Shown: one piece after another, positions 1 to 64,000 of the stretch
How the letters are laid out: each line of letters opens with the position of its first letter
How positions within the stretch are numbered: position 1 is the stretch's first letter
IMG/VR virus record: IMGVR_UViG_3300020027_000005
Coordinates: 1 to 64,000 of that record
Length of the DNA stretch: 64,000 bases
Source of the DNA: a virus
Strand: one strand, 5' to 3'
The notes under the pieces: model-generated
What the model saw: only the letters and a program-made list of their open reading frames with translations
Databases searched by the model: none
What the model was told of the DNA's origin: nothing
Made by a program: the position numbers and the translations under genes

Positions 1-3000
1 TACGGGGCGAACGCCCTCCCTTCCACCCTCGCTTTTGGAGCCACTGCTGCGGGCATGGCCGGTGGCTTCCTTTCTCTCGGAGGTGCGAGTCGAGGAATGC
101 GGGGACTCGGCACGGCGATGAACTTCCTCGATCCACTCTCCTTCCCGGTCGAGATGGGATTCAGAGGAGCTGGCATCGGATGGAATGCAGGCCAAGCTGC
201 CGGGGCTGCTCGTGGATTCGGGATGTTGGGTCAGGGGATGATGGGCGGACTCTACGGAGCCGGGTCCGCCGCTGCTTCTTTCGCACTCCCGGCTGCTGTT
301 GCGTATGGCGGCTACAAAGCCGCTCAATTCGCGACTTCGAATATGTGGCAGGGGGCCCAGAATCTGGCCATGGGCCAGGGCCTGGCCAATCAGATTGGCG
401 GGTACGTCTCTCCGCAGCAGAACATGGCCGGCCAGGGCGCAGGCATGGCGAACATGCTGCGGGAGGTGTCGTTCGACACGAAGGTGGACACCGAAGACCT
501 GGGTCGACTCGCGAAGGAGTTCACGGCCCAGAAGCTGTTCCAGACCACCCGAGACATGAAGGAGTTCAAAGAGAAGTTCGCTTCGACCATGAAGGCGGTG
601 AAGGAAATCGCCCAGATCACCCAGGGCACTATCGACGAAGCCGCGAAGATGTTCGGAGACCTGCGTCAGCAGGGTTTCTACCAGACTGCTGACATCAAGG
701 CCCAGGCCACTCTCATCTCGGCCCGAGCGGCTGCTTCCGGACTCTCGGAAGACACGATGATGGCGATCGGTGGTGCAGGTTCGCAGATGGCGAGAGGGAT
801 GGGGTACCGCGGGAAGACCGGGTCTGACCTCGCCACTCGAAACGCCCAGATGATGGCCACTGCAGTTCGGAGAGGAGGGGCGGCCTTTGAAGAGATGGTC
901 ATGGAGAACGGGGGCATCGAACAGGTCGCTCTTCAGCAGACCCAATCTCAAATGTCCTACCTTGGAAGTGCTCGAGGTCGAGCCACTATCGCGGCTCTCA
1001 TGGGGCAGGGAGGGGCTCCAGATCCGACCAAGCTTCGGAACTTCCTCGGCGGAGGAATGTCCCTCGAAAGTCTGGTCACCTCGGCCGCAGAAAGTGGAAT
1101 CGGAACTCTGACCCAGGCCGGGAGACGCGAGTCGAAAGAAGCGATGATGAAGTACGCCCCCATGGCCATGATCAGCATGGCGGCGTCTCAACAGCAGCAG
1201 CTCTTCGGCGAAGGGTCCGTGAATCAGGAGAGCATCGTCCGGATGCTCGGAACGATGGGTCAGAGTCGCGAACAAGCCGCGATGATGATGGCCTCGGTTC
1301 AGAACCTTCCCGAGCAGATTCGACAGGATCGAATCGGTCAGCAAAATGCAGCGAACCAATTGGCTGGCGACGCCCAGGCTCGACGTCAATCTGTTCGAGG
1401 GAAGCTGGACCGCCAACTCCGACCCTGGTCCGAAAGCTTTCAGGATGCGGGGGCGAGTGTCGTTCAGGATGTCTCGGGTGCGTACACCCGGACCATGGGG
1501 GCCTACTTCGGAGGCCGAGAGTACCGAGGTGGGGACGACGAACTCGTCAAGGAGGGGTTCGCTCGTCTTCGTGGTGGTGGAGCTGGTCCCGGGCGAAGTG
1601 GGTTCGCCACAGAGACTTGGTTCGGGAACAGCGCCGACCAGGACATCCGCGAGAACTACTACGGGTACGCACAGAATGCCGGCAGAGTCATGGGCGGGCG
1701 TAGCGGAACACTCGAGGATGCGATTTCTCGAGGAGAGGTTCAAGACGTGGGGCGCCAGGGCTGGCTCGGACGTCGGAAGTACGTGGATCGGGGAATTCTT
1801 GAAGGAGTTGCAAGAGCTCGACAGAGAGGTCTCGACGCTGAAGGATTCAGTGAAGGAGCTCAGTCCACTCTCGACATGCTCGGAGGAGACAACACTCTTT
1901 TCTCCCAGATGAAGGCAGCTCGAAGCGACAACGTCGGTTTCGGCTCTCAGGCCCGTCGGTCGATTCTCGGAATGGCGGACGCCTATGGAGTCGCAGGGGG
2001 CAGGTATCAGGAGTACCGGGCGGCCGAGCAGAACTCCGACACCTTCTTCCTGGCCAAGAAGGCTGGAATCCTCAGCGATGGAGCCACCTACGAGCAGTAC
2101 ATCAGCAATGAGCTTCGCCAGAAGGATGGCCAGGTCATCGACCAGAACGCCCGGGAAGCTCTGAAAGGGCAGATGGCGACCTGGGCGGGGAAGGTTGGAG
2201 GCTCGGTCGGTCAGGCGTTCCAAGATGTTCGGGCTGGCGGCACAGGGGCCATGGACATCGAGAACCTTCGAAAGAGCTCGGGAGCGAAGACCAACGAGTT
2301 CTTGATGAAGTTCGGGTCGAGGGGGATGTTCGGAGGAATGTCGGTCAAGGCGGCGGACCTCGGTGCGACTCTCGAGAGTGATGGGAAGGCCAGAAAGGCT
2401 TTCGTGACCTTCACGGACGCCATCTCGAAGCTCGACAAGAACGATCCGAAGTCCAAGAGAGACTTCGCCGCTGCGAAAGACAAGGCCGTGGAGGCTGTCG
2501 GCGGAGCAGACTCGAACCCAGGAAAAGAGATTCTCAACATGTACGCGCGGGCCATTAACGAGCCTGGCTACGCAGTCGACATGGGCTTCGAGACAAAAGG
2601 CCTGCGAGAGGAGTACCAGAATCGGGCGATGGGAGAGGCGCTCGTCGAGCACACGGCTGCGACCGAAAAAGTCGTGGAGGATATTGACGAAGGCCGTCTC
2701 CAGGCATCTGATCAGGTGAAAGACCTTCTCGGGAAGATGGTCAGCTCCACTCGAGCGGGTCGCGCTGATCAGCGAGTGAAGCAGGCAGACCGATTGCTCC
2801 TGGAGATGATGACCGATCAGTCGCCGGGAGGGGCCAAGATCGATGACTCCGAGCTCGAGGTTCTTCAGCGAGTCGGAATCGGTGGTGGTGGAGGAAAGGT
2901 CGGTCTGGCCCTCAATGCAGGTCTCGAAGGGAATGTCTCGAAGATCGAGAATCTTCTCGGAGAGAAGCTCACGGACGAGGAGAAGGCGGCAGTCGCTTCC

Positions 3001-3267
3001 AAGGATCCTCGCAAGATCTTGGAGATGATGACCAAGAGGGGTTCTGGTCTCGACGAGATGGGGGCTTCTACAGAAGGTGCCATCTCCAGGGAAGGGACTC
3101 AGCAGGACTACGTCGAGGCGAACACCAAGTTCATCACTGCCGTAGACTCCTTCATGTCGAAGTGGTCGGACACTCTCGGGCTCAAACCGTCCGAAGGGAA
3201 GACCTCAACTCCGGGAGCTTCGACTACTGAGGATAAAAAGCCAAACCTCTGGGGGCCGTTCAGATAA
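1..3267 (+). CDS. Tape-measure-like tail protein (5'-truncated)
   Basis: Frame is open from position 1 (first ATG at 55). Over 1070 aa, Gly/Ala/Met-rich and helical, with hydrophobic N-terminal stretches. Lies upstream of baseplate hub-like genes. Confidence 0.6.
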   Translation, partial: YGANALPSTLAFGATAAGMAGGFLSLGGASRGMRGLGTAMNFLDPLSFPVEMGFRGAGIGWNAGQAAGAARGFGMLGQGMMGGLYGAGSAAASFALPAAVAYGGYKAAQFATSNMWQGAQNLAMGQGLANQIGGYVSPQQNMAGQGAGMANMLREVSFDTKVDTEDLGRLAKEFTAQKLFQTTRDMKEFKEKFASTMKAVKEIAQITQGTIDEAAKMFGDLRQQGFYQTADIKAQATLISARAAASGLSEDTMMAIGGAGSQMARGMGYRGKTGSDLATRNAQMMATAVRRGGAAFEEMVMENGGIEQVALQQTQSQMSYLGSARGRATIAALMGQGGAPDPTKLRNFLGGGMSLESLVTSAAESGIGTLTQAGRRESKEAMMKYAPMAMISMAASQQQQLFGEGSVNQESIVRMLGTMGQSREQAAMMMASVQNLPEQIRQDRIGQQNAANQLAGDAQARRQSVRGKLDRQLRPWSESFQDAGASVVQDVSGAYTRTMGAYFGGREYRGGDDELVKEGFARLRGGGAGPGRSGFATETWFGNSADQDIRENYYGYAQNAGRVMGGRSGTLEDAISRGEVQDVGRQGWLGRRKYVDRGILEGVARARQRGLDAEGFSEGAQSTLDMLGGDNTLFSQMKAARSDNVGFGSQARRSILGMADAYGVAGGRYQEYRAAEQNSDTFFLAKKAGILSDGATYEQYISNELRQKDGQVIDQNAREALKGQMATWAGKVGGSVGQAFQDVRAGGTGAMDIENLRKSSGAKTNEFLMKFGSRGMFGGMSVKAADLGATLESDGKARKAFVTFTDAISKLDKNDPKSKRDFAAAKDKAVEAVGGADSNPGKEILNMYARAINEPGYAVDMGFETKGLREEYQNRAMGEALVEHTAATEKVVEDIDEGRLQASDQVKDLLGKMVSSTRAGRADQRVKQADRLLLEMMTDQSPGGAKIDDSELEVLQRVGIGGGGGKVGLALNAGLEGNVSKIENLLGEKLTDEEKAAVASKDPRKILEMMTKRGSGLDEMGASTEGAISREGTQQDYVEANTKFITAVDSFMSKWSDTLGLKPSEGKTSTPGASTTEDKKPNLWGPFR

Positions 3268-3270
3268 ATC

Positions 3271-3483
3271 ATGGCTCAATCTACAGAACAGGCAACTACG
3301 CGAATCATCACTCGAGACGGGGTGGTGACTGCCACGATGTTCGACAAGGTCAGCGTGGATCAGATCGCCATGGTGCTCTTCAAGGGCTCGGCCGCCTCTT
3401 TCTTCCGTGGCTCGACGGACGGAACTCGTCTGGTGAGCCGAAGCATCAAGGACTTGCTGGTCTTCCCGTTCTCGGAGCTCTGA
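3271..3483 (+). CDS. Hypothetical protein (70 aa)
   Basis: Fills the gap between neighbours; TGATG coupling to the next ORF. Confidence 0.65.
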   Translation: MAQSTEQATTRIITRDGVVTATMFDKVSVDQIAMVLFKGSAASFFRGSTDGTRLVSRSIKDLLVFPFSEL

Positions 3484-4562
3484 TGAGCATCATTCTTCTC
3501 GTCAAGGATCCGTTCGTGGAGGCCGAAGGTCGGTCCTTTACAGATCCGAAAGCCGAGCAATTCAACATCCGTCGACCCTTCTTCGGCATCTCGATCAAGG
3601 ATCCGAGGCATGCGTTTCTCTCCATCTACCAAGACGGAGGGAACGGGAACCTGGTCCCGATCAGCATGAAGGACAGCTCGGCGCCCGGAGGTTGGTCCAA
3701 CGCCAACCACAACTTCCTTCTGATGAACGTCACCGAGTCGAGGCAGGAGAAGGTCCAGATCATCGAAACCTTCGGGGACCACTTCGCCTTTTTCTACGGA
3801 GAAAAGCCGATCGTCCTTTCGGTTCAGGGAATTCTTCTGAACACCATGGACTTCAACTGGAAGAACGAGTGGTTCTACAACTACGAGAACTTCCTCCGTG
3901 GGACGAAGTGCGTCGAGAACCGGGCCCGTGTCTTTCTGGGCTACGACGACACGCTGGTCGAAGGCTACGTTCTCAACGGGCAGACGGCGAACAGTTCGGA
4001 GACTCCGTACTCGGTGCCCTTCTCGTTCTCGCTTCTGCTGGCGAAGCCTCCCCTCGACTTGTCCCCTGCAGCCGCAGATGAGATCCCCTCTGCTGGAGCG
4101 AACGAGTACGTCACCCAGGCTGAAGAGGCGAGGACCTACGTCGGGACGGCCTCTGGAGAGGTGGTCGAGTATATCGGCTCACTCAAAGGTCAGGACGGAA
4201 CAGAGGAGAATGCCCGTTACGCGGTGAATCCCCTGACCGGAGATTCTGAAATCGTGAGTCTCGGTGGACCTGGAGCGCCTGCTGGAGCTCCATGGCTTTC
4301 GGAAAGAGACCCGGCCGAAAACCAGTGGAAGACCGAAGACCAAGCCCTGGTCGCACTCTCGACGAACCTTCTCGCACAACAGGCTGGGACAGACGCAACT
4401 ACGGCCCGTCTCGCACAGAGGAGCAGTCCGAGTCCCCTCCTTACCAGGTCTGACGACTCCGAGGCACTCGGGTCAGTTCTGGGGGAAGGGACCTCCAGCG
4501 GTATGTTCGAGGGTCCTGACCCTACGAATTTCGAGGGCTTCATCAATTCCCTTTCAGAATGA
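3483..4562 (+). CDS. Putative tail tube initiator / baseplate-tube junction protein
   Basis: Beta-rich N-terminal domain (ESRQEKVQIIETFG..FFYGEKP..LSVQGILLN); position after the tape-measure-like gene. Function inferred from context. Confidence 0.45.
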   Translation: MSIILLVKDPFVEAEGRSFTDPKAEQFNIRRPFFGISIKDPRHAFLSIYQDGGNGNLVPISMKDSSAPGGWSNANHNFLLMNVTESRQEKVQIIETFGDHFAFFYGEKPIVLSVQGILLNTMDFNWKNEWFYNYENFLRGTKCVENRARVFLGYDDTLVEGYVLNGQTANSSETPYSVPFSFSLLLAKPPLDLSPAAADEIPSAGANEYVTQAEEARTYVGTASGEVVEYIGSLKGQDGTEENARYAVNPLTGDSEIVSLGGPGAPAGAPWLSERDPAENQWKTEDQALVALSTNLLAQQAGTDATTARLAQRSSPSPLLTRSDDSEALGSVLGEGTSSGMFEGPDPTNFEGFINSLSE

Positions 4563-4577
4563 CGTGGGAGACCTCGT

Positions 4578-6848
4578 ATGGCGATGATCGCGCACCGCTT
4601 GAACTTGCGGTGTCTCATCGACGGGATCGAAGTTCCCGTCATCGCAGCCAGGGCCACTTTCTCTGAAGGTGCTCCGGCCACGGCTGAAATCCAGCTGGTG
4701 GCGACGGACGAGGTCTACGACATCCTGCCTCGAGCGTTCGTGACGCTCTTTTTCTACGAGACCTATGACTTCGACCGGACCCCTTCGTCTTCTGTCGAGA
4801 TGCTCCGACTCCCGCCGAAGGACCTCCGTCGTTGGAAACTTCTGTTCTCTGGTGAGTACATCCAGATCTCGTTCCAGAAAGAGGCTGGTGGTCGGGCTTG
4901 CTCGATCGTGTGCGCCGACCTCACGAACTACTGGGACTTCATCAAGCAGTACTACATCAACTTCGCGAACGGAGGCATCGAGCTCTTCGAGAATGCCTTC
5001 CTTGGCGTGAAGAACGATCGCATCAAGAACTACGACGTGATCGGAAAGGACATGGCCTCGAACCTCTTCGTTTGGCTCACGAAGAGCAAGGGCCCGGACG
5101 GGAAGCCGAACATCTACCTCGGAGTCCAGCGAATCCTTCGAGAGATGTGGTTCGCCTCGAGCGATTTCTACGCAAAGGCGTTCAACAGAACTCGGGCAGG
5201 GGATCAGATTGTCGGAGTCCCCGGAGACCAGACAGCTGCGAAACTGTTCCAGCTGGAGTTCTTCAAGAAGTTCATCGAGAACCAGATCGGTGGCGGTGGA
5301 GACGAAGTCACAGCCAGAGGGATGGTTGAAGCGCTTCTCGGGAACGTCTTCCACACCTACGTTACCGTGCCCTGTCCCTTCTTCGACAGGACTGGGAAGG
5401 CTCGGGGATTCTCTCCGACTTCTGGCCAGGCCCAGGACGATGCCCTTCTCTCGGAGAACATCGACAGGAGCAACTCGTGGCCGGAATCGTCACTTAACTC
5501 TACCATCATCAAGCCCGACACGTGGTTCACGATGCCGCCAGCTTGCAACGTGGTTTTCCCGCACCAGTACACGAGTATTTCGTTTCAGCGGAACTTCCTG
5601 CAAGAGCCGACTCGGATGTTCTTGCGGACGAACTTGCTGTTCGGCGGGACGAACGACAAGTGGCTCACCGAGCGGTTCTACGCCCCGGACTTCGAGACCT
5701 TCAACCAGCAGCTCTACAAAGAGGGCGGCTACTACCGTCGGATGTCCTCGACCCTTCTGGAGCACGAAGAGTTCGTCGGCATCAATGCAGTTCAGGCCTG
5801 GACTTCGGACATGGGAGCCTACGCCCAGAAGGGGAAGCGTCGGGAGTACCTCGCCCGAGTGGCGGACTACCTGTTCTGGAAAATGAGGTTCGCCCCGCGG
5901 TCGGCGAACGTCTCTGGACCTTTCAACCCGAACATCGTTCCGGGGTACCCAGGTCTCGTCATCAACAATGTCTCCAGGCCGGGACAGGCGACGAAGCATT
6001 ACCTCGGGAACATCCAGACGGTCACCCATGTGATTTCCCAGGCCGAAGGCGGCTGGACGCATTTCACGATGGCGGGTGCCCACGTCCATGACGAGACGAT
6101 CGATTTCGACAAGAAGGGTCGGTCTCTAGAGGAGGTGGCGAATCGTGGAGCTGATGGCTTCATCGATGACCGGTACGATTCGACCAGGATTGGTCCCGAG
6201 GTCTACCAGACCCTTTTCGGGTGCGACAGCATCTTCGAGACCTACCTGACCACCGGAACGGGTGGAGATGATCCGCTCTCCCTCCGGCTGAGCGCTCTCC
6301 AAGCTGCAGGTGCGGGCGACACCATCCTCTCTGTGGAAGCGATTCACGGGCTGTACCAGACGGCGGTCCGGGAGAAGATGGACCTCAACGCCTTTTCGCA
6401 GTCCATCTCCTGGCGTCCGAAAGCCAACATGCTCGAGATGCTGGGAGTCCAGGTTCTTCAGGCTTCCGGAACAGGCGCTGTCGTGACGGACCTCATCGAC
6501 TTCAACAAGCTCAACGATGAGGATCCGGAACTGGTCGTCAATGACGGGTTCTTCGCCTCCTGCACAGATCCGGAAGCTTCAACGACTGTGGATGCGACTT
6601 TCGTGGCAGTGAAGTCGAGATCGGTCGGGGTCACGACGACGACTTCGATTCCGGAGATCTCGGAGAGTGTCGGAGACGCGGACGAAGAACGCATCATCCA
6701 GTCGGCCTCGACCGTGACCTCTACGACCTACAAGACGGTGACCGAGAAGTCGACTGGGAACTATGAGCTCGCTGCCCATCTCGAAGCCCGTCGGGCTAAG
6801 GTTCTGGCGTACACTGAGAGCCTCAAATACCGGGGTCTTCGGGGATGA
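4578..6848 (+). CDS. Putative baseplate hub protein (gp27/GpD-like)
   Basis: N-terminal IDGIEVPV...LFSGEY...CADL; late segment ANVSGPFNPNIVPGYPG...YLGNIQTVTHVIS...THFT resembles hub proteins; GGAG RBS. Confidence 0.55.
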   Translation: MAMIAHRLNLRCLIDGIEVPVIAARATFSEGAPATAEIQLVATDEVYDILPRAFVTLFFYETYDFDRTPSSSVEMLRLPPKDLRRWKLLFSGEYIQISFQKEAGGRACSIVCADLTNYWDFIKQYYINFANGGIELFENAFLGVKNDRIKNYDVIGKDMASNLFVWLTKSKGPDGKPNIYLGVQRILREMWFASSDFYAKAFNRTRAGDQIVGVPGDQTAAKLFQLEFFKKFIENQIGGGGDEVTARGMVEALLGNVFHTYVTVPCPFFDRTGKARGFSPTSGQAQDDALLSENIDRSNSWPESSLNSTIIKPDTWFTMPPACNVVFPHQYTSISFQRNFLQEPTRMFLRTNLLFGGTNDKWLTERFYAPDFETFNQQLYKEGGYYRRMSSTLLEHEEFVGINAVQAWTSDMGAYAQKGKRREYLARVADYLFWKMRFAPRSANVSGPFNPNIVPGYPGLVINNVSRPGQATKHYLGNIQTVTHVISQAEGGWTHFTMAGAHVHDETIDFDKKGRSLEEVANRGADGFIDDRYDSTRIGPEVYQTLFGCDSIFETYLTTGTGGDDPLSLRLSALQAAGAGDTILSVEAIHGLYQTAVREKMDLNAFSQSISWRPKANMLEMLGVQVLQASGTGAVVTDLIDFNKLNDEDPELVVNDGFFASCTDPEASTTVDATFVAVKSRSVGVTTTTSIPEISESVGDADEERIIQSASTVTSTTYKTVTEKSTGNYELAAHLEARRAKVLAYTESLKYRGLRG

Positions 6849-8614
6849 GCCGTTGGATGGAGAAGCTGTCTGCCTCGATCCCCGTTGGGGAGAGACAGAC
6901 AATTTCGCCTCCTCCAGACCTTCCGCATATTCGACAGTTGATTCGGGAACTGGCGAAAACTGCGGAGACTGGTGGGCACTGGAGAAAGCTCGATCCGGGA
7001 CAGGAGGGTCACGGCCAGGGCGGAAGTCAGGAGGTGGGCCGAACCTGGGTTCATCGGGACAACACGTTGCCCACGGCCGAGCTCAAGCCGCACCAGATGG
7101 ATTTTCAGAAAGCTGTCACAGACATGGAAGATACGGGCGGGATTATCGCTGCCCATGGAACCGGAACCGGGAAGACCTTCAGCGCCATCAATGCTTTCGA
7201 GAAGCTGAAGGGTCTGGGTAGGGCTGAACGGGCTCTCGTCATTACCCCTTCAGGGTTGCGAAACAACTTCCTGACCAAGGGCATTCAGAGGTTCACGACC
7301 TCGAAGGGTCAGATCATCTCTAGGCCTACCGAACTCTCTCCGGACACGGAGTACGCCATCGTCTCTTACGATGCGTACCGGAGGCGTCCGCAGGAGTTCA
7401 TCAAGGCCTTCAAGCCCGACACCATCATCGCTGATGAGGTTCATCGGGCCTCAAACCCAGATTCGAAGACCTTTCAGGCGATGCAAGAGGGGAGACGTGA
7501 AGTAGACCGCTTCATGGGTTTGACTGCTTCCATCACCCAGAACAAGCCGGATGAGATCGTCCCTCTACTGGAACTCACGACGGGAGGGAAATCGGACATC
7601 CCCTCCAAAAAAAGCTTCAGAAAACACCACATCTCCACGACCCAGAAGCCTGGAAAAGGCATCTTCGGAGGGAAGACTTACGAGGAGAACCTGATTCAGC
7701 GGGTCCTTCTGAAGTCCACGGTCGGAGCGAACATCCACTACGTCGAAGACTTGGATGCTTCCGAGAAGCCCCAGAAGATCGTCGAGTCGATCCAGGTTCC
7801 GATGTCCGGAGAGCAGATCGACCTTTATCGAATGTCGATGAAGGGGGTCGATCCTGTCATCGTGAAGAAGATCAAGGCTGGAGAACCTGTCTCACAGAAG
7901 CAGGCCATGGAGTTGTTCACCCGACTCCTGCGAGCTCGACAGGTCTCGAACAGCCTGAATTCCATCGACCCGTCAATGGCTCCGGAAGAAGCTGCTCGAC
8001 GGACTCCGAAGATCAAGCGCATTCTGGATGATGCGGTCGACCACATCGGGAACACGTCCGACGGCCAGGTCATCCTCTACACGAACCTGGTCCACGGCGG
8101 AGTGGACGTTCTCGCAGCCGGTCTAAAGGATCGAGGGATTCCATTCGGCGTCTTCGCCGGGAAGGGAGTCAAAGGGATGACCGAGGAAGTTCGGCAGGCA
8201 GCTGTCGAAGACTACCTTGCAGGCCGAAATCGGGCGATCATCATCACGGGGGCGGGGGCTGAAGGTTTGTCTCTCGGGAACACGACGATGGTCCAGCTCG
8301 TGGATGGCCATTACAATCCCGAGCGAATCGCACAGGCCGAGGCTCGCGGAATCCGTGCAGGTGGGCTTTCGCAGCGGCCTATCGAGGAACGGAAGGTTCA
8401 GGTCAAGAGGTACGTCTCTTCTCTTCCGAAGAGCTTCTGGCAGACCATCACTTTCCAGCCTCCAGAGAAGGGCGTGGAAGAGTGGGTCTACCTCACCGCC
8501 GAGCGGAAGAATCGGCTGAACAGACAGCTTCGTGATGTTCTCGCAGAGCGAACCGCTCACGAGAAGAAACAACGAGATTCCGTGTTGTACCGTACGTTCG
8601 GAGGCGGCCCATGA
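6845..8614 (+). CDS. SNF2/SWI2-like SF2 helicase/ATPase
   Basis: Walker A AHGTGTGKT, IIADEVH, motif III LTAS, AGAEGLSL, motif VI QAEARGIRAG. Confidence 0.9.
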   Translation: MSRWMEKLSASIPVGERQTISPPPDLPHIRQLIRELAKTAETGGHWRKLDPGQEGHGQGGSQEVGRTWVHRDNTLPTAELKPHQMDFQKAVTDMEDTGGIIAAHGTGTGKTFSAINAFEKLKGLGRAERALVITPSGLRNNFLTKGIQRFTTSKGQIISRPTELSPDTEYAIVSYDAYRRRPQEFIKAFKPDTIIADEVHRASNPDSKTFQAMQEGRREVDRFMGLTASITQNKPDEIVPLLELTTGGKSDIPSKKSFRKHHISTTQKPGKGIFGGKTYEENLIQRVLLKSTVGANIHYVEDLDASEKPQKIVESIQVPMSGEQIDLYRMSMKGVDPVIVKKIKAGEPVSQKQAMELFTRLLRARQVSNSLNSIDPSMAPEEAARRTPKIKRILDDAVDHIGNTSDGQVILYTNLVHGGVDVLAAGLKDRGIPFGVFAGKGVKGMTEEVRQAAVEDYLAGRNRAIIITGAGAEGLSLGNTTMVQLVDGHYNPERIAQAEARGIRAGGLSQRPIEERKVQVKRYVSSLPKSFWQTITFQPPEKGVEEWVYLTAERKNRLNRQLRDVLAERTAHEKKQRDSVLYRTFGGGP

Positions 8615-9231
8615 TCCCGTTCAAGTTCTTGAAGGCCGCCAATGTCTCCGTCGGAGGTCAGACCGTCGAAGCCCCGGGTTCCCAGAACATGCCGGGAGCT
8701 GGGTACAAGGTTCCGGCTGGAGGAGCTGATATTCCAGGAATGTCGATCCACTGCCTGTCCTGCGGGAAGAAGAACGAGAAGGGCGCTCTTCAGTGCAAGT
8801 ACTGCCACAACGACCTTTCTCGAATCGCTGAAGATCCGAAGAAGACCGAGGATGCGGAGTACCCGGACGGAGGGGCTCCAGGGGTCGAGGCGGCTCTTCA
8901 AGATACCAATCACGACATGGCGAAGTCCTCGGCCGTAGCAACGGAACTCGCGAAGCAGGTGATGGGAGGAGCCTCCGCACTGACGGCGAGTGTAGGAGCC
9001 TGGAAGATCGGGAAGGGAAGTCGTCAGGGTCTGAAAGAGGAGCGAAAGACCGAGGCCGAGAAGCTGGTCATGGAAGGAAAGCTCCCGGAGACCGAACTCA
9101 CGAAATACCAGCACCTGATCGAGAAAGTGGCTCGGTCTGGGAATCCGATTCACAACCTGAGGGCCGCCCTCAAGAAGTTGAGGAACTCCTCGGGCAAGTT
9201 CCGAGCGAGCATGGTTTTCGGCCCGAAGTAG
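8611..9231 (+). CDS. Hypothetical protein with zinc ribbon
   Basis: CLSCG-x9-CKYC; ATGA coupling to the helicase. Confidence 0.75.
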   Translation: MIPFKFLKAANVSVGGQTVEAPGSQNMPGAGYKVPAGGADIPGMSIHCLSCGKKNEKGALQCKYCHNDLSRIAEDPKKTEDAEYPDGGAPGVEAALQDTNHDMAKSSAVATELAKQVMGGASALTASVGAWKIGKGSRQGLKEERKTEAEKLVMEGKLPETELTKYQHLIEKVARSGNPIHNLRAALKKLRNSSGKFRASMVFGPK

Positions 9232-9253
9232 TGCTACTCTCGAACGGACAGTT

Positions 9254-9269
9254 CAGACCCTAGGGTCTG
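9254..9269. promoter_or_regulatory. Perfect 16-bp intergenic palindrome (candidate operator)
   Basis: CAGACCCTAGGGTCTG is its own reverse complement and lies in one of the few intergenic gaps. Confidence 0.4.
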
Positions 9270-9309
9270 TCGGACAGCACTTCTGCTGGTACCGCTGTCG
9301 GGAGTGAGC

Positions 9310-9942
9310 ATGTCGAGTCCGAAAGGTAAGGCGATCCTCCAAGGCATCACGGGCCACGTCGTTCTCGGCTGGTTCACCCGCGAGTTTCCTCGTCTCGTGA
9401 ACCAGATCATCTCTTCGTTCCAGCACCGGAACGAGGTCGTTTCGGGTGGTGTGGTCACTGCCGGGACCGTCACCGCTTCCGCTCTCGGCCTGTCCGTCAC
9501 TGCAGTCGGTCTGATTCTGAACGGTCGGATCAAGGCGGCTCTCGGAGCCCTCGCGAACGTCGACTTGTTCACCACGGCTGGGAACGTGGCACAGCCGATC
9601 TACACGAACGGTGCGACCGCAGCTGCCATCTCGCTGGCCACCGACGAGATCGCTCACGTGGCGATCATCGCCTGCAATTCCGGCCAGGACGGAACGGCAG
9701 TCGACACCGACAACGGAGCTCCGCTGTACTTGGCGGTCGTGAACGGCACTGCGTCGACCTTCGCCGCCCAGACCGGTCCTCCGACGAGTGTGCAGATCCA
9801 GGCGGCTCTCGAGGCTTCGACTTCGAAACACGCGGGTGTGACGGGCTGGGTCTGGCTCGCTTCCGTCGTGTGGGACGAGAACAGCGCCTCCCCGACGGGC
9901 GTGGTCACGCTGAATCGGAACAACGTCGTCCAGGCCCTCTGA
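9310..9942 (+). CDS. Putative virion structural protein
   Basis: Ala/Thr/Gly/Val-rich beta protein; GGGAG RBS; strongly biased codons. Confidence 0.6.
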   Translation: MSSPKGKAILQGITGHVVLGWFTREFPRLVNQIISSFQHRNEVVSGGVVTAGTVTASALGLSVTAVGLILNGRIKAALGALANVDLFTTAGNVAQPIYTNGATAAAISLATDEIAHVAIIACNSGQDGTAVDTDNGAPLYLAVVNGTASTFAAQTGPPTSVQIQAALEASTSKHAGVTGWVWLASVVWDENSASPTGVVTLNRNNVVQAL

Positions 9943-9955
9943 TTCGGAGGGCTAG

Positions 9956-11620
9956 GTGTCCGTCTTCCTGACGGCCTTCTCTCTGGAGCTCATGAAGAGC
10001 GCCGAGGAGAAGAAAGAACAGAGGCCCAGCTACCTTCACTCGATGGTGGCTGGGATTCCTGTTCTCACAGGTCAGGCACTCTCGGACATTCCAGAAGGCG
10101 CGATCGAGGGGACTATCGAGCACTCGATCCGCAACAAGAAGTTCACTCCACGGGTGGACGTTGGAGCTCTTCGGTTCGGAAGTCGAATGGCTGCTGGACT
10201 TGGGACGACTCCGGTTTTCTTGAGCGGAATGCACGACATCACCAATGCGAAGTCCAAGAAGGACGAGCACGTGGGGATGGCGAAACTTGTTGCGGCCGGT
10301 GGTGCTTATGCAGGGGCTCGGGGAGCTATCGAAAGCAAGTTCTCCAAGGACATCGCGAAGAATCCGAAGTCCTGGAGATACGTCGCAGCTCGGACAGGGA
10401 TGGGCGTTGGCGGAGCCGCTCTCACCGGTTTGACTGTCGGACGTGCACTCCGACACGAGAAGAAAGAGCCGACCTTCCGAAAGAAGTACGTCGAGCCAGC
10501 CCTTGTCGGTGCAGGTCTTTCCTCCGGAAAGGCACTCATCGAGGAAGTGGCTCTCGAAGGAGGGAAGGCACTTCGAACTGCAGAAGGTCGCCGAGGTGTT
10601 GTCGGAAAGGCGGTTGGAAAGGCAGGAGCCGGAGCTGTCGGAACTCTCCTCCTCTCCGAGATCATGAGAAGAGCCCTCAAGCCGAAGTCTGGGAAGGAGA
10701 AGAAGTCCGCAGCCTCCATGGGTCCGACTGCAGAGCTGAACTCCCAGACCGATGACTGGGCCAAAAAGGCGAGCACAGAAGAGCTTCTGAAGTTCTACAA
10801 GGAACTCGAACTACGAGGCGGAGAACGGTCTCCTTCAGCCCGAGCGGCCTTCTACCCACTTCATGACGAACTCTCGAAGAGAGGAGTGTCTCTTCCGAAA
10901 CTCAAGGAGCGGGAAAACACAACCGGCTTGGTTCGAGCCCCGAATCGCTCGAGCCTTGTGGCACCCGCCGCTCTGCTCCTCACTCCGACTCTCGCCTACT
11001 CCGCTCTCACCACTCTCCCTTTGACCGACCGAGATCGGGTGCTCACGGACGCACTCGATCGGACCTACGTGCAGGGGAAGATCAACGTCGTGAGACACAG
11101 CAACGACGGAATTCTTCTGAGGCGTGGAGACGGCTTCGCAATTCCGGATACTGAAACTATCGGAGTTGCGGCGGAAACTGATCCAGCCGAATTTGCACAC
11201 GAGATTGGGCACGTTCGTCGTGGAGATATCCGAGGCAGGACCATCGGACACGCTGGAACGGTCGTGATCAGCAGAATCTCGAATGCTGCAGTCGCGTTCC
11301 TGAGTCTCGGAATCTTGGCCACGACTTTCGATCGCTCTTTCGCAACCAAGGAAGAGCTGGAGTCTAAGAGCCGGGCGGTGGCTGCAATCGGAGTCGTCGG
11401 AGCTGCGCTCTCTTCCCCGGTCCTGGCGGAAGAGGCGATGGCCAGTGTCAAGGCAACGAAGTATCTCTCGTCGGCTGGGGCTTCGACTTCTGAAATCGCA
11501 GGGAAAGTGGTCAAGAATCTCGGACCTGCTTTCGCTACATACGCAGCACCTGTCGCTCTTCCTTTCTTGATTGCTCGGATGCTGAAGAAGCGTTCACAGG
11601 CAGAGCCGGAAAAGGCCTAG
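9956..11620 (+). CDS. Membrane protein with C-terminal zinc metallopeptidase (YugP / Zn_peptidase_2-like)
   Basis: FAHEIGH, two hydrophobic helices, then EEAMAS (third ligand) and AFATY. N-terminal half has repeated glycine-zipper helices. GGAGG RBS. Confidence 0.75.
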   Translation: MSVFLTAFSLELMKSAEEKKEQRPSYLHSMVAGIPVLTGQALSDIPEGAIEGTIEHSIRNKKFTPRVDVGALRFGSRMAAGLGTTPVFLSGMHDITNAKSKKDEHVGMAKLVAAGGAYAGARGAIESKFSKDIAKNPKSWRYVAARTGMGVGGAALTGLTVGRALRHEKKEPTFRKKYVEPALVGAGLSSGKALIEEVALEGGKALRTAEGRRGVVGKAVGKAGAGAVGTLLLSEIMRRALKPKSGKEKKSAASMGPTAELNSQTDDWAKKASTEELLKFYKELELRGGERSPSARAAFYPLHDELSKRGVSLPKLKERENTTGLVRAPNRSSLVAPAALLLTPTLAYSALTTLPLTDRDRVLTDALDRTYVQGKINVVRHSNDGILLRRGDGFAIPDTETIGVAAETDPAEFAHEIGHVRRGDIRGRTIGHAGTVVISRISNAAVAFLSLGILATTFDRSFATKEELESKSRAVAAIGVVGAALSSPVLAEEAMASVKATKYLSSAGASTSEIAGKVVKNLGPAFATYAAPVALPFLIARMLKKRSQAEPEKA

Positions 11621-11647
11621 GTACTGTACACTGCAGGCGGAGAAAGC

Positions 11648-12964
11648 ATGACGATCAAGGCCGGTGCCCGCAGGTTCGACATCGAAGCGGTCGTCCAGTT
11701 GGCGGGGACTGCGAGAAACCTCGACACCGTTGTGCACTTCTTCGACGAAGAGCTGGAGAAAATCGCTGCGGGTGTTGGTGCTGCTGCCGGTGAGGGGGTG
11801 GAGAAGCTGCTCCAAGCTCTTAGAGGACGAGGTGCTGCTCGTGCAGCTGCGAAGGTGAAAACTCCGAATCCTTCAAACAGAGCTGCTCTCGAACAGGCAC
11901 TCGACAAGGTTCGGCAGCAGGGTTCGACCTCGGCCTACAACGCGACCCCGGCCGGTCACATCGAACGACCCACCGGAGCTACTCCCACAGGTTTCCAGAC
12001 TCCCATGATGGCCCCTCCGAGAGAGGGTCCTCCGGCTCGGTCTGCGCTTCCTACCATGGCTCCGGATACGACCCAGAGAATCTCCCCTCCCCTGGGAGCA
12101 TCTCCGGCACTTTCGACTCCTGCACCTTCGTTGCGAGCCCCGGCTCCTGCACCGGCCCCGCAACCTGCGTCGGCAGTTCATGCAACGCCGCCTCCGACTC
12201 CCCCGCCTGTTGTTCCACCTCCGGTAGCGCCGGCTCCGGCCCCCGGTCGTGTTGCGACAATCTCCCAGACGCCTGTTGCGCCTCGACCGGCTCCGGTGGC
12301 CTCTGCAAGTGCTGCCGGAACCCAGGGCCCGGCCCAGGTTGCAGTTCCGAAAACCCCTCCTCCTTCTCCGACCCCCGGCCCGTCGACTCTGGCTCCTCCG
12401 ACCCCTTCGATTCGACCACCCGAAGGTGGACTCCCCCGTCCGACAAATCCGCAAGCGGTCCCTCCCCCGGCCCCACCGCCATTGCCCCCTCCCGCCCCGA
12501 CGGGACCCGCGTACGCTCCTGCGCCAACGTCGGGTCCCGTTCACGGACCGGCTCCTCTCGGAGCTACTGCAACTCCGGCCGCTACCGGAGCGATGGCGGA
12601 TCTCAAGACCGAAGCGCAGGCACTCCTCAGTGGAAACAGGGTGGGAGAGCAGCGCGTCCTCAACACTTCAGGTGGCTCAGTCGAACAAGCTGGAAATGCC
12701 ACCCCTTCGAAGAAGGCCCCGAAAGGTCCCTCTACACAAGGGCGTCCGGCTCCTCCAGTGCCAAAACCCGTTCCGACCACCGCGGCACCAGGAACTCCGT
12801 CTCCCTTCATCGACCAGGCGAAGGCCCAGGCGATGATGGGACAGAAGTGGTTTCAGGATCTCCCTCCCGAAAGGAAGCAGCAGATTCTGATGGCAGCAGG
12901 GATGGCTGGAACTGGTGCACTGGGTCTCGGAGCAGGCGTGGTCGGCTCAAGCCTCATGAACTAG
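11648..12964 (+). CDS. Pro/Ala-rich protein with C-terminal glycine-zipper membrane anchor
   Basis: Long P/A/T low-complexity core; C-terminal AAGMAGTGALGLGAGVVG; N-terminal FFDEELEKIAA. Confidence 0.8.
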   Translation: MTIKAGARRFDIEAVVQLAGTARNLDTVVHFFDEELEKIAAGVGAAAGEGVEKLLQALRGRGAARAAAKVKTPNPSNRAALEQALDKVRQQGSTSAYNATPAGHIERPTGATPTGFQTPMMAPPREGPPARSALPTMAPDTTQRISPPLGASPALSTPAPSLRAPAPAPAPQPASAVHATPPPTPPPVVPPPVAPAPAPGRVATISQTPVAPRPAPVASASAAGTQGPAQVAVPKTPPPSPTPGPSTLAPPTPSIRPPEGGLPRPTNPQAVPPPAPPPLPPPAPTGPAYAPAPTSGPVHGPAPLGATATPAATGAMADLKTEAQALLSGNRVGEQRVLNTSGGSVEQAGNATPSKKAPKGPSTQGRPAPPVPKPVPTTAAPGTPSPFIDQAKAQAMMGQKWFQDLPPERKQQILMAAGMAGTGALGLGAGVVGSSLMN

Positions 12965-12973
12965 GGAGCGGAG

Positions 12974-13495
12974 ATGAACGAATTCGAACTGCACGGCCGG
13001 GTTGTCGCACAGGCCTTCTTCCTCGAGCTCGAGAAGATTGCGATGGCCGATCCGATGGACATCGTTCACGGTCTTCGAGCAAACCAGGCTCTCCGGAGTG
13101 CAGCCTCTCCGAGTCTTGTGCAGAAGCTCAAGCCGGGAACGGGGAGCTTCTTCGGGGCCGTGAAGGACAAGGTCCGTCTTCACTTGAAGGGACGGAATGT
13201 TCGGAAGAGTGCGATCAAGGACCTCGATAGCGCTTCCAAGTACACACCGGGGGCGGATGACATCGAGGACAACGCCAACCTCGCCAGGGCTGCTCGAGGT
13301 CGGGAAGCCGAACATGAACTTCACGGGAAGCCGGGTGAGTCGAGCTTCTTCGGCGGAAAGAAGAAGAAGGAGCCGGTGAGGGGTCACCGGGCCAGGCTTC
13401 GGGACCTCGCCTTCGGTGCGGGAATCGGTGGAGCAGGCGTGATCGGCACCAGCATGTACCTGAAAGGTGGACAGGCTGAGCCCGGCTACGAGTAA
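12974..13495 (+). CDS. Basic protein with C-terminal glycine zipper
   Basis: N-terminal AFFLELEKIA; C-terminal LAFGAGIGGAGVIG; GGAG RBS. Confidence 0.8.
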   Translation: MNEFELHGRVVAQAFFLELEKIAMADPMDIVHGLRANQALRSAASPSLVQKLKPGTGSFFGAVKDKVRLHLKGRNVRKSAIKDLDSASKYTPGADDIEDNANLARAARGREAEHELHGKPGESSFFGGKKKKEPVRGHRARLRDLAFGAGIGGAGVIGTSMYLKGGQAEPGYE

Positions 13496-14214
13496 TGGAA
13501 AAGGCCGAAAAGAAGACGAGGGCGGCCCAAGAGCTCGAACTCTGGCGCGACTGGAAGGCCAACCCTTCTGACGCCACGCTCGAGCCCTTGATGGCGTCCA
13601 TGCAAAACGTTGTTCAACAGCGGGTGAACCAGTTTCGTGGAGCTCCCGTTCCACCTGCCGCTGTTCAGGGTTTTGCAAACGTCCAGCTCAAAAAGGCCTT
13701 CCATACCTACAGCCCGGACAAGGGAGCTTCTCTCGCGACCCATGCGAACTGGTACTTGAAGAAGGTCCAGACCTTCGTCATCAAGCACCAGAACATCGGG
13801 AAGATTCCAGACCAGCGAGCGAACAACATCGCCGAGTACCGAGCTGCGAAAGAGGAACTCCGAGAGACGCTGGGGATGGAGCCAGACGCTCTCTCCTTGT
13901 CGGAACATCTCGGCTGGAGTCAGCGAGAGGTCGAGCGGATGGAGGCAGAGCAGAGAAAGGACCTCATCGCTTCCAAGAACCCAGAAGCTGACCAGCTCGC
14001 CGAAACCTACTCGAACCGAGAGAGGGAAGTTCTACGGTACATCCACTACGACCTGACCCCGGATGAGCGCCTGGTCTTCGAGTACACTCTGGGGTTGTAC
14101 GGAAAGCCGCAGATCTCGGCCACCGAGATTTCGAGAAGGATGAGTATCTCTCTTCCGAAGGTCAGCCGAATTCGAGCGAAGATCGACAAGAAGCTTCGTG
14201 CCCGGGGTGTGTAG
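13495..14214 (+). CDS. Sigma70-family RNA polymerase sigma factor (group 3, FliA/SigF-like size)
   Basis: Region 2 (LKKAFHTYSPDKGASLATHANWYL), region 3 (LRETLGMEPDALSLSEHLGWS), region 4 HTH (LTPDERLVF...SATEISRRMSISLPKVSRI). Confidence 0.88.
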   Translation: MEKAEKKTRAAQELELWRDWKANPSDATLEPLMASMQNVVQQRVNQFRGAPVPPAAVQGFANVQLKKAFHTYSPDKGASLATHANWYLKKVQTFVIKHQNIGKIPDQRANNIAEYRAAKEELRETLGMEPDALSLSEHLGWSQREVERMEAEQRKDLIASKNPEADQLAETYSNREREVLRYIHYDLTPDERLVFEYTLGLYGKPQISATEISRRMSISLPKVSRIRAKIDKKLRARGV

Positions 14215-14420
14215 TGGCTTTGTCCGCAGAAACCATTACCAACCTCGAGATCGCAAAGATTGCGATTCAGGAGTACCTGGACAACCGTGTGGATGAAATC
14301 GACGACCTCGTCTTCAACCTGAAGGCATACGGGGTCCCGCTCGACTCTCTGTCGGTCAGCACTACGGAAGCTGCGACGGACGAGGCCATGGCCACCATCT
14401 CCAGCCTTCTGGCATTCTGA
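14214..14420 (+). CDS. Hypothetical protein (68 aa)
   Basis: Coupled ORF filling the gap. Confidence 0.65.
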   Translation: MALSAETITNLEIAKIAIQEYLDNRVDEIDDLVFNLKAYGVPLDSLSVSTTEAATDEAMATISSLLAF

Positions 14421-14426
14421 GGAACC

Positions 14427-15017
14427 ATGGAGTCCGTTACTCTCGTCTTTCTCGATTCCATGATCGGAAACCAGGTTGTCCCCAACCTGTTGATCACGGT
14501 CTATGAAGAAGACGGGATTAACCTCGTTACCTATGGACGAACTGGGCCCGACGGTACGGTAGAGCTGCTCGCGCCTGTGGGTAACTACGTCGTCCGAACC
14601 TTCAAGATCGGAGTGACTCCGACAGAAGAGACCTTGACCGTCGAAATCGGGGGAGGTTCTTTCACCTTCTACGTCTCGACCATCCTGGTGGCCCCTCCTC
14701 CCTCTCCGAGGGTTTGTCGGCTCTTCTCGAACTTCGTGTCGTTGAACGGACGGCCTTGGGTTCAGTTCAGACTTCAGGTCTCCAACATGTTCGACCCGAA
14801 GGCGGCAGAGGGTCTCGCGGTCGTCGAGAACACGTTGACCCTCGAGACTGACGCCGCAGGCCATGTGGAGTTCGACGTCGTTCGAGGGGCCAGAATCCGG
14901 GTCACGTTCATCACCACCCCCTTCAGCCGGGAGATCGTGGTTCCGGATAAGGCGGTCGAGAACCTTATGACTGCGCTGGGGGAGTCTACGGACAACTTCC
15001 GTGTTGTTCGGAGATAG
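14427..15017 (+). CDS. Beta-sandwich (carboxypeptidase-regulatory / prealbumin-like) virion protein
   Basis: Two T-x-x-x-G-x-V motifs (RTGPDGTV, ETDAAGHV). Confidence 0.6.
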   Translation: MESVTLVFLDSMIGNQVVPNLLITVYEEDGINLVTYGRTGPDGTVELLAPVGNYVVRTFKIGVTPTEETLTVEIGGGSFTFYVSTILVAPPPSPRVCRLFSNFVSLNGRPWVQFRLQVSNMFDPKAAEGLAVVENTLTLETDAAGHVEFDVVRGARIRVTFITTPFSREIVVPDKAVENLMTALGESTDNFRVVRR

Positions 15018-15025
15018 GAGCCTGC

Positions 15026-17083
15026 ATGCCGATCAATAAGACCATCGCCAGGCTCTATTCCGCATCGCGGAACATGCTCATCAACCCCTACTTCGAGGGG
15101 ATTGACGTCAACCTGGCTGCAGCGAACCTGAACCAAGACTTCCTCCCGGTTCCCCATGGGGATCTCTTTCGGTTCGCCCCTGGTTGGTTCCCCTACGGCG
15201 GAGCCGCAAATGGCGATTACGCTCGCCCCGACACCTACACTTTCTCGACGATCGACAATCCGTTCGCCAACAACACGAGTGGCGAGCGGGTGAACCAGGC
15301 CGAGACGACTTCCGACCAGCGTTACGGGAACGGCATCATCATCGAGCAAGAGTCTGGGAAGGACTTCGGAATCGTCCAGCCCATCCTGCGGGGAGCTGCA
15401 CTCAAGCGGGCGACGAAGGTCCGTATCACCGGGTGCTACCAGATCCTCCAGAACGATGGAGCTGGTGGAATCGGGTCTGATGTTTCCGGGATCCACATCT
15501 ACTTGAAGAAGGAACTTCGGGCGATCAACATCGGAACCGGGAAAGTCGCCGAGGCTGCGTCGACTTCGAGCAGTGTGGATGCGAACACACTCACTTCTCC
15601 AGGAGGAACTACCTGGATTACCGACGGGGTGGCCATCGGGGACACGCTAGTCGTCCCGAACGAGGGCTACTTCACGATCACGAGTGTGGTTTCGGAAACC
15701 AACCTCGATGTGACTCCGAACATGACCCACCCTACCGGGCTCGAGGCCGGGGTCTACGTTCTCGGTCCTCCCTCGGCTACGACGGGTCGGGCAACTGAGG
15801 ACGGTCAGAGAATCGTTCTTCCTCCAGAGACTCGGTTCGTGGCCCATCTCATGCCGACCGATACCGACTTTCTTCACGCAGATGGAGAGGCCGGAATCAC
15901 GGGTACCGAACAACTCATCCGAGCGTACGACTTTCTGGCGGTGGCTCCAGGAGGGAATGATGCGCAGTACAAGCACCTGGTTCTGGGGCCATCTACGGCA
16001 CTTCCTGGGGATCGAAGAGGTTTCCGGAATCCCGAAGTTCTGACGAACTTCACGGCTTGGATTCTCGAAGACCAGGTCGAGACCAGCAACGGGAAAGGCG
16101 ATGTTCTCTTCTCGTCTGACGACTCGGTCGGCGGGACCGTCACCCCGACGGAAGATCTCATCTTCTTCGACGAGATCATTACCCTGAACGAGACCGCACC
16201 GACCAGCACCCAGGGCGAGTACTTTCTGATCATCCAGCCAGTGAAGCCCTCGCTCTCGGCATCGATCAATGGCTCGGTTTCGATCGTGATCTGGGGAGTC
16301 TCGCTTCAGATTCTCGATAGCGCGGAGGAAGGAGAGTCAAATCTCATCACGGAGTTCACTGCCGGTCGTCGGAACTCGTCGGTGAACATGGACGGGTGGC
16401 CTGCGAAGTACCTGGCGTCCTACCCGATCTACATCCCGACGGTGCTACCCCTCAGTGTGAACTTCCGTCAGGGACATGCCGATACCCAGGACGGGAATCC
16501 GGTCTACGCCACCACGAAGTCTTCGAACAAAGGTGTCCCTCAGCCGCCCGTCTTCCGTTTTCGGGATGGAGAGAACCCGGACACCGTCAACGAAGAGATC
16601 TACATCGCAGAGCAGGTTCGCTATCCTCCAGGCCTGGTCGTCGTCGGTGGCGGAGTTCCTGTCGAAGACCGGAGTGCGACGTGGTCCACGAACATGAACC
16701 TTCGACTCATCGAAGGCTTCTGTCCGCCGCCCTACAACGACAGCGATCGTTACCTGGGCGCCTTCCTCACCCACGAAGACTCGCTCGGGAGGCTTGTCGC
16801 AGAGCTGGACATTCTCCCCGCAGCAGCGGACAGCACGGTTCTTCGCTTCGACACCGTCTTCCGAAACAAGATCGGGCTGTATGACGGCGGAGCGGACGGT
16901 GAGGCGCTGGTGAATCTGGAACAGACCAACTTCCAGCGAATGGGAGCTTCGTCCTTGTTCTTCGTGATGGTCACCCCGCTCCACAACGACACCCCCTCCA
17001 CGTCCATCATCAAGCTCCGGGACGGGTGGGTGTACGGGGTCTACGATCCACGCTGGGGCCTGGCCTCCACACACTGGGACTGA
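15026..17083 (+). CDS. Hypothetical virion protein
   Basis: 685 aa; AGGAG RBS; one copy of the shared GVxxGD module. Confidence 0.7.
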   Translation: MPINKTIARLYSASRNMLINPYFEGIDVNLAAANLNQDFLPVPHGDLFRFAPGWFPYGGAANGDYARPDTYTFSTIDNPFANNTSGERVNQAETTSDQRYGNGIIIEQESGKDFGIVQPILRGAALKRATKVRITGCYQILQNDGAGGIGSDVSGIHIYLKKELRAINIGTGKVAEAASTSSSVDANTLTSPGGTTWITDGVAIGDTLVVPNEGYFTITSVVSETNLDVTPNMTHPTGLEAGVYVLGPPSATTGRATEDGQRIVLPPETRFVAHLMPTDTDFLHADGEAGITGTEQLIRAYDFLAVAPGGNDAQYKHLVLGPSTALPGDRRGFRNPEVLTNFTAWILEDQVETSNGKGDVLFSSDDSVGGTVTPTEDLIFFDEIITLNETAPTSTQGEYFLIIQPVKPSLSASINGSVSIVIWGVSLQILDSAEEGESNLITEFTAGRRNSSVNMDGWPAKYLASYPIYIPTVLPLSVNFRQGHADTQDGNPVYATTKSSNKGVPQPPVFRFRDGENPDTVNEEIYIAEQVRYPPGLVVVGGGVPVEDRSATWSTNMNLRLIEGFCPPPYNDSDRYLGAFLTHEDSLGRLVAELDILPAAADSTVLRFDTVFRNKIGLYDGGADGEALVNLEQTNFQRMGASSLFFVMVTPLHNDTPSTSIIKLRDGWVYGVYDPRWGLASTHWD

Positions 17084-17086
17084 TCC

Positions 17087-17908
17087 ATGGACATCTACAA
17101 CGCGGTCGTCGGAAGAGAGATGGAAGTCCCGTTGTGGTTCGGAGTCACCACGGGTCTGACTCTGGCCACTCTCGACTCTGTCGACGCGATTGACGGAACC
17201 GAAATCATCGACTTCGAGGACGACCTCGGTGCAAGCCTCGAAGAAATCGGCGGCGTTCCAGGGTACTATCTTCTGACCTTTGTTCCTCGTAGATCGGGCA
17301 CCCTGTACTTGAACCTCGTAGATGGCGCCGTCGTGAACGAGTTCGTGGTTCAGTCGGTTCTGCCGGTCCCTCCCATGGTGGCAGACCCGTCCATCGAATC
17401 CGACCACACCATCACGGTCCAGGTCGGAGGAGACAACGTTCCGGGAGCGACGGTCCGGGTCTACAACGAAGCAGGGACGACTCTCCTGGCTCGAGGACTC
17501 ACGGATTCCCAGGGACAGGTCACATTCGTGCTCGAGGCGGGTGCGTACCAGACCCGGGTGAGCAAGGTCGGGTACGACTTCGCCAGCGTGAACCCGACGG
17601 ACATCATCGTCATTCCGAACGACAACATCGTTCCGAGGCTGGACGAGATCCTCCCTTCTTCGGCCTCGATCGGAGACACCGTCACCCTGCTGGGCCAGTT
17701 TTTCGACGACGAAGAGTCTGAAGTCATGTTCGGGGCAGCGACTCCGGAACCCGCTCTCTTCGTGAGTCCAGTGACCCGAGCTCTGATGGTGGTGGTTCCC
17801 GCAGGGCTCACCGACCTCGCCATTCCTGTTCGTGTGAGGAAGCCAGACCCGGAGAATCCGGGAGAGTACTTCCTCTCGAATGTGGTGACCCTGACGAGGG
17901 TTCCGTGA
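17087..17908 (+). CDS. Prealbumin-like plus IPT/TIG domain virion protein
   Basis: VPGATVRVY...TDSQGQVTF; PRLDEILPSSASIGDTVTLLGQFF...VVVP is IPT/TIG-like. Confidence 0.7.
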   Translation: MDIYNAVVGREMEVPLWFGVTTGLTLATLDSVDAIDGTEIIDFEDDLGASLEEIGGVPGYYLLTFVPRRSGTLYLNLVDGAVVNEFVVQSVLPVPPMVADPSIESDHTITVQVGGDNVPGATVRVYNEAGTTLLARGLTDSQGQVTFVLEAGAYQTRVSKVGYDFASVNPTDIIVIPNDNIVPRLDEILPSSASIGDTVTLLGQFFDDEESEVMFGAATPEPALFVSPVTRALMVVVPAGLTDLAIPVRVRKPDPENPGEYFLSNVVTLTRVP

Positions 17909-18636
17909 GCGGGAAGGCTCGGACGATCGAGGCACTGGTCGGGGCTGGTGTAGGAGCTCTCGGTGGTGCTGTGGCCGGAGGTCTCTCCTACGAATCCAAG
18001 GACCCAAAGGAGTGGACCGACGAACATGGACTCACCTACGCCCGAGCCCATACGTCAGAGGAGAAAGCCGAACGTCGAAAACGGATGCTCACGGCCGCTC
18101 TGGTGGGTGCTGGAGTCGGTACAGGGGCTAGCCTGGGCGGGAGTGCTTTCCGGCGAATGCATCTGGACAGTGCAGAAGCAGCGGCGGCCCCCGAGCTGAT
18201 CAGAAACCGACTCGGTCATCTTCGAAAAATGGTCGATGAGGCCGAGGCAGGTGTCTCGGATGTCGACCAGTTCGGTCGTCGACTCATGGAACCCGAAGTT
18301 CTGAAGAAGCGGATGGTCCTCCAGGACCAAGAACATGAGTTGCACGGTCTTCTGGGGAAGGCTCGGGAAGCGAGAAGCGACTCGCCCTGGGGCGGCTACA
18401 CGCAGCTGAAGGACAAAGGTCCCCGAGAGGACCTCACCCACGAGGGTCGAGTCAATCGGCACTTCAAGGAGTTGAGGGCCAGACATGGACTCCCCGGGAT
18501 CGTGGACGAGGAGTTCTTTAAGCAGCTCCTCCACAAGAGCGCCAGCATCTCGACCATCCTGGCGGATCTGCCTTCTTCTGCGGGAAAGGCTTTCTTCAGC
18601 GAACTTCGGGAGATCAGCTCCCATGCGAGAGGGTGA
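17905..18636 (+). CDS. Glycine-zipper membrane protein
   Basis: Two ALVGAGVG helices; C-terminal AFFSELREIS. Confidence 0.75.
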   Translation: MSGKARTIEALVGAGVGALGGAVAGGLSYESKDPKEWTDEHGLTYARAHTSEEKAERRKRMLTAALVGAGVGTGASLGGSAFRRMHLDSAEAAAAPELIRNRLGHLRKMVDEAEAGVSDVDQFGRRLMEPEVLKKRMVLQDQEHELHGLLGKAREARSDSPWGGYTQLKDKGPREDLTHEGRVNRHFKELRARHGLPGIVDEEFFKQLLHKSASISTILADLPSSAGKAFFSELREISSHARG

Positions 18637-19307
18637 TGGCCACCACGATCACCGGCACCATCATCTCTCCAGGAACTGATCCAGAACTGAACCTGTGTCG
18701 GGTGTCCGGCTACTTGCGAGATGTGGGCGGAGTTCCGTTGAGGGGACAGGCCATTACGGTCCGCCACATCTACAACCCGATCGGAATCGCCCCCGACACT
18801 CTCGTATTGAGCGAGAGAAAGGTCTATCGTACAGACAAAGACGGGTACGTCCAGTTCGACCTGCTCCAGGGAGCTTTGGTTGATTTCGAACTCCCGAACC
18901 GACTCGCCGATCACGTCCTTCATCGCCTCGTCCCCAGTGTCGTCAGCATCGACCTGGTCGACCTCTTCTTCCCCTACATCCTCGCGATCGAGTTCGTTAC
19001 GACCACCCCACAAGCCCTCGAGGTCGGGGACACACTCACGATCGCCGCCGTCGCTCTCCTTTCGAATGGCGAGACCGTGGTTCTGGCATCTACTTCGACC
19101 ACGCTCGAATCTTCAGACGAAGAGGTTCTTGAAAGAACGTCGGGCTTCCTCTTCACGGCGTTGACCCCAGGATCGATTCTCATCTCGATGACGGACTTCG
19201 ACCCGGAGCCTCTGAAGCTCCTGCTCGAGCCGGATGGGGATGCGATCTACATTCAAGCTCAACCCGCCCTGGCCTTCCCGGACGACATCGTGGTCGTCGT
19301 GTCCTAG
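18633..19307 (+). CDS. Virion protein with Ig-like (Big_2-like) domain
   Basis: TDKDGYVQF; LEVGDTLTI...ESSDEEVL...ALTPG. Confidence 0.65.
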   Translation: MMATTITGTIISPGTDPELNLCRVSGYLRDVGGVPLRGQAITVRHIYNPIGIAPDTLVLSERKVYRTDKDGYVQFDLLQGALVDFELPNRLADHVLHRLVPSVVSIDLVDLFFPYILAIEFVTTTPQALEVGDTLTIAAVALLSNGETVVLASTSTTLESSDEEVLERTSGFLFTALTPGSILISMTDFDPEPLKLLLEPDGDAIYIQAQPALAFPDDIVVVVS

Positions 19308-19330
19308 GTCGGAGGAGATAGAAGACTGCG

Positions 19331-22300
19331 ATGTCTATCTCCAGAGACGATGTTCGGGAGGCCGTAGAGAGGTACATCCCCCGAACTGCGAACTTCGCCC
19401 GGTCTGCGGACCTGGGGGAGTTGAATCGCGAAGAAGTCTTCGACAGACTGCTTCACATCGTTCTGTCTGCACTCCTCGTCGATCCTGATGCAGTTTTCTT
19501 TTCCGTGTACTTGTCGACGCAGCGTCTGCTTCAAGACATTCAGGTTGCGCTCGACGCACTCATCGACTTGGATTCCATCGACCAACTTCGAGGAATCTCG
19601 CCTCTCCCTCCGATTCGCCTCGAGGATTTGAGCAAGCTCGAAGACGCGCAGAGTTCACTCATCGGAATGAGTGCCGCCCTCGTCGACAACCTCTTCGGCA
19701 TCAACCAGTTCAACGCATTCTCGGAGGACATCACTTCCTTCCTGGTCGAGAGCGTCGTCCCGAACGTTCTCAACGGAGGGAACAACGAGAAGTCCTCTGC
19801 GGCGATTCGAGGGTCTCTCCAGAAGGTGGCGGATGCCTGGGACGCAGTCCTGGAGCGGAGAGCCCAGATCCCGACGGCAGTGGAGGAGTACGAAAATCTG
19901 GACTTGAGAGTCCAGGTTTCCTCCACCGTGATCTCTTCCATCCGGGAGAAGATCATCGAACTCCGGACCACGCTTCCGACTCTGGCTACGACCGAACACG
20001 GGAAGCAGTCCGAGCAGATTCTGGTGGATCTGGCCGCAGCGGTGGCCTCTCTTCGGGTCATCGCCCTTTCGCCTACGCCCTTCGGTCAACAGATTTTGGG
20101 ACCGTTGGACGACGGCTACACCGACGCCGAGTACTTGTTGACGGAGGGAACTGCGACTATCGAGCCTCTTCGGCCTCTTCTGAAAGGCGATGACGGGAAG
20201 CTCTTCTTCGACTCGGTTCTGGTGAGTTCCGCCGGGCAGACGGTCACCGACGGAGACGACTTCACAGCTGAGTTCACGGACCCCGATGTCTCGGACTTCA
20301 CGACGGTGGTGTCTGCTGGACAGTTCCTTACCCTCGTGAACTCAGGGGAGAGGTTTCAACTCAACGCGGTCGTAGCCGCTGCGTTGACCTTGGACGGGGA
20401 GACCCGACACCTGGCCGCCTCTCCGCAGCGCTACGTCGTGACAGAGACGCCTCCAGGGACATTCTTCCGGAGCCTCGAGACCGACTTCTGGGACGAATAC
20501 ACCGGAGGTAGGACCGCGAGCACCGTTCTTCTCTCGGGTACGAACGGGTCCTGGGTTCGTATCGACAAGGTGGTGGGCAGTGACGGACGGAACATCAAGG
20601 CTCAAGGAACTGCAGGAGTTGCTCGACCCTTCAAGGCCGAGGGTGGTTTCGGTCTCCAAGACGGAGGGGGGACCGCATTCCTTGATGTTACGACCCCCGC
20701 CGCCTTCCTCTCTGACGGGGTCCTGCCGGGAGATCATCTCCTGGTGGACGGGGCGAACGCCACCGGAAACCCCTACACCGTCCTCTCCCTCGTAGCGGAA
20801 GAGGCGCTCTTCGTTGTCGAGACCTTCCCAGGTCCTGGAGACTTCTCTTCGGACTGGATTGTCGAAGAAGCGGATGCCGATCATCTCTTTGTCGTCGACG
20901 AGGATGTCTTCGAAAGAGGGGTTGTGGTCGGGGATGTCATCTTCTTCCTGAACGTCGGGCCGATTCTCACTGCCGAAATCACAGAGATTCGAGGGGTCAA
21001 TCTTCTCCTCACCGACTTCTTCTTCGACGAGAATCAGGCGGGTATTGAATGGGAGATTCGCTATTCGGACCTTTTGTTCATCTCGGACACGGCGAACTTC
21101 CTTTCGAACAACGTAGTTCCGGGCGACATTCTCGAGGTCCAGGGTGTGGAGGACTACACCATCGTTTCGGTCGACTCCCAGACCCAGCTCACGGTCGACC
21201 CAGAGATTGACTCCTTTTTCGTCGGAAAGAATTTCCTGGTTTACCCGGACCCGACGATTACTACAAAATTCGTTCAGACCGATGTGGACTTCGAAGCCCA
21301 CGGCATCGGTGCCTTCTTCGAAGGTGTTCAGGTCATCCTGAATGCGGAGACTGGAGATCTGAACGTGGTTCGGCTCGATCCAGACGACCCGGTGCAGGCA
21401 CTTCGCGTCGAGACTCCGGTGTCGGTCGATGCGGGTCCGTTGAACTGGACCCTTCGTGCAGGCGACGAGACGGATCTATTCAACGATCCGAGCGGTCCTT
21501 TCGCCAACTACGAAGCCGGCGACATCATCGTCTACAGGCCGGGGACTGTCGACGAAAGACGTGTCGGCATTCAAGAGGTCCTTGGCCCGCAGTCTGTCCG
21601 GCTGGCTGGAACTCTCCCGCAGGGTGAGGTCGACATTCCCTATGCCGTGATCTCGGTCTGCAAGGGAGGAGTCCAGCTCATCGTTTCTGGTCGACGGCAC
21701 TCCGTGATCAGCGTGGTCGACCGGCACACGCTCCAGGTCCAGCCTCCTCTCGCATTGACCATCGGCAAGGACGTGGAGTTCCTCATCGTTCGGAGTGGAA
21801 GCACTCCGCTTGCGTACCACCTCGTCGATGAGGTCACGGCCCAGACCTTTGGCGTTCAGGGTTTCCCTGCCTCCATCGTAGGGTCGGACTTCGAACTCAT
21901 GAGCGGGCAGCAGGTGAAGGGAAGGGTCACCGCTCGGGTCGATGCGAATGACGATACCCGTTTCGAGAGCTTCAACATCACGGCCCAGCTGCGCATTGGT
22001 CAGAGAAAGGCAGCCTACAGACTCCGAACCCTCCTCTCGAACACGACGAACAAGTTCAAGACCGATTCCTCCAGCCCACTCCCAGCTGCCGGAGACATCC
22101 TCACCGTCTGGGGCCAGGCTCGGACTTTCGAGATTCTGGAAGTGGCGCTGGTTGGTTCGGACATCGTCCTCACGATCGACGGACTTCTTCCGGCCAGGCT
22201 CGAGGAGCAGTCTTTCGTCGTAGTAAGAGGAGGTTCCAGAAACCACGGAAGGTTCCTCCTCCTCCAGCAGAAGTTGGCGACTCTCGCCCAGGATGACGAC

Positions 22301-23314
22301 ACGTCCTCGCTTCGTCTGGCTGTGGCGGAAGTCCTTCTCGATTTCGGTTCAAACACTCAGCCGATCGCTGCTGGAGTGGGTGCCGACCTGACGTTCGACG
22401 AGGACGGAGATGGGCTTACGGACACCATCACCGTCAGCACCGCCACCTTCGTGACTGACGGAGTGGAGTTCGGGCACCGAGTAGACGTGGTGTATCCAGG
22501 CCCGACTTCTCGGCGTTCATACGTCATTGAGGTCGTGAGCGAAACGGTACTTAAAGTGGACCCTGCCGTACCGGTGTCTGTCACTCCCTTGGCTTGGGCC
22601 ATCGTTCGATCGAGCGTCTCGAACGCCCTCGACGATGTGCTGCAGCTTCGGACACAGATGGAAGATCTCCAGGAGATCGTAAATCTCTACGTTGTCGAAC
22701 AGAACGCCACGGTCTTGAACGCCCTGAACATGTTGAAGAAGCATCGGATGGACCGGGCCATCGACTTGTTCTACGACGGGCAACTCGCAGAGTTCGTGGC
22801 CATGGAGTCCACGGACAGCAGCTACGCGAGTCAGGCTCGCAGCTCCATCCAGACCGTCGGAGCTGCGACGACTCCATCCGAGGACGTTGTTTCCAGTTCC
22901 TCGCAGCAGGTGAGTTCCGGAAACAACCTTTCTGGAGTGGATCCGGTCACAGGGAAGGCGGCTCCGAGTAGCACCTTTGCTTCGGCTACCCAGAGCCAGG
23001 CCATTGGCACAGACGAAGTCGAGACTCGAATCGCCTTGTCGAAGGCTGTGACCGAACTCGTGGCCGATGAACAGATTCGATCGATGCTCACGCTCAGCCT
23101 GGATGAAGCACGAAACAGAGGAATCTACGAGCTGAACGGGGAGATTCAAAGTGGTGTAATCTCCGATCAGGACTCGACCCTTCCCTGGCTCGATAAGACA
23201 GGGTCCGTGAAAGACAGGCTCATCGAGAAGGCGCAGGCTGCCATGGATGCCATCCAGTACATGCTGGACCATCCAGATGAATTCGACGACGTGGCTTCAG
23301 AGGACTCCGGATGA
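19331..23314 (+). CDS. Large acidic baseplate-associated protein with tandem beta modules
   Basis: 1327 aa; helical ends; several F..F..GVxxGD.L...Y.I..V repeats in the middle; directly upstream of the gp25-like gene. Confidence 0.7.
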   Translation: MSISRDDVREAVERYIPRTANFARSADLGELNREEVFDRLLHIVLSALLVDPDAVFFSVYLSTQRLLQDIQVALDALIDLDSIDQLRGISPLPPIRLEDLSKLEDAQSSLIGMSAALVDNLFGINQFNAFSEDITSFLVESVVPNVLNGGNNEKSSAAIRGSLQKVADAWDAVLERRAQIPTAVEEYENLDLRVQVSSTVISSIREKIIELRTTLPTLATTEHGKQSEQILVDLAAAVASLRVIALSPTPFGQQILGPLDDGYTDAEYLLTEGTATIEPLRPLLKGDDGKLFFDSVLVSSAGQTVTDGDDFTAEFTDPDVSDFTTVVSAGQFLTLVNSGERFQLNAVVAAALTLDGETRHLAASPQRYVVTETPPGTFFRSLETDFWDEYTGGRTASTVLLSGTNGSWVRIDKVVGSDGRNIKAQGTAGVARPFKAEGGFGLQDGGGTAFLDVTTPAAFLSDGVLPGDHLLVDGANATGNPYTVLSLVAEEALFVVETFPGPGDFSSDWIVEEADADHLFVVDEDVFERGVVVGDVIFFLNVGPILTAEITEIRGVNLLLTDFFFDENQAGIEWEIRYSDLLFISDTANFLSNNVVPGDILEVQGVEDYTIVSVDSQTQLTVDPEIDSFFVGKNFLVYPDPTITTKFVQTDVDFEAHGIGAFFEGVQVILNAETGDLNVVRLDPDDPVQALRVETPVSVDAGPLNWTLRAGDETDLFNDPSGPFANYEAGDIIVYRPGTVDERRVGIQEVLGPQSVRLAGTLPQGEVDIPYAVISVCKGGVQLIVSGRRHSVISVVDRHTLQVQPPLALTIGKDVEFLIVRSGSTPLAYHLVDEVTAQTFGVQGFPASIVGSDFELMSGQQVKGRVTARVDANDDTRFESFNITAQLRIGQRKAAYRLRTLLSNTTNKFKTDSSSPLPAAGDILTVWGQARTFEILEVALVGSDIVLTIDGLLPARLEEQSFVVVRGGSRNHGRFLLLQQKLATLAQDDDTSSLRLAVAEVLLDFGSNTQPIAAGVGADLTFDEDGDGLTDTITVSTATFVTDGVEFGHRVDVVYPGPTSRRSYVIEVVSETVLKVDPAVPVSVTPLAWAIVRSSVSNALDDVLQLRTQMEDLQEIVNLYVVEQNATVLNALNMLKKHRMDRAIDLFYDGQLAEFVAMESTDSSYASQARSSIQTVGAATTPSEDVVSSSSQQVSSGNNLSGVDPVTGKAAPSSTFASATQSQAIGTDEVETRIALSKAVTELVADEQIRSMLTLSLDEARNRGIYELNGEIQSGVISDQDSTLPWLDKTGSVKDRLIEKAQAAMDAIQYMLDHPDEFDDVASEDSG

Positions 23315-23973
23315 TCGATGTGCAGTTCATCTCTCTTGTGGATGAGCTTCAGGTTCTGGCCGCCGTAGAGGTGCCGGATGCAGAACCTCGAGCCATTCGA
23401 CTGCAGTCGAGGGGCGGTTTCTTCGACGCACAACGGGTTCTCATTAATGACTTTGGAGTCGACACCTTTACGGTGGTGAACGACAACTTCCTCCTGGTGA
23501 ATCCCCCGAATCAGTTCTCTACAATCACCGTGGCTCAGATGGACTTCGCGGTGGTGTCGGGTTCCTACACGGGCGGTCGATCTGCCCGTCTGGTCTTCGG
23601 TCCCACGAAGACTGTTCGGAAAGTCGAAGGACTTCAGAAGCTGGTCCAGCAGGTGGTGAAGACCTTCTTGTCGAACGTCGGGTCGAACAAGTTCGCACGC
23701 AACGACGGGGGAGATCTTCTCCGGTCCCTCGGGGCCACGCTAAGCCCCGAGGGCCGTGCAAAAGTGACGGCCTCCGTTTCGCAAGCGGTTTCTCGAACGG
23801 AGGAACAGGTTCGAGCAGCGCAGCTTCGTGTACGGGGCCTGCCGACCGTGGAGAGGCTGCTCTCGCTCCAGCTCGACGGCGTCGTCTACCTCGCGGACCA
23901 GTTCAAGGTAGAAGCCAAGGTCAGGCTCGTGACGTTCGCTGGAAAGGCGATCGACATTCCACTGACTTTGTAA
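23311..23973 (+). CDS. Baseplate wedge protein, gp25-like
   Basis: VEGLQKLVQQVVKTFLSNVGSNKF..GG.L...ERLLSL; precedes the baseplate J-like gene. Confidence 0.65.
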   Translation: MIDVQFISLVDELQVLAAVEVPDAEPRAIRLQSRGGFFDAQRVLINDFGVDTFTVVNDNFLLVNPPNQFSTITVAQMDFAVVSGSYTGGRSARLVFGPTKTVRKVEGLQKLVQQVVKTFLSNVGSNKFARNDGGDLLRSLGATLSPEGRAKVTASVSQAVSRTEEQVRAAQLRVRGLPTVERLLSLQLDGVVYLADQFKVEAKVRLVTFAGKAIDIPLTL

Positions 23974-23982
23974 AGAGGGCTC

Positions 23983-26586
23983 ATGGCAACGGACGCAACT
24001 CTTCAGGAGCTGGCCCTCGAGCTGATGGCTGACTTCGACTCGACCATCGACACGTCGGAAGGCTCTCCATTTCGCACGAAGTTCCTGACCCCCTTCCTCA
24101 CCCGGGTGGGTGGGAATCCTCTCGATGGAGACCTGGAGACCTTCCTCGTTTCGCGTCTCGAGACCGAGATTCCGAGCATCGATGTGTCCCCGCTTGCGGG
24201 TATGCGAGACCTCGTCATCCGAGCGTGTACGGCCATCCTGGCTCCGTTCCGTCGGGAGATCTCGGCTCTCAAGCTGACCCAGAGTCTCTCGAAGTACCAG
24301 AGCATGACGAGGGCCGAGCTCAACGCCCTCCTTGCAAACTTCTTCACCGAGCTTCGGGAAGGGTCGGTCTCTGTGGGCATCGTCCGGATGCTCTTTCCCT
24401 CTCCCCGGTCGGTGACGGTGACTCCGCTCACCCAGTTCTCGACGGGGACGGGTCTGAACTTCTTCCCACAGACCGCCCAGTCGCTGACCTCGGTGCAGAT
24501 GTCCTTCAACCAAGACGGAAGCCTGTTCTTCATGGACATCCTCGTCCAGGCGGAGAGTCCAGGAGAGGCCTACAACCTGGAGCCTGACTCCATCACTTCG
24601 GTGATCGGAATCAACGGGGTCACCAGGGTCACGAATCTCGGGAAATTCGAGGACGGTCTCTCGGAAGAGACGAAGGACGAGGGCGTCGCCCGGACTCAGA
24701 ACTCCATTACAATCCGGAACCTGATCACCGACCGCGGCGTAAAGTTCGTTCTTCCCGAGAACTTCCCTGCGGTCGAAACCCTCCAGGTGATCGGGCATGG
24801 TGATCCTGAAATGGACCGGGACGTGGTCTACGGGCCTGTCGCCATTTCCGACATTCCAGGAGGTATCACCGGAAAGGACGACCCCGGTCTCGGCGGAGGG
24901 GAGCAGATCCACATCGGAGGTAAGACCGACATCTACGTCTACCAGGCCGTTCCGGATCAGGATGACGTAGATATCGAAGACCTCACCGACAAGGGGTTCC
25001 GGATCTTCGCAGGAGTCCATGGCTATACAGATGCCGGTTCTCCCACGACAACGTTCAAGGATGATTTCGGGTTCTTCGACAAGCGAGGAGTTGCAGCAGG
25101 TGATTTCCTTCTCCTCGACAACCTCGTCAACGAGGTCGTGACTGTCGGAACATCAAACCTCGAGGTGATCGATCCTCTCGACGCTTCGCAATTCGGAAAG
25201 GTCTACGAGATCATCCGGAAGGTTCCAGGCTTCCTGACCGTCCCCCTCTACGACCTGGTTGCAGAGGACGCTGATGGGAACCCGGTCATCGATGCGGACG
25301 ACGACCCGATCTGTCCGATCCCCGGTTCCACTACCAAGGTCCCCCTCGTCCTCTCTTCGGTCGAGGTCAAGAAGTCCACAGTCGACTGGTCGAGCATCGC
25401 CAGGTCGAATGTGAAGCTTCCGCTCCTGCGGGTGGTGTCTGTCGAGCGGTTGGACCCGATCACCCTCGAAGGTTCGGCCCTCTTCATTCCCATGAGAGAC
25501 CCGATCTTGGCTGTGGTCATTGGCGACGATTTCGCAGGTGGAACCGTCAGTACGAAAGCCCAGGGAACCATCAGGGTCTACTTCCGAGATCCGGTGAACG
25601 CCTGGGTAACAAGAGCGGACACCCGGTTCCTGAGCGCGGAGACTTTCAGCTTCCGTCCCATCACCGAGGTGTCGGGCACGGACCACACCAGCACAGCCTC
25701 TGGAACTTCGGGAGGGAACACCATTACCCTTACGAATGGGAACTTCTCGGCAGCGGGTCTCGACGTCTTCCGTCCTGGATACCGCATCGAGATTCCGAGT
25801 GGAGCCGGTGCCGGGACCTACACCGTTGTCTCCGGGGTGTTTTCCACTCCGAATACCATTCTCACCATTCGAGAAGATCTCCCGGCTACCTTCTCCTTGG
25901 CGAACTGGGGTGCGCACGTTGGCCGACTCGAGTCTACGGACCAGCTCGACGAGACCCTGGGGCTCTCGTACCTGGACGTGGAAGTCGAAGCGATGGTCAA
26001 CGGCACGAACATGAACTTGGCTGAAGACACTCCGTTCCCAGACATCGTCTCTCTGGATTCGGAGGGCTGGTCTCTCGAAACGACGAAGAACGTCACCTCT
26101 TTCTCGACTCGAGAGCTTCCCTACATCCAGTTCACGGAGTGGGTGAGTGACGATCTGTTCCTCGGCGATCCGCTCGACGCACCCGCAGTCCGTGTCTCCT
26201 ACGAACATGCCAGCACTCTGAAGGATCTGCAGACTTTCGCGGATGCTGCAGCAAACCGAATCGTCGCCGAGGAAGTTCTGATTCGGCACTACCTCCCGGC
26301 CTACGTCCGGACAGTTGCAGTCATTGGTGGAATCTCGGTGGAGGACAGCAAGGAGAGAGTCGTCGAGTTCATCAACGCTCTCGATCCACTCGTTGAACTC
26401 CAGGTCTCGGACGTGATCGGCGACCTCACCAAGGCGGGTGTCACGAGCGTCGAGCTTCCTTTGTTCCTCGTGTCTTTGGCCCAGGACTCGTTTCGAAACT
26501 GGACCGGACTCATCAGCCAGAACACTCTCGGATCCAACAGGATTCAACACTTCATCGCGGACGAGTCCGCAATCGTCATCTCCTAG
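23983..26586 (+). CDS. Baseplate J / gp6-like wedge protein
   Basis: LNALLANFF..REG..SVG.V; VQAESPGEAYN...VTNL..FEDGLSEET...R pattern typical of baseplate J. Confidence 0.8.
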   Translation: MATDATLQELALELMADFDSTIDTSEGSPFRTKFLTPFLTRVGGNPLDGDLETFLVSRLETEIPSIDVSPLAGMRDLVIRACTAILAPFRREISALKLTQSLSKYQSMTRAELNALLANFFTELREGSVSVGIVRMLFPSPRSVTVTPLTQFSTGTGLNFFPQTAQSLTSVQMSFNQDGSLFFMDILVQAESPGEAYNLEPDSITSVIGINGVTRVTNLGKFEDGLSEETKDEGVARTQNSITIRNLITDRGVKFVLPENFPAVETLQVIGHGDPEMDRDVVYGPVAISDIPGGITGKDDPGLGGGEQIHIGGKTDIYVYQAVPDQDDVDIEDLTDKGFRIFAGVHGYTDAGSPTTTFKDDFGFFDKRGVAAGDFLLLDNLVNEVVTVGTSNLEVIDPLDASQFGKVYEIIRKVPGFLTVPLYDLVAEDADGNPVIDADDDPICPIPGSTTKVPLVLSSVEVKKSTVDWSSIARSNVKLPLLRVVSVERLDPITLEGSALFIPMRDPILAVVIGDDFAGGTVSTKAQGTIRVYFRDPVNAWVTRADTRFLSAETFSFRPITEVSGTDHTSTASGTSGGNTITLTNGNFSAAGLDVFRPGYRIEIPSGAGAGTYTVVSGVFSTPNTILTIREDLPATFSLANWGAHVGRLESTDQLDETLGLSYLDVEVEAMVNGTNMNLAEDTPFPDIVSLDSEGWSLETTKNVTSFSTRELPYIQFTEWVSDDLFLGDPLDAPAVRVSYEHASTLKDLQTFADAAANRIVAEEVLIRHYLPAYVRTVAVIGGISVEDSKERVVEFINALDPLVELQVSDVIGDLTKAGVTSVELPLFLVSLAQDSFRNWTGLISQNTLGSNRIQHFIADESAIVIS

Positions 26587-26749
26587 GAGGGCATCCGGGG
26601 CATTCGTTGAATACTTGTCCGTTCTCCAGCTTGGGGACGAGGAGTTGGCCACAGTCCTTGCACCGGAGAGGTTCCTGAAGTGAGGGCAGGGTCGGTTCTT
26701 CTTCCAGAATTTCCCGAACTTCTTCCTCTGTCAGAGTGCGGATGGGCAT
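26576..26749 (-). CDS. Small zinc-ribbon protein, antisense to the late operon
   Basis: CKDCG...CPGC; GGAG RBS before the ATG at 26749; occupies an otherwise empty gap. Confidence 0.65.
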   Translation of the reverse strand: MPIRTLTEEEVREILEEEPTLPSLQEPLRCKDCGQLLVPKLENGQVFNECPGCPPRR

Positions 26750-26803
26750 CAGGTCTCCAGGCGAGAACATCGGGTAGGATAGCCTTCAAAATCAGGTAGG
26801 TCG

Positions 26804-27487
26804 ATGCGCCACGAAGCACAGCACTGGGATCGGATTCGGGCCACGGTCGAAATGGTCCGGCCCATGGGCAATGGCCTCACAGGGTTGACCCCTGTCGTGA
26901 CCATTCAGCGGCTTTCCGATGGCCAGTTCCTGGCGAACGGCGGGGCTTCCTGGGCTGCAGGTGTTGCAACGAACAACATGGTCGAGGTCAGTTCTTCAAA
27001 TCTTCCCGGACTCTACTCTTTTGCAATCCCTTCCGGCGCTTTGACCTATCTCCAAGGCTTGGCCGGGTACAGGTTCAAGATCACGGAGGCGACAGAGAAC
27101 CTCCTCGAGTACGTGTCCGTCGCTGGCCTTCGGTCGGAGTGGGACGAACTCACTGCTTCTCACGTCGTGGCGAATACCTTCGGAGTCGGGTCTCTCCCTC
27201 CCTCGGCAGCGGCCATCGCCGACCAGGTCTGGGACGAAGACATCTCCGGCCACACCTCGGCTTCGAGCGCAGGTCGAATGCTGCACATCATCATGAGTCT
27301 CGGTCACGGAAACCATCGTCTCCGGAATCCTGTGTTCGACTCTGAAGGTCGCATGACGGAGTGTGAACTCCGGACTTTCGCCAACACTTCGGATGCGAAT
27401 TCTGACTCGAACGCGCTCGCGACCTTTACCATGGAAATGACCTACGACGCCTTCGGGAATCTCGCCTCGCTGCTCTCGAGGAACTAG
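26804..27487 (+). CDS. Hypothetical virion protein
   Basis: GLTGLTP...EV...LPGLY; IADQVWDE motif. Confidence 0.7.
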   Translation: MRHEAQHWDRIRATVEMVRPMGNGLTGLTPVVTIQRLSDGQFLANGGASWAAGVATNNMVEVSSSNLPGLYSFAIPSGALTYLQGLAGYRFKITEATENLLEYVSVAGLRSEWDELTASHVVANTFGVGSLPPSAAAIADQVWDEDISGHTSASSAGRMLHIIMSLGHGNHRLRNPVFDSEGRMTECELRTFANTSDANSDSNALATFTMEMTYDAFGNLASLLSRN

Positions 27488-29175
27488 TGGCTCACGTCGG
27501 TCTCGCCACTGCCATCGCAACGAGGGGCATCACGAACGTCAATCCCATCGGGGGAGGCGGTCGTGCGACGTGGGGCTACATCACCCAAGGAATTCCAGTC
27601 GACCTGGAATCCATCGTCCCTGCTCCTCTGCTTTCTACAGCAGCGCACGACGAGAACGGCATCCAGCGGCTGCTAAACAATAACGTCGTCGACATCCGGT
27701 ACACGGAGGTCTTCCGCAGTGTTTTCTGGCATCCGGACCGGGAATATACCGGGTTCGCTGCAGACGGATTCTGGTACACCGACGGCCTCCTGGACCCGAC
27801 CCACGTTCCCTTCAAAGCGACCTGGGCTCAGGAAGGAGAAAGCGAAGCGTCGATCAATAGAGGAGACCTCGACCGGTTCCCGAAGAAGATTCTGGTCGTG
27901 GCGACGGTTCAGGAAATCGCCATCTTCAATGCTGATGACCTGACTCTTTGGATGCGGTTCAACCTGGCGGTGGTCTCTCCTCCAGGTTTCGGCCCCTTCC
28001 TCGGGGCCCCCTCCTTCGAGATTCGGTCGGTCAGCTTCGACAACGGATTCCTCGTCGTGGCGACGAATGGGGGACTCCGAATCGCGGACTTCCGTACCGA
28101 CAAGGCTTTGGCACTGGGGTCCGCAAGTTCCAAACGTTCTGTGACCACGGGTCTCGCAAACAGAAATTCCAGCACCTACATGGATGGCTCCACCATCAGC
28201 CTCTTCATCTCGTCGGATGACTGCTTGATGGTGGATACCGAGATCCTCTCTCTTCCTTCTGGTGCGGTGAAGAGGGGCTACACGGTCTGTGCTCTGGCTC
28301 ATCCTGTCGGGTTCGACGGGATCATTCTCTCGAAGCCTGGCATCTCCGCACCGACCGTAAAGGCGACGATCATCGACAAGAACGTCACCAGCGCCTGGGA
28401 AGTGGACGACGACGAAGACGGGGACACCGAGAGCCCCTTCTTCATCGACGCTGGAACCAGCTGGCTCGGTCAACAGGTCGCACCCGGGGACATTCTCAGC
28501 ACGGATGCCGCAACCGAACACACGGTCGTCGCGATCGAGCAGATCGTTCCGGGGTCTCATCTCGTTCTCGATCCCGAGCTCGAACTCGACCAGGCAGGGG
28601 CCGAGTACACCATTCGTCGCCAGGTACCCGTCGTTCGGATCAACGCACAGGCTGGTTGTTACTTCGCAAATGGCGAAAACAGAGTAACCAGTGTCCAGAC
28701 TACCGACTGGTTCGAGGGTGGGACACCCATCTTCACGAACCTCTCCACGGGTCATGCGACCGCAGGGCTCAATGCCACGGTCGATTCCATCAACGACCTG
28801 TTCGTGACCGCGACGGGTGACGTGTACATCGCCACCTCCATCGGCATCTTCTACATCTCGGCGGAGGACCTCGACGAAAACCGGACGGCAGTCTTCACCT
28901 ACTCCTCGACTTCCGTGGCCACAGGAACGGCCACCTACCAGATCCTCGAAGGGGTTGGAGAGTCCTGCCCGGCAGTGGCTGTGGACCCGGAGACCGGAAA
29001 CGTTCTTGTGGTTCTGGACGAGATCGAAGGGGCGGTCACCGTGAAGTCGGTCATCTCCGAAATCAACCCGAACATTCACCAGACTTTCCGGTACTTCGAC
29101 CAGGTGGGGATTGTCCGAGCCCTTGTTTCGTACCGGAACCCGACAGGGCCTCCAGACAACACCGAGGTGGAGTGA
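27487..29175 (+). CDS. Hypothetical virion protein (possible beta-propeller)
   Basis: LVVATNGGL and VYIATSIGI propeller-like blades; one GVxxGD-like module. Confidence 0.65.
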   Translation: MAHVGLATAIATRGITNVNPIGGGGRATWGYITQGIPVDLESIVPAPLLSTAAHDENGIQRLLNNNVVDIRYTEVFRSVFWHPDREYTGFAADGFWYTDGLLDPTHVPFKATWAQEGESEASINRGDLDRFPKKILVVATVQEIAIFNADDLTLWMRFNLAVVSPPGFGPFLGAPSFEIRSVSFDNGFLVVATNGGLRIADFRTDKALALGSASSKRSVTTGLANRNSSTYMDGSTISLFISSDDCLMVDTEILSLPSGAVKRGYTVCALAHPVGFDGIILSKPGISAPTVKATIIDKNVTSAWEVDDDEDGDTESPFFIDAGTSWLGQQVAPGDILSTDAATEHTVVAIEQIVPGSHLVLDPELELDQAGAEYTIRRQVPVVRINAQAGCYFANGENRVTSVQTTDWFEGGTPIFTNLSTGHATAGLNATVDSINDLFVTATGDVYIATSIGIFYISAEDLDENRTAVFTYSSTSVATGTATYQILEGVGESCPAVAVDPETGNVLVVLDEIEGAVTVKSVISEINPNIHQTFRYFDQVGIVRALVSYRNPTGPPDNTEVE

Positions 29176-31853
29176 TGGCCTACATCTTCGCCTCGAACTC
29201 CGGAGGGATCTTCGCGGCATCGGTGGTTTCCGAAGAGGTGTACGACCCGGTCTTCGATACTCCGATGGACGCAGACTTCATCTACCAGCTGCTCCCGTCG
29301 TTCTACAGAGACCTGATGGACGACAAGGAAGTCTTCTCCGTCACCTGGTCTGGCTTCATGCAGCAGGTGGCGGGCGACCTTCTGAACCTCTGGCAGATCG
29401 ACTACGCGAAATCTTTGCGGGATGTCCCGGTCATTGCTCAACGCAAGTGGGTGCAGCTCGACCTGGTTCGTGAGGTTCCTTTTTCGGAGGAGCCGGGCCT
29501 CGAATTGTCAGGTGCCGCCAGTCAGCTCTTCACGTTCGACATCAATACCGAGCTTCTGAACGGCGTCTACGTCAGTCGGTCTCGCTTCGATGCGACCTAC
29601 CTGCAGCTGATCCGTTTCGTGAACGAGCGGGCTTCTCTCTACTTCTCGGTCGATGTCACCGTCGAGAGTGCTGAGAAGTTCAGCGGGGCGCTCTTCGGGT
29701 ACTTCGGAAATGGGAGTCAGCTCACGGACGGTCTCGTTGCTGCGATTCTCGGGAGTGAGACGGAGGTAGATAAACCCCGAGCTGCAATCATCCATTTCTC
29801 CCCTTCCGGGATGCCGACCGTAGCAGTGTCGGCGCTCACGTTGTCCCTCGACGAGGGCTACAGGCTCGACCTGAACTACACGTCGGGGACAGGCGTAGCT
29901 GTGCTCGAGGTCTACGAGCTGAGGCATCTCAAGGTTGAGGGCACTGCTGGAACTACGGAAGGTGATGAATCCGAGCTCCTCACAAACTTCTTTACGGACG
30001 AATCTGTCGACTTCGAAGCTCTGGAAGTCGTACCCGGCGACATACTCATCGCTTTCGAAACCGAGTACGAAGTTCTGTCGGTCGATGGATCTACGCTTAC
30101 CACGAAGACTATCGGACTCCCTGTTGAGGTTTCCTCAATCGCCTATGAGGTTCGAGGAAGTGCCGTGGTCACTTCCTGCGCGCTCGATATCCCCGGCGAC
30201 GCTTCGGATCCGTCTTTCACCGCCACCAGGTTCGGGACCGCGACTCTCGACATTCGTTCGACGACGGCAGCCATCTTCTCCTCGCTCGCGAGTCTGAAGA
30301 TCAAGGAGCTGCGAGCGGCCACGACGAACTGGCGATTCCTAGATCCCTCGTTCGAGGAGGACGTTCTCACGCTTCCTCGGCTCCAAAATGTCGTTACCTC
30401 GCCTGACATCCTGCTCACCGAGGGAACGGACTACTTCCTCGAAGACTCCACCATCTTCTTCCAAGAACCACCGCTCGAGGGATTGTGGGCAGAGTACGTC
30501 GGCTACGACGAAGCATACATCGCTGACAACTTCGGAGCGAATGTCGGCTTGGTTGCCCCCTCTTCTGACCAGTACAAAGCACGAGTGCGTGGGTTGAACT
30601 TCGCTTTCTGGCAGGGGCCCACGGTGGCTGCTATCCAGAAAGGCGTTCACATTCTCATCGGCCTTCCGATCGCAGAGAAGGCGGGCGTCGTAGAGGTAGT
30701 GAACGAGGCCTTCTCTGGCACCCTCGGCCTCATCACGGTCTCTGGTATCGACTACCTGTTCCCGGTTCTTGTAGGGACCGAGCTCCAGGTCGGGGATGAG
30801 GTCAGCACCTTCGATCCACTCTGTCTCGGGGTGGAGGTGGTCGACTACGTCATCGACCCAGAATGGTTCGTGAACCTCAACATCAACGAGCTCCGGAAGT
30901 TCCACACCTTCGCAGTCCGCATCAACCTCGATGCGTTCTCTCTCGATACGCTCTCTCTGGCGGGGGAGTTCGTTACTCGAATTAAGCCGACTTGGAAGGA
31001 CGAACTCTTCATCGTCTTCAAGGAGCTCGAGGACGACATCATCGTCACGGACGACCTGCTTCTCAATGTCGTTCTGAAACTCTACGATCAGCCGTGCGAA
31101 CTGTTCGTGGCCTATGACTCTGTGGAGTTCGGCGGCGAAGAAGCAGACTGGAAGTACGACCAAGGTCTAGCGGACTGGGACGGGACGAGTGCTGCAATGC
31201 GAGGCACCTCTACCCTTCTCACTGGCATCCTGACAATCACGAATGGTTCCGCCGGTGGTACCGGAGCCGGGAGTGCTTTCCTCGGAGAAATCGGTGGGCC
31301 GGGGGTTGTCGTCGGAAAGAACCTCGCCGTCGGGCTCTATACGACCAGTGCTTTCGGACACACCGTCGCAGGAAGCAACACTTTCACCGACGGATCGGGG
31401 AAGCTCGCCAACTGCGTTGTCGGAGACACTATCGAGATCACCGGAGAAGGGGTTTTTGAAGTCCTCTTGGTGAACTCTCCCATCGAGATTGTTCTCGACG
31501 CTCCTACGGTTTCGGACAACACTGGGGTCACGTGGGAGAACTTCGGCAGGCTCAACAACTGGTCTTCGCTCGCGAGTGTGGCTTCGAACACGGCCCTGAC
31601 CTTCGGCACGATTTCGAGTCTGCCGTCGGGGACCTACCACTTCGCGTTGTTGAACAACGACTACCTCACGGTCTTCTACGATCAGTTCACCGAGTCGTGC
31701 CCAGACGAAGAGTTCGAAATCATCCTCACCTACACCGGAGGAGCGGCTCCTTTCGGGCCCGTTACGGTTCCCGCGGCTACAGGGACGACGGCTCACACCT
31801 TCGCAACGAACGGGGAAGCCTACTCCGTCGTCATCGCGGAATTGACCCCCTGA
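29172..31853 (+). CDS. Baseplate wedge protein (gp7/GpI-like)
   Basis: LLPSFY; NFG..VG...YKARVRGL...QGPT..AI; RIKP motif. Confidence 0.6.
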   Translation: MMAYIFASNSGGIFAASVVSEEVYDPVFDTPMDADFIYQLLPSFYRDLMDDKEVFSVTWSGFMQQVAGDLLNLWQIDYAKSLRDVPVIAQRKWVQLDLVREVPFSEEPGLELSGAASQLFTFDINTELLNGVYVSRSRFDATYLQLIRFVNERASLYFSVDVTVESAEKFSGALFGYFGNGSQLTDGLVAAILGSETEVDKPRAAIIHFSPSGMPTVAVSALTLSLDEGYRLDLNYTSGTGVAVLEVYELRHLKVEGTAGTTEGDESELLTNFFTDESVDFEALEVVPGDILIAFETEYEVLSVDGSTLTTKTIGLPVEVSSIAYEVRGSAVVTSCALDIPGDASDPSFTATRFGTATLDIRSTTAAIFSSLASLKIKELRAATTNWRFLDPSFEEDVLTLPRLQNVVTSPDILLTEGTDYFLEDSTIFFQEPPLEGLWAEYVGYDEAYIADNFGANVGLVAPSSDQYKARVRGLNFAFWQGPTVAAIQKGVHILIGLPIAEKAGVVEVVNEAFSGTLGLITVSGIDYLFPVLVGTELQVGDEVSTFDPLCLGVEVVDYVIDPEWFVNLNINELRKFHTFAVRINLDAFSLDTLSLAGEFVTRIKPTWKDELFIVFKELEDDIIVTDDLLLNVVLKLYDQPCELFVAYDSVEFGGEEADWKYDQGLADWDGTSAAMRGTSTLLTGILTITNGSAGGTGAGSAFLGEIGGPGVVVGKNLAVGLYTTSAFGHTVAGSNTFTDGSGKLANCVVGDTIEITGEGVFEVLLVNSPIEIVLDAPTVSDNTGVTWENFGRLNNWSSLASVASNTALTFGTISSLPSGTYHFALLNNDYLTVFYDQFTESCPDEEFEIILTYTGGAAPFGPVTVPAATGTTAHTFATNGEAYSVVIAELTP

Positions 31854-31862
31854 GGTGGTAGG

Positions 31863-32042
31863 ATGCCCCGAGGTCTCAGATTCAAGGACATTCTGGCCCC
31901 GAAGGGGGACACCTTCCAGGTCAGGCTGAAGAGAAAAGGCGAGGCGGTCGCCGGACTCTACAAGGAAGACCAGAAGGATGAGATTCGGTCCCCTTCTCTC
32001 GACGAGGTTCAGAGTGATCCGAAATCTCCTCACGACGGCTAG
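31863..32042 (+). CDS. Small hypothetical protein (59 aa), not in ORF track
   Basis: Hand-translated MPRGLRFKDILAPKGDTFQVRL...; GAGGTGG upstream; fills the gap. Confidence 0.55.
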   Translation: MPRGLRFKDILAPKGDTFQVRLKRKGEAVAGLYKEDQKDEIRSPSLDEVQSDPKSPHDG

Positions 32043-32052
32043 ACGCTGGTGG

Positions 32053-32589
32053 GTGAACTTCCTGAAGAGGGGAGAGGACTTTACTGACCTCTTCAAACCA
32101 AGGGGAGAGGTCGAAGCTCGGCTCATCTACGCGCACGGTCCGAGGAAGGGAGAGGTTGCCCGTGTCATCCATGGACGCAACATCGTCACCAGCTGGCTTT
32201 CTTCGGGAGGCGCTGCTCCGACATCCGGACGAGACCTTCTCCGTCGAATCCTGGCACCTGCAGCTTTTTCAGGCTCCCTCGCAGCTGACGCTGATGCAAC
32301 GATTCAGCAGGCCTGGCTCGGTTCTGGTACCACCGCGGAGACTTCCAGCGACGAAGGTCTGGAGACTCTGATCGGTGGTTCGGAGAAGATCGTCTCCGAT
32401 GTGGTGTTCGACGCTCTGAATCCCTACGTGACGTTCGTGTTCGAGTGGGACGAGAGTGAAGTGAACGTCTCCATCTCAGAGGCTGGGCTTCTTTCGGGGC
32501 GAGACGACTTCATCGCTCGCAAGACTTTCGGGACCTTCACCAAGACCAGCGATTTCACTCTTGAAATTCGCTGGACGATCAGGTTCTGA
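32053..32589 (+). CDS. Tail-collar / fibre attachment protein
   Basis: NIVT...GR.LL...LGSG...ISEAGL...ARKTF..FTKT....IRWTI. Start uncertain (31978 in the ORF track). Confidence 0.7.
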   Translation: MNFLKRGEDFTDLFKPRGEVEARLIYAHGPRKGEVARVIHGRNIVTSWLSSGGAAPTSGRDLLRRILAPAAFSGSLAADADATIQQAWLGSGTTAETSSDEGLETLIGGSEKIVSDVVFDALNPYVTFVFEWDESEVNVSISEAGLLSGRDDFIARKTFGTFTKTSDFTLEIRWTIRF

Positions 32590-32591
32590 CC

Positions 32592-34346
32592 ATGACCACC
32601 TACAAGACCCTCGACGAGATCACGACGGACCTCGAGCTCATCCAGTACCTGGAACAGCTGAAGTCCGGCAGTCTTCTGGGCAACGTCGGGATCAATAGAT
32701 CTCTCGAACGGCTGGCCACGAACCTCGATGTGGTTCTCGAAGCTCTTCAGGGAGCCAAGGCCACCTTCATGGAGGGGGGCGGAACCATCGGGTTCACCGC
32801 CAACACCCTGACTTTCTCGTCCAACCTCACTCTGCATTTTCCTGGGATGCTGGGCTCGGTCAAGACGAATGTGATCAGTACTGTCGACTCCCCGGTGGCG
32901 ACGCTCACTGCCGGGAAGGTCGGGTACGTCATCCTCGATCGAAACACGGACGGAGCGACTGTTGCTCTCGACGTTGCAGCTTCGATGACGGCTTTCATCA
33001 CGCTGCTCGCAGGAGATACGGCCCGACTCGACTACCAGATCATCTTCATCGCCACGACCGATGGCCTCACCTTCTTCGATGGTCGGAGACTTCGAGAGGG
33101 CTTCTCCATCACGGCGGATGGGTTCGTCGACTCGCAGTACGGCCAGCAGTCCGAGGTCACGACGGTTCACGAGAACCAGAAGGAGAATGTCCGGTTCTTC
33201 CTCACGGGAGGCGGAGACATCTCCTGGGACGTGAGCAGCACGTTCTTCACCTGGTCTTCGGCGATCATCATCGAGTTCCCGAGTTCGGTTGGAAACAACC
33301 GAATCCTGGCGGGTTCTTCCCCTGCCACGATTCCGGCAGGCTCGTTGATGTACGTCACCCTCACTCGAGACCCCGGAGGTGTGGTCAACGTCTCTCCGAC
33401 CATCGCGGTCATCGGCTCGGCCCCAGACACGGACAACGTCCTCGTTCTGGCGATGCACAAGTCCGACGGGAGGCTCTACCTCTGGAACGGCCAGAGCCTC
33501 GTCGACGGAGAGACGACCCGTCTCGGAGGCGTCCAGTCCGGCATTCAGTGGATGTTCCGAGCTCTGGGGACGGGGACCCAGTCTGCGGACTTCACGGTCG
33601 GTGGAGCCTTTCCGAACCGCTCGTACCGGGTGGGAACCGGGGAGCTCATGGTCTACCGAAACGGGTTGAAGCAGCGTGCCTCGAACGCGTTTTGGAACGG
33701 AATCAATCCCGCAGGAGCTCTGGTTGGCTCCATCACCGAGTTCGACCACTACGTGGAAGAGAGACAGGACGCTTCAGGAACGGGGATTCGGATCTTTTGG
33801 CTTCGAGACGACGGGACTGCACTCGGTCATCCGGACGCCACCCATGATCCCGAGTGGGAATGGCCCGACAGTGACGACTATGTCGAGGCCTTCATCGGTC
33901 TTCAGGGAGAAGGGTCGGACGAGACCGACCTCTCTGCTTTCCAGGGGACCTCTTCCGTCAGCGTGACCGAGGTCGCCCCGGGGGTCTTGGAGTTCGAAGT
34001 TCCCGCTCCGAGAGGGGCAGGGCTCGCGAACTCTTCGACTCCAGGCGTGGGGAACCCTTACGCGGTCTGGAGCGACTTCGACCTGATGAGCGGGTTCGAA
34101 ACCGTGTGGTCCACCCAAGGAACGACCCGGGCCATCTTCACCGGAGGTGGAGTTCTTCGGTCGAATGGAGTGGCCTACAGAAGCACGACTACTGCAAACC
34201 GAGTCTCGATCCTCGATTCCCAGATCTTCCCGGCCGACACTCTGACCCCGAGTGCGTGGAACTACGTCTACCTCTACCCGGCGGTCACTTCAGGAGATCC
34301 GCCTCGAGGCGTGGTGGCGAGCCTGGCGCCCGACAACACTAACTAA
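32592..34346 (+). CDS. Tail fibre-like protein, N-terminal part (ends at an in-frame TAA)
   Basis: Two GGG.I.(F/W)...T(F/W)SS modules; LMVYRNG module; the frame continues past the stop. Confidence 0.75.
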   Translation: MTTYKTLDEITTDLELIQYLEQLKSGSLLGNVGINRSLERLATNLDVVLEALQGAKATFMEGGGTIGFTANTLTFSSNLTLHFPGMLGSVKTNVISTVDSPVATLTAGKVGYVILDRNTDGATVALDVAASMTAFITLLAGDTARLDYQIIFIATTDGLTFFDGRRLREGFSITADGFVDSQYGQQSEVTTVHENQKENVRFFLTGGGDISWDVSSTFFTWSSAIIIEFPSSVGNNRILAGSSPATIPAGSLMYVTLTRDPGGVVNVSPTIAVIGSAPDTDNVLVLAMHKSDGRLYLWNGQSLVDGETTRLGGVQSGIQWMFRALGTGTQSADFTVGGAFPNRSYRVGTGELMVYRNGLKQRASNAFWNGINPAGALVGSITEFDHYVEERQDASGTGIRIFWLRDDGTALGHPDATHDPEWEWPDSDDYVEAFIGLQGEGSDETDLSAFQGTSSVSVTEVAPGVLEFEVPAPRGAGLANSSTPGVGNPYAVWSDFDLMSGFETVWSTQGTTRAIFTGGGVLRSNGVAYRSTTTANRVSILDSQIFPADTLTPSAWNYVYLYPAVTSGDPPRGVVASLAPDNTN

Positions 34347-34835
34347 AATAAACACCCCTCGGATGAGGACTACAAATTCCTCACGTCTGTCTTCGTTGGC
34401 GGTGGGCAGTTCCGATCCTTCGTGAAGCAAGGGAGTCTCGTCACTCTCGGCTTCGACCACGACATCGTGACGGCTTTTGCAGCCCTCTCCTTCTCTGGAG
34501 TCAGCTCCTTCACTGCGGTGGACTTCACCGGAGCTTTTCTGCCGAAAGGCGTGCGCCAAGCTCGCATCAAACTCTTCCTGACTCTCGACTCGGTGGCAGC
34601 TCCGGTCGGGACCCGAATCACCGTTCGGGGTCGAATTCCTGGGTTCAACACCTTCAGGTCCTACTCGGCAGTTCGAGGCTCTGACGCTAGCGTGATCATC
34701 GAGATGGACCTGTTGCTGGACCACAATGATCGGATGGAGTTCAGCGGAGACGCCTCCATCACTGCGATTTCGGCCGCAGCTCTGATCTCCTACGTCGAAG
34801 GTCGGTACACCGTGGCCGACAACATGGGGGCGTAG
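34347..34835 (+). CDS. In-frame C-terminal continuation of the tail fibre-like gene
   Basis: Same frame as 32592 and open from 34347; no convincing RBS before GTG 34422. Confidence 0.6.
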   Translation, partial: NKHPSDEDYKFLTSVFVGGGQFRSFVKQGSLVTLGFDHDIVTAFAALSFSGVSSFTAVDFTGAFLPKGVRQARIKLFLTLDSVAAPVGTRITVRGRIPGFNTFRSYSAVRGSDASVIIEMDLLLDHNDRMEFSGDASITAISAAALISYVEGRYTVADNMGA

Positions 34836-34838
34836 GCC

Positions 34839-36128
34839 ATGCCGGGACTCAAGAGAGAACAGGGCAACGATCTCGAGTCTGCGACCACAGCGCGGCAGGA
34901 TCGGAACTTCGCACTCACCGACGGTGGAATCATCACCTGGGACGCGGGAACCGGAGAGTTGGCCTGGGCCGGAACTCTCCGAGTCCGAATCCCAGGAGAG
35001 ACCGTTATCGGCATTGCAGCTGGAAGCGTGACGGGTCTCACCTCCGCCAATGACACCATCTTCATCGACGTGGACCGAGATGCTGGGACCATCAGTGCCC
35101 CGGGTCAGTCCGAGCTGGACAACGCTGGCAATCTCTCCGACGGACGCGTCGTTCTGGCGGTTCGAGGCATCGATGGGAAGCTCTACTTTCGGAACGGAAC
35201 GGTCTTCACAGACGGGGACGTCAAGACCTTCGGGTCTCTGAATTCTGCGACCGATCGGAACGAGCTCATCGCCAACGGAGCGGCTGTCAAGAACGTAGGT
35301 TTCACGTTCCTTCCGGCCAGCAATCAGCTCGTGGTCTACGTTGGCGGCATTCTTCAGAAGCTCGGTCTTCACTACGTCGAGACGGGGACAACCCAGGTCA
35401 CCTTCGAGGACGAGTACATCCCGTCGGTCGGTGAGCTCGTCACGTTCATGAACGTGGTCGGCGGAGAGGGTCCTCCAGGAACGAGCAGTCTTCAGTCCGC
35501 CTACGACAATGGAACCTTGATCGAGGCCGTGGATGAAGCTCCGGTTCAGCTCAAGTCTGGGGACGAAGGTACGGAGGTCCTCCTCCAGATCGGACATCCC
35601 TCCAGTACTGGAGGTTTGGCAGCCGCCAAGGTCGACCGAGACGGAGAGCTCACGGTCAACCGGATCGTTCTTCGAGATCTCACCAATGGAACCAAGGCTT
35701 TCATTTTTGAGGTCGACCAAAATGGTGCTCTTCGGATTCGTGCTTCTGCATCTGGGGCCGAGTACGGAATCCGACTCAACGACGACGACACCGGAATCGA
35801 GTTCGGGAAGTTCGAAGACGTCAATGACGCCGGAGAATCTGGCGGAGCCTTCCGAACCACAACCTTCAGCGGAACGACCTCCGGAGTCGCAGAGACGAAT
35901 GTCGCAACCGGATTCACGACCATCCGAGGAGTGATCGTCTCCGTCTTCCACTCCACCCTGGGGCGATACCTGGTCAGCGGCTTTGCCGACGCTGCTTCCG
36001 CTTCCCGAGAGTTCTACGTCTCCTGGACTGCGGCAGGGGTCGTGACTGTCTCCGGGGCTTCGAATGGGACTGGAGTTTTGCCGACTGCTCTTCAAGGGCA
36101 GAATTGCAAGATCCTGGTCTTCCACTAG
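34839..36128 (+). CDS. Tail fibre-like protein
   Basis: Shares LTDGGIITWD and LVVYVGGILQ...YVE modules with the preceding gene; SLQSAYDNG motif. Confidence 0.75.
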   Translation: MPGLKREQGNDLESATTARQDRNFALTDGGIITWDAGTGELAWAGTLRVRIPGETVIGIAAGSVTGLTSANDTIFIDVDRDAGTISAPGQSELDNAGNLSDGRVVLAVRGIDGKLYFRNGTVFTDGDVKTFGSLNSATDRNELIANGAAVKNVGFTFLPASNQLVVYVGGILQKLGLHYVETGTTQVTFEDEYIPSVGELVTFMNVVGGEGPPGTSSLQSAYDNGTLIEAVDEAPVQLKSGDEGTEVLLQIGHPSSTGGLAAAKVDRDGELTVNRIVLRDLTNGTKAFIFEVDQNGALRIRASASGAEYGIRLNDDDTGIEFGKFEDVNDAGESGGAFRTTTFSGTTSGVAETNVATGFTTIRGVIVSVFHSTLGRYLVSGFADAASASREFYVSWTAAGVVTVSGASNGTGVLPTALQGQNCKILVFH

Positions 36129-36136
36129 GAGAAGTC

Positions 36137-36475
36137 TTGTACAACTGCCTCATCGACGCCAAGACCGGAGAAGTCATCGTCTGTACTCGTGGAAGAGTCT
36201 TCCTCCAGGCAGGGCAGTCGCTCGTTCAGTCTCCAGAACCTCTCGAGCCGCCGTCGGACTACATCTACGACTTCCACACCCAGATGATCTTGGAGAAGAC
36301 GGACGAGCGGAAGCAGCAGGAACGCGCGCTTTCGAAAGCCATCTCTGAGGGTGCCGAAGCCGAACAAGTCGTTCGTCTGGAGGACCTGAAGGCGAAGGTC
36401 GAGGCCATCAAAGATGGGAAGACGAAAGACGCCATCAAGTCTCTGGCCGCCTACCTGGGCGTAAAGCTGGACTGA
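36137..36475 (+). CDS. Putative tail fibre assembly chaperone
   Basis: Small ORF after the fibre genes; AGGAG RBS before a TTG start. Confidence 0.5.
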   Translation: MYNCLIDAKTGEVIVCTRGRVFLQAGQSLVQSPEPLEPPSDYIYDFHTQMILEKTDERKQQERALSKAISEGAEAEQVVRLEDLKAKVEAIKDGKTKDAIKSLAAYLGVKLD

Positions 36476-36480
36476 AGGCG

Positions 36481-36517
36481 AAAAAAGGAAGGGGGATGGA
36501 TTTCTCCACCCCCCTTC
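36481..36517 (-). terminator. Intrinsic terminator between convergent operons
   Basis: GAAGGGGG-A-TGGA/TTTC/TCCA-C-CCCCCTTC stem preceded by A6, which gives a U-tail on the minus strand. Confidence 0.75.
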
Positions 36518-36576
36518 GGTTTCACCACCACCACCGACAACCCTCGACCTAGCCGTTGCTAGTCAGGGTCGTAACC

Positions 36577-37671
36577 TCACTCGCTGGGCGCTGCCCATCC
36601 GAGCTCGGCGTGGATCTTCCGACGGACGACCTTCGGGAAGACGATCTTGTGGGCTTCCTTCACCCCGACCTGCTCGGCGAGCTTCCGAAGCTCCTCGAGG
36701 GACAGCTTCTTGAGGCTCTCCGGGGTGATCTCGAGCTCTGCGATCAGGGCCGCCTTGTCCGTGTCCCCTGCCTCGGGCGGGAGCTTGGTCTCGGTTGCGG
36801 CTGCCCGCGCCTTCATGGCCTTCGTCGGAGTGGGGGTCTTGGTCGACTCCGCCTCCTCCACCTGCTCGACCTTCGCGGCCTTCGTCGGCTTCACGACCGG
36901 AGTCGGCCGCTGGGCCGGGCTGTCGGTGACGTGGGTCTCGACGGGGTTGAGCTCGATCTCCCCGTAGAACTCGGAGAGCTTCTTCAGGGTCTGGTTCAGA
37001 GCCTCCTGGTTCCGGAGAACCGTGTCGAGGTAGGCACGGAGAACCGTGTAGTTCGCGTCTGCCGAGTTCGACACCGCCTCGAAGGCGTCCGCCAGACCCT
37101 CACGGAGAGTCCGGAGCTCCTCGAAGACCGGGCCGACATCCTGGGCCTCTTCCACTGCAGGATCGGGCTCCTTCTTTCGGAACTCGACGACCTTGCGCTC
37201 TTCCTTCTGTTCGTTCACCTGGACTTCCCCCTCGGCCACCGGAGCGGCCGTTTTCTGCGGCTTGTGTACTCCGTTGGTCGCGCCGTTCTTGAGCACGATC
37301 TTCGGAAGGAGTTCGGCGGACTTCTTCAGGACCTCTTCGTTGAGAGGTCCCTGGGTGTACATGGCTCCGATGTCTTCGGCCGTGATGGCCTCACCGGCGT
37401 CCGACTTGTCGAGGACCGCCATGACTCCTGCGACATTGATCGGGTACTTGGTTCCCCCTCCGATGTCGTAGATCGCGGCCCCGTAGTCGAAGGTCCCCGC
37501 CCGCTTCGCATCGATCAGACGGGCCAGGTCATGCTGCTTGGAGAACTGGCCGAAGGCCCGGACGACGGAGGGCTGAGCCCTTCCGAACACTTCCTGGGCC
37601 AGCTTGATCATGGTCGGGCGGTTGTCGAGGATGTTGTTCGTGGGGGTGTTCACATCGATTGCGGTACTCAT
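36577..37671 (-). CDS. Hypothetical protein with C-terminal Rho-N / HeH-like domain
   Basis: LKKLSLEELRKLAEQVGV; coiled-coil middle; strong codon bias. Confidence 0.7.
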   Translation of the reverse strand: MSTAIDVNTPTNNILDNRPTMIKLAQEVFGRAQPSVVRAFGQFSKQHDLARLIDAKRAGTFDYGAAIYDIGGGTKYPINVAGVMAVLDKSDAGEAITAEDIGAMYTQGPLNEEVLKKSAELLPKIVLKNGATNGVHKPQKTAAPVAEGEVQVNEQKEERKVVEFRKKEPDPAVEEAQDVGPVFEELRTLREGLADAFEAVSNSADANYTVLRAYLDTVLRNQEALNQTLKKLSEFYGEIELNPVETHVTDSPAQRPTPVVKPTKAAKVEQVEEAESTKTPTPTKAMKARAAATETKLPPEAGDTDKAALIAELEITPESLKKLSLEELRKLAEQVGVKEAHKIVFPKVVRRKIHAELGWAAPSE

Positions 37672-37689
37672 CTTCTTTTCTCCCCTTCT

Positions 37690-38094
37690 TCAGTCAACCA
37701 GGTCATGGTTCACGGTGTAGCATTCGATCACGATTCTAGAGGGGCAAGCCGGACAGTCCAGATTGCACGGCATGGAACTGGCCATGAGCCGTTGATTGTC
37801 CTGTACGAACTTTGCGGTCCTCTCACGGATCGATTGAACCTGGTCTTCGGGGACAGGACTTTCCCGCTGGAACCAGACCAGGTCCACGAGTTCTTCCCTT
37901 GGAAGGAGCCGAGACGCGGTCTCGAATCCTACGAGATGTGCGAGTTCTACTAACTCTGACTCGCTCATTTCTACTACATCTTCAGGGTCATATTTCAACC
38001 CTGCGGGCTCCTTCTTTTTCTTCTTTGGAGCCTCTGGAGCTTTCTGATGAACGGTTAGCAGCTTTCGCAGCCGATCATCGGTTTTACCAGCCAT
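37690..38094 (-). CDS. Hypothetical protein with C-terminal Cys cluster
   Basis: CNLDCPACP...C. Confidence 0.7.
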   Translation of the reverse strand: MAGKTDDRLRKLLTVHQKAPEAPKKKKKEPAGLKYDPEDVVEMSESELVELAHLVGFETASRLLPREELVDLVWFQRESPVPEDQVQSIRERTAKFVQDNQRLMASSMPCNLDCPACPSRIVIECYTVNHDLVD

Positions 38095-38542
38095 CTTCGT
38101 CACTCTCGATGATCACCCCTTCGAGTGGTCTCAACCAAGCCACCAACCTCTCTTCTCCAAGAGTGATCCTTTTGTGGGCGTGGACGTCGAAGTTGTTCCG
38201 GTCCCGTATTCCGACGACTGTCGCAATGCAGTCTTCCGCGAGCTTGATCAAGTTCGTGGTATCGATGTCGGCGAATGGGGATTTCACTCTCTTGTCCACG
38301 CCGTACGTCAGGTTCAAGACCGTTTCTTCGAGCATGTAGAAGAAGAGGTTGAGCTCGTAGGGTTCGTTCTGTTGAGGGTTGAACGCCATGAGGTCCGCAG
38401 GAGGAACTCCTCCACCTCGGAGGATGAAGTCGTTCTTGTACTTCCTCCCCTGGGTCGTAAGAATCTTCCGGCCACCTTTCACCAAGTACAGGTGGTTTAC
38501 AGATTCCGGCAGTCCTACATACTCGAATCGCAGAGCTTTCAC
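38084..38542 (-). CDS. rusA: RusA-like Holliday junction resolvase
   Basis: P.SVN.LY; DIDTTNLIKLAEDCI...IRDR matches the RusA D-x-D-N-x-x-K-x-x-x-D motif loosely. GTGA overlap gives the start at 38542. Confidence 0.75.
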   Translation of the reverse strand: MKALRFEYVGLPESVNHLYLVKGGRKILTTQGRKYKNDFILRGGGVPPADLMAFNPQQNEPYELNLFFYMLEETVLNLTYGVDKRVKSPFADIDTTNLIKLAEDCIATVVGIRDRNNFDVHAHKRITLGEERLVAWLRPLEGVIIESDEDGW

Positions 38543-39156
38543 CTGCGGAAGTCCGGAGCACTCGAACCACCTTCGTGAATATCCCGTTTCAGTTCTTCGC
38601 CTCTGCGGGTCTGCTCTCGGGAGATGTTGTTCAGAGTCCTCTTGAGCTGCTCGTGCCGACTTTCCATCGCCTTGTAGTAGGTCTTGAGGCGGAGAAGGTC
38701 GGCGTCGCACTGAACGAACCTGGCGTCGGTGTTGATGTAGTCGTCTGCCAGGTTCGCCGGGATGTTCTTGTCTTTGATGTAGTAGACCCGAAGAGCCGAA
38801 CGGATGATGTCGTTCCGGCTCGTCTGGATGTCGAGGTGGCTCTTCGCCCTCGAGCATTCAGCGGTCACGTAGTTCGCCCAGTTGTGAAAGAACGTGAAGA
38901 GCTTCCCGATCTGGACCTGGTCGATCGCGGTCAGGTCCTCGGGCGGAAACGGGTCACCGTTTACTCCGAGGAGGACGATTCCTTCGAGCTCGTCGGGTGC
39001 TCCCGGGATGGCCAGGGTGTGGGAGACTCCGGCGTCGGCCAGAGCTGCATCCACATCCGGGAGAATCCCATCGTAGATCTGGAGGAGTTCCTCCACCTTG
39101 AGGTTCTTCGCAACCGAGAACCTTCCTCCCCCGCCTACCTGCGTGTCGTCGCTCAT
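38539..39156 (-). CDS. Helical protein, possibly UvsY-like recombination mediator
   Basis: C-terminal DYINTDARF...coiled coil...ISREQTRR; in the same operon as recA. Confidence 0.45.
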   Translation of the reverse strand: MSDDTQVGGGGRFSVAKNLKVEELLQIYDGILPDVDAALADAGVSHTLAIPGAPDELEGIVLLGVNGDPFPPEDLTAIDQVQIGKLFTFFHNWANYVTAECSRAKSHLDIQTSRNDIIRSALRVYYIKDKNIPANLADDYINTDARFVQCDADLLRLKTYYKAMESRHEQLKRTLNNISREQTRRGEELKRDIHEGGSSAPDFRR

Positions 39157-40397
39157 CGTTGAAACATCCTGTCGACGCTGGGTGGAACGAGTTCTGGCTT
39201 ACAGATCCAGCTGTACTTGCAAGCCTTGCAGTAGGAGTCTTTTCCAGAGATTCTTTGAGGAAGCTCCTTTTTGTCCACGGCCTGGATGATTCTGGTCGCC
39301 CGAGTAGCGATGCGATGCCAGACGTTCCTGTCTACGGGGATTCGGTAGACCGTGATTTCTGCGGTCTCTTTGCACACGTAGATGTACGAGACAGCGTCCA
39401 GGCCGAGGTTCGCTGCGTAGATGGTCGCCTGCTCGATGTGTTCTTGTTTCGGCTTCGTGAGTGTCGAGTGGCCGAGAAGGGAGATGGTCTTGATCTCCAT
39501 TCCTTCTTTCTGGTCGACCCCGTCGCAGCTGCCGAAGATCCGGAGATTCTTGTTCTTTGCAGGAACCTCTGCTCTGAAGTGCGGGAGGGACCAGGACAGC
39601 GCCTTCTGGACGATGTCGTGGTAGATGTGGCCGAGGTCGAAGATCCTTCGGAGCTTCTTGAACCGAAGGGATTCCCGCTCCAGTTCCTCCTCTCCCGACA
39701 ACCCGTAGGCGATCTTCCGGTCGCAGGGGGATGTCGAAATTTCGGAGGGATGGATGACGTTCCTCTCCCGGTGCTTCGTTCCTCCGTCGAGGTTCTTGTC
39801 TGTCCCGATGGAGGAAATGAGGGTGTTCATCTTGTCGGTGAGAGGCTGGTTCGGAGTCGTGACCAGGCCCGTCCAGGCCGGGACAGAGTCTCCTCGAACT
39901 GCGGCCTGCATGTAGGTGTGGGCGGTCTCGAAGTCACCGGTCACCGTGTACCAGAACCACGACTGGTTGCTTCGGTCGAGGGCCCCGATGTTCAGCTTCT
40001 GGAACCCTTCGATGTGAGCTTTCGCTCCCGCGGGGATCGCCAGTCTCGGGTCCAGGAACCCCGTCCTGAAGTCGAGAGTGGATACGACCGCCACGTCGAG
40101 CATCGTGTCTCCAAGGCTGCCCGCGAAGGTCGTGAAGGCCTTGTCCGACATCGTGAGAGCGTGGCCACGGGAGAAGGTTCCTCTGTTGGCGGCAGCGAGG
40201 TAGTTCGTGAGCAGTTCTCTCTGCTCGAGTTCGGCTGCTCGCATCAACGCGAAACGCTTGTTCTCATTCGTGGGTACAGCACTCTGGCTGAACGCACGCT
40301 CTACCGAGGAGGGCTGGACCAACTCCTCCCACAGGTACTGCCCCTGTGCCCCGTACTCGGCCCACAGGGAGTCATAGATCACTTCCCGAAGATTCAT
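39153..40397 (-). CDS. Cas4-like PD-(D/E)xK exonuclease with N-terminal extension
   Basis: HPSEI..C.RK; G.IYH; GSCDG..EIKT; Q...Y; C-terminal CKACKYSWIC (four-Cys Fe-S staple). Confidence 0.85.
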   Translation of the reverse strand: MNLREVIYDSLWAEYGAQGQYLWEELVQPSSVERAFSQSAVPTNENKRFALMRAAELEQRELLTNYLAAANRGTFSRGHALTMSDKAFTTFAGSLGDTMLDVAVVSTLDFRTGFLDPRLAIPAGAKAHIEGFQKLNIGALDRSNQSWFWYTVTGDFETAHTYMQAAVRGDSVPAWTGLVTTPNQPLTDKMNTLISSIGTDKNLDGGTKHRERNVIHPSEISTSPCDRKIAYGLSGEEELERESLRFKKLRRIFDLGHIYHDIVQKALSWSLPHFRAEVPAKNKNLRIFGSCDGVDQKEGMEIKTISLLGHSTLTKPKQEHIEQATIYAANLGLDAVSYIYVCKETAEITVYRIPVDRNVWHRIATRATRIIQAVDKKELPQRISGKDSYCKACKYSWICKPELVPPSVDRMFQR

Positions 40398-40989
40398 TGG
40401 CAGCCTTGAAGTCGATGAACTGTTGTTCGGTGAGGGCTACTGCCGGTGGGTGCAGAGGAAGTGTTCTCGGGTAGAGACCCAGTAGGGTATCGACCCACGG
40501 ATGAAGACCCTCGATGCACCTGGTTCCTGACTCGTCGAACCACTCTTTGAGAACGACGACGAACCTGTAGGTCGGCTCTCCGGGAAGCCCGCGAAGCTCG
40601 ACGTGGAGAATGGGCTGTTCTCCTACCGCCATGGCTCCGTTCACCAGTTTCGACCAGATTTTTGGAGTGACGGTAAAGTGCCCTCTACTTGTTTGCTTTG
40701 CTTCCACTCGCCACACTCCGAATGTCCTTCCGTCTCCATCCAGCCCTAAGGCACCAGAAGCTGGGGTAGCTCTGGCACCGACCAAGGCGTTGGCGCGCTT
40801 TTCTTGAGCACGCCAACTACTCTTGTTCCGAAGATGGATGGGTTGAGGCCGACGGAAGCGACTGCAATCTTCCTTATGCCGGATGTTGTCCGACACCTGG
40901 ACTTTGTCTCGTCCAATGCTCTTGCCGATGAAGAGGATTCCGCCTTCACCGCATTCTCGACAAGTCACTTTTCGTGGGCCTTTCTCCAC
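40372..40989 (-). CDS. Hjc-like PD-(D/E)xK nuclease with N-terminal Zn module
   Basis: QEKR...TPASGA...GDG...VEAKQT; CREC...H...C. Confidence 0.65.
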   Translation of the reverse strand: MEKGPRKVTCRECGEGGILFIGKSIGRDKVQVSDNIRHKEDCSRFRRPQPIHLRNKSSWRAQEKRANALVGARATPASGALGLDGDGRTFGVWRVEAKQTSRGHFTVTPKIWSKLVNGAMAVGEQPILHVELRGLPGEPTYRFVVVLKEWFDESGTRCIEGLHPWVDTLLGLYPRTLPLHPPAVALTEQQFIDFKAANESSGSDL

Positions 40990-42098
40990 TACCGGGTCAA
41001 CTTCTGGGCCAGGAGTCCGACCAGTTCCTCCGCCAGAGATTCATTTCCCTGGAGAGTGAGGATGGCGTTTTCCTTTCCCTGACCCAGGCGAATGTCCCCG
41101 TAGTTGTACCAGGAGCCGCTCTTCTGGATGAGGCCGTACTGGCTTCCGTAGTCGAGGAGTTCCCCGAACATCGAGATGCCCTTTCCCCAGATGATGTCCA
41201 CTTCGCAGGACCTGAAGGGAGGGGCGACCTTGTTCTTCACGACGTTCAGTCGAGTCCGACTTCCGAACTTCTCGTCGTTGGCCGAGAGGGCTCCGAGCTT
41301 CGTCGTCTCAATCCGAATCGAGGCGTAAAAAGGCAGAGCCTTCCCACCGCTCGTCGTCTTCGGGCTCCCGAAGGTGACTCCGATTTTCTCCCGCATCTGG
41401 TTCAGGAAGATGACGACCGCGTTGCTCCTCGCGATCTTCGGGGTCATGATCCGAAGCGCCTGACCCATGAGACGAGCCTGGCCACCTGGATTGTGGTCCC
41501 CGATCTCTCCGTCGAGCTCCTTCTGTGGAACCAACGCTGCGACGGAGTCGATGACGACCAAGTCCACCTTCCCCGTCTCGACGAGGTGGGAGACGGTCTG
41601 AAGGGCTTGTTCACCGTTGTCCGGTTGATAGCCGAGGGTCGAATCCAGATCGACTCCGAGGGCCTGGGCGTAGTTCGGGTCCAGGGCGTGCTCGACATCC
41701 ACGAACGCTGCAATACCACCCGCCTTCTGACACTGATGAACGCAGTGCAAGGCCAGGGTGGTTTTTCCCGAGGCGTAGTCCCCGTAGATCTCGACGATTC
41801 GCCCACGAGGAAGTCCACCAACTCCGAGAGCGATGTCGAGGCCGAAAGAACCGGTGTGGATGACTCCACGGACCTCTTCTCTGAGTCCGTGAACTCCTCG
41901 CAGGGTGGACATCTGGATGCCCTTCCCGAAGGTCCTCCCGCAGATCTCATCGAGAGCGGCCAAACGCTCTTCTGGAGTCTTGGCCTCCGTCATCATGTTC
42001 CGTTGTTCGGCGAGGTTCGCATGCTCGTTCGTCTTCGGAATCATCGGATTCTCGGCGACGAGCTTCGGACCGAGGGTGTCCCGACTCTTGCGGCCCAC
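40989..42098 (-). CDS. recA: RecA recombinase
   Basis: TGSFGLDIALGVGGLPRGRIVEIYG..ASGKTT; VVIDSVAALVP; QARLM; IFLNQMREKIGV; KNKVAPPF. Confidence 0.98.
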   Translation of the reverse strand: MGRKSRDTLGPKLVAENPMIPKTNEHANLAEQRNMMTEAKTPEERLAALDEICGRTFGKGIQMSTLRGVHGLREEVRGVIHTGSFGLDIALGVGGLPRGRIVEIYGDYASGKTTLALHCVHQCQKAGGIAAFVDVEHALDPNYAQALGVDLDSTLGYQPDNGEQALQTVSHLVETGKVDLVVIDSVAALVPQKELDGEIGDHNPGGQARLMGQALRIMTPKIARSNAVVIFLNQMREKIGVTFGSPKTTSGGKALPFYASIRIETTKLGALSANDEKFGSRTRLNVVKNKVAPPFRSCEVDIIWGKGISMFGELLDYGSQYGLIQKSGSWYNYGDIRLGQGKENAILTLQGNESLAEELVGLLAQKLTR

Positions 42099-42272
42099 CT
42101 ACTGTTCCTCCCGAAAGAGTTCCTGCTGGCAGTCCTCCTTCTGGACGATTTTGTCCTCCTGTTGGCCCGTGTTGACCACGGCCCTCTCGGTTCTCGACTT
42201 GTCGACTACCTTGGAGGCTTCCACGTGAGCCTTCTTCTCCTTCGGCGTGTTCACCACTGCGCGCTTTTCCAC
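42099..42272 (-). CDS. Small hypothetical protein (57 aa), not in ORF track
   Basis: AGGAG RBS plus GTG start; fills the polymerase-recA gap; RAVVNT occurs twice. Confidence 0.55.
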   Translation of the reverse strand: MEKRAVVNTPKEKKAHVEASKVVDKSRTERAVVNTGQQEDKIVQKEDCQQELFREEQ

Positions 42273-42280
42273 GGTTTCTC

Positions 42281-44197
42281 CTACTTTTCGGCCCAGTTTT
42301 TCGCAATCTTCGGTTTCACCACGAGAGGGACTCGCAGCGGAGGGTTGAGGGGCGTCGACATGTAGTACTCCATGATCTCCCTAGCCTCTGATGCCGTTTC
42401 AATCGGCCCTTCTCCGATGAGCTCGTCATGGACCTGGTGGATGAGAGCCCACCCCAAGTCTGCGAATCGTCCATCTGCGGCGAGGTTGATCATGGCTCGT
42501 TTCACGATGTCGGCAGCAGACCCCTGGATCGGGGCATTCTGTGCTTGTCGAAGTGCATGGCCGATTTCCCTGCTTCGGCCATACTTGGCTTTCGAAAGTC
42601 TGCGGAAGCGCCCGCAGATCGTTTGAACATATCCCCGACTCTTCGCCTCGTAGTGTTTCTCGGCGATCCAGCGACGAACACCAGGGTAGGTGTTGAGGTA
42701 TTGGTTGATGAAGGTCTGGGCTTCGTCTTGAGAGACGTACCGACCGAGCTCTTCGGAGAGCTGTGCGGCCAGACCAACCTTTGACTCGCCATAGAGAATC
42801 CCGAACCCGGTCTTCTTCATTGCGGTTCGTTTCTCTTCTATCCAGCTCTCTCCCCGTTCACGAGCTGCGACACATTCGTCGTAGTCAGCGTTTTCGATGG
42901 TGCTGACCGTGAAGATGTGCATGTCCCGGCCATCGAGGATGGCATTGATCATCGTCTCGTCGCCAGACATGTCGGCGATGATTCGCATCTCCAGCTGCGA
43001 GTAGTCCCCGATGATGAAGGCGTTCCCCTCCTCGGGGAGGAAGGCTTCCCGAATTCGGTAGGGGTCGTCCTTCGTGATTTGAGGAACGTTCTGCAGGTTC
43101 GGGTTCGAACTCCCGAGTCGGCCCGTAGTCTTTGTCGGGCTGTAGTCGGTGTGGACCCGGCCATCGAGAAAGAGGAACTTCAGGATTCCGTCGACGTAGG
43201 TGCCACGAAGTTTGCTGCACTTCTTGTACACCATGACGAGCTTGGCGACGGGATCCTGGGTCTTTCCGAGAGCCAGATGGGAAAAGAGCGTCTCGTTGAC
43301 CTGCGGGACCTGCTTCTTTTCGGTGAAGGAGAGCGGGGTGTACTTCTTCACGTTGAAGAAGTACTCGCCCATCTGGTCGGTCGAGTTCGGGTTGATGGGG
43401 TAGCCGACGAGCTTGTTGATCTCGAAAGCCGTTTCTTCCATCTTCTCTTCGAGGACTGCTCTCACCTTCTTGAGATGGTCGACGTTGACCCGCATTCCGC
43501 GGCGTTCCATTCCCCAGAGTGTCTTGAGCTGCGGTTCCTCGGTGTCCCAGTACATCTGGGTCAGCGTGTAGGGATCGTTCTCGTCGTCTGCTGGCCAGAC
43601 TTCGATCTTGTCGAGAAGTCCGAACAACTTCATGGCCAGGATTCGCGTGGCCCATGGGTCGAGGGACGAGTAGTCGAGGTACTTCTGCCACGCAGGGTGT
43701 CCGGGTTTAATGGCCCGCGGGTCCTCGCTTCCGAACAGCTCCTTGTACTCGTTCATCGGGTAGTCGAAGTAGTCGGCCATGCAGTCTTTGAGGCCGTGCC
43801 GGTTTTCTCGGCGGTCTTCATCTACAAGGAAGTCGAGAACCACGGTGTCGATCCAGGGACCGCCAACTTTGATGCCCGAGGAGTTCATGATCCTGTGCAC
43901 GTCGAACTTTGCGAAGGTCAGCGCCTTCGGTACATCCGATTCCAGAACAGGGCGGAAATAGTTGAGGTTCACCCTCGGGACGAGGTATCTGACATCGTCC
44001 CGAGGGCTGAGCCCCATGACCACCACTTCGTCGGTCATGTTGAAGCGCTTGGACCCGTCCTCGTTCTTGAAGAGACCCAAGGTCTCGGTGTCGACGCCCA
44101 GCATCACCTCTGCATCCAGGCAGTCCCGGATGGCAGTTTCGATGAGCTGGGGTGTGTCGACGTAGATCGGAGGAGGGGCGAAGGTCTGAAATCTCAT
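42281..44197 (-). CDS. polA: Family A DNA polymerase (3'-5' exonuclease plus polymerase, no 5' nuclease)
   Basis: Exo I DTET; motif A DYSQLEMR; motif B RTAMKKTGFGILYG; motif C HQVHDEL. Confidence 0.97.
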   Translation of the reverse strand: MRFQTFAPPPIYVDTPQLIETAIRDCLDAEVMLGVDTETLGLFKNEDGSKRFNMTDEVVVMGLSPRDDVRYLVPRVNLNYFRPVLESDVPKALTFAKFDVHRIMNSSGIKVGGPWIDTVVLDFLVDEDRRENRHGLKDCMADYFDYPMNEYKELFGSEDPRAIKPGHPAWQKYLDYSSLDPWATRILAMKLFGLLDKIEVWPADDENDPYTLTQMYWDTEEPQLKTLWGMERRGMRVNVDHLKKVRAVLEEKMEETAFEINKLVGYPINPNSTDQMGEYFFNVKKYTPLSFTEKKQVPQVNETLFSHLALGKTQDPVAKLVMVYKKCSKLRGTYVDGILKFLFLDGRVHTDYSPTKTTGRLGSSNPNLQNVPQITKDDPYRIREAFLPEEGNAFIIGDYSQLEMRIIADMSGDETMINAILDGRDMHIFTVSTIENADYDECVAARERGESWIEEKRTAMKKTGFGILYGESKVGLAAQLSEELGRYVSQDEAQTFINQYLNTYPGVRRWIAEKHYEAKSRGYVQTICGRFRRLSKAKYGRSREIGHALRQAQNAPIQGSAADIVKRAMINLAADGRFADLGWALIHQVHDELIGEGPIETASEAREIMEYYMSTPLNPPLRVPLVVKPKIAKNWAEK

Positions 44198-45303
44198 CCA
44201 GGTCTCCTAGGCCCTTTCATGTGTTCTCGAATCCAGGCAATGGCTTCCTTCTCGCTGGCCCCGTACACGAAGCCCTCGAGTTCCAGGTCCTGGAGTTCTC
44301 GTTCCATCCCGTTCAGCGTGACCTCTCGGAGGGACCACTCCTTGGGTTCCATCTGAAAGAGGTCGACGTAGCCCTGCAGTTGTCGGAGCAGTTCGTTCTT
44401 CCGACCCTGAAGGCTTCCTTCTTTCCCCTCGCGGTGCAGCGTGTCGATCTCTACGTCGGACAAGCCGTGCCATCGGAGAATGGCGACGCCCTCGACGAGG
44501 CTGTTGCTGGCGTTTCTCTGAACCAGCGTCGTGGCAGTTGACCGACTTCCGGGCGTGTAGCTCGTGTATTTTCGAAGCGCCTGAAGACCAGACTCTGGAG
44601 CTTCCCAGCTCACCTGGGCCACGTCGAGGTACAGCTCCCGATCCTTATGGGTGTGGACCCCGATCTTCAGAAGCGGGACCAACATTCCGAACACATCAGG
44701 TTCGTTGTCCCTCTGCATCATGCCGAGGAAATCCGGACGCCCGACATTCGTAGGACAGGTGATCCCGAACTCCATTTCGTAAAAGGCCTTGAAGTGCTTG
44801 GCGTTGACCCCGAGGATTCTTCCGTCGAGATCGAAGGTGTAGATGTGGGCCGTCGGTTCAGGAGCGAATCGACTCGAGGTAGGATCCGGTCTCTGGTACT
44901 GGACTCTCGCAGCTCCTCCTCCGAAGAGATCGGTCAGGTTGTAGAGCGGCTCTTCCCAGATGTTCTGGTTCTCGGACAGCAGCTCTCGGACAGTCTCTGC
45001 GGTGAACCTCTGGTACATGGCGTACTTGTCGGCTGACAGGTAGATGTCGAGCGCCCTGGCTCCACGGTCTGGGACGAACTTCTTGGCCTCGGCGAAGACT
45101 TCTTTGGCGTTGATTACTCGCCAGTCGACGAGAGTTCCGTCGGGGGCATCGTTCAAGATTTCGAGAACGTCACTCGTGAAGTAGTGATCAGCTCCGGAGG
45201 TGACGATGAGCCACTTTCCGGAGCTGATGTAGATCGTGTCTTCGTCGACGAGCATGACTGCGTCACCCAGCGCAGCCATGTGCTCCGAAGAGATGTTCAA
45301 CAT
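44194..45303 (-). CDS. Hypothetical protein
   Basis: 369 aa; GGAG RBS; ATGA coupling to the polymerase. Confidence 0.75.
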   Translation of the reverse strand: MLNISSEHMAALGDAVMLVDEDTIYISSGKWLIVTSGADHYFTSDVLEILNDAPDGTLVDWRVINAKEVFAEAKKFVPDRGARALDIYLSADKYAMYQRFTAETVRELLSENQNIWEEPLYNLTDLFGGGAARVQYQRPDPTSSRFAPEPTAHIYTFDLDGRILGVNAKHFKAFYEMEFGITCPTNVGRPDFLGMMQRDNEPDVFGMLVPLLKIGVHTHKDRELYLDVAQVSWEAPESGLQALRKYTSYTPGSRSTATTLVQRNASNSLVEGVAILRWHGLSDVEIDTLHREGKEGSLQGRKNELLRQLQGYVDLFQMEPKEWSLREVTLNGMERELQDLELEGFVYGASEKEAIAWIREHMKGPRRPG

Positions 45304-45317
45304 CGTTCGCTCCGTGT

Positions 45318-45355
45318 AGGTAGGCGGAAGGGTGAACTTCCCTTTCCGCCTACCT
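45318..45355. terminator. 15-bp stem-loop downstream of the SSB gene
   Basis: AGGTAGGCGGAAGGG/TGAACTT/CCCTTTCCGCCTACCT (one bulge). No U-tail, so it may be a processing or stabiliser stem. Confidence 0.45.
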
Positions 45356-45362
45356 TATGCGC
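45350..45362 (-). promoter_or_regulatory. Candidate phage promoter motif GCGCATAAGGTAG
   Basis: Identical 13-mer at 53533-53545; both copies are intergenic and lie about 45 nt upstream of minus-strand starts. Confidence 0.6.
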
Positions 45363-45371
45363 GGAACCGAA

Positions 45372-46571
45372 CTACACTCGACGGAAGCTGCGAGCTCCGC
45401 CACCGCCCTTGAAGCCACCCGCAGGGCCCGTTCCCCAGGGGTTCACCTTCTTGATGGCCTCGGCCTGGGCGTCGAGCACGGCGTTGACGTACTCCTCGTC
45501 TTCCTTGTGGTCGTTCGGGTTGATCCACTCCGGACGGAAGGTCCAGGAGAAGTCGATCGGAGCGAGGATCTTCTTGATTTCCTCGTCTTCGAATCCCCAG
45601 GCTTGCAGCGTCTCTTCGGCGGTCTCGAAGATCTCGCAGTTCGTGTCGAAGGTGAAGACCTTGTCCTCGTACTTCTTCTTGTCCCAGGTCTCCTTCATCT
45701 CGCCCGAGCACATCACCCGTACGGACTTGTCGAAGATCGAGCCGGGCTTGGCCTCGTGTTCTCCTCCCCGACAGGCGAAGACCTGGGTCGGGCTGTCCTT
45801 GCTGGTGCAGTTCGGGCAGACCACGTCCTTCTTGGACTTGGCCTCGATCTCCTTCGTCGGCATCCGCCGGACCTTCTCCGGGTCCTCGAGGTTGTGACCG
45901 CACTCACGGCAGTTGAGCTCGATCACGTAGGCCTCTTGTTCGCAGAGAGACCCGTCTTCGTGCTGGAAGATGCAGATCTTTTTGAGGCGCTGATGTGCAG
46001 CGAAGATCTGCCCGAGGTGGTCGTCCTTCAGCTCCCACCGGCGAGCACCGCCGAAGAGCCGGGCCTTGGTCGCCTCGTCTTCGTCCGCACACTGCTCACA
46101 GCGGTCGGGGTCTCCGTCGGGCCCTTCGACGTTGCAGACGATCACGTCCTTCCCTTCCCCGGTGCTGGACGCGCTGATGTGGTAGTACCGGAAGTCGGTC
46201 ACCTGCATCATCGACCGGGACTGCTGGTTCAGCCGAGACTGGACCTTCTTGTACTGCTCCTTCTTGCTCCGAGCCTCCTCGAGCTTCCGCTGCTCGTTGG
46301 TCTTGTGGTCGGTGTCGTAGTGGCAGTAGCAGCACTTCCCGCTGAAGAGGGCCATCTCGGCCGTACAGGTCTTCGGCCCCGTTCCTTCGGGCCAGTGGTA
46401 CTTCCGAACGTAGGGCTGTTCCCCGGTCGGGTGGAACCGGCAGAGGGCCTGCTCGTCGACGGAGAGGCGGAACTCGCTCATCTCCCAGGGCTTGAGGCCC
46501 TTCTGCTTCCGAGCGGCGCGCTCCTTCTCACGGTTCAGTACGTGGGCACGGAATCCATCGAATTCACTCAC
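45372..46571 (-). CDS. gp32-like single-stranded DNA-binding protein with extra Zn ribbons
   Basis: F.L......CRF...YH......TC.......CCYC; several CxxC pairs; between primase and polymerase; GAGG RBS before GTG 46571. Confidence 0.6.
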   Translation of the reverse strand: MSEFDGFRAHVLNREKERAARKQKGLKPWEMSEFRLSVDEQALCRFHPTGEQPYVRKYHWPEGTGPKTCTAEMALFSGKCCYCHYDTDHKTNEQRKLEEARSKKEQYKKVQSRLNQQSRSMMQVTDFRYYHISASSTGEGKDVIVCNVEGPDGDPDRCEQCADEDEATKARLFGGARRWELKDDHLGQIFAAHQRLKKICIFQHEDGSLCEQEAYVIELNCRECGHNLEDPEKVRRMPTKEIEAKSKKDVVCPNCTSKDSPTQVFACRGGEHEAKPGSIFDKSVRVMCSGEMKETWDKKKYEDKVFTFDTNCEIFETAEETLQAWGFEDEEIKKILAPIDFSWTFRPEWINPNDHKEDEEYVNAVLDAQAEAIKKVNPWGTGPAGGFKGGGGARSFRRV

Positions 46572-46580
46572 AGGAACCTC

Positions 46581-46628
46581 ACTTAGGATCATTTGAATTA
46601 CGTAGGGTCTTTGGAATTACTTAGGATC
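46581..46628. repeat. Three direct repeats with exact 19-bp period
   Basis: ACTTAGGATC (46581), ACGTAGGGTC (46600), ACTTAGGATC (46619), separated by ATTTGAATT and TTTGGAATT. Confidence 0.85.
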
Positions 46629-47628
46629 AAAGGCGAAGTTGAATTGGGCTTTGGGCCTCGTCGATCATATCCTGAACTTCTTTTTCGTTCAGGGAATCTG
46701 GCTGCGTATTGATGGTCCGAGACTTGTACTGGCAGATCAGGGCCTTCCCTGCTCGGCCTAGAGCCTCCGCAATCTGTAGCGCAGCACAGCGCCCAAAACT
46801 GTCCGGGAATCCTTTTCCAGCTTGATGGTCGAGCATCACGTAGAAGGGACCTGCCAATCTTTCCAGCAGGGTTCTCTGCGCCCGTGAAAGGGATGAACCT
46901 TGAAGCGCGACCGTGTGAGGGAATCCGAGCTGTCTCAACCAGAGACACGCTTTGTACCCTTCAACCAGAATCAGAGGCGAACAACCGGCCTCATCCTTAA
47001 AGAACCGTTCCGGGTACACGGTGTGAAACCCGTAGAGGTGTCGACGGTTGTCCGGGACGTACTTCTCAACGACCCCGTAGAACTCTCCGCCTTTCCGCGC
47101 GTCGTACACCTTGTAGCGAGGACTCATCCAGTTCTCGATTGCCCTCCCGTTGATTGCCGCCAGCCGGCCCGCGAAATCGCGAACCGGAAAAGTGATCCTC
47201 TGGCGTTGCGCGTCGTACCCTACTTCATGGGCTCGGAGGATTTCTTCTGAAAAGCCCTTTCGTAGAAGTTGAGCAGGCGGCCCCCCGTAAACTCCCAGGA
47301 TGTATTCGGGAAGGAATACGGGCTCCTTGGCCAGCTCGGCCCTTATGCGCAGAAAGTCTGGAACCGCGAGCTTCGGCTTGACGTTCTGAACCGTCCTGTC
47401 GATTTGTGTTGGCGACAGGCCGAGTTTTCGTAGCAGCGTGACGAAGGACCCGCTCTCACCGCAGTCTCGGTGAAAACAGATCCAGGCTCCGGATTCCAGA
47501 CTGATGCTGAAAGTTCGGTCGTCCCCCGAGTGGAAGGGACAGACGGCCTTCAGGTTGCTCTCTCCCATGGGCCGTACTTCCGAGAAGTACAGGTCCATGA
47601 TTTCTTGAACCCGGACCTCGAGGCTCAC
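46627..47628 (-). CDS. dnaG: DnaG-like DNA primase
   Basis: CPFH...CF..DC zinc finger; RITFP...GR...RY; TOPRIM LVEGY...VALQG...LD. Confidence 0.9.
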   Translation of the reverse strand: MSLEVRVQEIMDLYFSEVRPMGESNLKAVCPFHSGDDRTFSISLESGAWICFHRDCGESGSFVTLLRKLGLSPTQIDRTVQNVKPKLAVPDFLRIRAELAKEPVFLPEYILGVYGGPPAQLLRKGFSEEILRAHEVGYDAQRQRITFPVRDFAGRLAAINGRAIENWMSPRYKVYDARKGGEFYGVVEKYVPDNRRHLYGFHTVYPERFFKDEAGCSPLILVEGYKACLWLRQLGFPHTVALQGSSLSRAQRTLLERLAGPFYVMLDHQAGKGFPDSFGRCAALQIAEALGRAGKALICQYKSRTINTQPDSLNEKEVQDMIDEAQSPIQLRL

Positions 47629-48293
47629 TTCTTCTTGGGGTTTTCGACCATCAGCCCACGCTCACCGGTCGTGTACCCGATGCTCTCCGGAGTGATCGAC
47701 TGACCTGCAGCACCGGCCTTCCGGGCCCGAGTGACCATGTTGCTGTGGGAACCGTAGGCCGCCTGGGCGTTCGAGCTCTCTGCAGCGAACCGAGCGGCCA
47801 TGGCCGGGTTCACTCCGAGATCTGCGGCCACGTTCATCGCGTCCAGGGTGGCCCCGAGGTAGGACACCTTCCAATCGAGTTCTTTCGAGACCGACTCGAT
47901 GAGTTCCCGGATCTGGGACCGGGTGTACTCCTTGGACTGGTTCTCATGACCATCCGTGAGGATGGCGATCATCACCACTCCGGGACGCTCTTCATCGGGC
48001 ATCCCCGCGAGCTGTTCCTTCGTGGTGGCGAGTCCCCGACCGATGGCATCGAGGAGTGCCGTTCCGCCGCGGGGCGTGTAGTTCTGGTTGTTCCGGAGGG
48101 GGACATCGGCGATCGGGACGAAGCTGTAGACCTCCTCGTAGATGTCGTCGAACTGGATGAACGACATCGTGCACTTCCCGGCCTCGAGCCGCTGGGTCTC
48201 GACCAGGTTGTTGATGCCACCGATGGCGTCGTCCTTGATGGAGTTCATGGAGCCCGAGCGGTCCATGATGAAGGTGATGTGGGTGTAGTTCAT
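47625..48293 (-). CDS. vWA domain protein
   Basis: MIDAS DRSGSM; GGTALLDAIG; ILTDGHEN. Confidence 0.92.
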   Translation of the reverse strand: MNYTHITFIMDRSGSMNSIKDDAIGGINNLVETQRLEAGKCTMSFIQFDDIYEEVYSFVPIADVPLRNNQNYTPRGGTALLDAIGRGLATTKEQLAGMPDEERPGVVMIAILTDGHENQSKEYTRSQIRELIESVSKELDWKVSYLGATLDAMNVAADLGVNPAMAARFAAESSNAQAAYGSHSNMVTRARKAGAAGQSITPESIGYTTGERGLMVENPKKK

Positions 48294-48309
48294 ATCCACG
48301 GCGATCTCC

Positions 48310-49665
48310 CTAGGTTCTGCGCATACCGTTCTTTGCGGCCAGCTTTCCGATTTTCGACTTGATGTCCTCGGAGGACACCCCCGCCGCGTCTGCCGCTTCT
48401 TTCGTCTTTCGAGCGGCGACGTTTACGCTCTCCATGTCGTCGATCCATGAAGTGTCGGAGGTCATGAAGGTCCCGAAGTTGGCATCGAGCCTGGCGTCGA
48501 TGGTCCACGACAAGAACTTCTGAACGTTCCGACCAGCATTGATGATGAGGCCCATTCTTCCGGCCACGTCATCCACGATGACTCGAATCGCCATGTCTGC
48601 TCTTCTTACGATGTGGTCCGAGTGTCCGATCTCTTCTGTCCCCTGACCCTTGAGCTTGATCCCTTCTCGATTCGCGTGGCCGCACGCAACGATGGGAATC
48701 TTCTTCTTGGGGTTCTGGGCGATCTTCTTCACCAGGTCTGCGGTTCGGGCGACGTAGGCGTCTTGTTTCGTGTTGAACTTGTCGCCCATCTCGTCGTCGG
48801 CGATGGCTTTCATGTAGTCGAGAATGACTACATCAGGTTGAATCTCCTCAATCTTCGCTCGAAGACCAGCGATCCCCCCACCTGCTTCCGAGACGATGAT
48901 GTTCTTCTGCTCGTACAGCGAGTCCATCGCCATTTCGAGCGTGTACATTCCGTCCGTTGAGACGTGGCCTTTCGTCATGTCTGGGTAGGACAGGCCGGCG
49001 CGCATCGGGTAAAGGCGCCAGGCAATCTCCTCGCGCGACATCTCTCTGGAGTTGAAGAGGACTCGAAGTCCGCAGGATTCCCAGAAGAGAGCCAGGTAGA
49101 GAAGAAGGAAGGTCTTTCGAGATTTTTCGCGACCGTAGATGTAGATGAAGTTCCCGGGCATCAAGCCCATGGAGTTGTTGTTCAAGTACTCCCACGGCCA
49201 GGCTAGCCCCAGAAGACCTCCGGAACGTTGAAGGAGGTGCAACTGGTTGAGGACTTCTCTTTTGTCCTCGCCTGCGATGAGGTCAGTGTTTCCCTGGAAG
49301 AGTTCGAGACTCAACCCCTCTGCGATCCGGAGCATCTCTGCTTTCGCGACCCAGGGATTGATGTTGTTGGCCTCGGCGATCCTTTTCAGGGCCTCGTTCA
49401 CCTCTTCGTGGAGATACCGAGTTCTGACCTCGTCGATGATGGACTCGATGTTGTTCGTCGGCGGGACGTGGACGTAGGAGGGGACCATCCCTTTGAAGAA
49501 GGTCACATCCGGAACCTCATGGAACCGGTTGTACCTGTCCATGATGATGTCCCAGTACGTCTGGGCTTCCTGACCTAGCATCTTGGCTTTGAAGCCCAAT
49601 TTCAGTGGGACACTAAGATCTCTGCTCTCCAGTACGGATGCGACCAGACTCAGGTCGTAGTTCAC
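48310..49665 (-). CDS. dnaB: DnaB-like replicative helicase
   Basis: GLMPG..YIYGREKSRKT; SREM; VILDY; HANR; SD.I...AD. Confidence 0.85.
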   Translation of the reverse strand: MNYDLSLVASVLESRDLSVPLKLGFKAKMLGQEAQTYWDIIMDRYNRFHEVPDVTFFKGMVPSYVHVPPTNNIESIIDEVRTRYLHEEVNEALKRIAEANNINPWVAKAEMLRIAEGLSLELFQGNTDLIAGEDKREVLNQLHLLQRSGGLLGLAWPWEYLNNNSMGLMPGNFIYIYGREKSRKTFLLLYLALFWESCGLRVLFNSREMSREEIAWRLYPMRAGLSYPDMTKGHVSTDGMYTLEMAMDSLYEQKNIIVSEAGGGIAGLRAKIEEIQPDVVILDYMKAIADDEMGDKFNTKQDAYVARTADLVKKIAQNPKKKIPIVACGHANREGIKLKGQGTEEIGHSDHIVRRADMAIRVIVDDVAGRMGLIINAGRNVQKFLSWTIDARLDANFGTFMTSDTSWIDDMESVNVAARKTKEAADAAGVSSEDIKSKIGKLAAKNGMRRT

Positions 49666-49685
49666 TGGCTCTCCGAGAAAGACCG

Positions 49686-49716
49686 CCCCCCGCTCCGCAA
49701 CTAACGGAGCGGGGGG
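49686..49716. terminator. Perfect 12-bp GC stem-loop upstream of the helicase
   Basis: CCCCCCGCTCCG/CAACTAA/CGGAGCGGGGGG; weak U-tract on the minus strand. Confidence 0.5.
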
Positions 49717-49744
49717 ATGCGGGGTTTGAGGACAAGGGGTTCGG

Positions 49745-49756
49745 CTAGCTTATGCC
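49745..49756 (-). promoter_or_regulatory. Candidate promoter motif variant GGCATAAGCTAG
   Basis: Intergenic, upstream of the helicase; matches GCATAAGnTAG. Confidence 0.5.
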
Positions 49757-49789
49757 GTCAATCTCTTCAGGGTCAACGGCGAGAGATGG

Positions 49790-50083
49790 CTAGCCGAACT
49801 TGACGCCCTGATCCTCGTCTTCGTCTTCCGTGCCTTCCCCATCCCCGGATTCTTGAACGGAGATGATCGACAGGAAATCGTTCTCGATCGACGCACACAG
49901 CGCCTCGGCCAGCTTCCGACTCTCCAGACTCAAGGCGGAGAACAGCGAGAAGCTGACCGGGTTGTAGTTCTCATCGACCAGGACGATCTTCGCCATGTCG
50001 AGGGGGGTCGGTCCGAGTCGTCGGAGCCGCACCTCGCCGACCATGACCCCCGACAGACGTATGTTCCGGATGAAGGGAGTCAC
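49790..50083 (-). CDS. Hypothetical protein with acidic tail
   Basis: Coupled ORF in the operon. Confidence 0.7.
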   Translation of the reverse strand: MTPFIRNIRLSGVMVGEVRLRRLGPTPLDMAKIVLVDENYNPVSFSLFSALSLESRKLAEALCASIENDFLSIISVQESGDGEGTEDEDEDQGVKFG

Positions 50084-50421
50084 TTCTTCATCTCCGGGAA
50101 GAACTTCAGGACGACCTGGTTCGACCGCTCCCGAAGCTCACGCTCTACGTGGTCGTAGCACTCCTGGTAGGTCACTGCGACGGACTCTTCGTCCGGCAGG
50201 CAGGGAAGCGTGCACCACACGGCGACTTCGAACTTCTCGCTTCCGTATTCCTTGGCCATGCCGATGCTGGCCGAGAGTCCGACACTGGCCGTCTTCTCGG
50301 GAGACGCCTTTCCTGGGGGCATTACGATCTCCTCCATTTCATTGTGTTGCTCACGGCCCTTCTTCACCGTGACGCGGTAGCCGGTCTTGAGTGGTGCGGT
50401 AGTTCCGCGTCCAGGATTCAT
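50080..50421 (-). CDS. Hypothetical protein
   Basis: Coupled ORF (ATGA and GTGA overlaps). Confidence 0.75.
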   Translation of the reverse strand: MNPGRGTTAPLKTGYRVTVKKGREQHNEMEEIVMPPGKASPEKTASVGLSASIGMAKEYGSEKFEVAVWCTLPCLPDEESVAVTYQECYDHVERELRERSNQVVLKFFPEMKK

Positions 50422-51008
50422 TCGTCACCCAGACCTTTGAATTGAACGGAGACACTCGGGCTCCGCTCTTTGACGGCGATTCGGTACCTTTCGAGGTTCT
50501 TGATTTTCACCTCTCCAGATGCGATCAGCCTTTCGAGAACATCCGGATAGACGACTCGCCCGACCACGGGGTCGCCATCCACGTAGATCTCTTCCAGTTC
50601 CGGATGGTCTTCCAGAAGTTCCTCGGTTCTGTAGGAGACTGAGAATCTGGTGGAGCTCACTTTGACCTTCACCCGGCCCTGGTCGAAGACGAACGACTCT
50701 TGCAGGGCTTCTTCAGGAAGGTTGTGACAGTAGTTCTTGACGTCCTCGACCTTCCTCTCGATCCCTTTCCCTACCTTCGCGAGTTCGTCCACGAGGTCGC
50801 CGTTGCCTTTCTTCACCTTGGCCTGGAGCTCCTCCACTTTCTTCTGGAGAGTCTGCATGGCCGAAAAGTAGGCGGCGATTTCCCCGAAGGCGTCTTTGTT
50901 GTCCTCCACGAGGAGTGACTGAAGCAGGGCCAGGTGGTCCTGTTCCGAGGCCAGATCCTCCAGCATCTCCTGGAGGGTCTTCGCCTGTTCTGTTGAGAGG
51001 TGGTTCAT
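50418..51008 (-). CDS. Hypothetical coiled-coil protein
   Basis: GAGGAG RBS; coupled to neighbours. Confidence 0.75.
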   Translation of the reverse strand: MNHLSTEQAKTLQEMLEDLASEQDHLALLQSLLVEDNKDAFGEIAAYFSAMQTLQKKVEELQAKVKKGNGDLVDELAKVGKGIERKVEDVKNYCHNLPEEALQESFVFDQGRVKVKVSSTRFSVSYRTEELLEDHPELEEIYVDGDPVVGRVVYPDVLERLIASGEVKIKNLERYRIAVKERSPSVSVQFKGLGDE

Positions 51009-51691
51009 CTTTCTCCTCGATCCGGCGGGATGGTCCCTCGGTAGATGAGGGCGTATGTGTCTGCCACCTCGAATGCCTTCTTCCAGATCTTGAACGAGGA
51101 TTCGACAGGCCCGCCTGGTTTGTCGTTCCAGTTGTCCAGAAGGCGCTGCGGGTGGTGAGAAACGAAACCCGTTCTCGGGATGGGAAGGAGAACTCCCATG
51201 GTCGTGACCTCCACCTGCTGGCGGTGGACGTCATTCAACGCTTTCGTCATGGAGATCGGGCTCGAGCTCAAGGTCTTGAAGGCGACGTCTCCCAGAAGGA
51301 GAACGACGAAGGGGTCCACGACCTCGATGATTCTCTGGAGCCGCGCGGAGCAGGCCTTGATCTCGTCGTTGGCCGGCTTCCTGTCTTGCTTCGGGTTGTT
51401 GATCTCCGTTGCACGACAGCCCACGACATTCGTGAGGTACACGTCTCGTCTGCTCGACCCGATGTAGTGGAGGAGGCTGTCTACGAGCTCCCCAACTCTT
51501 CCTTTGAAAGGCTGCCCAGCCATCTCGTCTTCTTTCGAGGGGGCGTCGCCAACGATGAGGACCTGGGCATTCGGGTTCCCTTCTCCGAAGACCACCTGCC
51601 TCCTGACTCTACCCTCGGGCTGGCAGAGACCACACCGGGTGCAGTCTGTCCAGGCTTCTTGGGTTTCTTGGAGCTTTTGTACTTTATTCAT
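51005..51691 (-). CDS. Uracil-DNA glycosylase, family 4-like (Fe-S)
   Basis: CTRCGLC; VVFGEGNPNAQVLIVGDAPS; GQPF.GR.G; TNVVGCR; HP. Confidence 0.9.
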   Translation of the reverse strand: MNKVQKLQETQEAWTDCTRCGLCQPEGRVRRQVVFGEGNPNAQVLIVGDAPSKEDEMAGQPFKGRVGELVDSLLHYIGSSRRDVYLTNVVGCRATEINNPKQDRKPANDEIKACSARLQRIIEVVDPFVVLLLGDVAFKTLSSSPISMTKALNDVHRQQVEVTTMGVLLPIPRTGFVSHHPQRLLDNWNDKPGGPVESSFKIWKKAFEVADTYALIYRGTIPPDRGER

Positions 51692-53058
51692 GTCCCCCGC
51701 GCGATTTCGAAGGGATAACGCAGGTTTGTCAGCAGATGCCGCATCTTCTTGCAAGCAGTGTGCATGGGCCGGATGAATTCGTCTTCGAACACGATGACGA
51801 CCGGGACTTTCTTGTTGAGCACCGGTCGCTGGATTCTTCCGTAGACCTGCCGAAGCATTCCCTCGTCCGAGATCCCGAAAGGAAGGATGAGACAGTCGAG
51901 ATCCTTTCTATCCAGACCCTCTTTCGCAAGCTGAAGGATGGCGAAAATCAAGTTGCAGTTGTTGAGGACCTCGGCCCTGTCGACGCCCTTGTGCTTTCCG
52001 TGAATCATCCCTGCCTTCACGGAGGGGCGATCCTTGTAGAGTCCGAACATCTTCTCGACGTGTTCGACCCGAGGCGAAAGAAACAAAGGCTTCCTGCCCT
52101 CCAAGAGGAGGGGTTCAATCCAGGAATGGATCTGCGCATTCCGACGTTCGTCTTCGGAGAGCAGGGTCCAGAGTTTCGGGATGTTGAGTTCTCCCAGCCG
52201 GTCCATCGCCTTCGCGAAGTCGACGTGGTCCAGTCGACGGCCTGTTCGAACAAACCAGGTTTCTGGAATCACATCTTGCTCGTAGTTGGAGTAGAGCACT
52301 CCCCCCAGGTGGTGCTGGTAGAGCATGTCGCACCCGTCTCGACGACCAGGAGTCGCGCTCAACCCCCACCGGATTCCCTTGATGAGACCCGCAGTGGTGT
52401 TGAACTCTGGCGCTCCCAGGTGGTGGACCTCGTCGTAGATTCCGACGCCGAAGTGGTTCCTCATTTCTTCAGGGAACTCTTCGGAGTCCATTCTCGAGGC
52501 CAGAGTCTGAATCGAGGCGATGCAGAGAGGATGTTCCCAGTCCCACCTGTCTCCTCGAATTGTTCCGACATCTTCTGCCCGAAGAGTCGTGTGCTCTACA
52601 ATTCGATCCCGCCACTGCTGCTCGAGGTCGATGGTGTGGACGACGATCAGACCGGGCGTCTGAGCCCAGACCCATCTGTCGAGAGCGACTACCGTTTTCC
52701 CCGCGCCACACGCGAGCGAAAGAATCCCGGAGCCTCTGTCCGACATGATGGAAGCGCTGGTGAACTGCACCGGTCCCCGAAGCTCCGAGCGCATTTGTGC
52801 GCCTTCGAGCTTCGGGAACTGTGTGTACGAGGCGTCTTCGATTTCGAAGGGCAAGGTGCCCCACTCGTCGAAGGGGAGGAACTCCCGAGGAACCACGAGG
52901 TGGTTCTCCGTGAGTCCCCAAGCATCTACCCTCGTTCTGTCTGGAAGGTAGAACGTGAGGGAATTCTGAATCCCCTGGATACTCTTCATGTGTTTCAGGG
53001 GGAGCCAGAGCCAGTCCTTTCGGTAGCCCAGCTCCGGACTCAGAGTCTTTACTCTCAT
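51688..53058 (-). CDS. SF2 DEXH helicase (UvsW / ResIII-like)
   Basis: CGAGKT; DEVHH; LSATP.RRDG; EGLD; QVYGRIQR. Confidence 0.92.
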   Translation of the reverse strand: MRVKTLSPELGYRKDWLWLPLKHMKSIQGIQNSLTFYLPDRTRVDAWGLTENHLVVPREFLPFDEWGTLPFEIEDASYTQFPKLEGAQMRSELRGPVQFTSASIMSDRGSGILSLACGAGKTVVALDRWVWAQTPGLIVVHTIDLEQQWRDRIVEHTTLRAEDVGTIRGDRWDWEHPLCIASIQTLASRMDSEEFPEEMRNHFGVGIYDEVHHLGAPEFNTTAGLIKGIRWGLSATPGRRDGCDMLYQHHLGGVLYSNYEQDVIPETWFVRTGRRLDHVDFAKAMDRLGELNIPKLWTLLSEDERRNAQIHSWIEPLLLEGRKPLFLSPRVEHVEKMFGLYKDRPSVKAGMIHGKHKGVDRAEVLNNCNLIFAILQLAKEGLDRKDLDCLILPFGISDEGMLRQVYGRIQRPVLNKKVPVVIVFEDEFIRPMHTACKKMRHLLTNLRYPFEIARGT

Positions 53059-53073
53059 CCTTCCTCCCCGGAA

Positions 53074-53490
53074 TTACTCCCGGTAGTTCGTCGGCTTTCT
53101 TGGGTAGAGCCGTCGTCTCCGGAAGAAGTAGGCGATCTCTTCGCCTGCTGCGAATGCTGCCGCTGCGACTGCGACCTCGAGAACCCGTAATCCCAAGTCC
53201 TTGAGGATTTCTCCGAAGGTTGGCGGTTCCCATTCATGGAGATCTTCTTGTTTTCGAAGGACGGGAACTTCGTGCGCCCCGATTCGATCTCCATCACTGT
53301 TTCTTTCTGCACGGACGATGGTCGGCCCTTGCCTGGTTTCTGGGCGGGGGCTTCCTGCATTTGCAGGTCGCATAACCGGGGATGGTGCTCGGGAAGGTTG
53401 GACACCCGTGAACGAGTACGGGCTTGAGGATGACGTGGTCGGCCCACCACTTCGCAGGCGGGCGAAGATATCCTGCTGCTCGTCCGACAT
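53074..53490 (-). CDS. Hypothetical protein, first gene of the replication operon
   Basis: GAGGTG RBS; disordered N-terminus; Ala-rich hydrophobic C-terminal helix. Confidence 0.7.
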   Translation of the reverse strand: MSDEQQDIFARLRSGGPTTSSSSPYSFTGVQPSRAPSPVMRPANAGSPRPETRQGPTIVRAERNSDGDRIGAHEVPVLRKQEDLHEWEPPTFGEILKDLGLRVLEVAVAAAAFAAGEEIAYFFRRRRLYPRKPTNYRE

Positions 53491-53532
53491 GATTGCTTCA
53501 CCTCTCTAAAGGCGTGATACTTGGGTTGTCAT

Positions 53533-53545
53533 CTACCTTATGCGC
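53533..53545 (-). promoter_or_regulatory. Candidate phage promoter motif GCGCATAAGGTAG
   Basis: In the divergent gap heading the whole minus-strand operon. Confidence 0.62.
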
Positions 53546-53575
53546 CCGAAAATCACTTTCGGTTGGAGTGCTTCG

Positions 53576-54661
53576 ATGCGAAAGTATGAAGCGGCAACCC
53601 TGGACTTCTACGATGACCGGGGAATCCTCCTCCGAGAGTTGATCGAAGACCCGAAGGACATTCCGGACTTCGTGAAGACCGCAGAGGCTGTGGATCAAAA
53701 CGCGCACTCGGAGCTGTTCGCCCTGGTTCTTCACGAGGACGGTCACCTCTTCAAGAAGTTCGCGACAGCGGATGCAGGGAACACCTTTCTGTCGACGCTC
53801 TACTTCTCGCAGACTTTCGACAGACTGCCGGAGGAGGCCCAGAAGATCGCTGCGGTCAACCTGGTCCAGGCCTGCGAGGCCTTCGACATCGGAGTTCCGG
53901 ACTTCCTGCTCGATCTCCTCGGCGAAGCTGAAGTGGGACCGATCGGGTCGAACATCGTGGACGTCTCGGGTCGGTCTCCTCCGATGCAGAAGGTCGCCCA
54001 CGAGGACGAACCCGTGGAGTACGCCGTTGTCCGCCCGAACGGAGAGAAGTTCTACCCGCTGCGGGATGCGTCGAGCGTGAAGCTCGCGAGTGACTTCTTC
54101 GCCGAGAACCACATGAGGATGGTTCCGAAAGAGCGGAGGCAGTTCGCGGTCAAGGTGGCGAGTCTCGCCAAGAAGGGCGCCCTCCCCGTCTCCGAGCCCA
54201 TCAAGAAGTACGCCGGGACCGACTACGGAGCCCTGGTTGAAGGCCACCTCACTACCAGGTACCTGCACCTGGTGGACGCAGGGGCGAACCCGACGGTGAC
54301 GGGAGTTCTCACGAAGCTTGCGAACTTGCGGAGCAAGCTCGAGCCCGAGGACTTCGCAGCTGTCCTGGAGCAGTTCGACATCGACCAGGGTCTCGACGCA
54401 CTCTGGGACCGTGGGGTGGCCGACCCCTGGTACTCGACCTTCGCGAACGAGAAGAGGGCCGAGGCCGCACTCTCGGTCGGGTTCATCACCCGGGATGAGC
54501 TCCAGAAGCTGGCTCAACGAGCGGACCAGCTCCACCCCTTCTTCCAGGAGGAAGTGATCACGGCTTTCCGGGACGATCCGGTGGTTGTGTTCGAGTCCAT
54601 GCCCCTGCCCATGAAGCAGCTCATCGGTCGGATCTCCGAAGGCACTCTTTCGGCAGGGTAG
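53576..54661 (+). CDS. Hypothetical head-associated protein with repeated K-x-A motifs
   Basis: GGAG RBS before ATG 53576; KTA, KFA, KIA, KVA, KLA, KRA recur; two genes upstream of the portal-like gene. Confidence 0.75.
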   Translation: MRKYEAATLDFYDDRGILLRELIEDPKDIPDFVKTAEAVDQNAHSELFALVLHEDGHLFKKFATADAGNTFLSTLYFSQTFDRLPEEAQKIAAVNLVQACEAFDIGVPDFLLDLLGEAEVGPIGSNIVDVSGRSPPMQKVAHEDEPVEYAVVRPNGEKFYPLRDASSVKLASDFFAENHMRMVPKERRQFAVKVASLAKKGALPVSEPIKKYAGTDYGALVEGHLTTRYLHLVDAGANPTVTGVLTKLANLRSKLEPEDFAAVLEQFDIDQGLDALWDRGVADPWYSTFANEKRAEAALSVGFITRDELQKLAQRADQLHPFFQEEVITAFRDDPVVVFESMPLPMKQLIGRISEGTLSAG

Positions 54662-54664
54662 AAC

Positions 54665-55333
54665 GTGCCTGAGCCTCTTGTTCGCAGAGCCGGTCTTCTC
54701 GAAGACGAACAGGGTCTGCACCTCATCACTCTGAGTGTGCTTCTGCTCGATCTACTCGGGCCGGAGTACTTGTTCTGGACTTCTGAGGCGCTCCGAGAAG
54801 AGCTCCAGGAGAGGTACGGGAAAATCGGCGTCGTGACCTGGGAGCGGGTTCAGGCACTCCGAATTCTCCACGTCCATGACGCCTACTGGCAGGAGTGGGA
54901 AGTCTTCGAGAAGGTCACGGCTGCCATCTGTGGAGAGCCTCCGATCTTCAGCCTGGTTCAGCCACAGGAAGCAGAGGAAGTGTTCATCTCTCTGTCGACG
55001 GCTTCGCGAATCGACCAGCATGACTTCGACGAAGATGTTCGGAGCTACATGGTGGCGGCGTGCCTGAACGACGGGCTCTGGTATTTCGAAGAGCCCGTCG
55101 CAGCGGTCGGAAGTTCGGAGCTCGTGGAGTTGGACACTCGACAGGGGATTCAGAGACCATTCGGGCTCATCTCGGCAGAACTCGAAAAGTCCAACAAGTT
55201 CCGTCCGGAGTCAGACGACCCTGTGCTCACCCAAGTGAATCGGGTTCTAGAGGTGCGGCAGGCGCTTCGACTGTACAATGAGGCGGTCGATAGGCAGCTG
55301 CTCCAGCTCCCACAACTGCTGAAGGGTGTTTGA
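54665..55333 (+). CDS. Hypothetical protein
   Basis: Coupled to the portal-like gene. Confidence 0.75.
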   Translation: MPEPLVRRAGLLEDEQGLHLITLSVLLLDLLGPEYLFWTSEALREELQERYGKIGVVTWERVQALRILHVHDAYWQEWEVFEKVTAAICGEPPIFSLVQPQEAEEVFISLSTASRIDQHDFDEDVRSYMVAACLNDGLWYFEEPVAAVGSSELVELDTRQGIQRPFGLISAELEKSNKFRPESDDPVLTQVNRVLEVRQALRLYNEAVDRQLLQLPQLLKGV

Positions 55334-57246
55334 TGGCGGGCATTGGGACAACTGGATTCGGACCCGGAAGCGCTTCCCGGTTTTCGAACAACCAGTCGAC
55401 AACAGGGAACAACGTTCGATACCCGTCCCCCTGGTGGGACATTTCGAACATGGACCTTCCGAGGTCCGTGAAGCACCTCTTCAAGTGGTGCCTCTACCAT
55501 GTTCTCGTGAATCCACTCGTTGCTCCAGTTGTTCGGAAGATGGCGGCCTACCCCATCACCGAAATCATCATCGAGGACGAGCCGCACGAAGGCTTCCAGA
55601 AGCACAAGGAGCGGTGGGAAGACTGCCTCTTCAAGACCCTGAACATCGACCAGTTTCAGCTGGAGATCGGGCTCGACTACCACGGCTACGGGAATGCCCT
55701 GGTCTCGCTGCTCACTCCGTTCCACAAGGTTCTGACCTGCACCCACTGCAAGTACGAGGAGCGGATCAAAAAGCTGAAGTTCGGTGAGGTGTGGGACTTC
55801 AAAGAGTTCAAGTTCATCCTGCACTGTCCAAAATGCAAGATGAGTGCGACCGCGAAGGTCGACGATGTATCGTACAGGTCTTTCCGGGACTTGAAGATCA
55901 TCCGATGGAACCCGGCAGACATCGACATTGATTTCAACCCGATCACTCGAGTGGCCGAGTACGCGTACAACATTCCGGAACGGGTGAAGACCAAAATCCT
56001 CCGGAAGAACAAGCGCTACTTGGAAGAGATTCCACAGGTCATCTTTCAGGCCATGAAGGAGCAGCGAGCTGTCCTTCTGAACCCAGACAACCTGTACCAC
56101 TTCAAGGCCCCGACTCCGTCTCTGCCGTCGAGTGACGAAGGGTGGGGCTACCCGCCGATCCTTCCGGCATTGAAGGACTCGTTCTACTTGCAGCAGATGA
56201 AGAAGGCGCAGGAGATGGTGCTTCTCGAGCACATGCTCCCACTCGACATCTTCTTCCCGGCTTCAGCCGACGCGAATGCGAATCCCTATCAGATGATCAA
56301 CCTCCACGACTGGAAGCAGCGGGTGGAGGCGGAGATCACTCGCTGGAAATGGGACCCGAACTACAAGCCCATCATGCCCATTCCCGTCGGGCATCAGCGA
56401 ATCGGAGGGAACGGAAAGGCCCTCATGCTCACCCAGGAGATTCGAGCCTGGTCCGAGCACATCATCGCTGGCATGGGAGTTCCTCAGGAATTCGCTTTCG
56501 GTGGTCTGACCTGGTCCGGGTCCAGCGTCTCTCTCCGGATGCTCGAGAACCAGTTCTCGAACTACCGGTCGATGCATGAGAATTTCCTGCAGAACTGGCT
56601 CATCCCCAGGATCGCCAACTACATGGCGTGGTCTGAAATCTCCATCCATCTCCGTGACTTCAAGATGGCCGACGACATGCAGCTCAAGCAGCTGCTGATC
56701 ACGTTGAACCAGATGAAGAAGATCTCCGACAAGACCCTCCTCGCCGAGTTCGGGCGTGATGCGCTCGAAGAGTCGAAGCTGATGGAGCAGGAGATGCAGC
56801 GCCAGATGCAGATGCAGCGGACGCAGATGATGTACACGACCCAGATCCAGGTCGAAGCTTCGGCGATCCAGATGAAGGGCCAGATGAAGATGCAGGAACA
56901 GCAGATGAAGGCCCAGCAGAAGGCGATGGGTGGCCAGGCTGTGGATCCGCAGACTGGAATGCCGATGCAGGGTGCCCAGGGCGGAGGAGTTCCAGGCACT
57001 CCGGCGCAGGGTCCGCAGGGTGGACAGGAAGGCCAGAGCGTCGATGTACGTCAACTCGCAGAGGCGTACGGGAAAAAACTGGCGAACATGCCTCCAGAGC
57101 AGGCAGCCCCGATCCTCCATCGGATGTCCCAGGAGAATCCGCAGCTCCATATGCTCGTGATGCAGGCCATGCAGACGAACACGACTGCGGACATGCGCCC
57201 TCTGCCGGAACAGCGCCCTCCGACACGAGAGACGGGACTGGTCTAG
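55333..57246 (+). CDS. Putative portal protein with Zn-ribbon insertion
   Basis: NPLV..VV.KMA.YP; DY..YGNA.V; LYHFK...WGYPPI; IIAGMGVP.EF..G; Q/M-rich tail. Confidence 0.65.
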   Translation: MAGIGTTGFGPGSASRFSNNQSTTGNNVRYPSPWWDISNMDLPRSVKHLFKWCLYHVLVNPLVAPVVRKMAAYPITEIIIEDEPHEGFQKHKERWEDCLFKTLNIDQFQLEIGLDYHGYGNALVSLLTPFHKVLTCTHCKYEERIKKLKFGEVWDFKEFKFILHCPKCKMSATAKVDDVSYRSFRDLKIIRWNPADIDIDFNPITRVAEYAYNIPERVKTKILRKNKRYLEEIPQVIFQAMKEQRAVLLNPDNLYHFKAPTPSLPSSDEGWGYPPILPALKDSFYLQQMKKAQEMVLLEHMLPLDIFFPASADANANPYQMINLHDWKQRVEAEITRWKWDPNYKPIMPIPVGHQRIGGNGKALMLTQEIRAWSEHIIAGMGVPQEFAFGGLTWSGSSVSLRMLENQFSNYRSMHENFLQNWLIPRIANYMAWSEISIHLRDFKMADDMQLKQLLITLNQMKKISDKTLLAEFGRDALEESKLMEQEMQRQMQMQRTQMMYTTQIQVEASAIQMKGQMKMQEQQMKAQQKAMGGQAVDPQTGMPMQGAQGGGVPGTPAQGPQGGQEGQSVDVRQLAEAYGKKLANMPPEQAAPILHRMSQENPQLHMLVMQAMQTNTTADMRPLPEQRPPTRETGLV

Positions 57247-57366
57247 TCGTCGCTCTCTTCTTCAGCGACGACAGACCCAGCTGCTACTCTTCCTCTTCAG
57301 CCCTTGCGGTAGCGAGGGACAGCAGGAAGCCGTTCAACACACCTAGGAGAACACACCACCACCACA

Positions 57367-57552
57367 TCAGGCGGGGTCCGGAGTGCTGTCCTCGCTCTTT
57401 CCACGATCGTCAGCGTCATCATCGACGCTCCAGAGCGACTCCCGCAGTCTTTGGTCGACCACGGACTGCCCTTGAGTAGTCTCCTCCTCTTCCTGTTCCC
57501 GCTTCTTCTTCCTCTTCTCTTCCTCGGTCATCGATTCTCCAGAAGCCGACAT
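57367..57552 (-). CDS. Small charged protein (61 aa), antisense islet
   Basis: GGAG RBS; K/R-rich then D/E-rich; preceded by GCGCATAAG. Confidence 0.55.
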   Translation of the reverse strand: MSASGESMTEEEKRKKKREQEEEETTQGQSVVDQRLRESLWSVDDDADDRGKSEDSTPDPA

Positions 57553-57568
57553 TGTTGGCTCCAACATT

Positions 57569-57577
57569 CTTATGCGC
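57569..57577 (-). promoter_or_regulatory. Candidate promoter motif GCGCATAAG
   Basis: Intergenic, 16 nt upstream of the minus-strand ATG at 57552. Confidence 0.55.
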
Positions 57578-57609
57578 GATAGACTTGGGCAGCTTTCGTA
57601 GGATGGACG

Positions 57610-60600
57610 ATGTCGAACTTGAGCCCGGAAATGCAGTTCGAGTCGCTGAAGTCCAGCCTCTCCGGGACCCTGAAGGGAATGTTTCCCATCGAGACGAGGG
57701 GTGGGAATTCCATCGTCCTCGAAGAAGTGGAGTTCAAGGACGAGAAGGGCAGCGGAGACCTTCGGGAGCAGCAGAAAGCTCTCCGTGAGGCCAAGAGCTG
57801 GTCCATTCCGGTCTACGGAACCTTCAGCACGAAGAACAAGAACGGAACGGAGACCGATCGGAAGCGCGTTCTGATGATGCACCTGCCTCGTACGACTGAT
57901 CGTTTCGGGTACATCGTCGATGGGAACGAGTACCAGATCCTCAACCAGTTTCGACTGAAGTCTGGTGTGTACCACCGGATGGCTCCAGACGGAGATGCGC
58001 TCGCAGAGTTCAATCTCGCGAACTCGGACCAGTTCGCAAACGGAAAGAGCTTCAAGCTCAGATTGGTTCCGAAGACTGCGGTCTTCTACGTCGACCACCG
58101 CAATTCGAGTGTCCCGCTCTACCCCCTTCTCAAGTCTGTCGGAGTGACCGACGAAGATCTCGAGAAGGCGTGGGGAAAGGAAATCCTCGAACGGAACCAG
58201 GCGAAGGGAGCAGAAGCTCGGTCGTTCGGAGCCCTCCGTCGGGCTGTGGGTGCAGAGCTCCCCGGCGTAGATGGCTCCGAACTTTTCGGGAAGCTGCTGG
58301 CCAAGACGAAACTCCTTCCGGAGACCACGGAGAAGACTCTCGGAAAGGCCTACGCGTCCGTGACTCCGGAGTTGTTGGCCCAGAGCACGAAGCAACTCCT
58401 GGAACTCTCTCGTGGAGCTCGGGCCGAGGACGATAAGACCTCTCTCGAATACCAGGGGATGTACTCGGCGAACGACCTGCTCTCTGGCCATCTCCAGAGG
58501 AAGGCAGGTCTGATCAAAAGGAAGATTCAGACGAACCTGGAGAAGAAGAAGGGTGTTCGGTTGATCGTGCCGACGGACACGTTTGACCAGGCTCTTCGGT
58601 CCTTCTTCTCCACTTCCCTGGTCTCGCAGCCCGAGCAGACGAATCCTCTCGAGATGCTCTCTGGAGCACTCAAGACGACGATCATGGGGGAGCAGGGAGG
58701 CATCAAATCCAGCTTCGCGATCTCCGAGAATGCGAAGCTCGTGAACCCTTCTCACCTGGGATTTCTGGACCCGATCCACACGCCAGAAGGTGAAAAGACA
58801 GGCGTGTCTCTTGCGCTGCCTCTCGGGGCTGGAAAGCGAGGGAACGAGATCGTCTCCACCTTCTGGAATGCGAAGACCAAGAAGCGGCAGGAGATCTCTG
58901 CTGGAGAGGCACTCCACGCCACCGTGGCTTTCCCGGACCAGTACGTTCAGAAGGGTTCGGGGATGTCTCCGGTCGCTCCGAAGGTGAAGGCGACGAAGGA
59001 CGGGAACATCGTCTACGTCAGCCATCGGGAGGTCGACTACGTCATCCCGAGTCCGCGAGCAGTATTCGGAGTCTCCTCGAACCTGATCCCGTTCTTGCAG
59101 AACAACCAGGGCAACCGAGCGATGACAGCAGCTCGGCAGCAGGAACAAGCAGTTCCTCTTCTCTACCGTGAGGAGCCTCTGGTCCAGGTGAAGACCGACG
59201 GAAAGGCGACCTTCGAGGAGATCCTCGGAGAGAGCTCTGCTCGGAACTCCCCTGTGGATGGGGAGATTCTTCGTGTTGAGAGAGACGCCATCATCATCAA
59301 GGACAGCAAGGGCGAGAAGCACGAGATTCAGTTCTACAAGGACTTCGCGCTCAAAGGGAACACCCTCTACGACTCCGACGTGAAGGTGAAGGCCGGAGAC
59401 AAGGTGAAGAAGGGAGACCTTCTCGCCGACACGACGTTCACGAAGAATGGGAAGCTCGCTCTCGGTACCAATCTTCGAACTGCCTACATGGCGTTCAACG
59501 GGTACAACTTCGAGGATGGCATCGTTATTTCTGAGGACGCTGCCAAAAAGCTCACAAGCCTACATGTCCATCAGAAAGACATCCCGTTCGACACGGACAC
59601 TGTGCTCGACAAGAAGAAGTTCCTCTCGCAGTACCAGTATGGGTTCGGGAAGGAGCAGCTCGAAAATGTGGGCGAGGACGGAGTCATCAAGGTCGGCTCC
59701 CGCGTGAAGGAAGGAGATCCTCTCCTCCTGGCTCTGAGGAAGCCGAACGAGTCGCAGCTCCGCAAGCAGATCATGGCCTTCCGGCGAGGGCGTCCCGACA
59801 AGTTCCGGGACGGCTCACTGGCTTGGGACCACGAGGCTCCCGGCATCGTCACGGACGTGGTGAAGCGGGGAGACCAGGTCGTGGTCTACGTGAAGACCGA
59901 GGAGCCTGCGCAGGTAGGTGACAAGCTTGTAGGGCGGCACGGGAACAAGGGAATCATCACGCGAGTGGTTCCGCAAGCAGAGATGCCCTACTCCACGGAC
60001 GCGAAGGGCGAGAAGCAGCACGTCGATATCCTCATGAACCCCCTTGGGGTCCCCGGGCGTATCAACCTCGGCCAGATCCTGGAGACGGCTGCTGGGAAGA
60101 TCGCCACAAAGACCGGGAAGACCTACGAAGTCAAGAACTTCGAACACGGGAAGGACTACCTCACCGACATCAAGGCAGACCTGAAGAAGAACGGGCTCTC
60201 GGATAAGGAAGCCCTCTTCGATCCGACGACCGGAAAGCACTTCGAACAGGAAGTGATGACCGGGAATCAGTACATCTTGAAGCTGAAGCACATGGCTACG
60301 AAGAAGATCTCCGCCCGCTCGGGCTCGGGCGGTGAGGGATCCTTCTACGACGTGAACCATGCCCCGAGTTCGGGAGCCCCTCACGGTGGACAGGCCATGG
60401 ACCCGCTCGGGCTCTACGCCCTGTTGGCTCACGGAGCTCGCGAGAATATCTCGGAGATGTACACCTACAAGTCGGACAAGAACGACGCCTTCTGGGACGC
60501 TATCCGGGAAGGGGCACCGATTCCGCCCCCGAAGACGCCGTTCGTGTACGACAAGTTTCTCAAGTATATGAACGCGCTTCGCGTGGATGTGAAGAAGGAA

Positions 60601-63600
60601 GGGAACTCTCTTCAGCTGATGCCGTTCACCGAACAGCAGGTTCTGGAGATGAGCTCTGGCGAATTGAAGGAACCCTCCCTCGTGGTTCGAGGAAAGGACC
60701 TGAAGCCTCTGCCCGGAGGTTTGTTCGACGAGAAGCTCACCGGCGGAAAGGAGGGAACCCGGTGGACGCACTTCAAGCTCGCCGAGCCTATGCCGAACCC
60801 GATGTTCGAAGAGGCGATCAAGAAGTTGACTGGACTCTCTGACAACCAGTTCAGGAGCCATATCCGGGGCGATGTCGAGGTCAACGGTAAGAAGGGAGGT
60901 GAGGCGGTCGAAGAGCTTCTCAAGCGCATCAACGTGAAGAAGCTGCGAGAGGACCTCGAGTCGAAGATCGGAAAGGCCAAAGGTGCTGGTCGAGACAAGC
61001 TCCACCAGCAGTTGAGAATCGTGAAAGCCTTGGACGAGGCCAAGCTCTCCCCCACGGTCTACATGATGCGGAGTGTTCCGATCCTGCCTCCGATCTTCCG
61101 ACCGGTTTCGGCGAAGCCGGATGGTTCACTCTCGTCTGACGATCTCAACGGCCTGTACAAGGACATCGGGGCCGTGAATGAGTCGCTGACTCTTCTGAAG
61201 TCGTCCGACATTCCGCAGTCGATCGTGGCGCCCACTCGGATGGAGCTCTACGATGGGCTCCGGGCCATGACCGGACTCGGTGGCTCCCTGACTCGGGAGT
61301 ACCGCGGAATCCTGGATATCATCTCTGGGAAAACACGCAAAGGCGAGTCGGCCGGTGAAGGATCCAGCAAGGGTGGGTTCTTCCAAAAGTCCGTGATGAA
61401 GCGCCGTCAGGACTTCTCGGCTCGATCCATCATTACTCCCGAGCCCCGTATGGGAATCGACGAGATCGGTCTCCCGCAGGAGATCGCCTGGACGATGTAC
61501 CAGCCCTTCATCGAGAAGGAGCTCATTCGTCAGGGCTACAAGCCGCCGGACGCTATCGATGAGGTTCGGAAGCGGACTCTGGTTGCGGAGAAGGCGCTCT
61601 TCAGAGCAGTCGAAGACAGACCCGTTCTTCTGAAGCGTGACCCGGTTCTTCACAAGTTCAACGTGATGGCGTTCAAGCCGAGACTCGTGAAGGGAAAGGC
61701 AATCGAAATCCACCCCCTCGTCACCGGTGGGTTCAACGCCGACTTCGACGGCGACACCATGTCGGTCTTCCTTCCGGTCACCTCTCCAGCAGTGAAGGAG
61801 GCCCAGAACCTCTACCCGTCGAACAACCTCTTCAGCCCGACCACGGGCGCGGTCATGTACACGCCCGGTCACGAGGCCCTGCTCGGTACCTACCTGCTCT
61901 CCCTTCCCGGGAAGAAGACTGGAAAACGCTTCAAGAACACCGAAGACGCCCAGTCTGCTCTTCGGAAGGGAGAGCTCAAAAAGACTGACATCGTTCGAAT
62001 CGGTGGGCACGAGACCACTCTCGGCCGACTGGAGATCGAGGCGAAGCTTCCAGCCTGGCTCCAGGAGACAGGGAAGAAGCCGGTTTCTGAGATGCGGATC
62101 TACGACAACAAGACCACCAAGGGCTTGTTGATGCAGGTCGCGAAGCGGGACCATCTCAAGTACGGGGAGATTGCGAACCACCTGAAGGACATCGGAAACG
62201 AGAACTCGACGAGAACCGGATTCTCGATCGGACTCTCGGACTTCGATGTTGTGAATAAGGTGGGTCGAGACAAGATCATCGCGGCTGCAGAAAAGCAGCA
62301 GGTGAAGATCAACAGCTCGAAGCTCTCTGTGCAGAAGAAGGAGGAGAAGGTCGTCGAGGTTCTGACGAAGGCGAAGGACCAGCTCGAGGACCTCTACAAC
62401 GCAGGCCTCAAGAAGGACCCGACGAACATCTACAAGATGATGATCTCTGGTTCTCGGGTGAGTCCCGGACAGTTGAAGCAGATCGTCTCTTCGCCTGCCC
62501 TGGTCTCGGATTCGAAAAACAGAATGGTGCCATATATTATCCCCAGGTCGTACTCCGAGGGGATGGACATGGCGTCGTACTGGACGACCATGCACGGCGC
62601 TCGGAAAGGCGCACTTCAGAAGACCCAGGAGGTCTCGAAGCCTGGCGCACTCTCGAAGCTCCTCGTGAACTCGACCATCAACCAGCTGGTGACCGAGGAG
62701 GACTGTCGAGCCGGGGACGGGATCACGATGTCGGTCGACAACCACGACGTGGCCGACCGCTACCTGGCTGCACCCGCTCGATTCGGAGGAAAGCGAATTC
62801 GGGCTGGAGAGCTGATCACTCCGGAGCTCCTGGCCCAGGCCCGAAAGGCCCAGGTCAAGACGCTTACGGTTCGAAGCCCTCTTCGGTGCCAGGCAGAGCA
62901 TGGTGTCTGCAGACACTGCATGGGTCTGACGGAGGGAGGGAAGAGCTACGACATCGGAACGAACATCGGGGTCATCGCCGCACAGGCCGTAGGTGAGCCT
63001 AGCACCCAGCTCTCACTGTCGGCATTCCACACTGGAGGAACTGTTGGTTCCCGCGGTTCGCAAGCAGTTTCGACCTTCGGCCGGTTGAGCCAACTCCTCA
63101 CCGTTCCTCGGAACATTCCGAACGAGGGGGCTCTGGCGCTTCATGCAGGGAAGGTCACGAGCATCGAGGATGCTCCGCAGGGCGGCCAGTACGTCTACAT
63201 CAACAAGACCCAGCACTACGCCCCTGCGACACAGAAGCTCCAGATCAAAAAGTTCGACACCGTGAAGGCTGGGGATGAGCTCACCGACGGAGTCACTGAT
63301 CCGAAGAAGCTCCTGGCTCTTCGGGGTGTTCGGGACACGCAGGACTACCTGACGAGGTCGATGATGGAGGTGCTTTCGGAAGTAGCACCGGTGAAGCAGC
63401 GCAATGTGGAAGTCGTCGTTAGGTCGATGACTGATATCGCCACGGTCGAGGATCCGGGCGGGCATCCGGACTGGACCTCTGGAGATGTTCGGCCGGTTTC
63501 CATCATCGCTGCATGGAATGCGAAACATCGAGGCAAGGGGAAGCCGGTCAAGTACTCCACTCTCGTGAAGGGCGTGGACGTTCTTCCGAATGAGATGCAG

Positions 63601-63780
63601 GAGGATTGGATCGCTCGACTCAACTTCCAGAACCTCTCTCGAACTCTGACCCAGGCTTCTCGAGAGGGGTGGCACGCCAACATCCACGGCTTCAATCCCA
63701 TTCCGGCCGCAGCACAAGGTGCAGAGTTCAACAGAGCAGAGCGGAAACTCAAGCCGGGGGAACATAAAGGCCAGTACTGA
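57610..63780 (+). CDS. rpoBC: Fused DNA-directed RNA polymerase beta-beta-prime (single chain, 2056 aa)
   Basis: Beta motifs: HLGFLDPIHTPEG, LIPFL, GYNFEDG, GDKLVGRHGNKG, NPLGVPGRINLGQ, KLKH, GGQ. Beta-prime motifs: LPP.FRP, DFSARS.I, NADFDGD (61735-61755), HGARKG, RSP..C...GVC..C.G, AAQAVGEPSTQ...FHTGG. No internal stop. Confidence 0.97.
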   Translation: MSNLSPEMQFESLKSSLSGTLKGMFPIETRGGNSIVLEEVEFKDEKGSGDLREQQKALREAKSWSIPVYGTFSTKNKNGTETDRKRVLMMHLPRTTDRFGYIVDGNEYQILNQFRLKSGVYHRMAPDGDALAEFNLANSDQFANGKSFKLRLVPKTAVFYVDHRNSSVPLYPLLKSVGVTDEDLEKAWGKEILERNQAKGAEARSFGALRRAVGAELPGVDGSELFGKLLAKTKLLPETTEKTLGKAYASVTPELLAQSTKQLLELSRGARAEDDKTSLEYQGMYSANDLLSGHLQRKAGLIKRKIQTNLEKKKGVRLIVPTDTFDQALRSFFSTSLVSQPEQTNPLEMLSGALKTTIMGEQGGIKSSFAISENAKLVNPSHLGFLDPIHTPEGEKTGVSLALPLGAGKRGNEIVSTFWNAKTKKRQEISAGEALHATVAFPDQYVQKGSGMSPVAPKVKATKDGNIVYVSHREVDYVIPSPRAVFGVSSNLIPFLQNNQGNRAMTAARQQEQAVPLLYREEPLVQVKTDGKATFEEILGESSARNSPVDGEILRVERDAIIIKDSKGEKHEIQFYKDFALKGNTLYDSDVKVKAGDKVKKGDLLADTTFTKNGKLALGTNLRTAYMAFNGYNFEDGIVISEDAAKKLTSLHVHQKDIPFDTDTVLDKKKFLSQYQYGFGKEQLENVGEDGVIKVGSRVKEGDPLLLALRKPNESQLRKQIMAFRRGRPDKFRDGSLAWDHEAPGIVTDVVKRGDQVVVYVKTEEPAQVGDKLVGRHGNKGIITRVVPQAEMPYSTDAKGEKQHVDILMNPLGVPGRINLGQILETAAGKIATKTGKTYEVKNFEHGKDYLTDIKADLKKNGLSDKEALFDPTTGKHFEQEVMTGNQYILKLKHMATKKISARSGSGGEGSFYDVNHAPSSGAPHGGQAMDPLGLYALLAHGARENISEMYTYKSDKNDAFWDAIREGAPIPPPKTPFVYDKFLKYMNALRVDVKKEGNSLQLMPFTEQQVLEMSSGELKEPSLVVRGKDLKPLPGGLFDEKLTGGKEGTRWTHFKLAEPMPNPMFEEAIKKLTGLSDNQFRSHIRGDVEVNGKKGGEAVEELLKRINVKKLREDLESKIGKAKGAGRDKLHQQLRIVKALDEAKLSPTVYMMRSVPILPPIFRPVSAKPDGSLSSDDLNGLYKDIGAVNESLTLLKSSDIPQSIVAPTRMELYDGLRAMTGLGGSLTREYRGILDIISGKTRKGESAGEGSSKGGFFQKSVMKRRQDFSARSIITPEPRMGIDEIGLPQEIAWTMYQPFIEKELIRQGYKPPDAIDEVRKRTLVAEKALFRAVEDRPVLLKRDPVLHKFNVMAFKPRLVKGKAIEIHPLVTGGFNADFDGDTMSVFLPVTSPAVKEAQNLYPSNNLFSPTTGAVMYTPGHEALLGTYLLSLPGKKTGKRFKNTEDAQSALRKGELKKTDIVRIGGHETTLGRLEIEAKLPAWLQETGKKPVSEMRIYDNKTTKGLLMQVAKRDHLKYGEIANHLKDIGNENSTRTGFSIGLSDFDVVNKVGRDKIIAAAEKQQVKINSSKLSVQKKEEKVVEVLTKAKDQLEDLYNAGLKKDPTNIYKMMISGSRVSPGQLKQIVSSPALVSDSKNRMVPYIIPRSYSEGMDMASYWTTMHGARKGALQKTQEVSKPGALSKLLVNSTINQLVTEEDCRAGDGITMSVDNHDVADRYLAAPARFGGKRIRAGELITPELLAQARKAQVKTLTVRSPLRCQAEHGVCRHCMGLTEGGKSYDIGTNIGVIAAQAVGEPSTQLSLSAFHTGGTVGSRGSQAVSTFGRLSQLLTVPRNIPNEGALALHAGKVTSIEDAPQGGQYVYINKTQHYAPATQKLQIKKFDTVKAGDELTDGVTDPKKLLALRGVRDTQDYLTRSMMEVLSEVAPVKQRNVEVVVRSMTDIATVEDPGGHPDWTSGDVRPVSIIAAWNAKHRGKGKPVKYSTLVKGVDVLPNEMQEDWIARLNFQNLSRTLTQASREGWHANIHGFNPIPAAAQGAEFNRAERKLKPGEHKGQY

Positions 63781-63789
63781 GAGGAACCT

Positions 63790-64000
63790 ATGCCCCCTCG
63801 TCCGTCCCTGTTCATCGATCCGAACACGGCTTCCGCAGCTGCAGCCAAGGCCCTCAAACCTACAGATCCGCACGGTGCTGCCTGCATCGAGGTCATCTCG
63901 AGGAGGCCCGTAGCAACGTGGCTCGGGTCGTGGCTCACCGATGTCACGAAGACTGTCGACGACAGGATCGACGCAGCCGGAAGCGCCCTCTGCACTTTCG
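63790..64000 (+). CDS. Probable glycoside hydrolase family 6 (3'-truncated)
   Basis: LFIDPNT.SA...DP..AA.I..I...PVATWLG.W...V...V....AAG resembles the GH6 N-terminus; GAGGA RBS; only 70 aa visible. Confidence 0.55.
   Translation, partial: MPPRPSLFIDPNTASAAAAKALKPTDPHGAACIEVISRRPVATWLGSWLTDVTKTVDDRIDAAGSALCTF

Follow-up and report, generated by a model that had tools for sequence, protein, structure and literature searches.

Why should adjacent phage genes, whose products are otherwise dissimilar, carry the same short peptide near one of their termini? The question is posed by the first 64,000 nucleotides (the whole stretch analysed, here called the window) of IMG/VR virus record IMGVR_UViG_3300020027_000005, a 76,482-bp contig on which a preliminary description had noticed a recurring aromatic motif ending in K-x-A and taken it for a packaging or maturation tag of virion proteins. 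We confirmed five strong copies, in frame, on the + strand and at the positions originally reported, in four adjacent genes, which are given here with two upstream genes that bear lesser matches.

6845..8614, +, SNF2-family helicase (Pfam SNF2-rel_dom, ResIII, Helicase_C)
8611..9231, +, 206-aa Zn-ribbon protein; one E-K-V-A word (LIEKVA, 9115-9132) close to the C-terminus
9956..11620, +, 554-aa basic protein, net +24, with leader MSVFLTAFSLELMKSA
9974-10003, +, tag AFSLELMKSA, residues 7-16 of the 554-aa protein
11648..12964, +, 438-aa protein; long Pro-rich central region, glycine zipper at the C-terminal end
11738-11767, +, tag FFDEELEKIA, residues 31-40 of the 438-aa protein
12974..13495, +, 173-aa basic protein with leader MNEFELHGRVVAQAFFLELEKIA and a C-terminal glycine zipper
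13013-13042, +, tag AFFLELEKIA, residues 14-23 of the 173-aa protein
17905..18636, +, 243-aa protein; two glycine zippers at the N-terminal end, two tags at the C-terminal end
18514-18543, +, tag FFKQLLHKSA, in the C-terminal 41 residues of the 243-aa protein
18589-18618, +, tag AFFSELREIS, in the C-terminal 41 residues of the 243-aa protein

A shared peptide on dissimilar proteins

A search of six frames of the window and of the full 76,482-bp contig with a strict pattern, the regular expression [AF]F..[EL]L.[KE][IS][AS], returned no sixth match, and all five copies cluster within the structural block on the + strand. When the residues of the 54 called proteins are shuffled, 0.0035 matches are obtained on average (maximum 1 in 2000 shuffles), so that the motif is non-random and is far from being equally frequent in shuffled controls; the short K-x-A word, by itself, is not enriched inside the window. 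The carriers are as unlike one another as had been supposed, with just glycine-rich low-complexity similarity between them (best-matching pair the 243-aa and 554-aa proteins, E 2e-6), and the glycine zippers ascribed to them are borne out by G-x3-G-x3-G segments in all four. Neither Pfam nor PHROG offered a family for any of these four main carriers.

The 554-aa protein, which has several glycine-zipper segments and the sequence HEIGH at 11198-11212, corresponds in the related genome G005 to an orthologue with MDLERLAFSYELCKIA and HELGH; tblastn and a related-locus search of IMG/VR and a phage collection yielded no relatives of it. The possibility that this tagged HExxH protein is itself the processing enzyme was rejected, because tblastn does not detect it in the tag-bearing genomes G001-G004. 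In G005 the orthologue of the 438-aa protein has ASFNDEIEKIA at residues 43-51, plus SALNKIA, and that of the 243-aa protein is without the C-terminal tags. For the 173-aa protein, 12 of 25 invariant columns among four homologues fall within the first 22 residues. The two fainter copies proposed earlier stand less securely. LIEKVA of the Zn-ribbon protein fits the short E-K-x-A word, but it is a weak candidate site, not conserved in the G005 orthologue, which has an N-terminal LQEMDEIIKTA in its place. The degenerate leader of the SNF2 helicase, ending LIRELAKTA (6938-6964) directly before a conserved ETGGHW and the helicase core, agrees only with a loose pattern for which 0.19 matches are expected by chance; its orthologues, however, have a clear tag in the same place (SFQVEFQKIA then ESGGHW in G005, MRRLASSFEKIA in G001, SLWEELEKCA in G002), and a leader is present on the helicase in four genomes. 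The RNA polymerase of this phage (2056 residues) and its sigma factor have no tag, though both are virion proteins in the cultured relative Arash. Finally, the 76-kb contig (44% complete by CheckV) contains neither a recognizable protease gene nor a capsid gene, the whole capsid gene block being absent; the link between tag and head therefore rests on relatives, whose RNA polymerases are 36-55% identical.

A leader common to a lineage of uncultured phages

The tag is a lineage-wide leader, with the consensus FFDELEKIA, in large uncultured phages whose genomes encode an RNA polymerase. A DNA-pattern scan for FFxELEKIA gave 33 matches in 29 IMG/VR stretches, 27 of them located 3-11 codons past a start codon, on small, otherwise unrelated, mostly basic proteins. 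Five related genomes contain E-[LIF]-x-K-I-[AG] in 2-12 copies each (reversed control 0-1), and about 20 small genes of G001 begin MNxFExGFFDELEKIA. A fused beta-beta' RNA polymerase of the Arash/mReC-like lineage was found on 18 of the 21 contigs tested; the other three comprise two fragments of 16-20 kb and a tag-poor relative found through sigma. Among the 185,579 bacterial and archaeal genomes of GTDB, none of 15 FFDELEKIA matches was of the leader type, which argues that the tag is no mimic of a host signal. Codons vary between copies, implying that selection acts on the peptide, and orthologues at 27-30% identity retain the tag while the remaining sequence drifts. Tagged genes lie beside the portal gene, between the protease and capsid genes, and in tail or structural operons; in relatives their products include an InPase domain (E 1e-45; PF18823), DUF5661 and a P-loop NTPase. 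Some copies are internal or C-terminal, as in the 243-aa protein and in DUF5661 fusions. We found no published description of the tag, nor any match in a full-text search with FFDELEKIA-like strings.

A logo built from 70 non-redundant tags on non-homologous carriers defines the typical leader as M, 2-12 residues, a small residue (A, S or G in 62 of 70) and then F-F-D-E-L-E-K-I-A; an in-frame ATG precedes 52 of the tags by 2-12 residues. Conservation is strong throughout t1-t9, with E and K invariant, and the whole amounts to ~31 bits. As a helix the consensus is amphipathic (muH 0.58 vs 0.30 for shuffles). The block closes with K-[ILV]-[AGS], and conservation ends abruptly after the Ala, the residues that follow being variable (+1 A18, V8, E7...; +2 S16, A8...). 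Downstream sequence is net positive in 63 of the 70 (median +10), and 36 of them contain a glycine zipper; the zippers of carriers are of borderline hydrophobicity (KD19 1.35-1.84). A relationship to double-glycine bacteriocin leaders, in which GG, GA or GS stands at -2/-1 after E-L-x-x-I, was rejected, as there is no GG. An F-x-E word also sits within the tag, which leaves a cut after Glu conceivable.

The E-K-x-A word and a candidate maturation protease

The terminus of the tag, [ED]-K-hydrophobic-[AG], recurs in the head proteins of relatives. The head-module proteins of G002, a complete genome, have 23 copies of [ED]K[ILVMT][AG] where 3.8 would be expected, a sixfold excess, with none in tail genes and 13 against 11 expected elsewhere; enrichment by gene class is thus confined to head-module proteins in this genome. 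A 668-aa protein has 9 sites, a protease-like protein 7 and a scaffold-like protein 6, and ordinary head-protein sites of this kind are without the F-F-D-E part. In the major capsid protein, E-K-[ILM]-[AG] followed by E is kept at residues 23-29 in four orthologues. Pfam and PHROGs offered nothing for nine of the ten G002 head-module proteins, the capsid protein alone matching phrog_2522; capsid proteins of mReC have been reported to be T4 gp23-like (PMC7481178). In relatives, then, the leader ends at the same word that is found in the capsid protein, the scaffold-like protein and the protease, and we infer that this word would be a cleavage site.

The protease in question is a protein resembling gp222 of Arash, with K-x-A at conserved domain borders, whose family forms over 1100 clusters when grouped at 90% identity. 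Its AF2 model (pLDDT 81) matches the capsid-maturation protease fold of the gp21/assemblin type. The VIA-align matches include the proteases of VZV (1vzv, Z 10.4), pseudorabies virus (4v08, 9.7) and HSV-2 (1at3, 8.3) and gp21 of T4 (5jbl, 8.9), superposed over 115-133 residues with an rmsd of about 3 A. The first 28 rows all belong to the gp21/assemblin superfamily, and unrelated folds score Z 5.7 or less. Foldseek E-values for the same model are weak (0.06-0.4). Across 29 sequences no substitution affects H119 or S176, and H218 is nearly invariant; these are candidate positions for a catalytic His and Ser. At the sequence level, Pfam prohead protease models of the T4 and HK97 types (Peptidase_S77, Peptidase_S78) had no match in five genomes at E <= 0.1, and a PDB profile search with the protease family returned chance nanobody matches only. 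A complex prediction pairing the G002 protease domain (50-290, with alignment) with the N-terminal 40 residues of a tagged protein from that genome gave a score of 0.01 (mark 0.32), which counts neither for nor against the pairing. The head protease sought by the preliminary description thus has a candidate in relatives, though one absent from this contig.

Competing readings of the tag

We favour, at slightly better than even chances, the reading of the tag as a capsid-targeting propeptide comparable to that of T4, cut after Ala. The amphipathic leader would guide its protein into the assembling prohead; the phage capsid-maturation protease, of gp21/assemblin fold, would then clip it at [ED]-K-hydrophobic-A, immediately downstream of the Ala, and is proposed to trim itself, the capsid protein and scaffold-like proteins at this site too; and the mature, mostly basic proteins would remain in the head and probably exit with the DNA. 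The putative cargo comprises glycine-zipper proteins, the SNF2 helicase and a Zn-peptidase-like protein, joined in relatives by the InPase domain and P-loop NTPase. All of these steps, and the exact scissile bond with them, are predictions from comparison of sequences. By that comparison the earlier proposal of a K-x-A packaging or maturation tag is strengthened by the leader, the enrichment of the word in head proteins and its sites in capsid protein and protease, as well as by the virions of Arash, in which the SNF2 orthologue Gp217 is abundant (38 peptides and 1148 spectra; the "coverage" column of Table 2 there cannot mean sequence coverage; PMC10585845). The Arash helicase has no leader, and no FFDELEKIA-type tag was seen in the 131 of 181 kb of that genome scanned. 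As the helicase is nonetheless present in virions, the tag is not the sole route into the head.

That last observation also suits a rather doubtful alternative, that the peptide is only an extended protease recognition site at a propeptide junction and plays no part in addressing, with FFDEL engaging a protease exosite and entry into the prohead achieved by other means. The last four residues of the tag are, after all, the head-wide E-K-x-A word, and internal copies resemble linkers between DUF5661 and glycine-zipper modules; yet F-F-D-E is missing from ordinary head sites while being conserved like the cut site on cargo, and an N-terminal stub of 13-20 residues would have no evident purpose if inert before its removal. 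An uncleaved docking helix of the encapsulin kind, binding the capsid interior, scaffold or portal and kept on the mature protein, would account for the amphipathic consensus and for N-terminal, internal and C-terminal copies alike, as is usual for docking motifs. We consider it less probable still, given that the tag ends in a word marking protease domain borders and the N-terminus of the capsid protein, and that conservation stops past the Ala as expected for a scissile bond.

Glycine zippers of borderline hydrophobicity are present in half of the carriers, from which one might suppose the peptide to be unrelated to the virion and to act as a membrane-targeting or insertion helix, or as a signal read by the host in lysis, superinfection exclusion or membrane remodelling. 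Soluble enzymes (SNF2 helicase, InPase, P-loop NTPase) are tagged as well, the genes adjoin those of portal and capsid in structural operons, and the bacterial and archaeal genomes searched hold no leader-type copy, all of which make such a role quite improbable. It is more far-fetched again to regard the peptide as a functionless relic of gene duplication or cassette recombination: although the nearly identical 5' ends of some 20 neighbouring G001 genes could serve module swapping, synonymous codons differ freely among copies, the carriers are non-homologous, the peptide is kept across the polymerase divergence noted above, and it overlaps the head-specific word.

Viewed as a targeting propeptide, the tag invites comparison with several known systems. 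The capsid-targeting sequence (CTS) of T4 reads MKTYQEFIAE. The two are alike as short N-terminal peptides common to otherwise unrelated, mostly basic proteins, ending at the consensus of a head protease that also trims capsid and scaffold (a prediction in the present case), and the protease fold is alike. They differ in that the proposed cut in FFDELEKIA follows the Ala of E-K-x-A, T4 cutting after Glu in L/I-x-E; in the far larger number of carriers per genome (up to about 20), which include glycine-zipper proteins and a helicase; and in the internal and C-terminal copies, the CTS being strictly N-terminal. The T4 CTS occurs on internal proteins IPI-III and Alt and is removed by the prohead protease gp21, as summarized in PMC3012670 and PMC10052503 (the latter for Mullaney and Black 1996). 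In SPN3US, phiKZ and 201phi2-1, propeptides of head and ejection proteins are cut by gp245/gp175 at the motif A/S/G-X-E (PMC10052503, PMC5694885). These too are large phages that package an RNA polymerase and many ejection proteins, with a gp21-like protease acting on many head proteins at a short motif, several sites per propeptide and self-processing (features that are predicted in the present lineage); but their propeptides are mostly long (111-254 residues) and share no tag, P1 is Glu, and their RNA polymerase is split and multi-subunit, in a separate lineage.

Herpesvirus assemblins (pUL26 / UL80a) provide the best structural matches (Z up to 10.4) and a similar layout, with a protease domain and a long C-terminal extension, cut sites where the two meet and again close to the C-terminus, and Ala at P1 (the cuts being predicted here). 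Their sites are (V/L/I)-X-A followed by S, with the cut between the last two, unlike the [ED]-K-hydrophobic-A consensus with its variable P1'; there is no sequence similarity, and we know of no cargo tag system in herpesviruses. Encapsulin cargo-loading peptides are likewise short terminal peptides, at either end of unrelated cargo, that lead to an HK97-fold shell, but with another consensus and no proteolysis, and with shell binding that is demonstrated there and hypothetical here. The domains apparently delivered (SNF2 helicase, Zn-ribbon, InPase, DUF5661, Zn-peptidase) recall the polyvalent proteins of phages and conjugative elements reportedly described by Iyer and colleagues in 2017; instead of one giant polypeptide, the modules here are separate genes or small fusions headed by the tag.

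The preliminary description went further, to membrane-active ejection proteins forming an internal membrane, entry conduit or early compartment, an idea that derives solely from the weakly hydrophobic glycine zippers. In a fuller version, a cargo code used by the whole lineage would dock proteins in the prohead, be removed by an assemblin-like enzyme with Ala specificity at P1, and so mark out ejected proteins recognizable by sequence; the basic glycine-zipper members would enter the host envelope and build the conduit, or an early compartment, that would admit the packaged RNA polymerase, sigma and helicase and let host-independent transcription start. Taken jointly, these claims are probably too ambitious, and we offer them as a tentative suggestion. 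Should the favoured reading of a targeting propeptide prove right, a search for the leader in sequence alone would be enough to list what the virions of this widespread and almost entirely uncultured lineage carry. It would constitute a second, independently evolved address-tag system besides the T4 CTS, the single well-studied case, served by a protease whose apparent cut follows Ala, as in herpesvirus assemblins, and not Glu. Given a cultured member, the tag may become a packaging handle for engineering. It also frames a concrete hypothesis for the biology of these phages, in which a helicase and other enzymes would be delivered alongside the phage's own RNA polymerase.

Tag copies and their carriers in the window

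The window covers the first 64 kb of an IMG/VR phage contig of 76,482 bp, 44% complete by CheckV, and is laid out as follows.

55-36475, plus strand: structural block
6845-8614, plus strand: SNF2 helicase, within the structural block
36.5-54.7 kb, minus strand: replication block
After the replication block: portal and fused RNA polymerase of 2056 residues

Genes of the structural block run in the order 756-aa protein, SNF2 helicase, Zn-ribbon protein, 212-aa protein and tagged proteins of 554, 438 and 173 aa, followed by the sigma factor, five further genes and a tagged 243-aa protein; Pfam and PHROGs supply names only for the helicase, the Zn ribbon, the sigma factor and an Ig-like protein. 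The five strong tag copies of the preliminary description, ranging from 9974 to 18618, lie exactly where it placed them. They clearly exceed chance, the strict expression [AF]F..[EL]L.[KE][IS][AS] being expected 0.0035 times in shuffled proteins, and no further match to it occurs in the six frames of the whole contig. The carriers are as dissimilar as had been claimed, with nothing in common apart from glycine-rich low complexity; all are basic in net charge, and the glycine zippers attributed to them are present as G-x3-G-x3-G segments in four of four, with borderline hydrophobicity. Some tag copies are internal or C-terminal, and the polymerase and sigma factor of this phage are without tag.

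Two sequences had been proposed as further copies. That of the SNF2 helicase is weak alone, but the helicases of three relatives have an unmistakable copy in the matching position, immediately ahead of their conserved core (SFQVEFQKIA, leading into ESGGHW; MRRLASSFEKIA; and SLWEELEKCA). The Zn-ribbon sequence LIEKVA shares just the E-K-x-A word, which is not kept in the orthologue. The 68-aa gene directly after the sigma factor (14214-14420) starts with MALSAETITNLEIAKIA, whose tag-like part (14244-14264) may be another short leader ending in K-I-A that the strict expression missed.

A lineage-wide leader

In the syntenic nearest relative, G005 (helicase 56% identical), the tag is kept in orthologues of the 554-, 438- and 173-aa proteins, which are only 27-30% identical, against 40-56% for their neighbours; the orthologue of the 243-aa protein has no tag copies. 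Within the 173-aa family, 25 columns are invariant, 12 of them in the first 22 residues. Back-translated FFxELEKIA, sought in 2.9 million viral contigs without regard to lineage, yielded 33 matches in 29 stretches; 27 lie 3-11 codons into a small ORF, counted from its start codon, and two or three matches occur together on several contigs. Five fetched genomes carry 2-12 copies of E-[LIF]-x-K-I-[AG], against 0-1 in the reversed control, and codon usage differs among the copies. A fused beta-beta' polymerase is encoded on 18 of 21 contigs tested; of the remaining three, two are fragments of 16-20 kb and the third is a relative found via its sigma factor, whose 20 kb of examined sequence showed no tag.

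The logo of 70 non-redundant tags reads [ASG]-F-F-D-E-L-E-K-I-A, amphipathic in its consensus as a helix, with E and K invariant and conservation ending abruptly past the Ala. Past the tag these proteins continue for a median of 113 residues, and this part carries a net positive charge in 63 and a glycine zipper in 36. The tag is a real feature of the whole lineage. When 185,579 bacterial and archaeal genomes were searched with the same pattern, none of the 15 matches was a leader-type copy, so that the tag is a trait of the phage lineage and not the copy of a host signal. Ten of the 15 represent a tiny element common to ten Nostoc species (loci L069-L075, L080-L083). Its translation, FFDELEKIAVDKDILS, lies in short frames of 22-59 codons; the element is conserved, probably either non-coding or a micro-ORF, and probably has no relation to the phage tag.

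In the relative G001, about 20 small genes open with MNxFExGFFDELEKIA. These lie on the minus strand in two arrays (34.4-37.6 kb and 47.7-55.6 kb; L045, L046), where near-identical starts are followed by unrelated tails, and have the appearance of a fast-swapping cargo cassette array.

Head proteins and a candidate capsid protease

Since the capsid gene block is absent from the contig, the link to head maturation was examined in relatives, the word ending the tag being counted in G002, a genome of 178 kb that is complete and has terminal repeats.

Occurrence of [ED]-K-[ILVMT]-[AG] in G002
Head-module proteins: observed 23, expected 3.8
Tail genes: observed 0, expected 0.27
All other ORFs: observed 13, expected 11

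The related K-[ILVMT]-A occurs 7 times in the Arash gp222-like protein, 6 times in a Glu/Lys-rich scaffold-like protein and 9 times in a 668-aa head protein, with none in tail proteins. Near the N-terminus of the capsid protein, E-K-[ILM]-[AG] followed by Glu (residues 23-29) is kept in four orthologues. In the gp222-like protein, the K-x-A positions of four genomes coincide in the alignment: some 30-47 residues into the chain, exactly where the conserved domain of 270 residues ends, and close to the C-terminus.

The gp222-like proteins form a large, unnamed family (1111 clusters at E <= 1e-5), with inteins in some members, that the Pfam S77 and S78 models do not match. An AF2 model (mean pLDDT 81, core >90) aligns best with herpesvirus proteases and T4 gp21 (Z 10.4, 9.7, 8.9, 8.3); members of the superfamily of these proteases fill the top 28 rows, the next unrelated fold scoring Z 5.7, and H119 and S176 are invariant in 29 sequences. 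This predicted fold argues that the Arash/mReC-like lineage possesses a gp21/assemblin-type capsid protease. The head protease implied by the preliminary description has in this way gained a candidate in relatives, although not in the contig itself. The borders of the predicted protease and its expected substrates bear, as read from their sequences, the same word as the end of the tag. Homologues of the gp21/assemblin-like protease of G002 (L042:8304-10175) that are about 1000 residues long (P0004, P0022-P0024, P0029, P0030) carry inteins (PF14528, PF14890). At G002 125597-128911 (L041), two ORFs of 391 and 712 aa lie side by side and match the portal in their first part only, and the 2580-aa RNA polymerase ORF (G002 129765-137507) has a gap within the match; portal and polymerase may contain inserts or inteins.

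The tagged 554-aa protein contains HEIGH (11198-11212; HELGH in G005), and HELGH recurs in a tagged 254-aa protein of locus L017 with a weak Zn_peptidase_2 match (E 3e-5). This HExxH protein was ruled out as general processing enzyme because tblastn did not detect it in G001-G004; it looks like packaged, Zn-peptidase-like cargo.

Probable virion cargo and proposed cleavage of the tag

Homologues of the helicase, portal, polymerase and sigma factor of the window phage are known from Arash, a cultured Salmonella phage whose virions contain helicase Gp217 (38 unique peptides, 1148 spectra, on par with the beta' subunit) and sigma factor Gp10 (PMC10585845). The "coverage" column of Table 2 there lists 100% for proteins with two peptides, so it is not sequence coverage and is uninformative on N-terminal processing (PMC10585845). 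Two further Arash virion proteins, Gp221 and Gp224, have glycine zippers, and the K-x-A-rich scaffold-like Gp225 adjoins the capsid gene; no FFDELEKIA tag occurs in the 131 kb of Arash read. Candidate cut sites in Arash would follow LVKEA in the capsid protein, LTKQA in Gp222, and SKIA, EKVA or NKIA in Gp225. Its helicase is without leader yet packaged, and the tag is therefore not the sole way in.

In relatives, tagged genes are placed immediately upstream of the portal gene, between those of protease and capsid protein, and inside structural operons. Their cargo domains include InPase (E 1e-45), a P-loop NTPase, the weak Zn-peptidase match and fusions of DUF5661, tag and glycine zipper kept in two phages, a set typical of phage-delivered "polyvalent" proteins. 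In the three-part proteins (L046:13279-13920 of G001; L034:6995-7912) this order is kept, indicating that the tag can serve as an internal linker. A membrane or compartment role of the cargo, as first suggested, is speculation.

Of the two possible cut positions, after the Ala or after the Glu inside the tag, the former is preferred, since the Ala is the last conserved residue of the tag and since the conserved part of the capsid protein and of the helicase starts directly past it. The word protease has 0 occurrences in the mReC paper, and full-text search retrieved no paper containing the motif string. Among known systems, the T4 capsid targeting sequence with its protease gp21 comes closest and is apparently of the same kind (PMC3012670, PMC10052503). 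The phage-lineage tag differs from it in sequence, in far more numerous carriers per genome, in flexible position, and in an apparent specificity for Ala at P1. Herpesvirus assemblins have Ala at P1. Of the Lys-x-Ala packaging or maturation tag first proposed, a lineage-wide leader stands, its end word is head-enriched in G002, and a mechanism of head targeting or maturation is plausible.

Follow-up and report, generated by a model that had tools for sequence, protein, structure and literature searches.

The question raised by this locus is whether a phage can carry, besides its own RNA polymerase (RNAP), the sigma factor and the promoters that this enzyme uses. The window analysed here, a stretch of 64,000 nucleotides, is part of the genome of an uncultured myophage, roughly 175 kb in size. 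According to recent reviews, phages encoding a multisubunit RNAP have no sigma homologue, and sigma-encoding phages lack an RNAP and rely on the core enzyme of the host (PMC7824862, PMC13282480). The lineage of the window has both an RNAP and a sigma factor, which are co-inherited, plus a promoter-like motif of its own, and the phage may run its own sigma-dependent transcription.

The polymerase, the sigma factor and their surroundings

The replication genes and other non-structural genes of the window lie on the strand opposite to that of the virion genes. The features concerned, with homologues in Salmonella phage Arash where these were found, are as follows.

6845–8614, plus strand: SNF2-family helicase in the virion block, homologue of Arash gp217
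13495–14214, plus strand: lineage-specific sigma-70-family factor of 239 amino acids, regions 2.1 to 4.2
13645–13695, plus strand: sigma region 2.2, amino acids 51–67 (profile alignment and co-fold)
23311–23973 and 23983–26586, plus strand: two baseplate-wedge genes (PHROG matches), homologues of Arash gp12 and gp13 by tblastn
40989–53490, minus strand: replication block with RecA, a family A DNA polymerase, a DnaG-like primase, a VWA protein, a DnaB-like helicase, a UDG-family protein and an SF2 helicase (Pfam)
55330–57246, plus strand: homologue of the Arash portal protein gp204 (tblastn, E 3e-86), directly 5' of the RNAP gene, as in Arash
57367–57552, minus strand: small, acidic, highly charged ORF of 61 amino acids, between the portal and RNAP genes and behind a copy of the motif
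57610–63780, plus strand: beta-beta' RNAP in one ORF of 2056 amino acids (Pfam and NCBIfam)
59749–59790, plus strand: beta flap-tip helix region, amino acids 714–727
61141–61269, plus strand: beta' clamp helices, amino acids 1178–1220
61735–61755, plus strand: intact catalytic NADFDGD loop, amino acids 1376–1382

The RNAP consists of a beta part (approximately amino acids 1–995) followed by a beta' part (approximately amino acids 1000–2056). Pfam retrieved Rpb2_6 in the former (amino acids 587–904; E 4e-66) and Rpb1_1 to Rpb1_5 in the latter (amino acids 1126–1946), and the NCBIfam models for rpoB and rpoC covered amino acids 248–995 and 1089–2028, respectively. Both double-psi beta-barrels, the NADFDGD metal loop and the series of beta and beta' domains, which characterize a bacterial-type RNAP, were found; the residues N, D, F, D, G and D of the loop were invariant in an alignment of 14 RNAP sequences. 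Relatives of the phage also encode a fused RNAP ORF, of 2014 to 2101 amino acids. The first-pass annotation had claimed that the enzyme retains but remodels the surfaces on which sigma docks. Indeed, the clamp helices align column for column with the beta' coiled coil of Thermus and are predicted to be the docking site for sigma region 2.2, and the flap tip aligns with that of a solved bacterial beta chain, being three residues shorter. As regards phage-encoded subunits, the core does not have the alpha2-beta-beta'-omega composition: no homologue of alpha (PF01000 and PF01193) or omega (PF01192) was found in the contig or in four complete relatives, in a search that matched 14 of 14 control genomes. 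The enzyme may nevertheless recruit alpha or omega from the host.

Judged from its sequence, the product of 13495–14214 is a real but very divergent sigma-70-family protein. Searched as a single sequence against Pfam, its region 3 (PF04539) and region 4 (PF04545) scored 24.5 and 16.9 bits, compared with gathering cut-offs of 25.3 and 24.1, respectively. The NCBIfam sigma models matched at E 1e-10 to 1e-7, far under their cut-offs, and the best of these matches were scattered over RpoD, RpoS, SigBFG, RpoH and FliA. A profile of 29 members of the sigma family, which comprises 75 clusters, matched the solved RpoS, SigB and SigA chains from region 2.2 through region 4.2 (E 5e-12), and a PKVSRIR helix was nearly invariant in the family alignment. 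The sigma2, sigma3 and sigma4 domains expected of the sigma-70 family were thus all retrieved. The sigma2 domain is very divergent, because Pfam PF04542 gave no match to it; a tryptophan is retained in this domain at the position of sigma-70 W433. The earlier description of region 2.2 as divergent was borne out, both by the lack of a PF04542 match and by the variation of its predicted surface across the lineage. The label group-3-like, given at the same time, holds for the architecture only; the length of the protein and the absence of region 1.1 are compatible with group 3, although the best model matches were, as stated, scattered over several sigma types.

The sigma gene, whose start overlaps the stop of the preceding gene by one base, had been placed among virion genes, and this position was corroborated. 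It shares a strand block with the baseplate-wedge genes (23311–26586), and the block is syntenic with the genes for the Arash virion proteins gp6, gp8 and gp12 to gp14. Among 20 virion-block proteins compared with PHROGs, one helicase match and two baseplate matches were obtained and nothing else, and Pfam recovered only the SNF2 helicase among ten further ones; no Arash homologues were found for the ORFs 3' of the RNAP gene (63.7–76.5 kb). In Arash, the gene for gp217 is the next one after the beta' gene, and the protein was found in virions. The SNF2-family helicase is a possible accessory factor; a firm claim that it is a universal third component was rejected, since it is detectable in just 13 of the 23 near-complete relatives (E 1e-10).

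Probable pairing of the sigma factor with the polymerase

Searches of IMG/VR with a single protein returned one relative each, so that alignment-based searches were needed. These retrieved the sigma family in 37 records, 28 of which also contained the RNAP. Sigma-bearing records that were at least 90% complete had the RNAP in 10 of 10 cases, and near-complete records found via the RNAP had the sigma factor in 12 of 13; together, both genes occurred in 22 of the 23 near-complete relatives, and no near-complete genome carried the sigma factor without the RNAP. The exception is the complete relative G072, which has the RNAP and in which no sigma factor of the family was found by a lenient search (E up to 10). 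In a collection of cultured phages, too, the four phages with the closest RNAPs were the only ones to have a sigma homologue. The first-pass annotation had proposed to examine co-occurrence, co-phylogeny and a co-fold, and all three, the co-fold being with the phage RNAP, spoke for a pairing. The sigma and RNAP distance matrices of 39 genomes were correlated with r = 0.907 (no permutation out of 2000 in a Mantel test reached this value). Two parts of the RNAP gave a comparable correlation with each other (r = 0.89–0.91). Such correlated distances, which are expected for any two vertically inherited core genes, show co-inheritance and not physical co-evolution.

The co-fold of the sigma factor with RNAP amino acids 1000–1460 scored 0.70, whereas the best of three controls scored 0.00; 58 of 80 solved complexes attained the mark applied, as did 2 of 110 mismatched pairs. 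The runs shared at least 46% of contacts, and the pLDDT of the partner was at least 69. In the predicted interface, RNAP amino acids 1184–1212 face sigma amino acids 51–67, which is the canonical contact between region 2.2 and the clamp helices; region 2.2 is hence predicted to touch the clamp helices of the phage enzyme. As this is a textbook pair, the score may reflect memory of, or likeness to, solved holoenzymes. Both predicted docking surfaces vary across the lineage, the clamp helices as much as region 2.2.

These data have to be weighed against the possibility that the sigma factor redirects the host core RNAP, and that the phage beta-beta' enzyme works without it, through another factor or none. 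Redirection of the host core is the usual role of phage sigma factors, such as T4 gp55 and those of SPO1, and the rule for sigma-encoding large phages (PMC7824862; PMC13282480). It would also agree with the RNAP of G072 having no sigma factor of the family beside it, and with a co-fold result due to mere family likeness. The near-perfect co-occurrence in both directions, with no near-complete genome having the sigma factor only, argues against it. Moreover, region 2.2 has diverged and differs from phage to phage, whereas the clamp helices of bacteria, which a host-binding region 2.2 would have to contact, are highly conserved. Redirection of the host core is therefore considered unlikely, and a sigma factor that serves the phage RNAP is preferred.

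A promoter-like motif on the strand of the replication genes

The heptamer GCATAAG occurs seven times in the window, each time on the minus strand, compared with 1.26 occurrences expected; none of 100 shuffles reached seven. Four of the sites are intergenic, and three of those four head genes of the replication block. The site at 10305 is probably due to chance. The other six, all on the minus strand and promoter-like in form, are listed below.

57569–57575: approximately 35 nt 5' of the RNAP ATG and pointing away from it, heading the small acidic ORF; its position is kept in the relatives G002 and G003
53537–53543: core 46 nt 5' of the ATG at 53490 of the first replication-block gene
49749–49755: 83 nt 5' of the DnaB-like helicase gene (48310–49665), with a hairpin (49686–49716) in between
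47342–47348: within the ORF of the DnaG-like primase, and fitting the extended consensus well
45354–45360: 50 nt 5' of the gene at 44194–45303, which precedes the family A DNA polymerase gene, with a hairpin (approximately 45320–45353) after the site
40873–40879: just 3' of recA, within the 5' end called for the ORF 40372–40989

The extended consensus in the phage of the window is TTnCnC-GCATAAG-G. In AT-rich relatives, the motif appears as GGTATAAG, with the consensus tGGTATAAGA. Indeed, GGTATAAG occurred 27 times on the forward strand and never on the reverse strand of G030, and 6 and 25 times, respectively, in G033, controls giving 3 to 7; the favoured strand is, in each of the two genomes, the one opposite to the RNAP gene. 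In G030, the motif was found 5' of 13 of the 77 plus-strand genes versus none of the 31 minus-strand genes. Matches to the position weight matrix (PWM) were confined to the minus strand in all three genomes scanned. Sites frequently have a terminator hairpin before them and a ribosome-binding site with an ATG after them. The earlier claim that GCATAAG heads the replication genes could thus be confirmed for a strand-specific motif that is real and is conserved in two relatives. A gene had at first been called from the ATG at 53540, which falls within the complement of the motif; the real start is probably 53576. Given the minus-strand orientation of the motif, transcription from the 53490–53580 fragment would run leftwards, with a predicted start near 53530.

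In form, the motif looks like an extended -10 element with a G at -7 and without a -35 element: the hexamer, the upstream extension containing a G and the lack of a -35 all match this class. A k-mer screen with a maximal-order Markov model failed to highlight it, and it was recognized by site alignment and the PWM. Canonical sigma-70 promoters were not enriched between 40 and 58 kb (1 found versus 3.4 expected). A second motif, one for the virion-strand (late) genes, which include those for the RNAP and the sigma factor, did not emerge from a search of G030, in which the highest-ranking k-mer was just the complement of the same motif, located in divergent intergenic regions. The transcription programme is in this respect incomplete. 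Neither GCATAAG nor GGTATAAG was enriched within 80 kb of Arash DNA.

The reader of the motif might also be the host holoenzyme with its primary sigma factor, which would take the sites as extended -10 promoters of early genes and leave other, unrecognised promoters to the phage RNAP and sigma factor. Indeed, tGGTATAAG equals TGnTATAAT except for the last base, and the genes for the RNAP and the sigma factor, on the other strand, are without the motif. However, the G at -7 is invariant at all exact-core sites (two lower-scoring PWM matches deviate from the core), whereas a T at -7 is among the two bases that matter most to sigma-70, and in the sub-lineage of the window phage position -12 is a C as well. 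In addition, the motif is kept across phages ranging from 37% to 67% G+C, which probably have different hosts, and a phage enzyme needed only late would leave its presence in Arash virions unexplained. Recognition by the host primary sigma factor is accordingly rated improbable. Still less credible is a strand-specific signal of another kind, for RNA processing or stability or for replication or packaging, as the strong hairpins between two sites and the start codons (45320–45353 and 49686–49716) and the location of two other sites inside called ORFs might suggest, given that sites follow terminator hairpins with T runs, 15–85 nt before start codons, share without exception the orientation of the gene downstream, and have the form of a -10 element.

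The reading preferred here, to which we assign a probability of roughly 0.6, is that the lineage's own sigma factor and single-chain RNAP form a holoenzyme that reads the motif. The sigma factor would bind the phage polymerase by placing region 2.2 on the clamp helices of that enzyme, and together with the beta-beta' chain it would make up a minimal holoenzyme without alpha or omega. This holoenzyme would initiate at a compact, extended -10-like promoter, in which G replaces the bacterial T at -7 and a -35 element is absent. It would be packaged, be injected with the DNA and then transcribe those early or middle genes that bear the motif. The sigma and RNAP genes both sit in late, virion-type modules and both proteins were found in virions of a cultured relative, so that such a timing appears the likeliest.

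Possible packaging, known systems and implications

In mass spectrometry of Arash virions, the beta part of the RNAP ranked first among the proteins by spectra, and the beta' part and the sigma factor Gp10, the latter at 100% coverage, were found as well (PMC10585845). The same preparation contained evidently non-structural enzymes, such as ribonucleotide reductases and RNA ligases, and its authors state that abundant proteins may be carry-over (PMC10585845); the virion association of RNAP and sigma factor is therefore not proven. The portal-RNAP and sigma-baseplate gene orders are conserved between Arash and the phage of the window, and by this analogy packaging of both proteins may apply to the latter too. 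Overall, we infer that the sigma factor would bind the RNAP with no host partner, be packaged with it and read the motif, and that the sigma-core pair may have co-evolved and be orthogonal to that of the host; what the sequences themselves show is the genes with their domains, their co-inheritance, and the motif with its positions and strand bias. The full version, in which this widespread lineage carries a complete minimal holoenzyme that is packaged and injected, drives early transcription independently of the host and is naturally orthogonal to it, is put forward tentatively and is somewhat less probable than not.

Arash and the Vibrio phages D69, D148 and D181 have the closest RNAPs among 50,697 phage records (approximately 30% identity), and the same four have the only sigma homologues (approximately 26%) in these records. 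Their RNAP is split inside beta', near amino acid 1469, by inserted genes, whereas it is one chain here. The Arash sigma factor was annotated as RpoS, and no dedicated holoenzyme or promoter was proposed (PMC10585845). The RNAP lineage also resembles the published mReC clade, which comes from large tailed phages of metagenomes and IMG/VR, forms a deep clade with beta and beta' alignable to the cellular RNAP, and is accompanied by T4-like structural markers such as the baseplate wedge and portal (PMC7481178). The paper on that clade, covering 97 contigs, makes no mention of a sigma factor, a promoter or virion packaging, and a search of its supplements for the IMG contig identifiers matched reference sets only (PMC7481178).

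The phages phiKZ and AR9 likewise possess beta/beta'-like enzymes without alpha or omega; the one of the virion is synthesized late and packaged, and it serves early genes, for which it uses a short AT-rich consensus. However, their RNAPs are highly divergent, are distributed over four to five polypeptides and contain no sigma-70-family subunit, gp68 or gp226 being present instead (PMC13282480; PMC7824862), whereas the present phage has a sigma factor and a single ORF of 2056 amino acids alignable to bacterial beta/beta'. The phage sigma factors that use the host core (T4 gp55, SPO1 gp28 and gp34, and those of RNAP-less jumbo phages) share with the present system a compact phage-specific promoter without a -35, as in the T4 late promoter TATAAATA. 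These phages encode no RNAP, in contrast with the co-inheritance seen here of the sigma factor with an RNAP that has diverged docking helices. The cellular rpoBC fusions of Helicobacter and Wolbachia have the same beta-then-beta' order, and the NCBIfam fusion models are the top matches of the phage enzyme. Its score (550 bits) is far below their cut-off (5372 bits), it is approximately 800 amino acids shorter than these models (2839–2890 positions), and the cellular fusion enzymes use cellular alpha, omega and sigma. Finally, crAss-like gp66 and the N4 virion RNAP are also carried in the virion, injected and used to transcribe early genes, but they either have a single subunit or are two-barrel enzymes that have diverged beyond recognition, and no sigma factor accompanies them.

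An mReC-like RNAP and an annotated Arash sigma factor have thus been published already, and it is the dedicated sigma-core-promoter system that appears to be undescribed. The question can be put to a direct test, as relatives have been cultured, namely Arash on Salmonella Typhimurium and three Vibrio phages (D69, D148 and D181). Should the two proteins indeed act as a holoenzyme, no smaller sigma-dependent multisubunit transcription machine would be known, two polypeptides making up the whole, and nature would have provided a test of the functions for which alpha and omega are required. A sigma-core-promoter set would then also be at hand ready-made, and it may be orthogonal to that of the host. 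Lastly, the finding bears on whether phage RNAPs came from cells together with their initiation factor.

Gene layout and the fused RNA polymerase

The window (G+C content of approximately 59%) comprises the initial 64 kb of a 76.5-kb IMG/VR viral contig for which CheckV estimated a completeness of 44%, so that the whole genome would measure approximately 175 kb. Virion-type genes occupied the plus strand up to approximately 36.5 kb and again from 53.5 kb, and the replication genes formed a minus-strand block at 36.5-53.5 kb.

Virion-type (+) and replication-block (-) genes; gp numbers are virion proteins of the cultured relative Salmonella phage Arash, matched by tblastn
3483-4562 (+), counterpart of gp6
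4578-6848 (+), counterpart of gp8
23311-23973 (+), baseplate-wedge gene (PHROGs match; gp12)
23983-26586 (+), baseplate-wedge gene (PHROGs match; gp13)
29172-31853 (+), counterpart of gp14
40989-42098 (-), RecA
42281-44197 (-), family A DNA polymerase
46627-47628 (-), DnaG-like primase
48310-49665 (-), DnaB-like helicase
51005-51754 (-), UDG-family protein
51688-53058 (-), SF2 helicase
55330-57246 (+), portal homologue (Arash portal gp204, E 3e-86)

The RNA polymerase (RNAP) gene lies immediately behind the portal gene, an order shared with Arash, and is a single ORF of 2056 aa (57610-63780, +), in which Pfam and NCBIfam models delimited beta (approximately aa 248-995) and beta' (aa 1089-2028). 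It carries NADFDGD at aa 1376-1382, of which N, D, F, D, G, and D were invariant across the sequences of 14 relatives. The RNAP was again one ORF, of 2014-2101 aa, in most relatives. Searches for homologues of alpha (PF01000, PF01193) and omega (PF01192) were negative in the contig and in four complete relatives, and positive in all 14 control genomes. In the cultured relatives, Arash (130093-141261) and Vibrio phage D69 among them, the RNAP is split in beta' near window aa 1469 by 0.6-4.8 kb of inserted genes, with homing endonuclease genes near the split locus in D181 and D148; RNAP loci of 8-9.8 kb in several metagenomic relatives suggest introns or inteins.

Both sigma-docking surfaces were retained and remodelled, as the first-pass annotation had stated. 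The clamp-helix string (aa 1178-1220) lined up in every column with the coiled coil of Thermus beta', retaining DLN-LY and being altered in the remainder, and the flap-tip string (aa 714-727) corresponded in alignment to the flap-tip helix in a bacterial beta chain of solved structure, from which it differs in being three residues shorter. E. coli beta' residues R275, E295, and A302, which are reported to be critical for sigma-70 binding, are presumably replaced by V, T, and G.

Furthermore, the virion block contains an SNF2-family helicase gene (PF00176; 6845-8614, +). In Arash, its homologue gp217 comes after the beta' gene, and the protein was abundant in virions. The helicase might act with the polymerase in the manner of RapA, although at E 1e-10 only 13 of the 23 near-complete relatives had a detectable copy.

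A divergent sigma factor co-inherited with the polymerase

The sigma gene (13495-14214, +; 239 aa) lies inside the virion block, its start overlapping the stop of the preceding gene. Searched as a single sequence, it scored just under the Pfam gathering cut-offs for region 3 (24.5 bits) and region 4 (16.9 bits), gave no match to the region 2 model, and matched many NCBIfam sigma models at E 1e-10 to 1e-7, far under their cut-offs. The protein is a member of a well-conserved family comprising 75 metagenomic clusters (36-76% identity), and the family profile matched the solved chains of RpoS, SigB, and SigA over regions 2.2 to 4.2 (best E 5e-12). Taken together, the profile matches, the sub-cut-off scores, and the undetected region 2 point to a real, if highly divergent, member of the sigma-70 family. 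Region 2.2 is divergent, as noted earlier, and the earlier label 'group-3-like' fits the architecture only. A small ORF, its GTG overlapping the stop codon of sigma, probably occupies the 212-nt gap behind the gene (14215-14426, +).

Sigma homologues in the cultured-phage collection (50,697 records) were confined to Salmonella phage Arash and Vibrio phages D69, D148, and D181, the same phages that carry the closest cultured RNAPs (approximately 30% identity). In IMG/VR, 37 records carried the sigma family and 28 of these the RNAP, including all ten with a completeness of 90% or more; the other nine, in which no RNAP was found, are all fragmentary (19-56% completeness). Conversely, an RNAP-first search yielded 50 records, 13 of them near-complete, and sigma was present in 12 of the 13, so that the proposed co-occurrence was found in both directions. 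The remaining one, G072, gave no sigma of this family even at E 10, and its RNAP is the most divergent (28% identity). This 160.5-kb genome (terminal repeats, 100% complete) possesses both RNAP and SNF2 helicase and is a natural comparison case. A second, canonical sigma occurs as well as the lineage sigma in the complete relative G033 (C1:75296-75946, -; PF04542, 65.8 bits; PF04545, 63.5 bits), none being found in the other relatives tested.

Pairwise distances from query-anchored alignments of 39 non-redundant genomes were strongly correlated between sigma and RNAP (r = 0.907; Mantel test, 0/2000), on a par with those between two pieces of the RNAP itself (0.89-0.91). The sigma has thus accompanied the polymerase, with no exchange detected, which shows co-inheritance, not physical co-evolution.

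Physical pairing was addressed by co-folding the sigma (family alignment) with phage RNAP aa 1000-1460 (alignment of 14 relatives) and three controls, the phage core being the only core used. The score was 0.70 versus 0.00 for the best control, a mark that 58 of 80 solved complexes attained, as did 2 of 110 mismatched pairs. Runs agreed in at least 46% of contacts, with a partner pLDDT of at least 69. The confident predicted interface joins the clamp helices (RNAP 1184-1212) to region 2.2 (sigma 51-67), with sigma 26-37 and 97-101 also in contact. This is the canonical docking mode, although, with so many sigma-core complexes solved, the pass may stem from resemblance to them and need not mean that this copy binds. 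Alternatively, the sigma may work with the host core RNAP. Bacterial clamp helices are conserved, and both predicted docking surfaces vary considerably among the phages, a pattern more in keeping with a private interface than with a sigma tied to those helices.

A promoter-like motif on the non-structural strand

GCATAAG occurred seven times in the window, exclusively on the minus strand (1.26 expected; 0 of 100 shuffles reached seven), four sites being intergenic and upstream of minus-strand genes.

GCATAAG sites in the window
53537 (-), 46 nt before the first replication-block gene
49749 (-), 83 nt before the DnaB-like helicase gene
45354 (-), 50 nt before the gene preceding DNA polymerase
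57569 (-), 16 nt before a small ORF
47342 and 40873 (-), matching the extended consensus, inside called ORFs
10305 (-), probably chance

The earlier description of the motif as heading the replication genes holds for three intergenic sites. In two metagenomic relatives with proteins approximately 55% identical to those of the window (G002 and G003), the motif was kept, nearly only on the minus strand, with one site in the same position as in the window, approximately 40 nt ahead of the RNAP start and directed away from the gene. The extended consensus was TTnCnC-GCATAAG-G, and its PWM hit the minus strand alone (18 hits across the three genomes).

Behind this site, divergent from the RNAP gene, lies a small, highly charged, low-complexity ORF of 43-61 aa (window 57367-57552, -; G002 near 62242; G003 near 85172), conserved in position, size, and charge but not in sequence, which may encode an early host-takeover protein. 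Strong G+C-rich hairpins between motif and start codon (45320-45353, lacking a T run, and 49686-49716; both -) would fall in the 5' untranslated region and could serve RNA stabilisation, processing, or attenuation. The ATG at 53540, called as the start of a plus-strand gene (53540-54661), falls within the motif complement (CTTATGC); the ATG at 53576, with GGAG 9 nt upstream, seems the likelier start.

More distant, AT-rich relatives carry GGTATAAG upstream of the RNAP. It occurred 27 times forward and 0 reverse in G030 (RNAP on the reverse strand), and 6 times forward and 25 reverse in G033 (RNAP on the forward strand), control counts being 3-7. From the 27 G030 sites came the consensus ttntGGTATAAGAntaT, the -35 position being unconserved; several of them come directly after a hairpin and T run, with a ribosome-binding site and ATG 20-40 nt further on. 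The motif was present in 13 of 77 upstream regions of plus-strand genes of G030 and in 0 of 31 of minus-strand genes. Neither form of the motif was enriched in the 80 kb of Arash DNA examined, and a search in G030 yielded no promoter motif for virion-strand genes, including those of RNAP and sigma.

The motif has the form of an extended -10 promoter (cf. TGnTATAAT) whose last position is always G, a form that might be read by the host holoenzyme; canonical sigma-70 promoters showed no enrichment at 40-58 kb (1 found versus 3.4 expected). That the motif is something other than a promoter accords less with this form and with its positions shortly before start codons.

Possible packaging and a proposed two-polypeptide holoenzyme

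Mass spectrometry of Arash virions detected the RNAP beta part (Gp206, with the most spectra of any protein), the beta' part (Gp216), the sigma (Gp10, 100% coverage), and the SNF2 helicase (Gp217) (PMC10585845). The list also includes ribonucleotide reductases and RNA ligases, and its authors considered carry-over of abundant proteins possible (PMC10585845). The same paper annotates the sigma, making no connection to the phage RNAP or a promoter (PMC10585845).

According to a comparative study (PMC7824862) and a 2026 review (PMC13282480), the multisubunit RNAPs of phages have no sigma homologue, and large phages that encode a sigma have no RNAP of their own. The window RNAP lineage resembles the mReC clade of metagenomic Caudovirales, a likeness that does not confirm membership, and the mReC paper mentions no sigma, promoters, or virions (PMC7481178). 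The literature searched, with subscription journals outside its coverage, contained no description of this sigma-core-promoter system. The Arash sigma annotation and virion detection were already known, and the proposed dedicated sigma-core-promoter system appears to be undescribed.

The most economical model is a two-polypeptide phage holoenzyme acting at the lineage's own promoter. The phage would encode this holoenzyme as a beta-beta' chain plus sigma, make it late, and probably package it, and the enzyme would transcribe the non-structural genes by initiating at the extended -10-like promoter of the lineage.

What the first reader, a model, noticed from the sequence alone, without database searches (positions are those of the whole stretch)
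40873..57577. Recurrent minus-strand motif GCATAAG(nTAG) upstream of non-structural genes
Seen: GCGCATAAGGTAG at 45350-45362 and 53533-53545 (identical), GGCATAAGCTAG at 49745-49756 and GCGCATAAG at 57569-57577. All are intergenic, share one orientation and lie upstream of minus-strand starts. Two intragenic copies occur at 47342-47350 (spelled with rare-looking ATA and AGG codons in the primase) and 40873-40880. I saw no intergenic copy oriented toward the + strand virion genes. Inference: an early or middle promoter element for the phage RNAP or sigma.
Basis: partly seen in the sequence, partly recalled or inferred. Interest (0 to 1): 0.75.

Follow-up and report, generated by a model that had tools for sequence, protein, structure and literature searches.

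The report
Phage-specific promoter motif (G)CATAAG
The recurrent GCATAAG word is most likely the core of a promoter read by this phage's own sigma factor and single-chain RNA polymerase; the same nATAAG signal heads genes in distant relatives, including the cultured Salmonella phage Arash, so it is testable at the bench.

Summary
GCATAAG occurs 7 times in the window and 9 times in the 76.5-kb contig, always on the minus strand (1.26 expected in the window). Six copies are intergenic and point at minus-strand starts.

I read it as the -10 element (Y-12 A T A A G-7) of a sigma70-family promoter. A pyrimidine-purine step lies exactly 7 nt after the last G in 7 of 8 intergenic copies, against 3 of 12 genic ATAAG.

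An unbiased word count upstream of genes puts nATAAG first in this phage, in three complete uncultured relatives and in Salmonella phage Arash (GGTATAAG 15 seen, 0.6 expected). In two complete relatives the motif follows gene direction on both strands. The canonical TATAAT is nearly absent between genes (Arash: 47 TATAAG, 3 TATAAT).

The four complete genomes examined and this contig encode a bacterial-type beta/beta' RNA polymerase (one chain here, separate genes in Arash) and a conserved small sigma factor (window 13495-14214). Published mass spectrometry found both in Arash virions. So the motif probably marks early promoters read by an injected phage holoenzyme.

No transcript 5' ends were mapped, and polymerase and timing are inferred. 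The other notes this scan shows on the motif are readings of this same stretch. I found no published promoter consensus for this lineage.

The parts
45354..45362 (-). GCGCATAAG promoter core between two minus-strand genes (stop at 45372, next start at 45303). Predicted start of transcription is G at 45347.
   Evidence: C at -1 and G at +1, 7 nt after the last G
45319..45354 (-). 14-bp stem-loop that begins at the last base of the motif. The predicted transcript starts with its inner 7-8 bp hairpin.
   Evidence: There is no T-run after it. The 5' UTR fold is -9.9 kcal/mol, no better than shuffles (z -0.01).
49749..49756 (-). GGCATAAG promoter core upstream of the DnaB-like helicase gene (start 49665). 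Predicted start is G at 49742.
49771..49776 (-). TTGACC, a -35-like hexamer 16 nt upstream of CATAAG. This is the only site in the contig with a good -35.
   Evidence: The orthologous gap in relative G001 reads TTGACC-N15-CATACT.
49686..49716 (-). Strong GC hairpin with a partial T tail, between the 49749 motif and the helicase ribosome-binding site.
   Evidence: -36.8 kcal/mol for the leader, z -2.7. It could be an attenuator, a terminator or a stabiliser; this is unresolved.
53537..53545 (-). GCGCATAAG promoter core at the head of the minus-strand replication block (first start at 53490). It lies in a divergent gap. Predicted start is G at 53530.
57569..57577 (-). GCGCATAAG promoter core 16 nt upstream of a small acidic minus-strand ORF, in the gap before the RNAP gene. 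Predicted start is G at 57562.
57367..57552 (-). 61-aa very acidic ORF divergent from the RNAP gene, the likely target of the 57569 promoter.
   Evidence: Similar small acidic ORFs lie at the same place in G001 and G002, each with the motif upstream.
47342..47350 (-). GCGCATAAG inside the DnaG-like primase gene (sense strand), spelled with one of only 4 ATA codons in the genome. Possibly an internal promoter.
   Evidence: It lacks the pyrimidine at -1.
40873..40880 (-). GGCATAAG inside a real minus-strand gene (40372-40989). Its status is uncertain.
10305..10311 (-). GCATAAG antisense inside a + strand gene. Probably a chance copy.
   Evidence: It has no GC prefix and no Y-1 R+1 step.
13495..14214 (+). 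Phage sigma70-family factor (239 aa, regions 2-4), the proposed reader of the motif.
   Evidence: PHROG 351, E 1.2e-10; ortholog profile against RpoS/SigA/RpoD, E about 1e-9; orthologues
57610..63780 (+). Single-chain beta-beta' multisubunit-type RNA polymerase (2056 aa), the proposed catalytic partner.
   Evidence: Rpb2_6 E 4e-66; Rpb1 domains 1-5; large family

Best explanation
GCATAAG is the -10 element of a phage-specific promoter class: C/T at -12, then A-11 T-10 A-9 A-8 G-7, with G at -13. A sigma70-family factor encoded by the phage (13495-14214) recognises it. That factor most likely works with the phage's own single-chain beta-beta' RNA polymerase (57610-63780). Transcription would start at a purine 7 nt downstream of the last G, that is at 45347, 49742, 53530 and 57562 on the minus strand. 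These starts would drive the replication, recombination and small accessory genes.

RNAP and sigma are virion components in a cultured relative, and their genes lie in the virion-gene blocks here. The holoenzyme is therefore probably injected, and these are probably early promoters.

Shown: the motif's position, direction, geometry and lineage-wide conservation, and the presence of the sigma. Inferred: which enzyme binds, the start sites and the timing.
For: 1. Count and strand. There are 7 copies in the window against 1.26 expected, and 9 of 9 in the contig are on the minus strand.

2. Unbiased enrichment. The top 6-mers upstream of genes are GCATAA and CATAAG here, TATAAG and CATAAG in G002, TATAAG in G003 (17 vs 0.34) and GATAAG in G004 (21 vs 1.1). 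In Salmonella phage Arash the top 8-mer is GGTATAAG (15 vs 0.6).

3. Direction. In the complete relative G002, 30 of 38 G[CT]ATAAG are intergenic, and 22 are followed within 70 nt by a Shine-Dalgarno sequence, a start codon and an ORF. The reversed reading gives 7, and control words give 0-1. The sites lie on both strands and follow the genes. G003 gives the same picture.

4. Geometry. In G002 positions -14 and -13 are G in 26 and 30 of 30 sites, and T is the commonest base at -15 (14 of 30). Position -1 is a pyrimidine in 27 of 30, and +1 is a purine in 23 of 30. The Y-1 R+1 step is present in 7 of 8 intergenic against 3 of 12 genic sites here, and in 25 of 28 against 4 of 11 in G003.

5. G at -7 is specific. 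Intergenic YATAAG against YATAAT is 38 vs 2 in G002 and 26 vs 1 in G003. In Arash, TATAAG against TATAAT is 47 vs 3, although its host's primary sigma prefers TATAAT (T-12 ATAAT-7 in review PMC7598289).

6. The sigma factor is present and conserved in every complete relative and in Arash.

7. Arash virions contain RNAP beta (the top spectral count), beta' and sigma gp10 (PMC10585845). All 31 GGTATAAG in Arash are intergenic, 30 of them on the strand opposite the virion, RNAP and sigma genes. This is the same asymmetry as here.

8. The intragenic primase copy uses one of only 4 ATA codons.
Against: No transcript 5' ends exist for any of these phages.

In this genome the TG of an extended -10 is missing. 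Position -14 is C in 4 sites, G in 3 and A in 1 of the 8 intergenic sites. Only one site has a -35.

The closest fetchable relative, G001 (RNAP 58% identical), has only two clean intergenic copies, both in divergent gaps.

At 57569 the predicted 5' UTR is only 10 nt and starts at the GGAG.

At 49749 a terminator-like hairpin follows the motif, an odd order for a promoter.

In G002 the block that holds the sigma gene is itself headed by the motif. That needs either delivered holoenzyme or another way to start.

The pooled signal over 80 diverse loci is weak: 12% of GG.ATAAG are followed by a start, against 4-5% background.

Virion mass spectrometry can also pick up abundant carry-over proteins, as the Arash authors themselves say.
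Confidence: 0.62

Rival explanations
1. The motif is a promoter read by the phage sigma, but bound to the host core RNA polymerase. This would resemble T4 gp55 or SPO1 gp28 redirecting the host enzyme. The phage beta-beta' enzyme would then use other signals.
For: The sigma is a full sigma70-family protein, closest to RpoS, SigA and RpoD, and might dock on a bacterial core. Jumbo phages that carry sigma factors but no RNAP use the host core in this way (PMC7824862).
Against: Sigma and the beta-beta' enzyme co-occur in all four complete genomes examined and in this partial contig. The two other partial records (G001, G005) show no sigma in the part held. Both proteins are abundant in Arash virions. 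The phage RNAP is of bacterial type and is the obvious partner.
Confidence: 0.2
2. These are ordinary host promoters. The host primary sigma with host RNAP reads the motif as a slightly off-consensus -10 for host-dependent early genes.
For: The word resembles TATAAT at 4 to 5 of 6 positions. The 49749 site has TTGACC at 16 nt, and the matching G001 site reads TTGACC-N15-CATACT.
Against: G at -7 is fixed while TATAAT is almost absent between genes, including in a Salmonella phage. T at -7 is one of the two bases that sigma70 flips out and binds (review PMC7598289). The core is kept across phages of 53-62% GC, which presumably have different hosts.
Confidence: 0.08
3. The motif is not a promoter. 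It is a binding site for a phage regulator, an RNA processing or stability signal, or part of a terminator module placed after stop codons.
For: In this genome a hairpin follows the motif at several sites (45354, 49749, 70400, 72580). The motif often lies 12-35 nt after the upstream stop codon. An 11-bp inverted repeat brackets the 49749 site.
Against: The pyrimidine-purine step at a fixed 7 nt, the G-14/G-13 prefix, and the 18-55 nt spacing to SD-led starts fit a -10 element. So does the motif's presence at the heads of gene blocks with no upstream gene on that strand (53537). The hairpins are not general in relatives.
Confidence: 0.06
4. The functional reading is the + strand word CTTATGC, at least at 53537 and 57569. 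It would be a start-site motif for the RNAP block, like the phiKZ late T-3 A T G+1, or a strand-specific DNA signal unrelated to gene direction.
For: All copies share one strand whatever the neighbouring genes. At 53537 and 57569, and at the two orthologous G001 sites, CTTATGC ends 31-35 nt before the + strand start codon. In G002 three such sites share CTTATGCCACCGA.
Against: In G002 and G003 the motif follows gene direction on both strands. The TATAAG variants hold no TATG. The G002 subclass reads as TGCAAC-N17-CATAAG in the minus sense. Four sites here would be antisense. The one-strand bias is explained if only minus-strand genes belong to this class, as in Arash.
Confidence: 0.04

Closest known systems
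Bacterial sigma70-type extended -10 promoters (TGnTATAAT)
   Same: An AT-rich hexamer lies at -12 to -7 with A at -11. In relatives G at -14 is strong and T is the commonest base at -15. A pyrimidine-purine start step lies 7 nt downstream, and no -35 is needed. A sigma70-family protein with regions 2, 3 and 4 is encoded by the phage.
   Different: Position -7 is G in every site, not the T that sigma70 binds. Position -12 drifts between phages (C here, T in G003 and Arash, G in G004). In this genome the TG is missing. The presumed core enzyme is a phage single-chain beta-beta'.
T4 late promoters (TATAAATA, read by phage sigma gp55 with gp33 and the clamp)
   Same: A -10-only promoter defined by a phage-encoded sigma-like protein.
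   Different: The word differs. T4 uses the host core enzyme and a minimal sigma. Here the sigma is full length and comes with a phage polymerase. This comparison rests on my own knowledge, not on a tool result.
Early promoters of phiKZ/AR9-type jumbo phages (virion multisubunit RNAP)
   Same: A short, highly conserved AT-rich word centred near -10 heads early operons and can be found by counting words. The polymerase is carried in the virion (PMC7598289).
   Different: Those polymerases are split into 4-5 chains, are far from bacterial enzymes, and have no sigma factor (PMC7824862). Their late promoters (TATG at the start site; AACA-N6-TW on the template strand) are unrelated to this word.
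Salmonella phage Arash (cultured relative, BMC Microbiol 2023, PMC10585845)
   Same: It has orthologous RNAP (32% identity), sigma (26%) and portal next to the RNAP gene. TGGTATAAG lies 28-48 nt before minus-strand starts.
   Different: Beta and beta' are separate genes there. The -12 base is T, and TG is present. The paper reports no promoters.

Membership tests
sigma70-family -10 / extended -10 promoter | Directional placement upstream of genes, outside coding sequence | tested here: met
   Six of 9 GCATAAG are intergenic, in about 6% of the contig, and all point at minus-strand starts. In G002, 22 of 38 are followed by SD, start and ORF, against 7 for the reverse reading.
sigma70-family -10 / extended -10 promoter | Hexamer with A at -11 and T at -7 | tested here: not met
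   A at -11 is kept, but -7 is G in all sites. YATAAT is nearly absent between genes. It therefore works like a -10 element but is not a canonical one.
sigma70-family -10 / extended -10 promoter | Start of transcription 6-8 nt after the hexamer, usually a purine after a pyrimidine | tested here: inconclusive
   The sequence signature is present (7 of 8 here, 25 of 28 in G003, 27 and 23 of 30 in G002). No RNA ends are available.
sigma70-family -10 / extended -10 promoter | TG at -15/-14 when no -35 is present | tested here: inconclusive
   It is met in relatives: G-14 is 26 of 30 in G002 and 19 of 28 in G003, and Arash reads TGGTATAAG. It is not met in this genome, where -14 is C in 4 sites, G in 3 and A in 1, and only G-13 is fixed.
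sigma70-family -10 / extended -10 promoter | -35 hexamer near TTGACA at 16-18 nt | tested here: not met
   Only 49749 has one (TTGACC, 16 nt). The G002 logo shows only a weak A-A near -31/-30 (columns -19/-18 of the table, counted from the motif's first G).
sigma70-family -10 / extended -10 promoter | A cognate sigma70-family factor is available | tested here: met
   Gene 13495-14214. It is conserved in G002, G003, G004, Arash and Vibrio phages.
phiKZ non-virion RNAP late promoter (T-3 A T G+1) | TATG on the coding strand overlapping the start site, pointing at the gene | tested here: not met
   TATG appears only in the reverse reading, which points away from four of the six intergenic targets. 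The TATAAG variants in relatives lack it.
N4 virion RNAP hairpin promoters | A small DNA hairpin upstream of the start site is itself the recognition element (from my own knowledge) | tested here: not met
   Hairpins here lie downstream of the motif, differ in size and are not general in relatives.
Strand-specific genome signals (nick sites, Chi-like or packaging words) | One strand throughout the genome, irrespective of gene direction and coding status | tested here: not met
   In G002 and G003 the word switches strand with the genes and is concentrated between genes.

The most novel reading that the evidence does not exclude
A widespread phage lineage of about 180-210 kb, ranging from uncultured environmental phages to Salmonella phage Arash, packages a complete bacterial-type holoenzyme in the virion. 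Here that is one beta-beta' chain plus a private full-length sigma. The holoenzyme starts infection from its own nATAAG promoters. Their fixed G at -7 would make them close to invisible to the host sigma, and host TATAAT promoters a poor fit for the phage sigma. This would be a third way of host-independent early transcription, beside N4's single-subunit enzyme and the sigma-less split enzymes of phiKZ.
Probability: 0.4. Interest if true: 0.78.

Novelty: new variant of a known kind. Interest (0 to 1): 0.62.

Why it matters
It gives a concrete, testable promoter consensus for a large phage lineage that carries a bacterial-type RNA polymerase together with its own sigma factor. I found no published promoter for this lineage: the Arash paper and the 2020 paper on RNAP-encoding phages contain none. 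The review I read notes that phiKZ-like jumbo phages with RNAPs lack sigma factors, and that sigma-bearing jumbo phages lack RNAPs.

The fixed G at -7, where sigma70 binds a flipped-out T, offers a natural experiment on how a sigma pocket changes specificity. A cultured member exists (Arash on Salmonella Typhimurium ATCC 14028), so start sites, timing, rifampicin independence and in vitro specificity can be checked directly. A compact orthogonal sigma, polymerase and promoter set could also serve as an expression tool.

Tried and rejected
1. The + strand reading CTTATGC. It was attractive because its ATG is the first in-frame ATG of the + gene at 53540, and because the spacing to + starts is steady in G000 and G001. 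I rejected it after the complete relatives showed the motif following gene direction. A better start with GGAG lies at 53576.

2. A strand-specific DNA signal (nick, Chi or packaging word), suggested by 9 of 9 copies on one strand and 13 to 1 in G001. I rejected it because most G001 copies are genic chance hits, and G002 and G003 use both strands.

3. A -35 element. The logo shows none. CGAAAG-like words upstream lie at varying distances.

4. AGTTCG at -44 to -46 in three sites. This is not significant after allowing for the post hoc choice, and one copy is simply RNAP codons 2-3 on the other strand.

5. Hairpins as the recognition element or as terminators. They are not general, and most lack T-runs.

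6. Pooled tests on 80 loci around RNAP genes. They give only weak signal, because the -12/-13 bases differ between phages and missed small genes blur the orientation classes.

7. Rfam finds nothing in the window. The sigma70-consensus scan finds 1 hit in 40-58 kb, fewer than in shuffles.

8. Megablast of the region against GenBank phages finds no match.

Full report
**What is there**

The window is the first 64 kb of a 76.5-kb viral contig that CheckV rates 44% complete. Relatives reach 180-210 kb.

I called genes by codon score. The + strand blocks are 1-36475 and about 53540-64994. The minus-strand blocks are 36577-53490 and 65027-74917.

The first minus block holds these genes:
- RecA (40989-42098)
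- family A DNA polymerase (42281-44197)
- DnaG-like primase (46627-47628)
- DnaB-like helicase (48310-49665)
- an SF2 helicase (51688-53058)

The + blocks hold a baseplate-like protein, an SNF2-type helicase and a sigma factor (13495-14214). They also hold the orthologue of the Arash portal (55330-57246) and, right after it, a 2056-aa single-chain beta-beta' RNA polymerase (57610-63780).

**The observation**

- GCATAAG occurs 7 times in the window against 1.26 expected; none of 100 shuffles reaches 7.
- It occurs 9 times in the contig, never on the + strand.
- Six copies are intergenic: 45354, 49749, 53537, 57569, 67833 and 72580.
- Two GAATAAG variants (67454, 70400) are also intergenic and on the minus strand.
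- All 8 intergenic ATAAG carry G[CA] in front, against 0.96 expected.
- Without any prior motif, GCATAA and CATAAG are the most enriched 6-mers in oriented upstream regions.
- The primase copy is spelled with an ATA codon, one of only 4 among 1154 Ile codons. This argues that the word is kept there by selection.

**Which way does it point**

This needed care. The reverse complement CTTATGC holds an ATG that opens the + ORF at 53540. At 53537 and 57569 the motif lies in divergent gaps. In the closest fetchable relative (G001, RNAP 58% identical) the only two clean intergenic copies lie in the same two gaps, 31-32 nt before the + starts.

Those gaps also contain minus-strand starts about 41 nt away. 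These belong to a missed 130-aa ORF and a 40-aa acidic ORF.

Complete relatives settled the matter.
- In G002 (193 kb, RNAP 42% identical) G[CT]ATAAG occurs 38 times, against 9 for the reversed control word.
- Thirty of the 38 are intergenic.
- Twenty-two are followed within 70 nt by a Shine-Dalgarno sequence, a start codon and an ORF of at least 40 codons. The other reading gives 7, and controls give 0-1.
- The sites lie on both strands according to gene direction.
- G003 (178.5 kb) repeats this: 26 intergenic YATAAG and 3 genic.

The one-strand bias here means that only minus-strand genes carry this class.

**What kind of signal**

Aligned sites have the anatomy of an extended -10 element.
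- In G002, G at -13 is 30 of 30, G at -14 is 26 of 30, and T is the commonest base at -15.
- The core is Y A T A A G.
- Six positions later comes a pyrimidine (27 of 30) followed by a purine (23 of 30). This is the usual -1/+1 step at the usual distance from -7.
- The same step is present in 7 of 8 intergenic sites here against 3 of 12 genic ATAAG, and in 25 of 28 against 4 of 11 in G003.
- No -35 emerges, except TTGACC 16 nt upstream at 49749.

Predicted starts are 45347, 49742, 53530 and 57562. Two predicted transcripts (45354 and 70400) begin exactly with a stem-loop.

**Who reads it**

The last base is always G. The canonical YATAAT is nearly absent between genes:
- 2 against 38 YATAAG in G002
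- 1 against 26 in G003

The -12 base drifts between phages: C here, T or C in G002, T in G003 and G in G004. ATAAG stays fixed and is the top upstream word in each genome.

Each complete genome has an orthologue (35-40% identity) of the 239-aa protein at 13495-14214. That protein matches PHROG 351 'RNA polymerase sigma factor' (E 1.2e-10). As a four-sequence profile it matches RpoS, SigA and RpoD chains over regions 2 to 4 (E about 1e-9).

**A cultured anchor**

A tblastn search found the RNAP and the sigma in Salmonella phage Arash and in Vibrio phages D69, D181 and D148.

In Arash:
- the top upstream 8-mer is GGTATAAG (15 vs 0.6);
- all 31 copies are intergenic;
- 30 of them lie on the strand opposite the portal, RNAP and sigma genes;
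- they lie 28-48 nt before start codons;
- the consensus is close to cTGGTATAAGtaaagtGTAA;
- intergenic TATAAG outnumbers TATAAT 47 to 3.

Sigma70 holoenzymes read T-12 ATAAT-7 and bind the flipped-out A-11 and T-7 (PMC7598289). A host reading of these sites is therefore unlikely.

The Arash paper reports virion mass spectrometry. RNAP beta gp206 had the highest spectral count of all proteins, and beta' gp216 and sigma gp10 (100% coverage) were also found. The authors suggest a role in early transcription but allow that the proteins may be carry-over. The paper contains no promoter analysis (PMC10585845).

**Most likely mechanism**

A phage holoenzyme, made of the single-chain beta-beta' and the phage sigma, binds GCATAAG as its -10 element. 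It opens the DNA there and starts 7 nt downstream. It is probably delivered with the DNA.

The targets in this window are:
- the head of the replication block (53537)
- the DnaB-like helicase gene (49749)
- the gene after 45354
- perhaps a start internal to the primase gene (47342)
- a small acidic ORF next to the RNAP gene (57569)

The RNAP, portal and sigma genes carry no forward copy in G000 to G003 or in Arash. This fits a different, later class for them.

The motif anatomy and its conservation are shown. The enzyme, the start sites and the timing are inferred.

**Weak points**

- No RNA data exist.
- This genome lacks the TG.
- G001 has few copies.
- A terminator-like hairpin follows the 49749 motif.
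- In G002 the block that contains the sigma gene is itself headed by the motif.

**Comparison and novelty**

The signal works like an extended -10 promoter but fails the T-7 criterion. It is unrelated to the phiKZ TATG and AR9 AACA-N6-TW late promoters.

The jumbo-phage survey notes that phiKZ-like (group 1) phages with multisubunit RNAPs have no sigma, and that sigma-bearing jumbo phages (group 2) have no RNAP (PMC7824862). The 2020 description of RNAP-encoding phages has no promoter analysis (PMC7481178).

I rate this a new variant of a known kind. It is of moderate to high interest, because it is directly testable in a cultured phage.

Earlier notes of this scan on the same genome proposed the same system and the packaged-holoenzyme idea. 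I treated them as leads. I tested the motif, the RNAP and the sigma myself, and I tested the packaging idea only through the Arash paper.

Noticed in passing
window 57367-57552 (-): A 61-aa, very acidic ORF lies divergent from the RNAP gene. Similar small acidic ORFs sit at the same position in G001 (40 aa) and G002 (48 aa), each behind the motif. It might be a DNA mimic or an RNAP-associated factor.
   Followed up: partly
window 26774-26780, 31858-31864, 57598-57604 (+): GTAGGAT lies upstream of three + strand genes, including 6 nt before the RNAP start codon. Three of the 5 genome copies are intergenic. It may be a second, + strand promoter class (TAGGAT as a -10), but the statistics are weak.
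   Followed up: partly
window 53526-53553 (+): This is the only sigma70-consensus hit in 40-58 kb (TTGTCA-16-GAAAAT). It lies just before the first gene of the RNAP/portal block and overlaps the minus-strand motif. It is not above shuffle expectation.
   Followed up: no
window 53540 vs 53576 (+): The + gene after the divergent gap more likely starts at ATG 53576 (GGAG 7 nt upstream) than at the ATG inside the motif at 53540, which has no ribosome-binding site.
   Followed up: partly
window 49789-49799 and 49739-49749 (-): An 11-bp inverted repeat (GTTCGGCTAGC / GCTAGCCGAAC) brackets the -35 and -10 of the 49749 promoter. It may be an operator or an RNA structure.
   Followed up: no
window 55330-57246 (+) and 6857-8614 (+): The 638-aa protein just upstream of the RNAP gene is the orthologue of the Arash portal gp204 (E 1e-91). 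The SNF2-type helicase matches the Arash ORF at 141261-142679. The Arash paper lists gp217 'DNA helicase' as virion-associated, but I did not check that it is this ORF. The transcription genes sit among virion genes.
   Followed up: partly
whole contig: ATAAG is strongly depleted overall (20 copies on both strands, against about 86 that I estimated by hand from base composition). ATA codons are almost absent (4 of 1154 Ile codons).
   Followed up: partly
window 1-3267 (+): The first ORF runs off the contig. Its orthologue in G002 (36995-40897) is the first gene of the long + block and is preceded by GTATAAG 22 nt before the start. The promoter of this block may therefore lie just off the contig.
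   Followed up: partly
Arash record (loci L203-L211), e.g. 26740, 66487, 100243, 138590, 173364: A repeat of at least 80 nt containing a palindromic TATAAG/CTTATA centre occurs at least five times between genes in phage Arash.
   Followed up: no
G002 36926, 110232, 121228 (loci L169, L173, L174): Three sites share TGCAAC-like -35 words 17 nt upstream of GCATAAG (CTTATGCCACCGA on the + strand). All lie in the gaps before the three main + blocks. They may form a stronger subclass of the promoter.
   Followed up: partly
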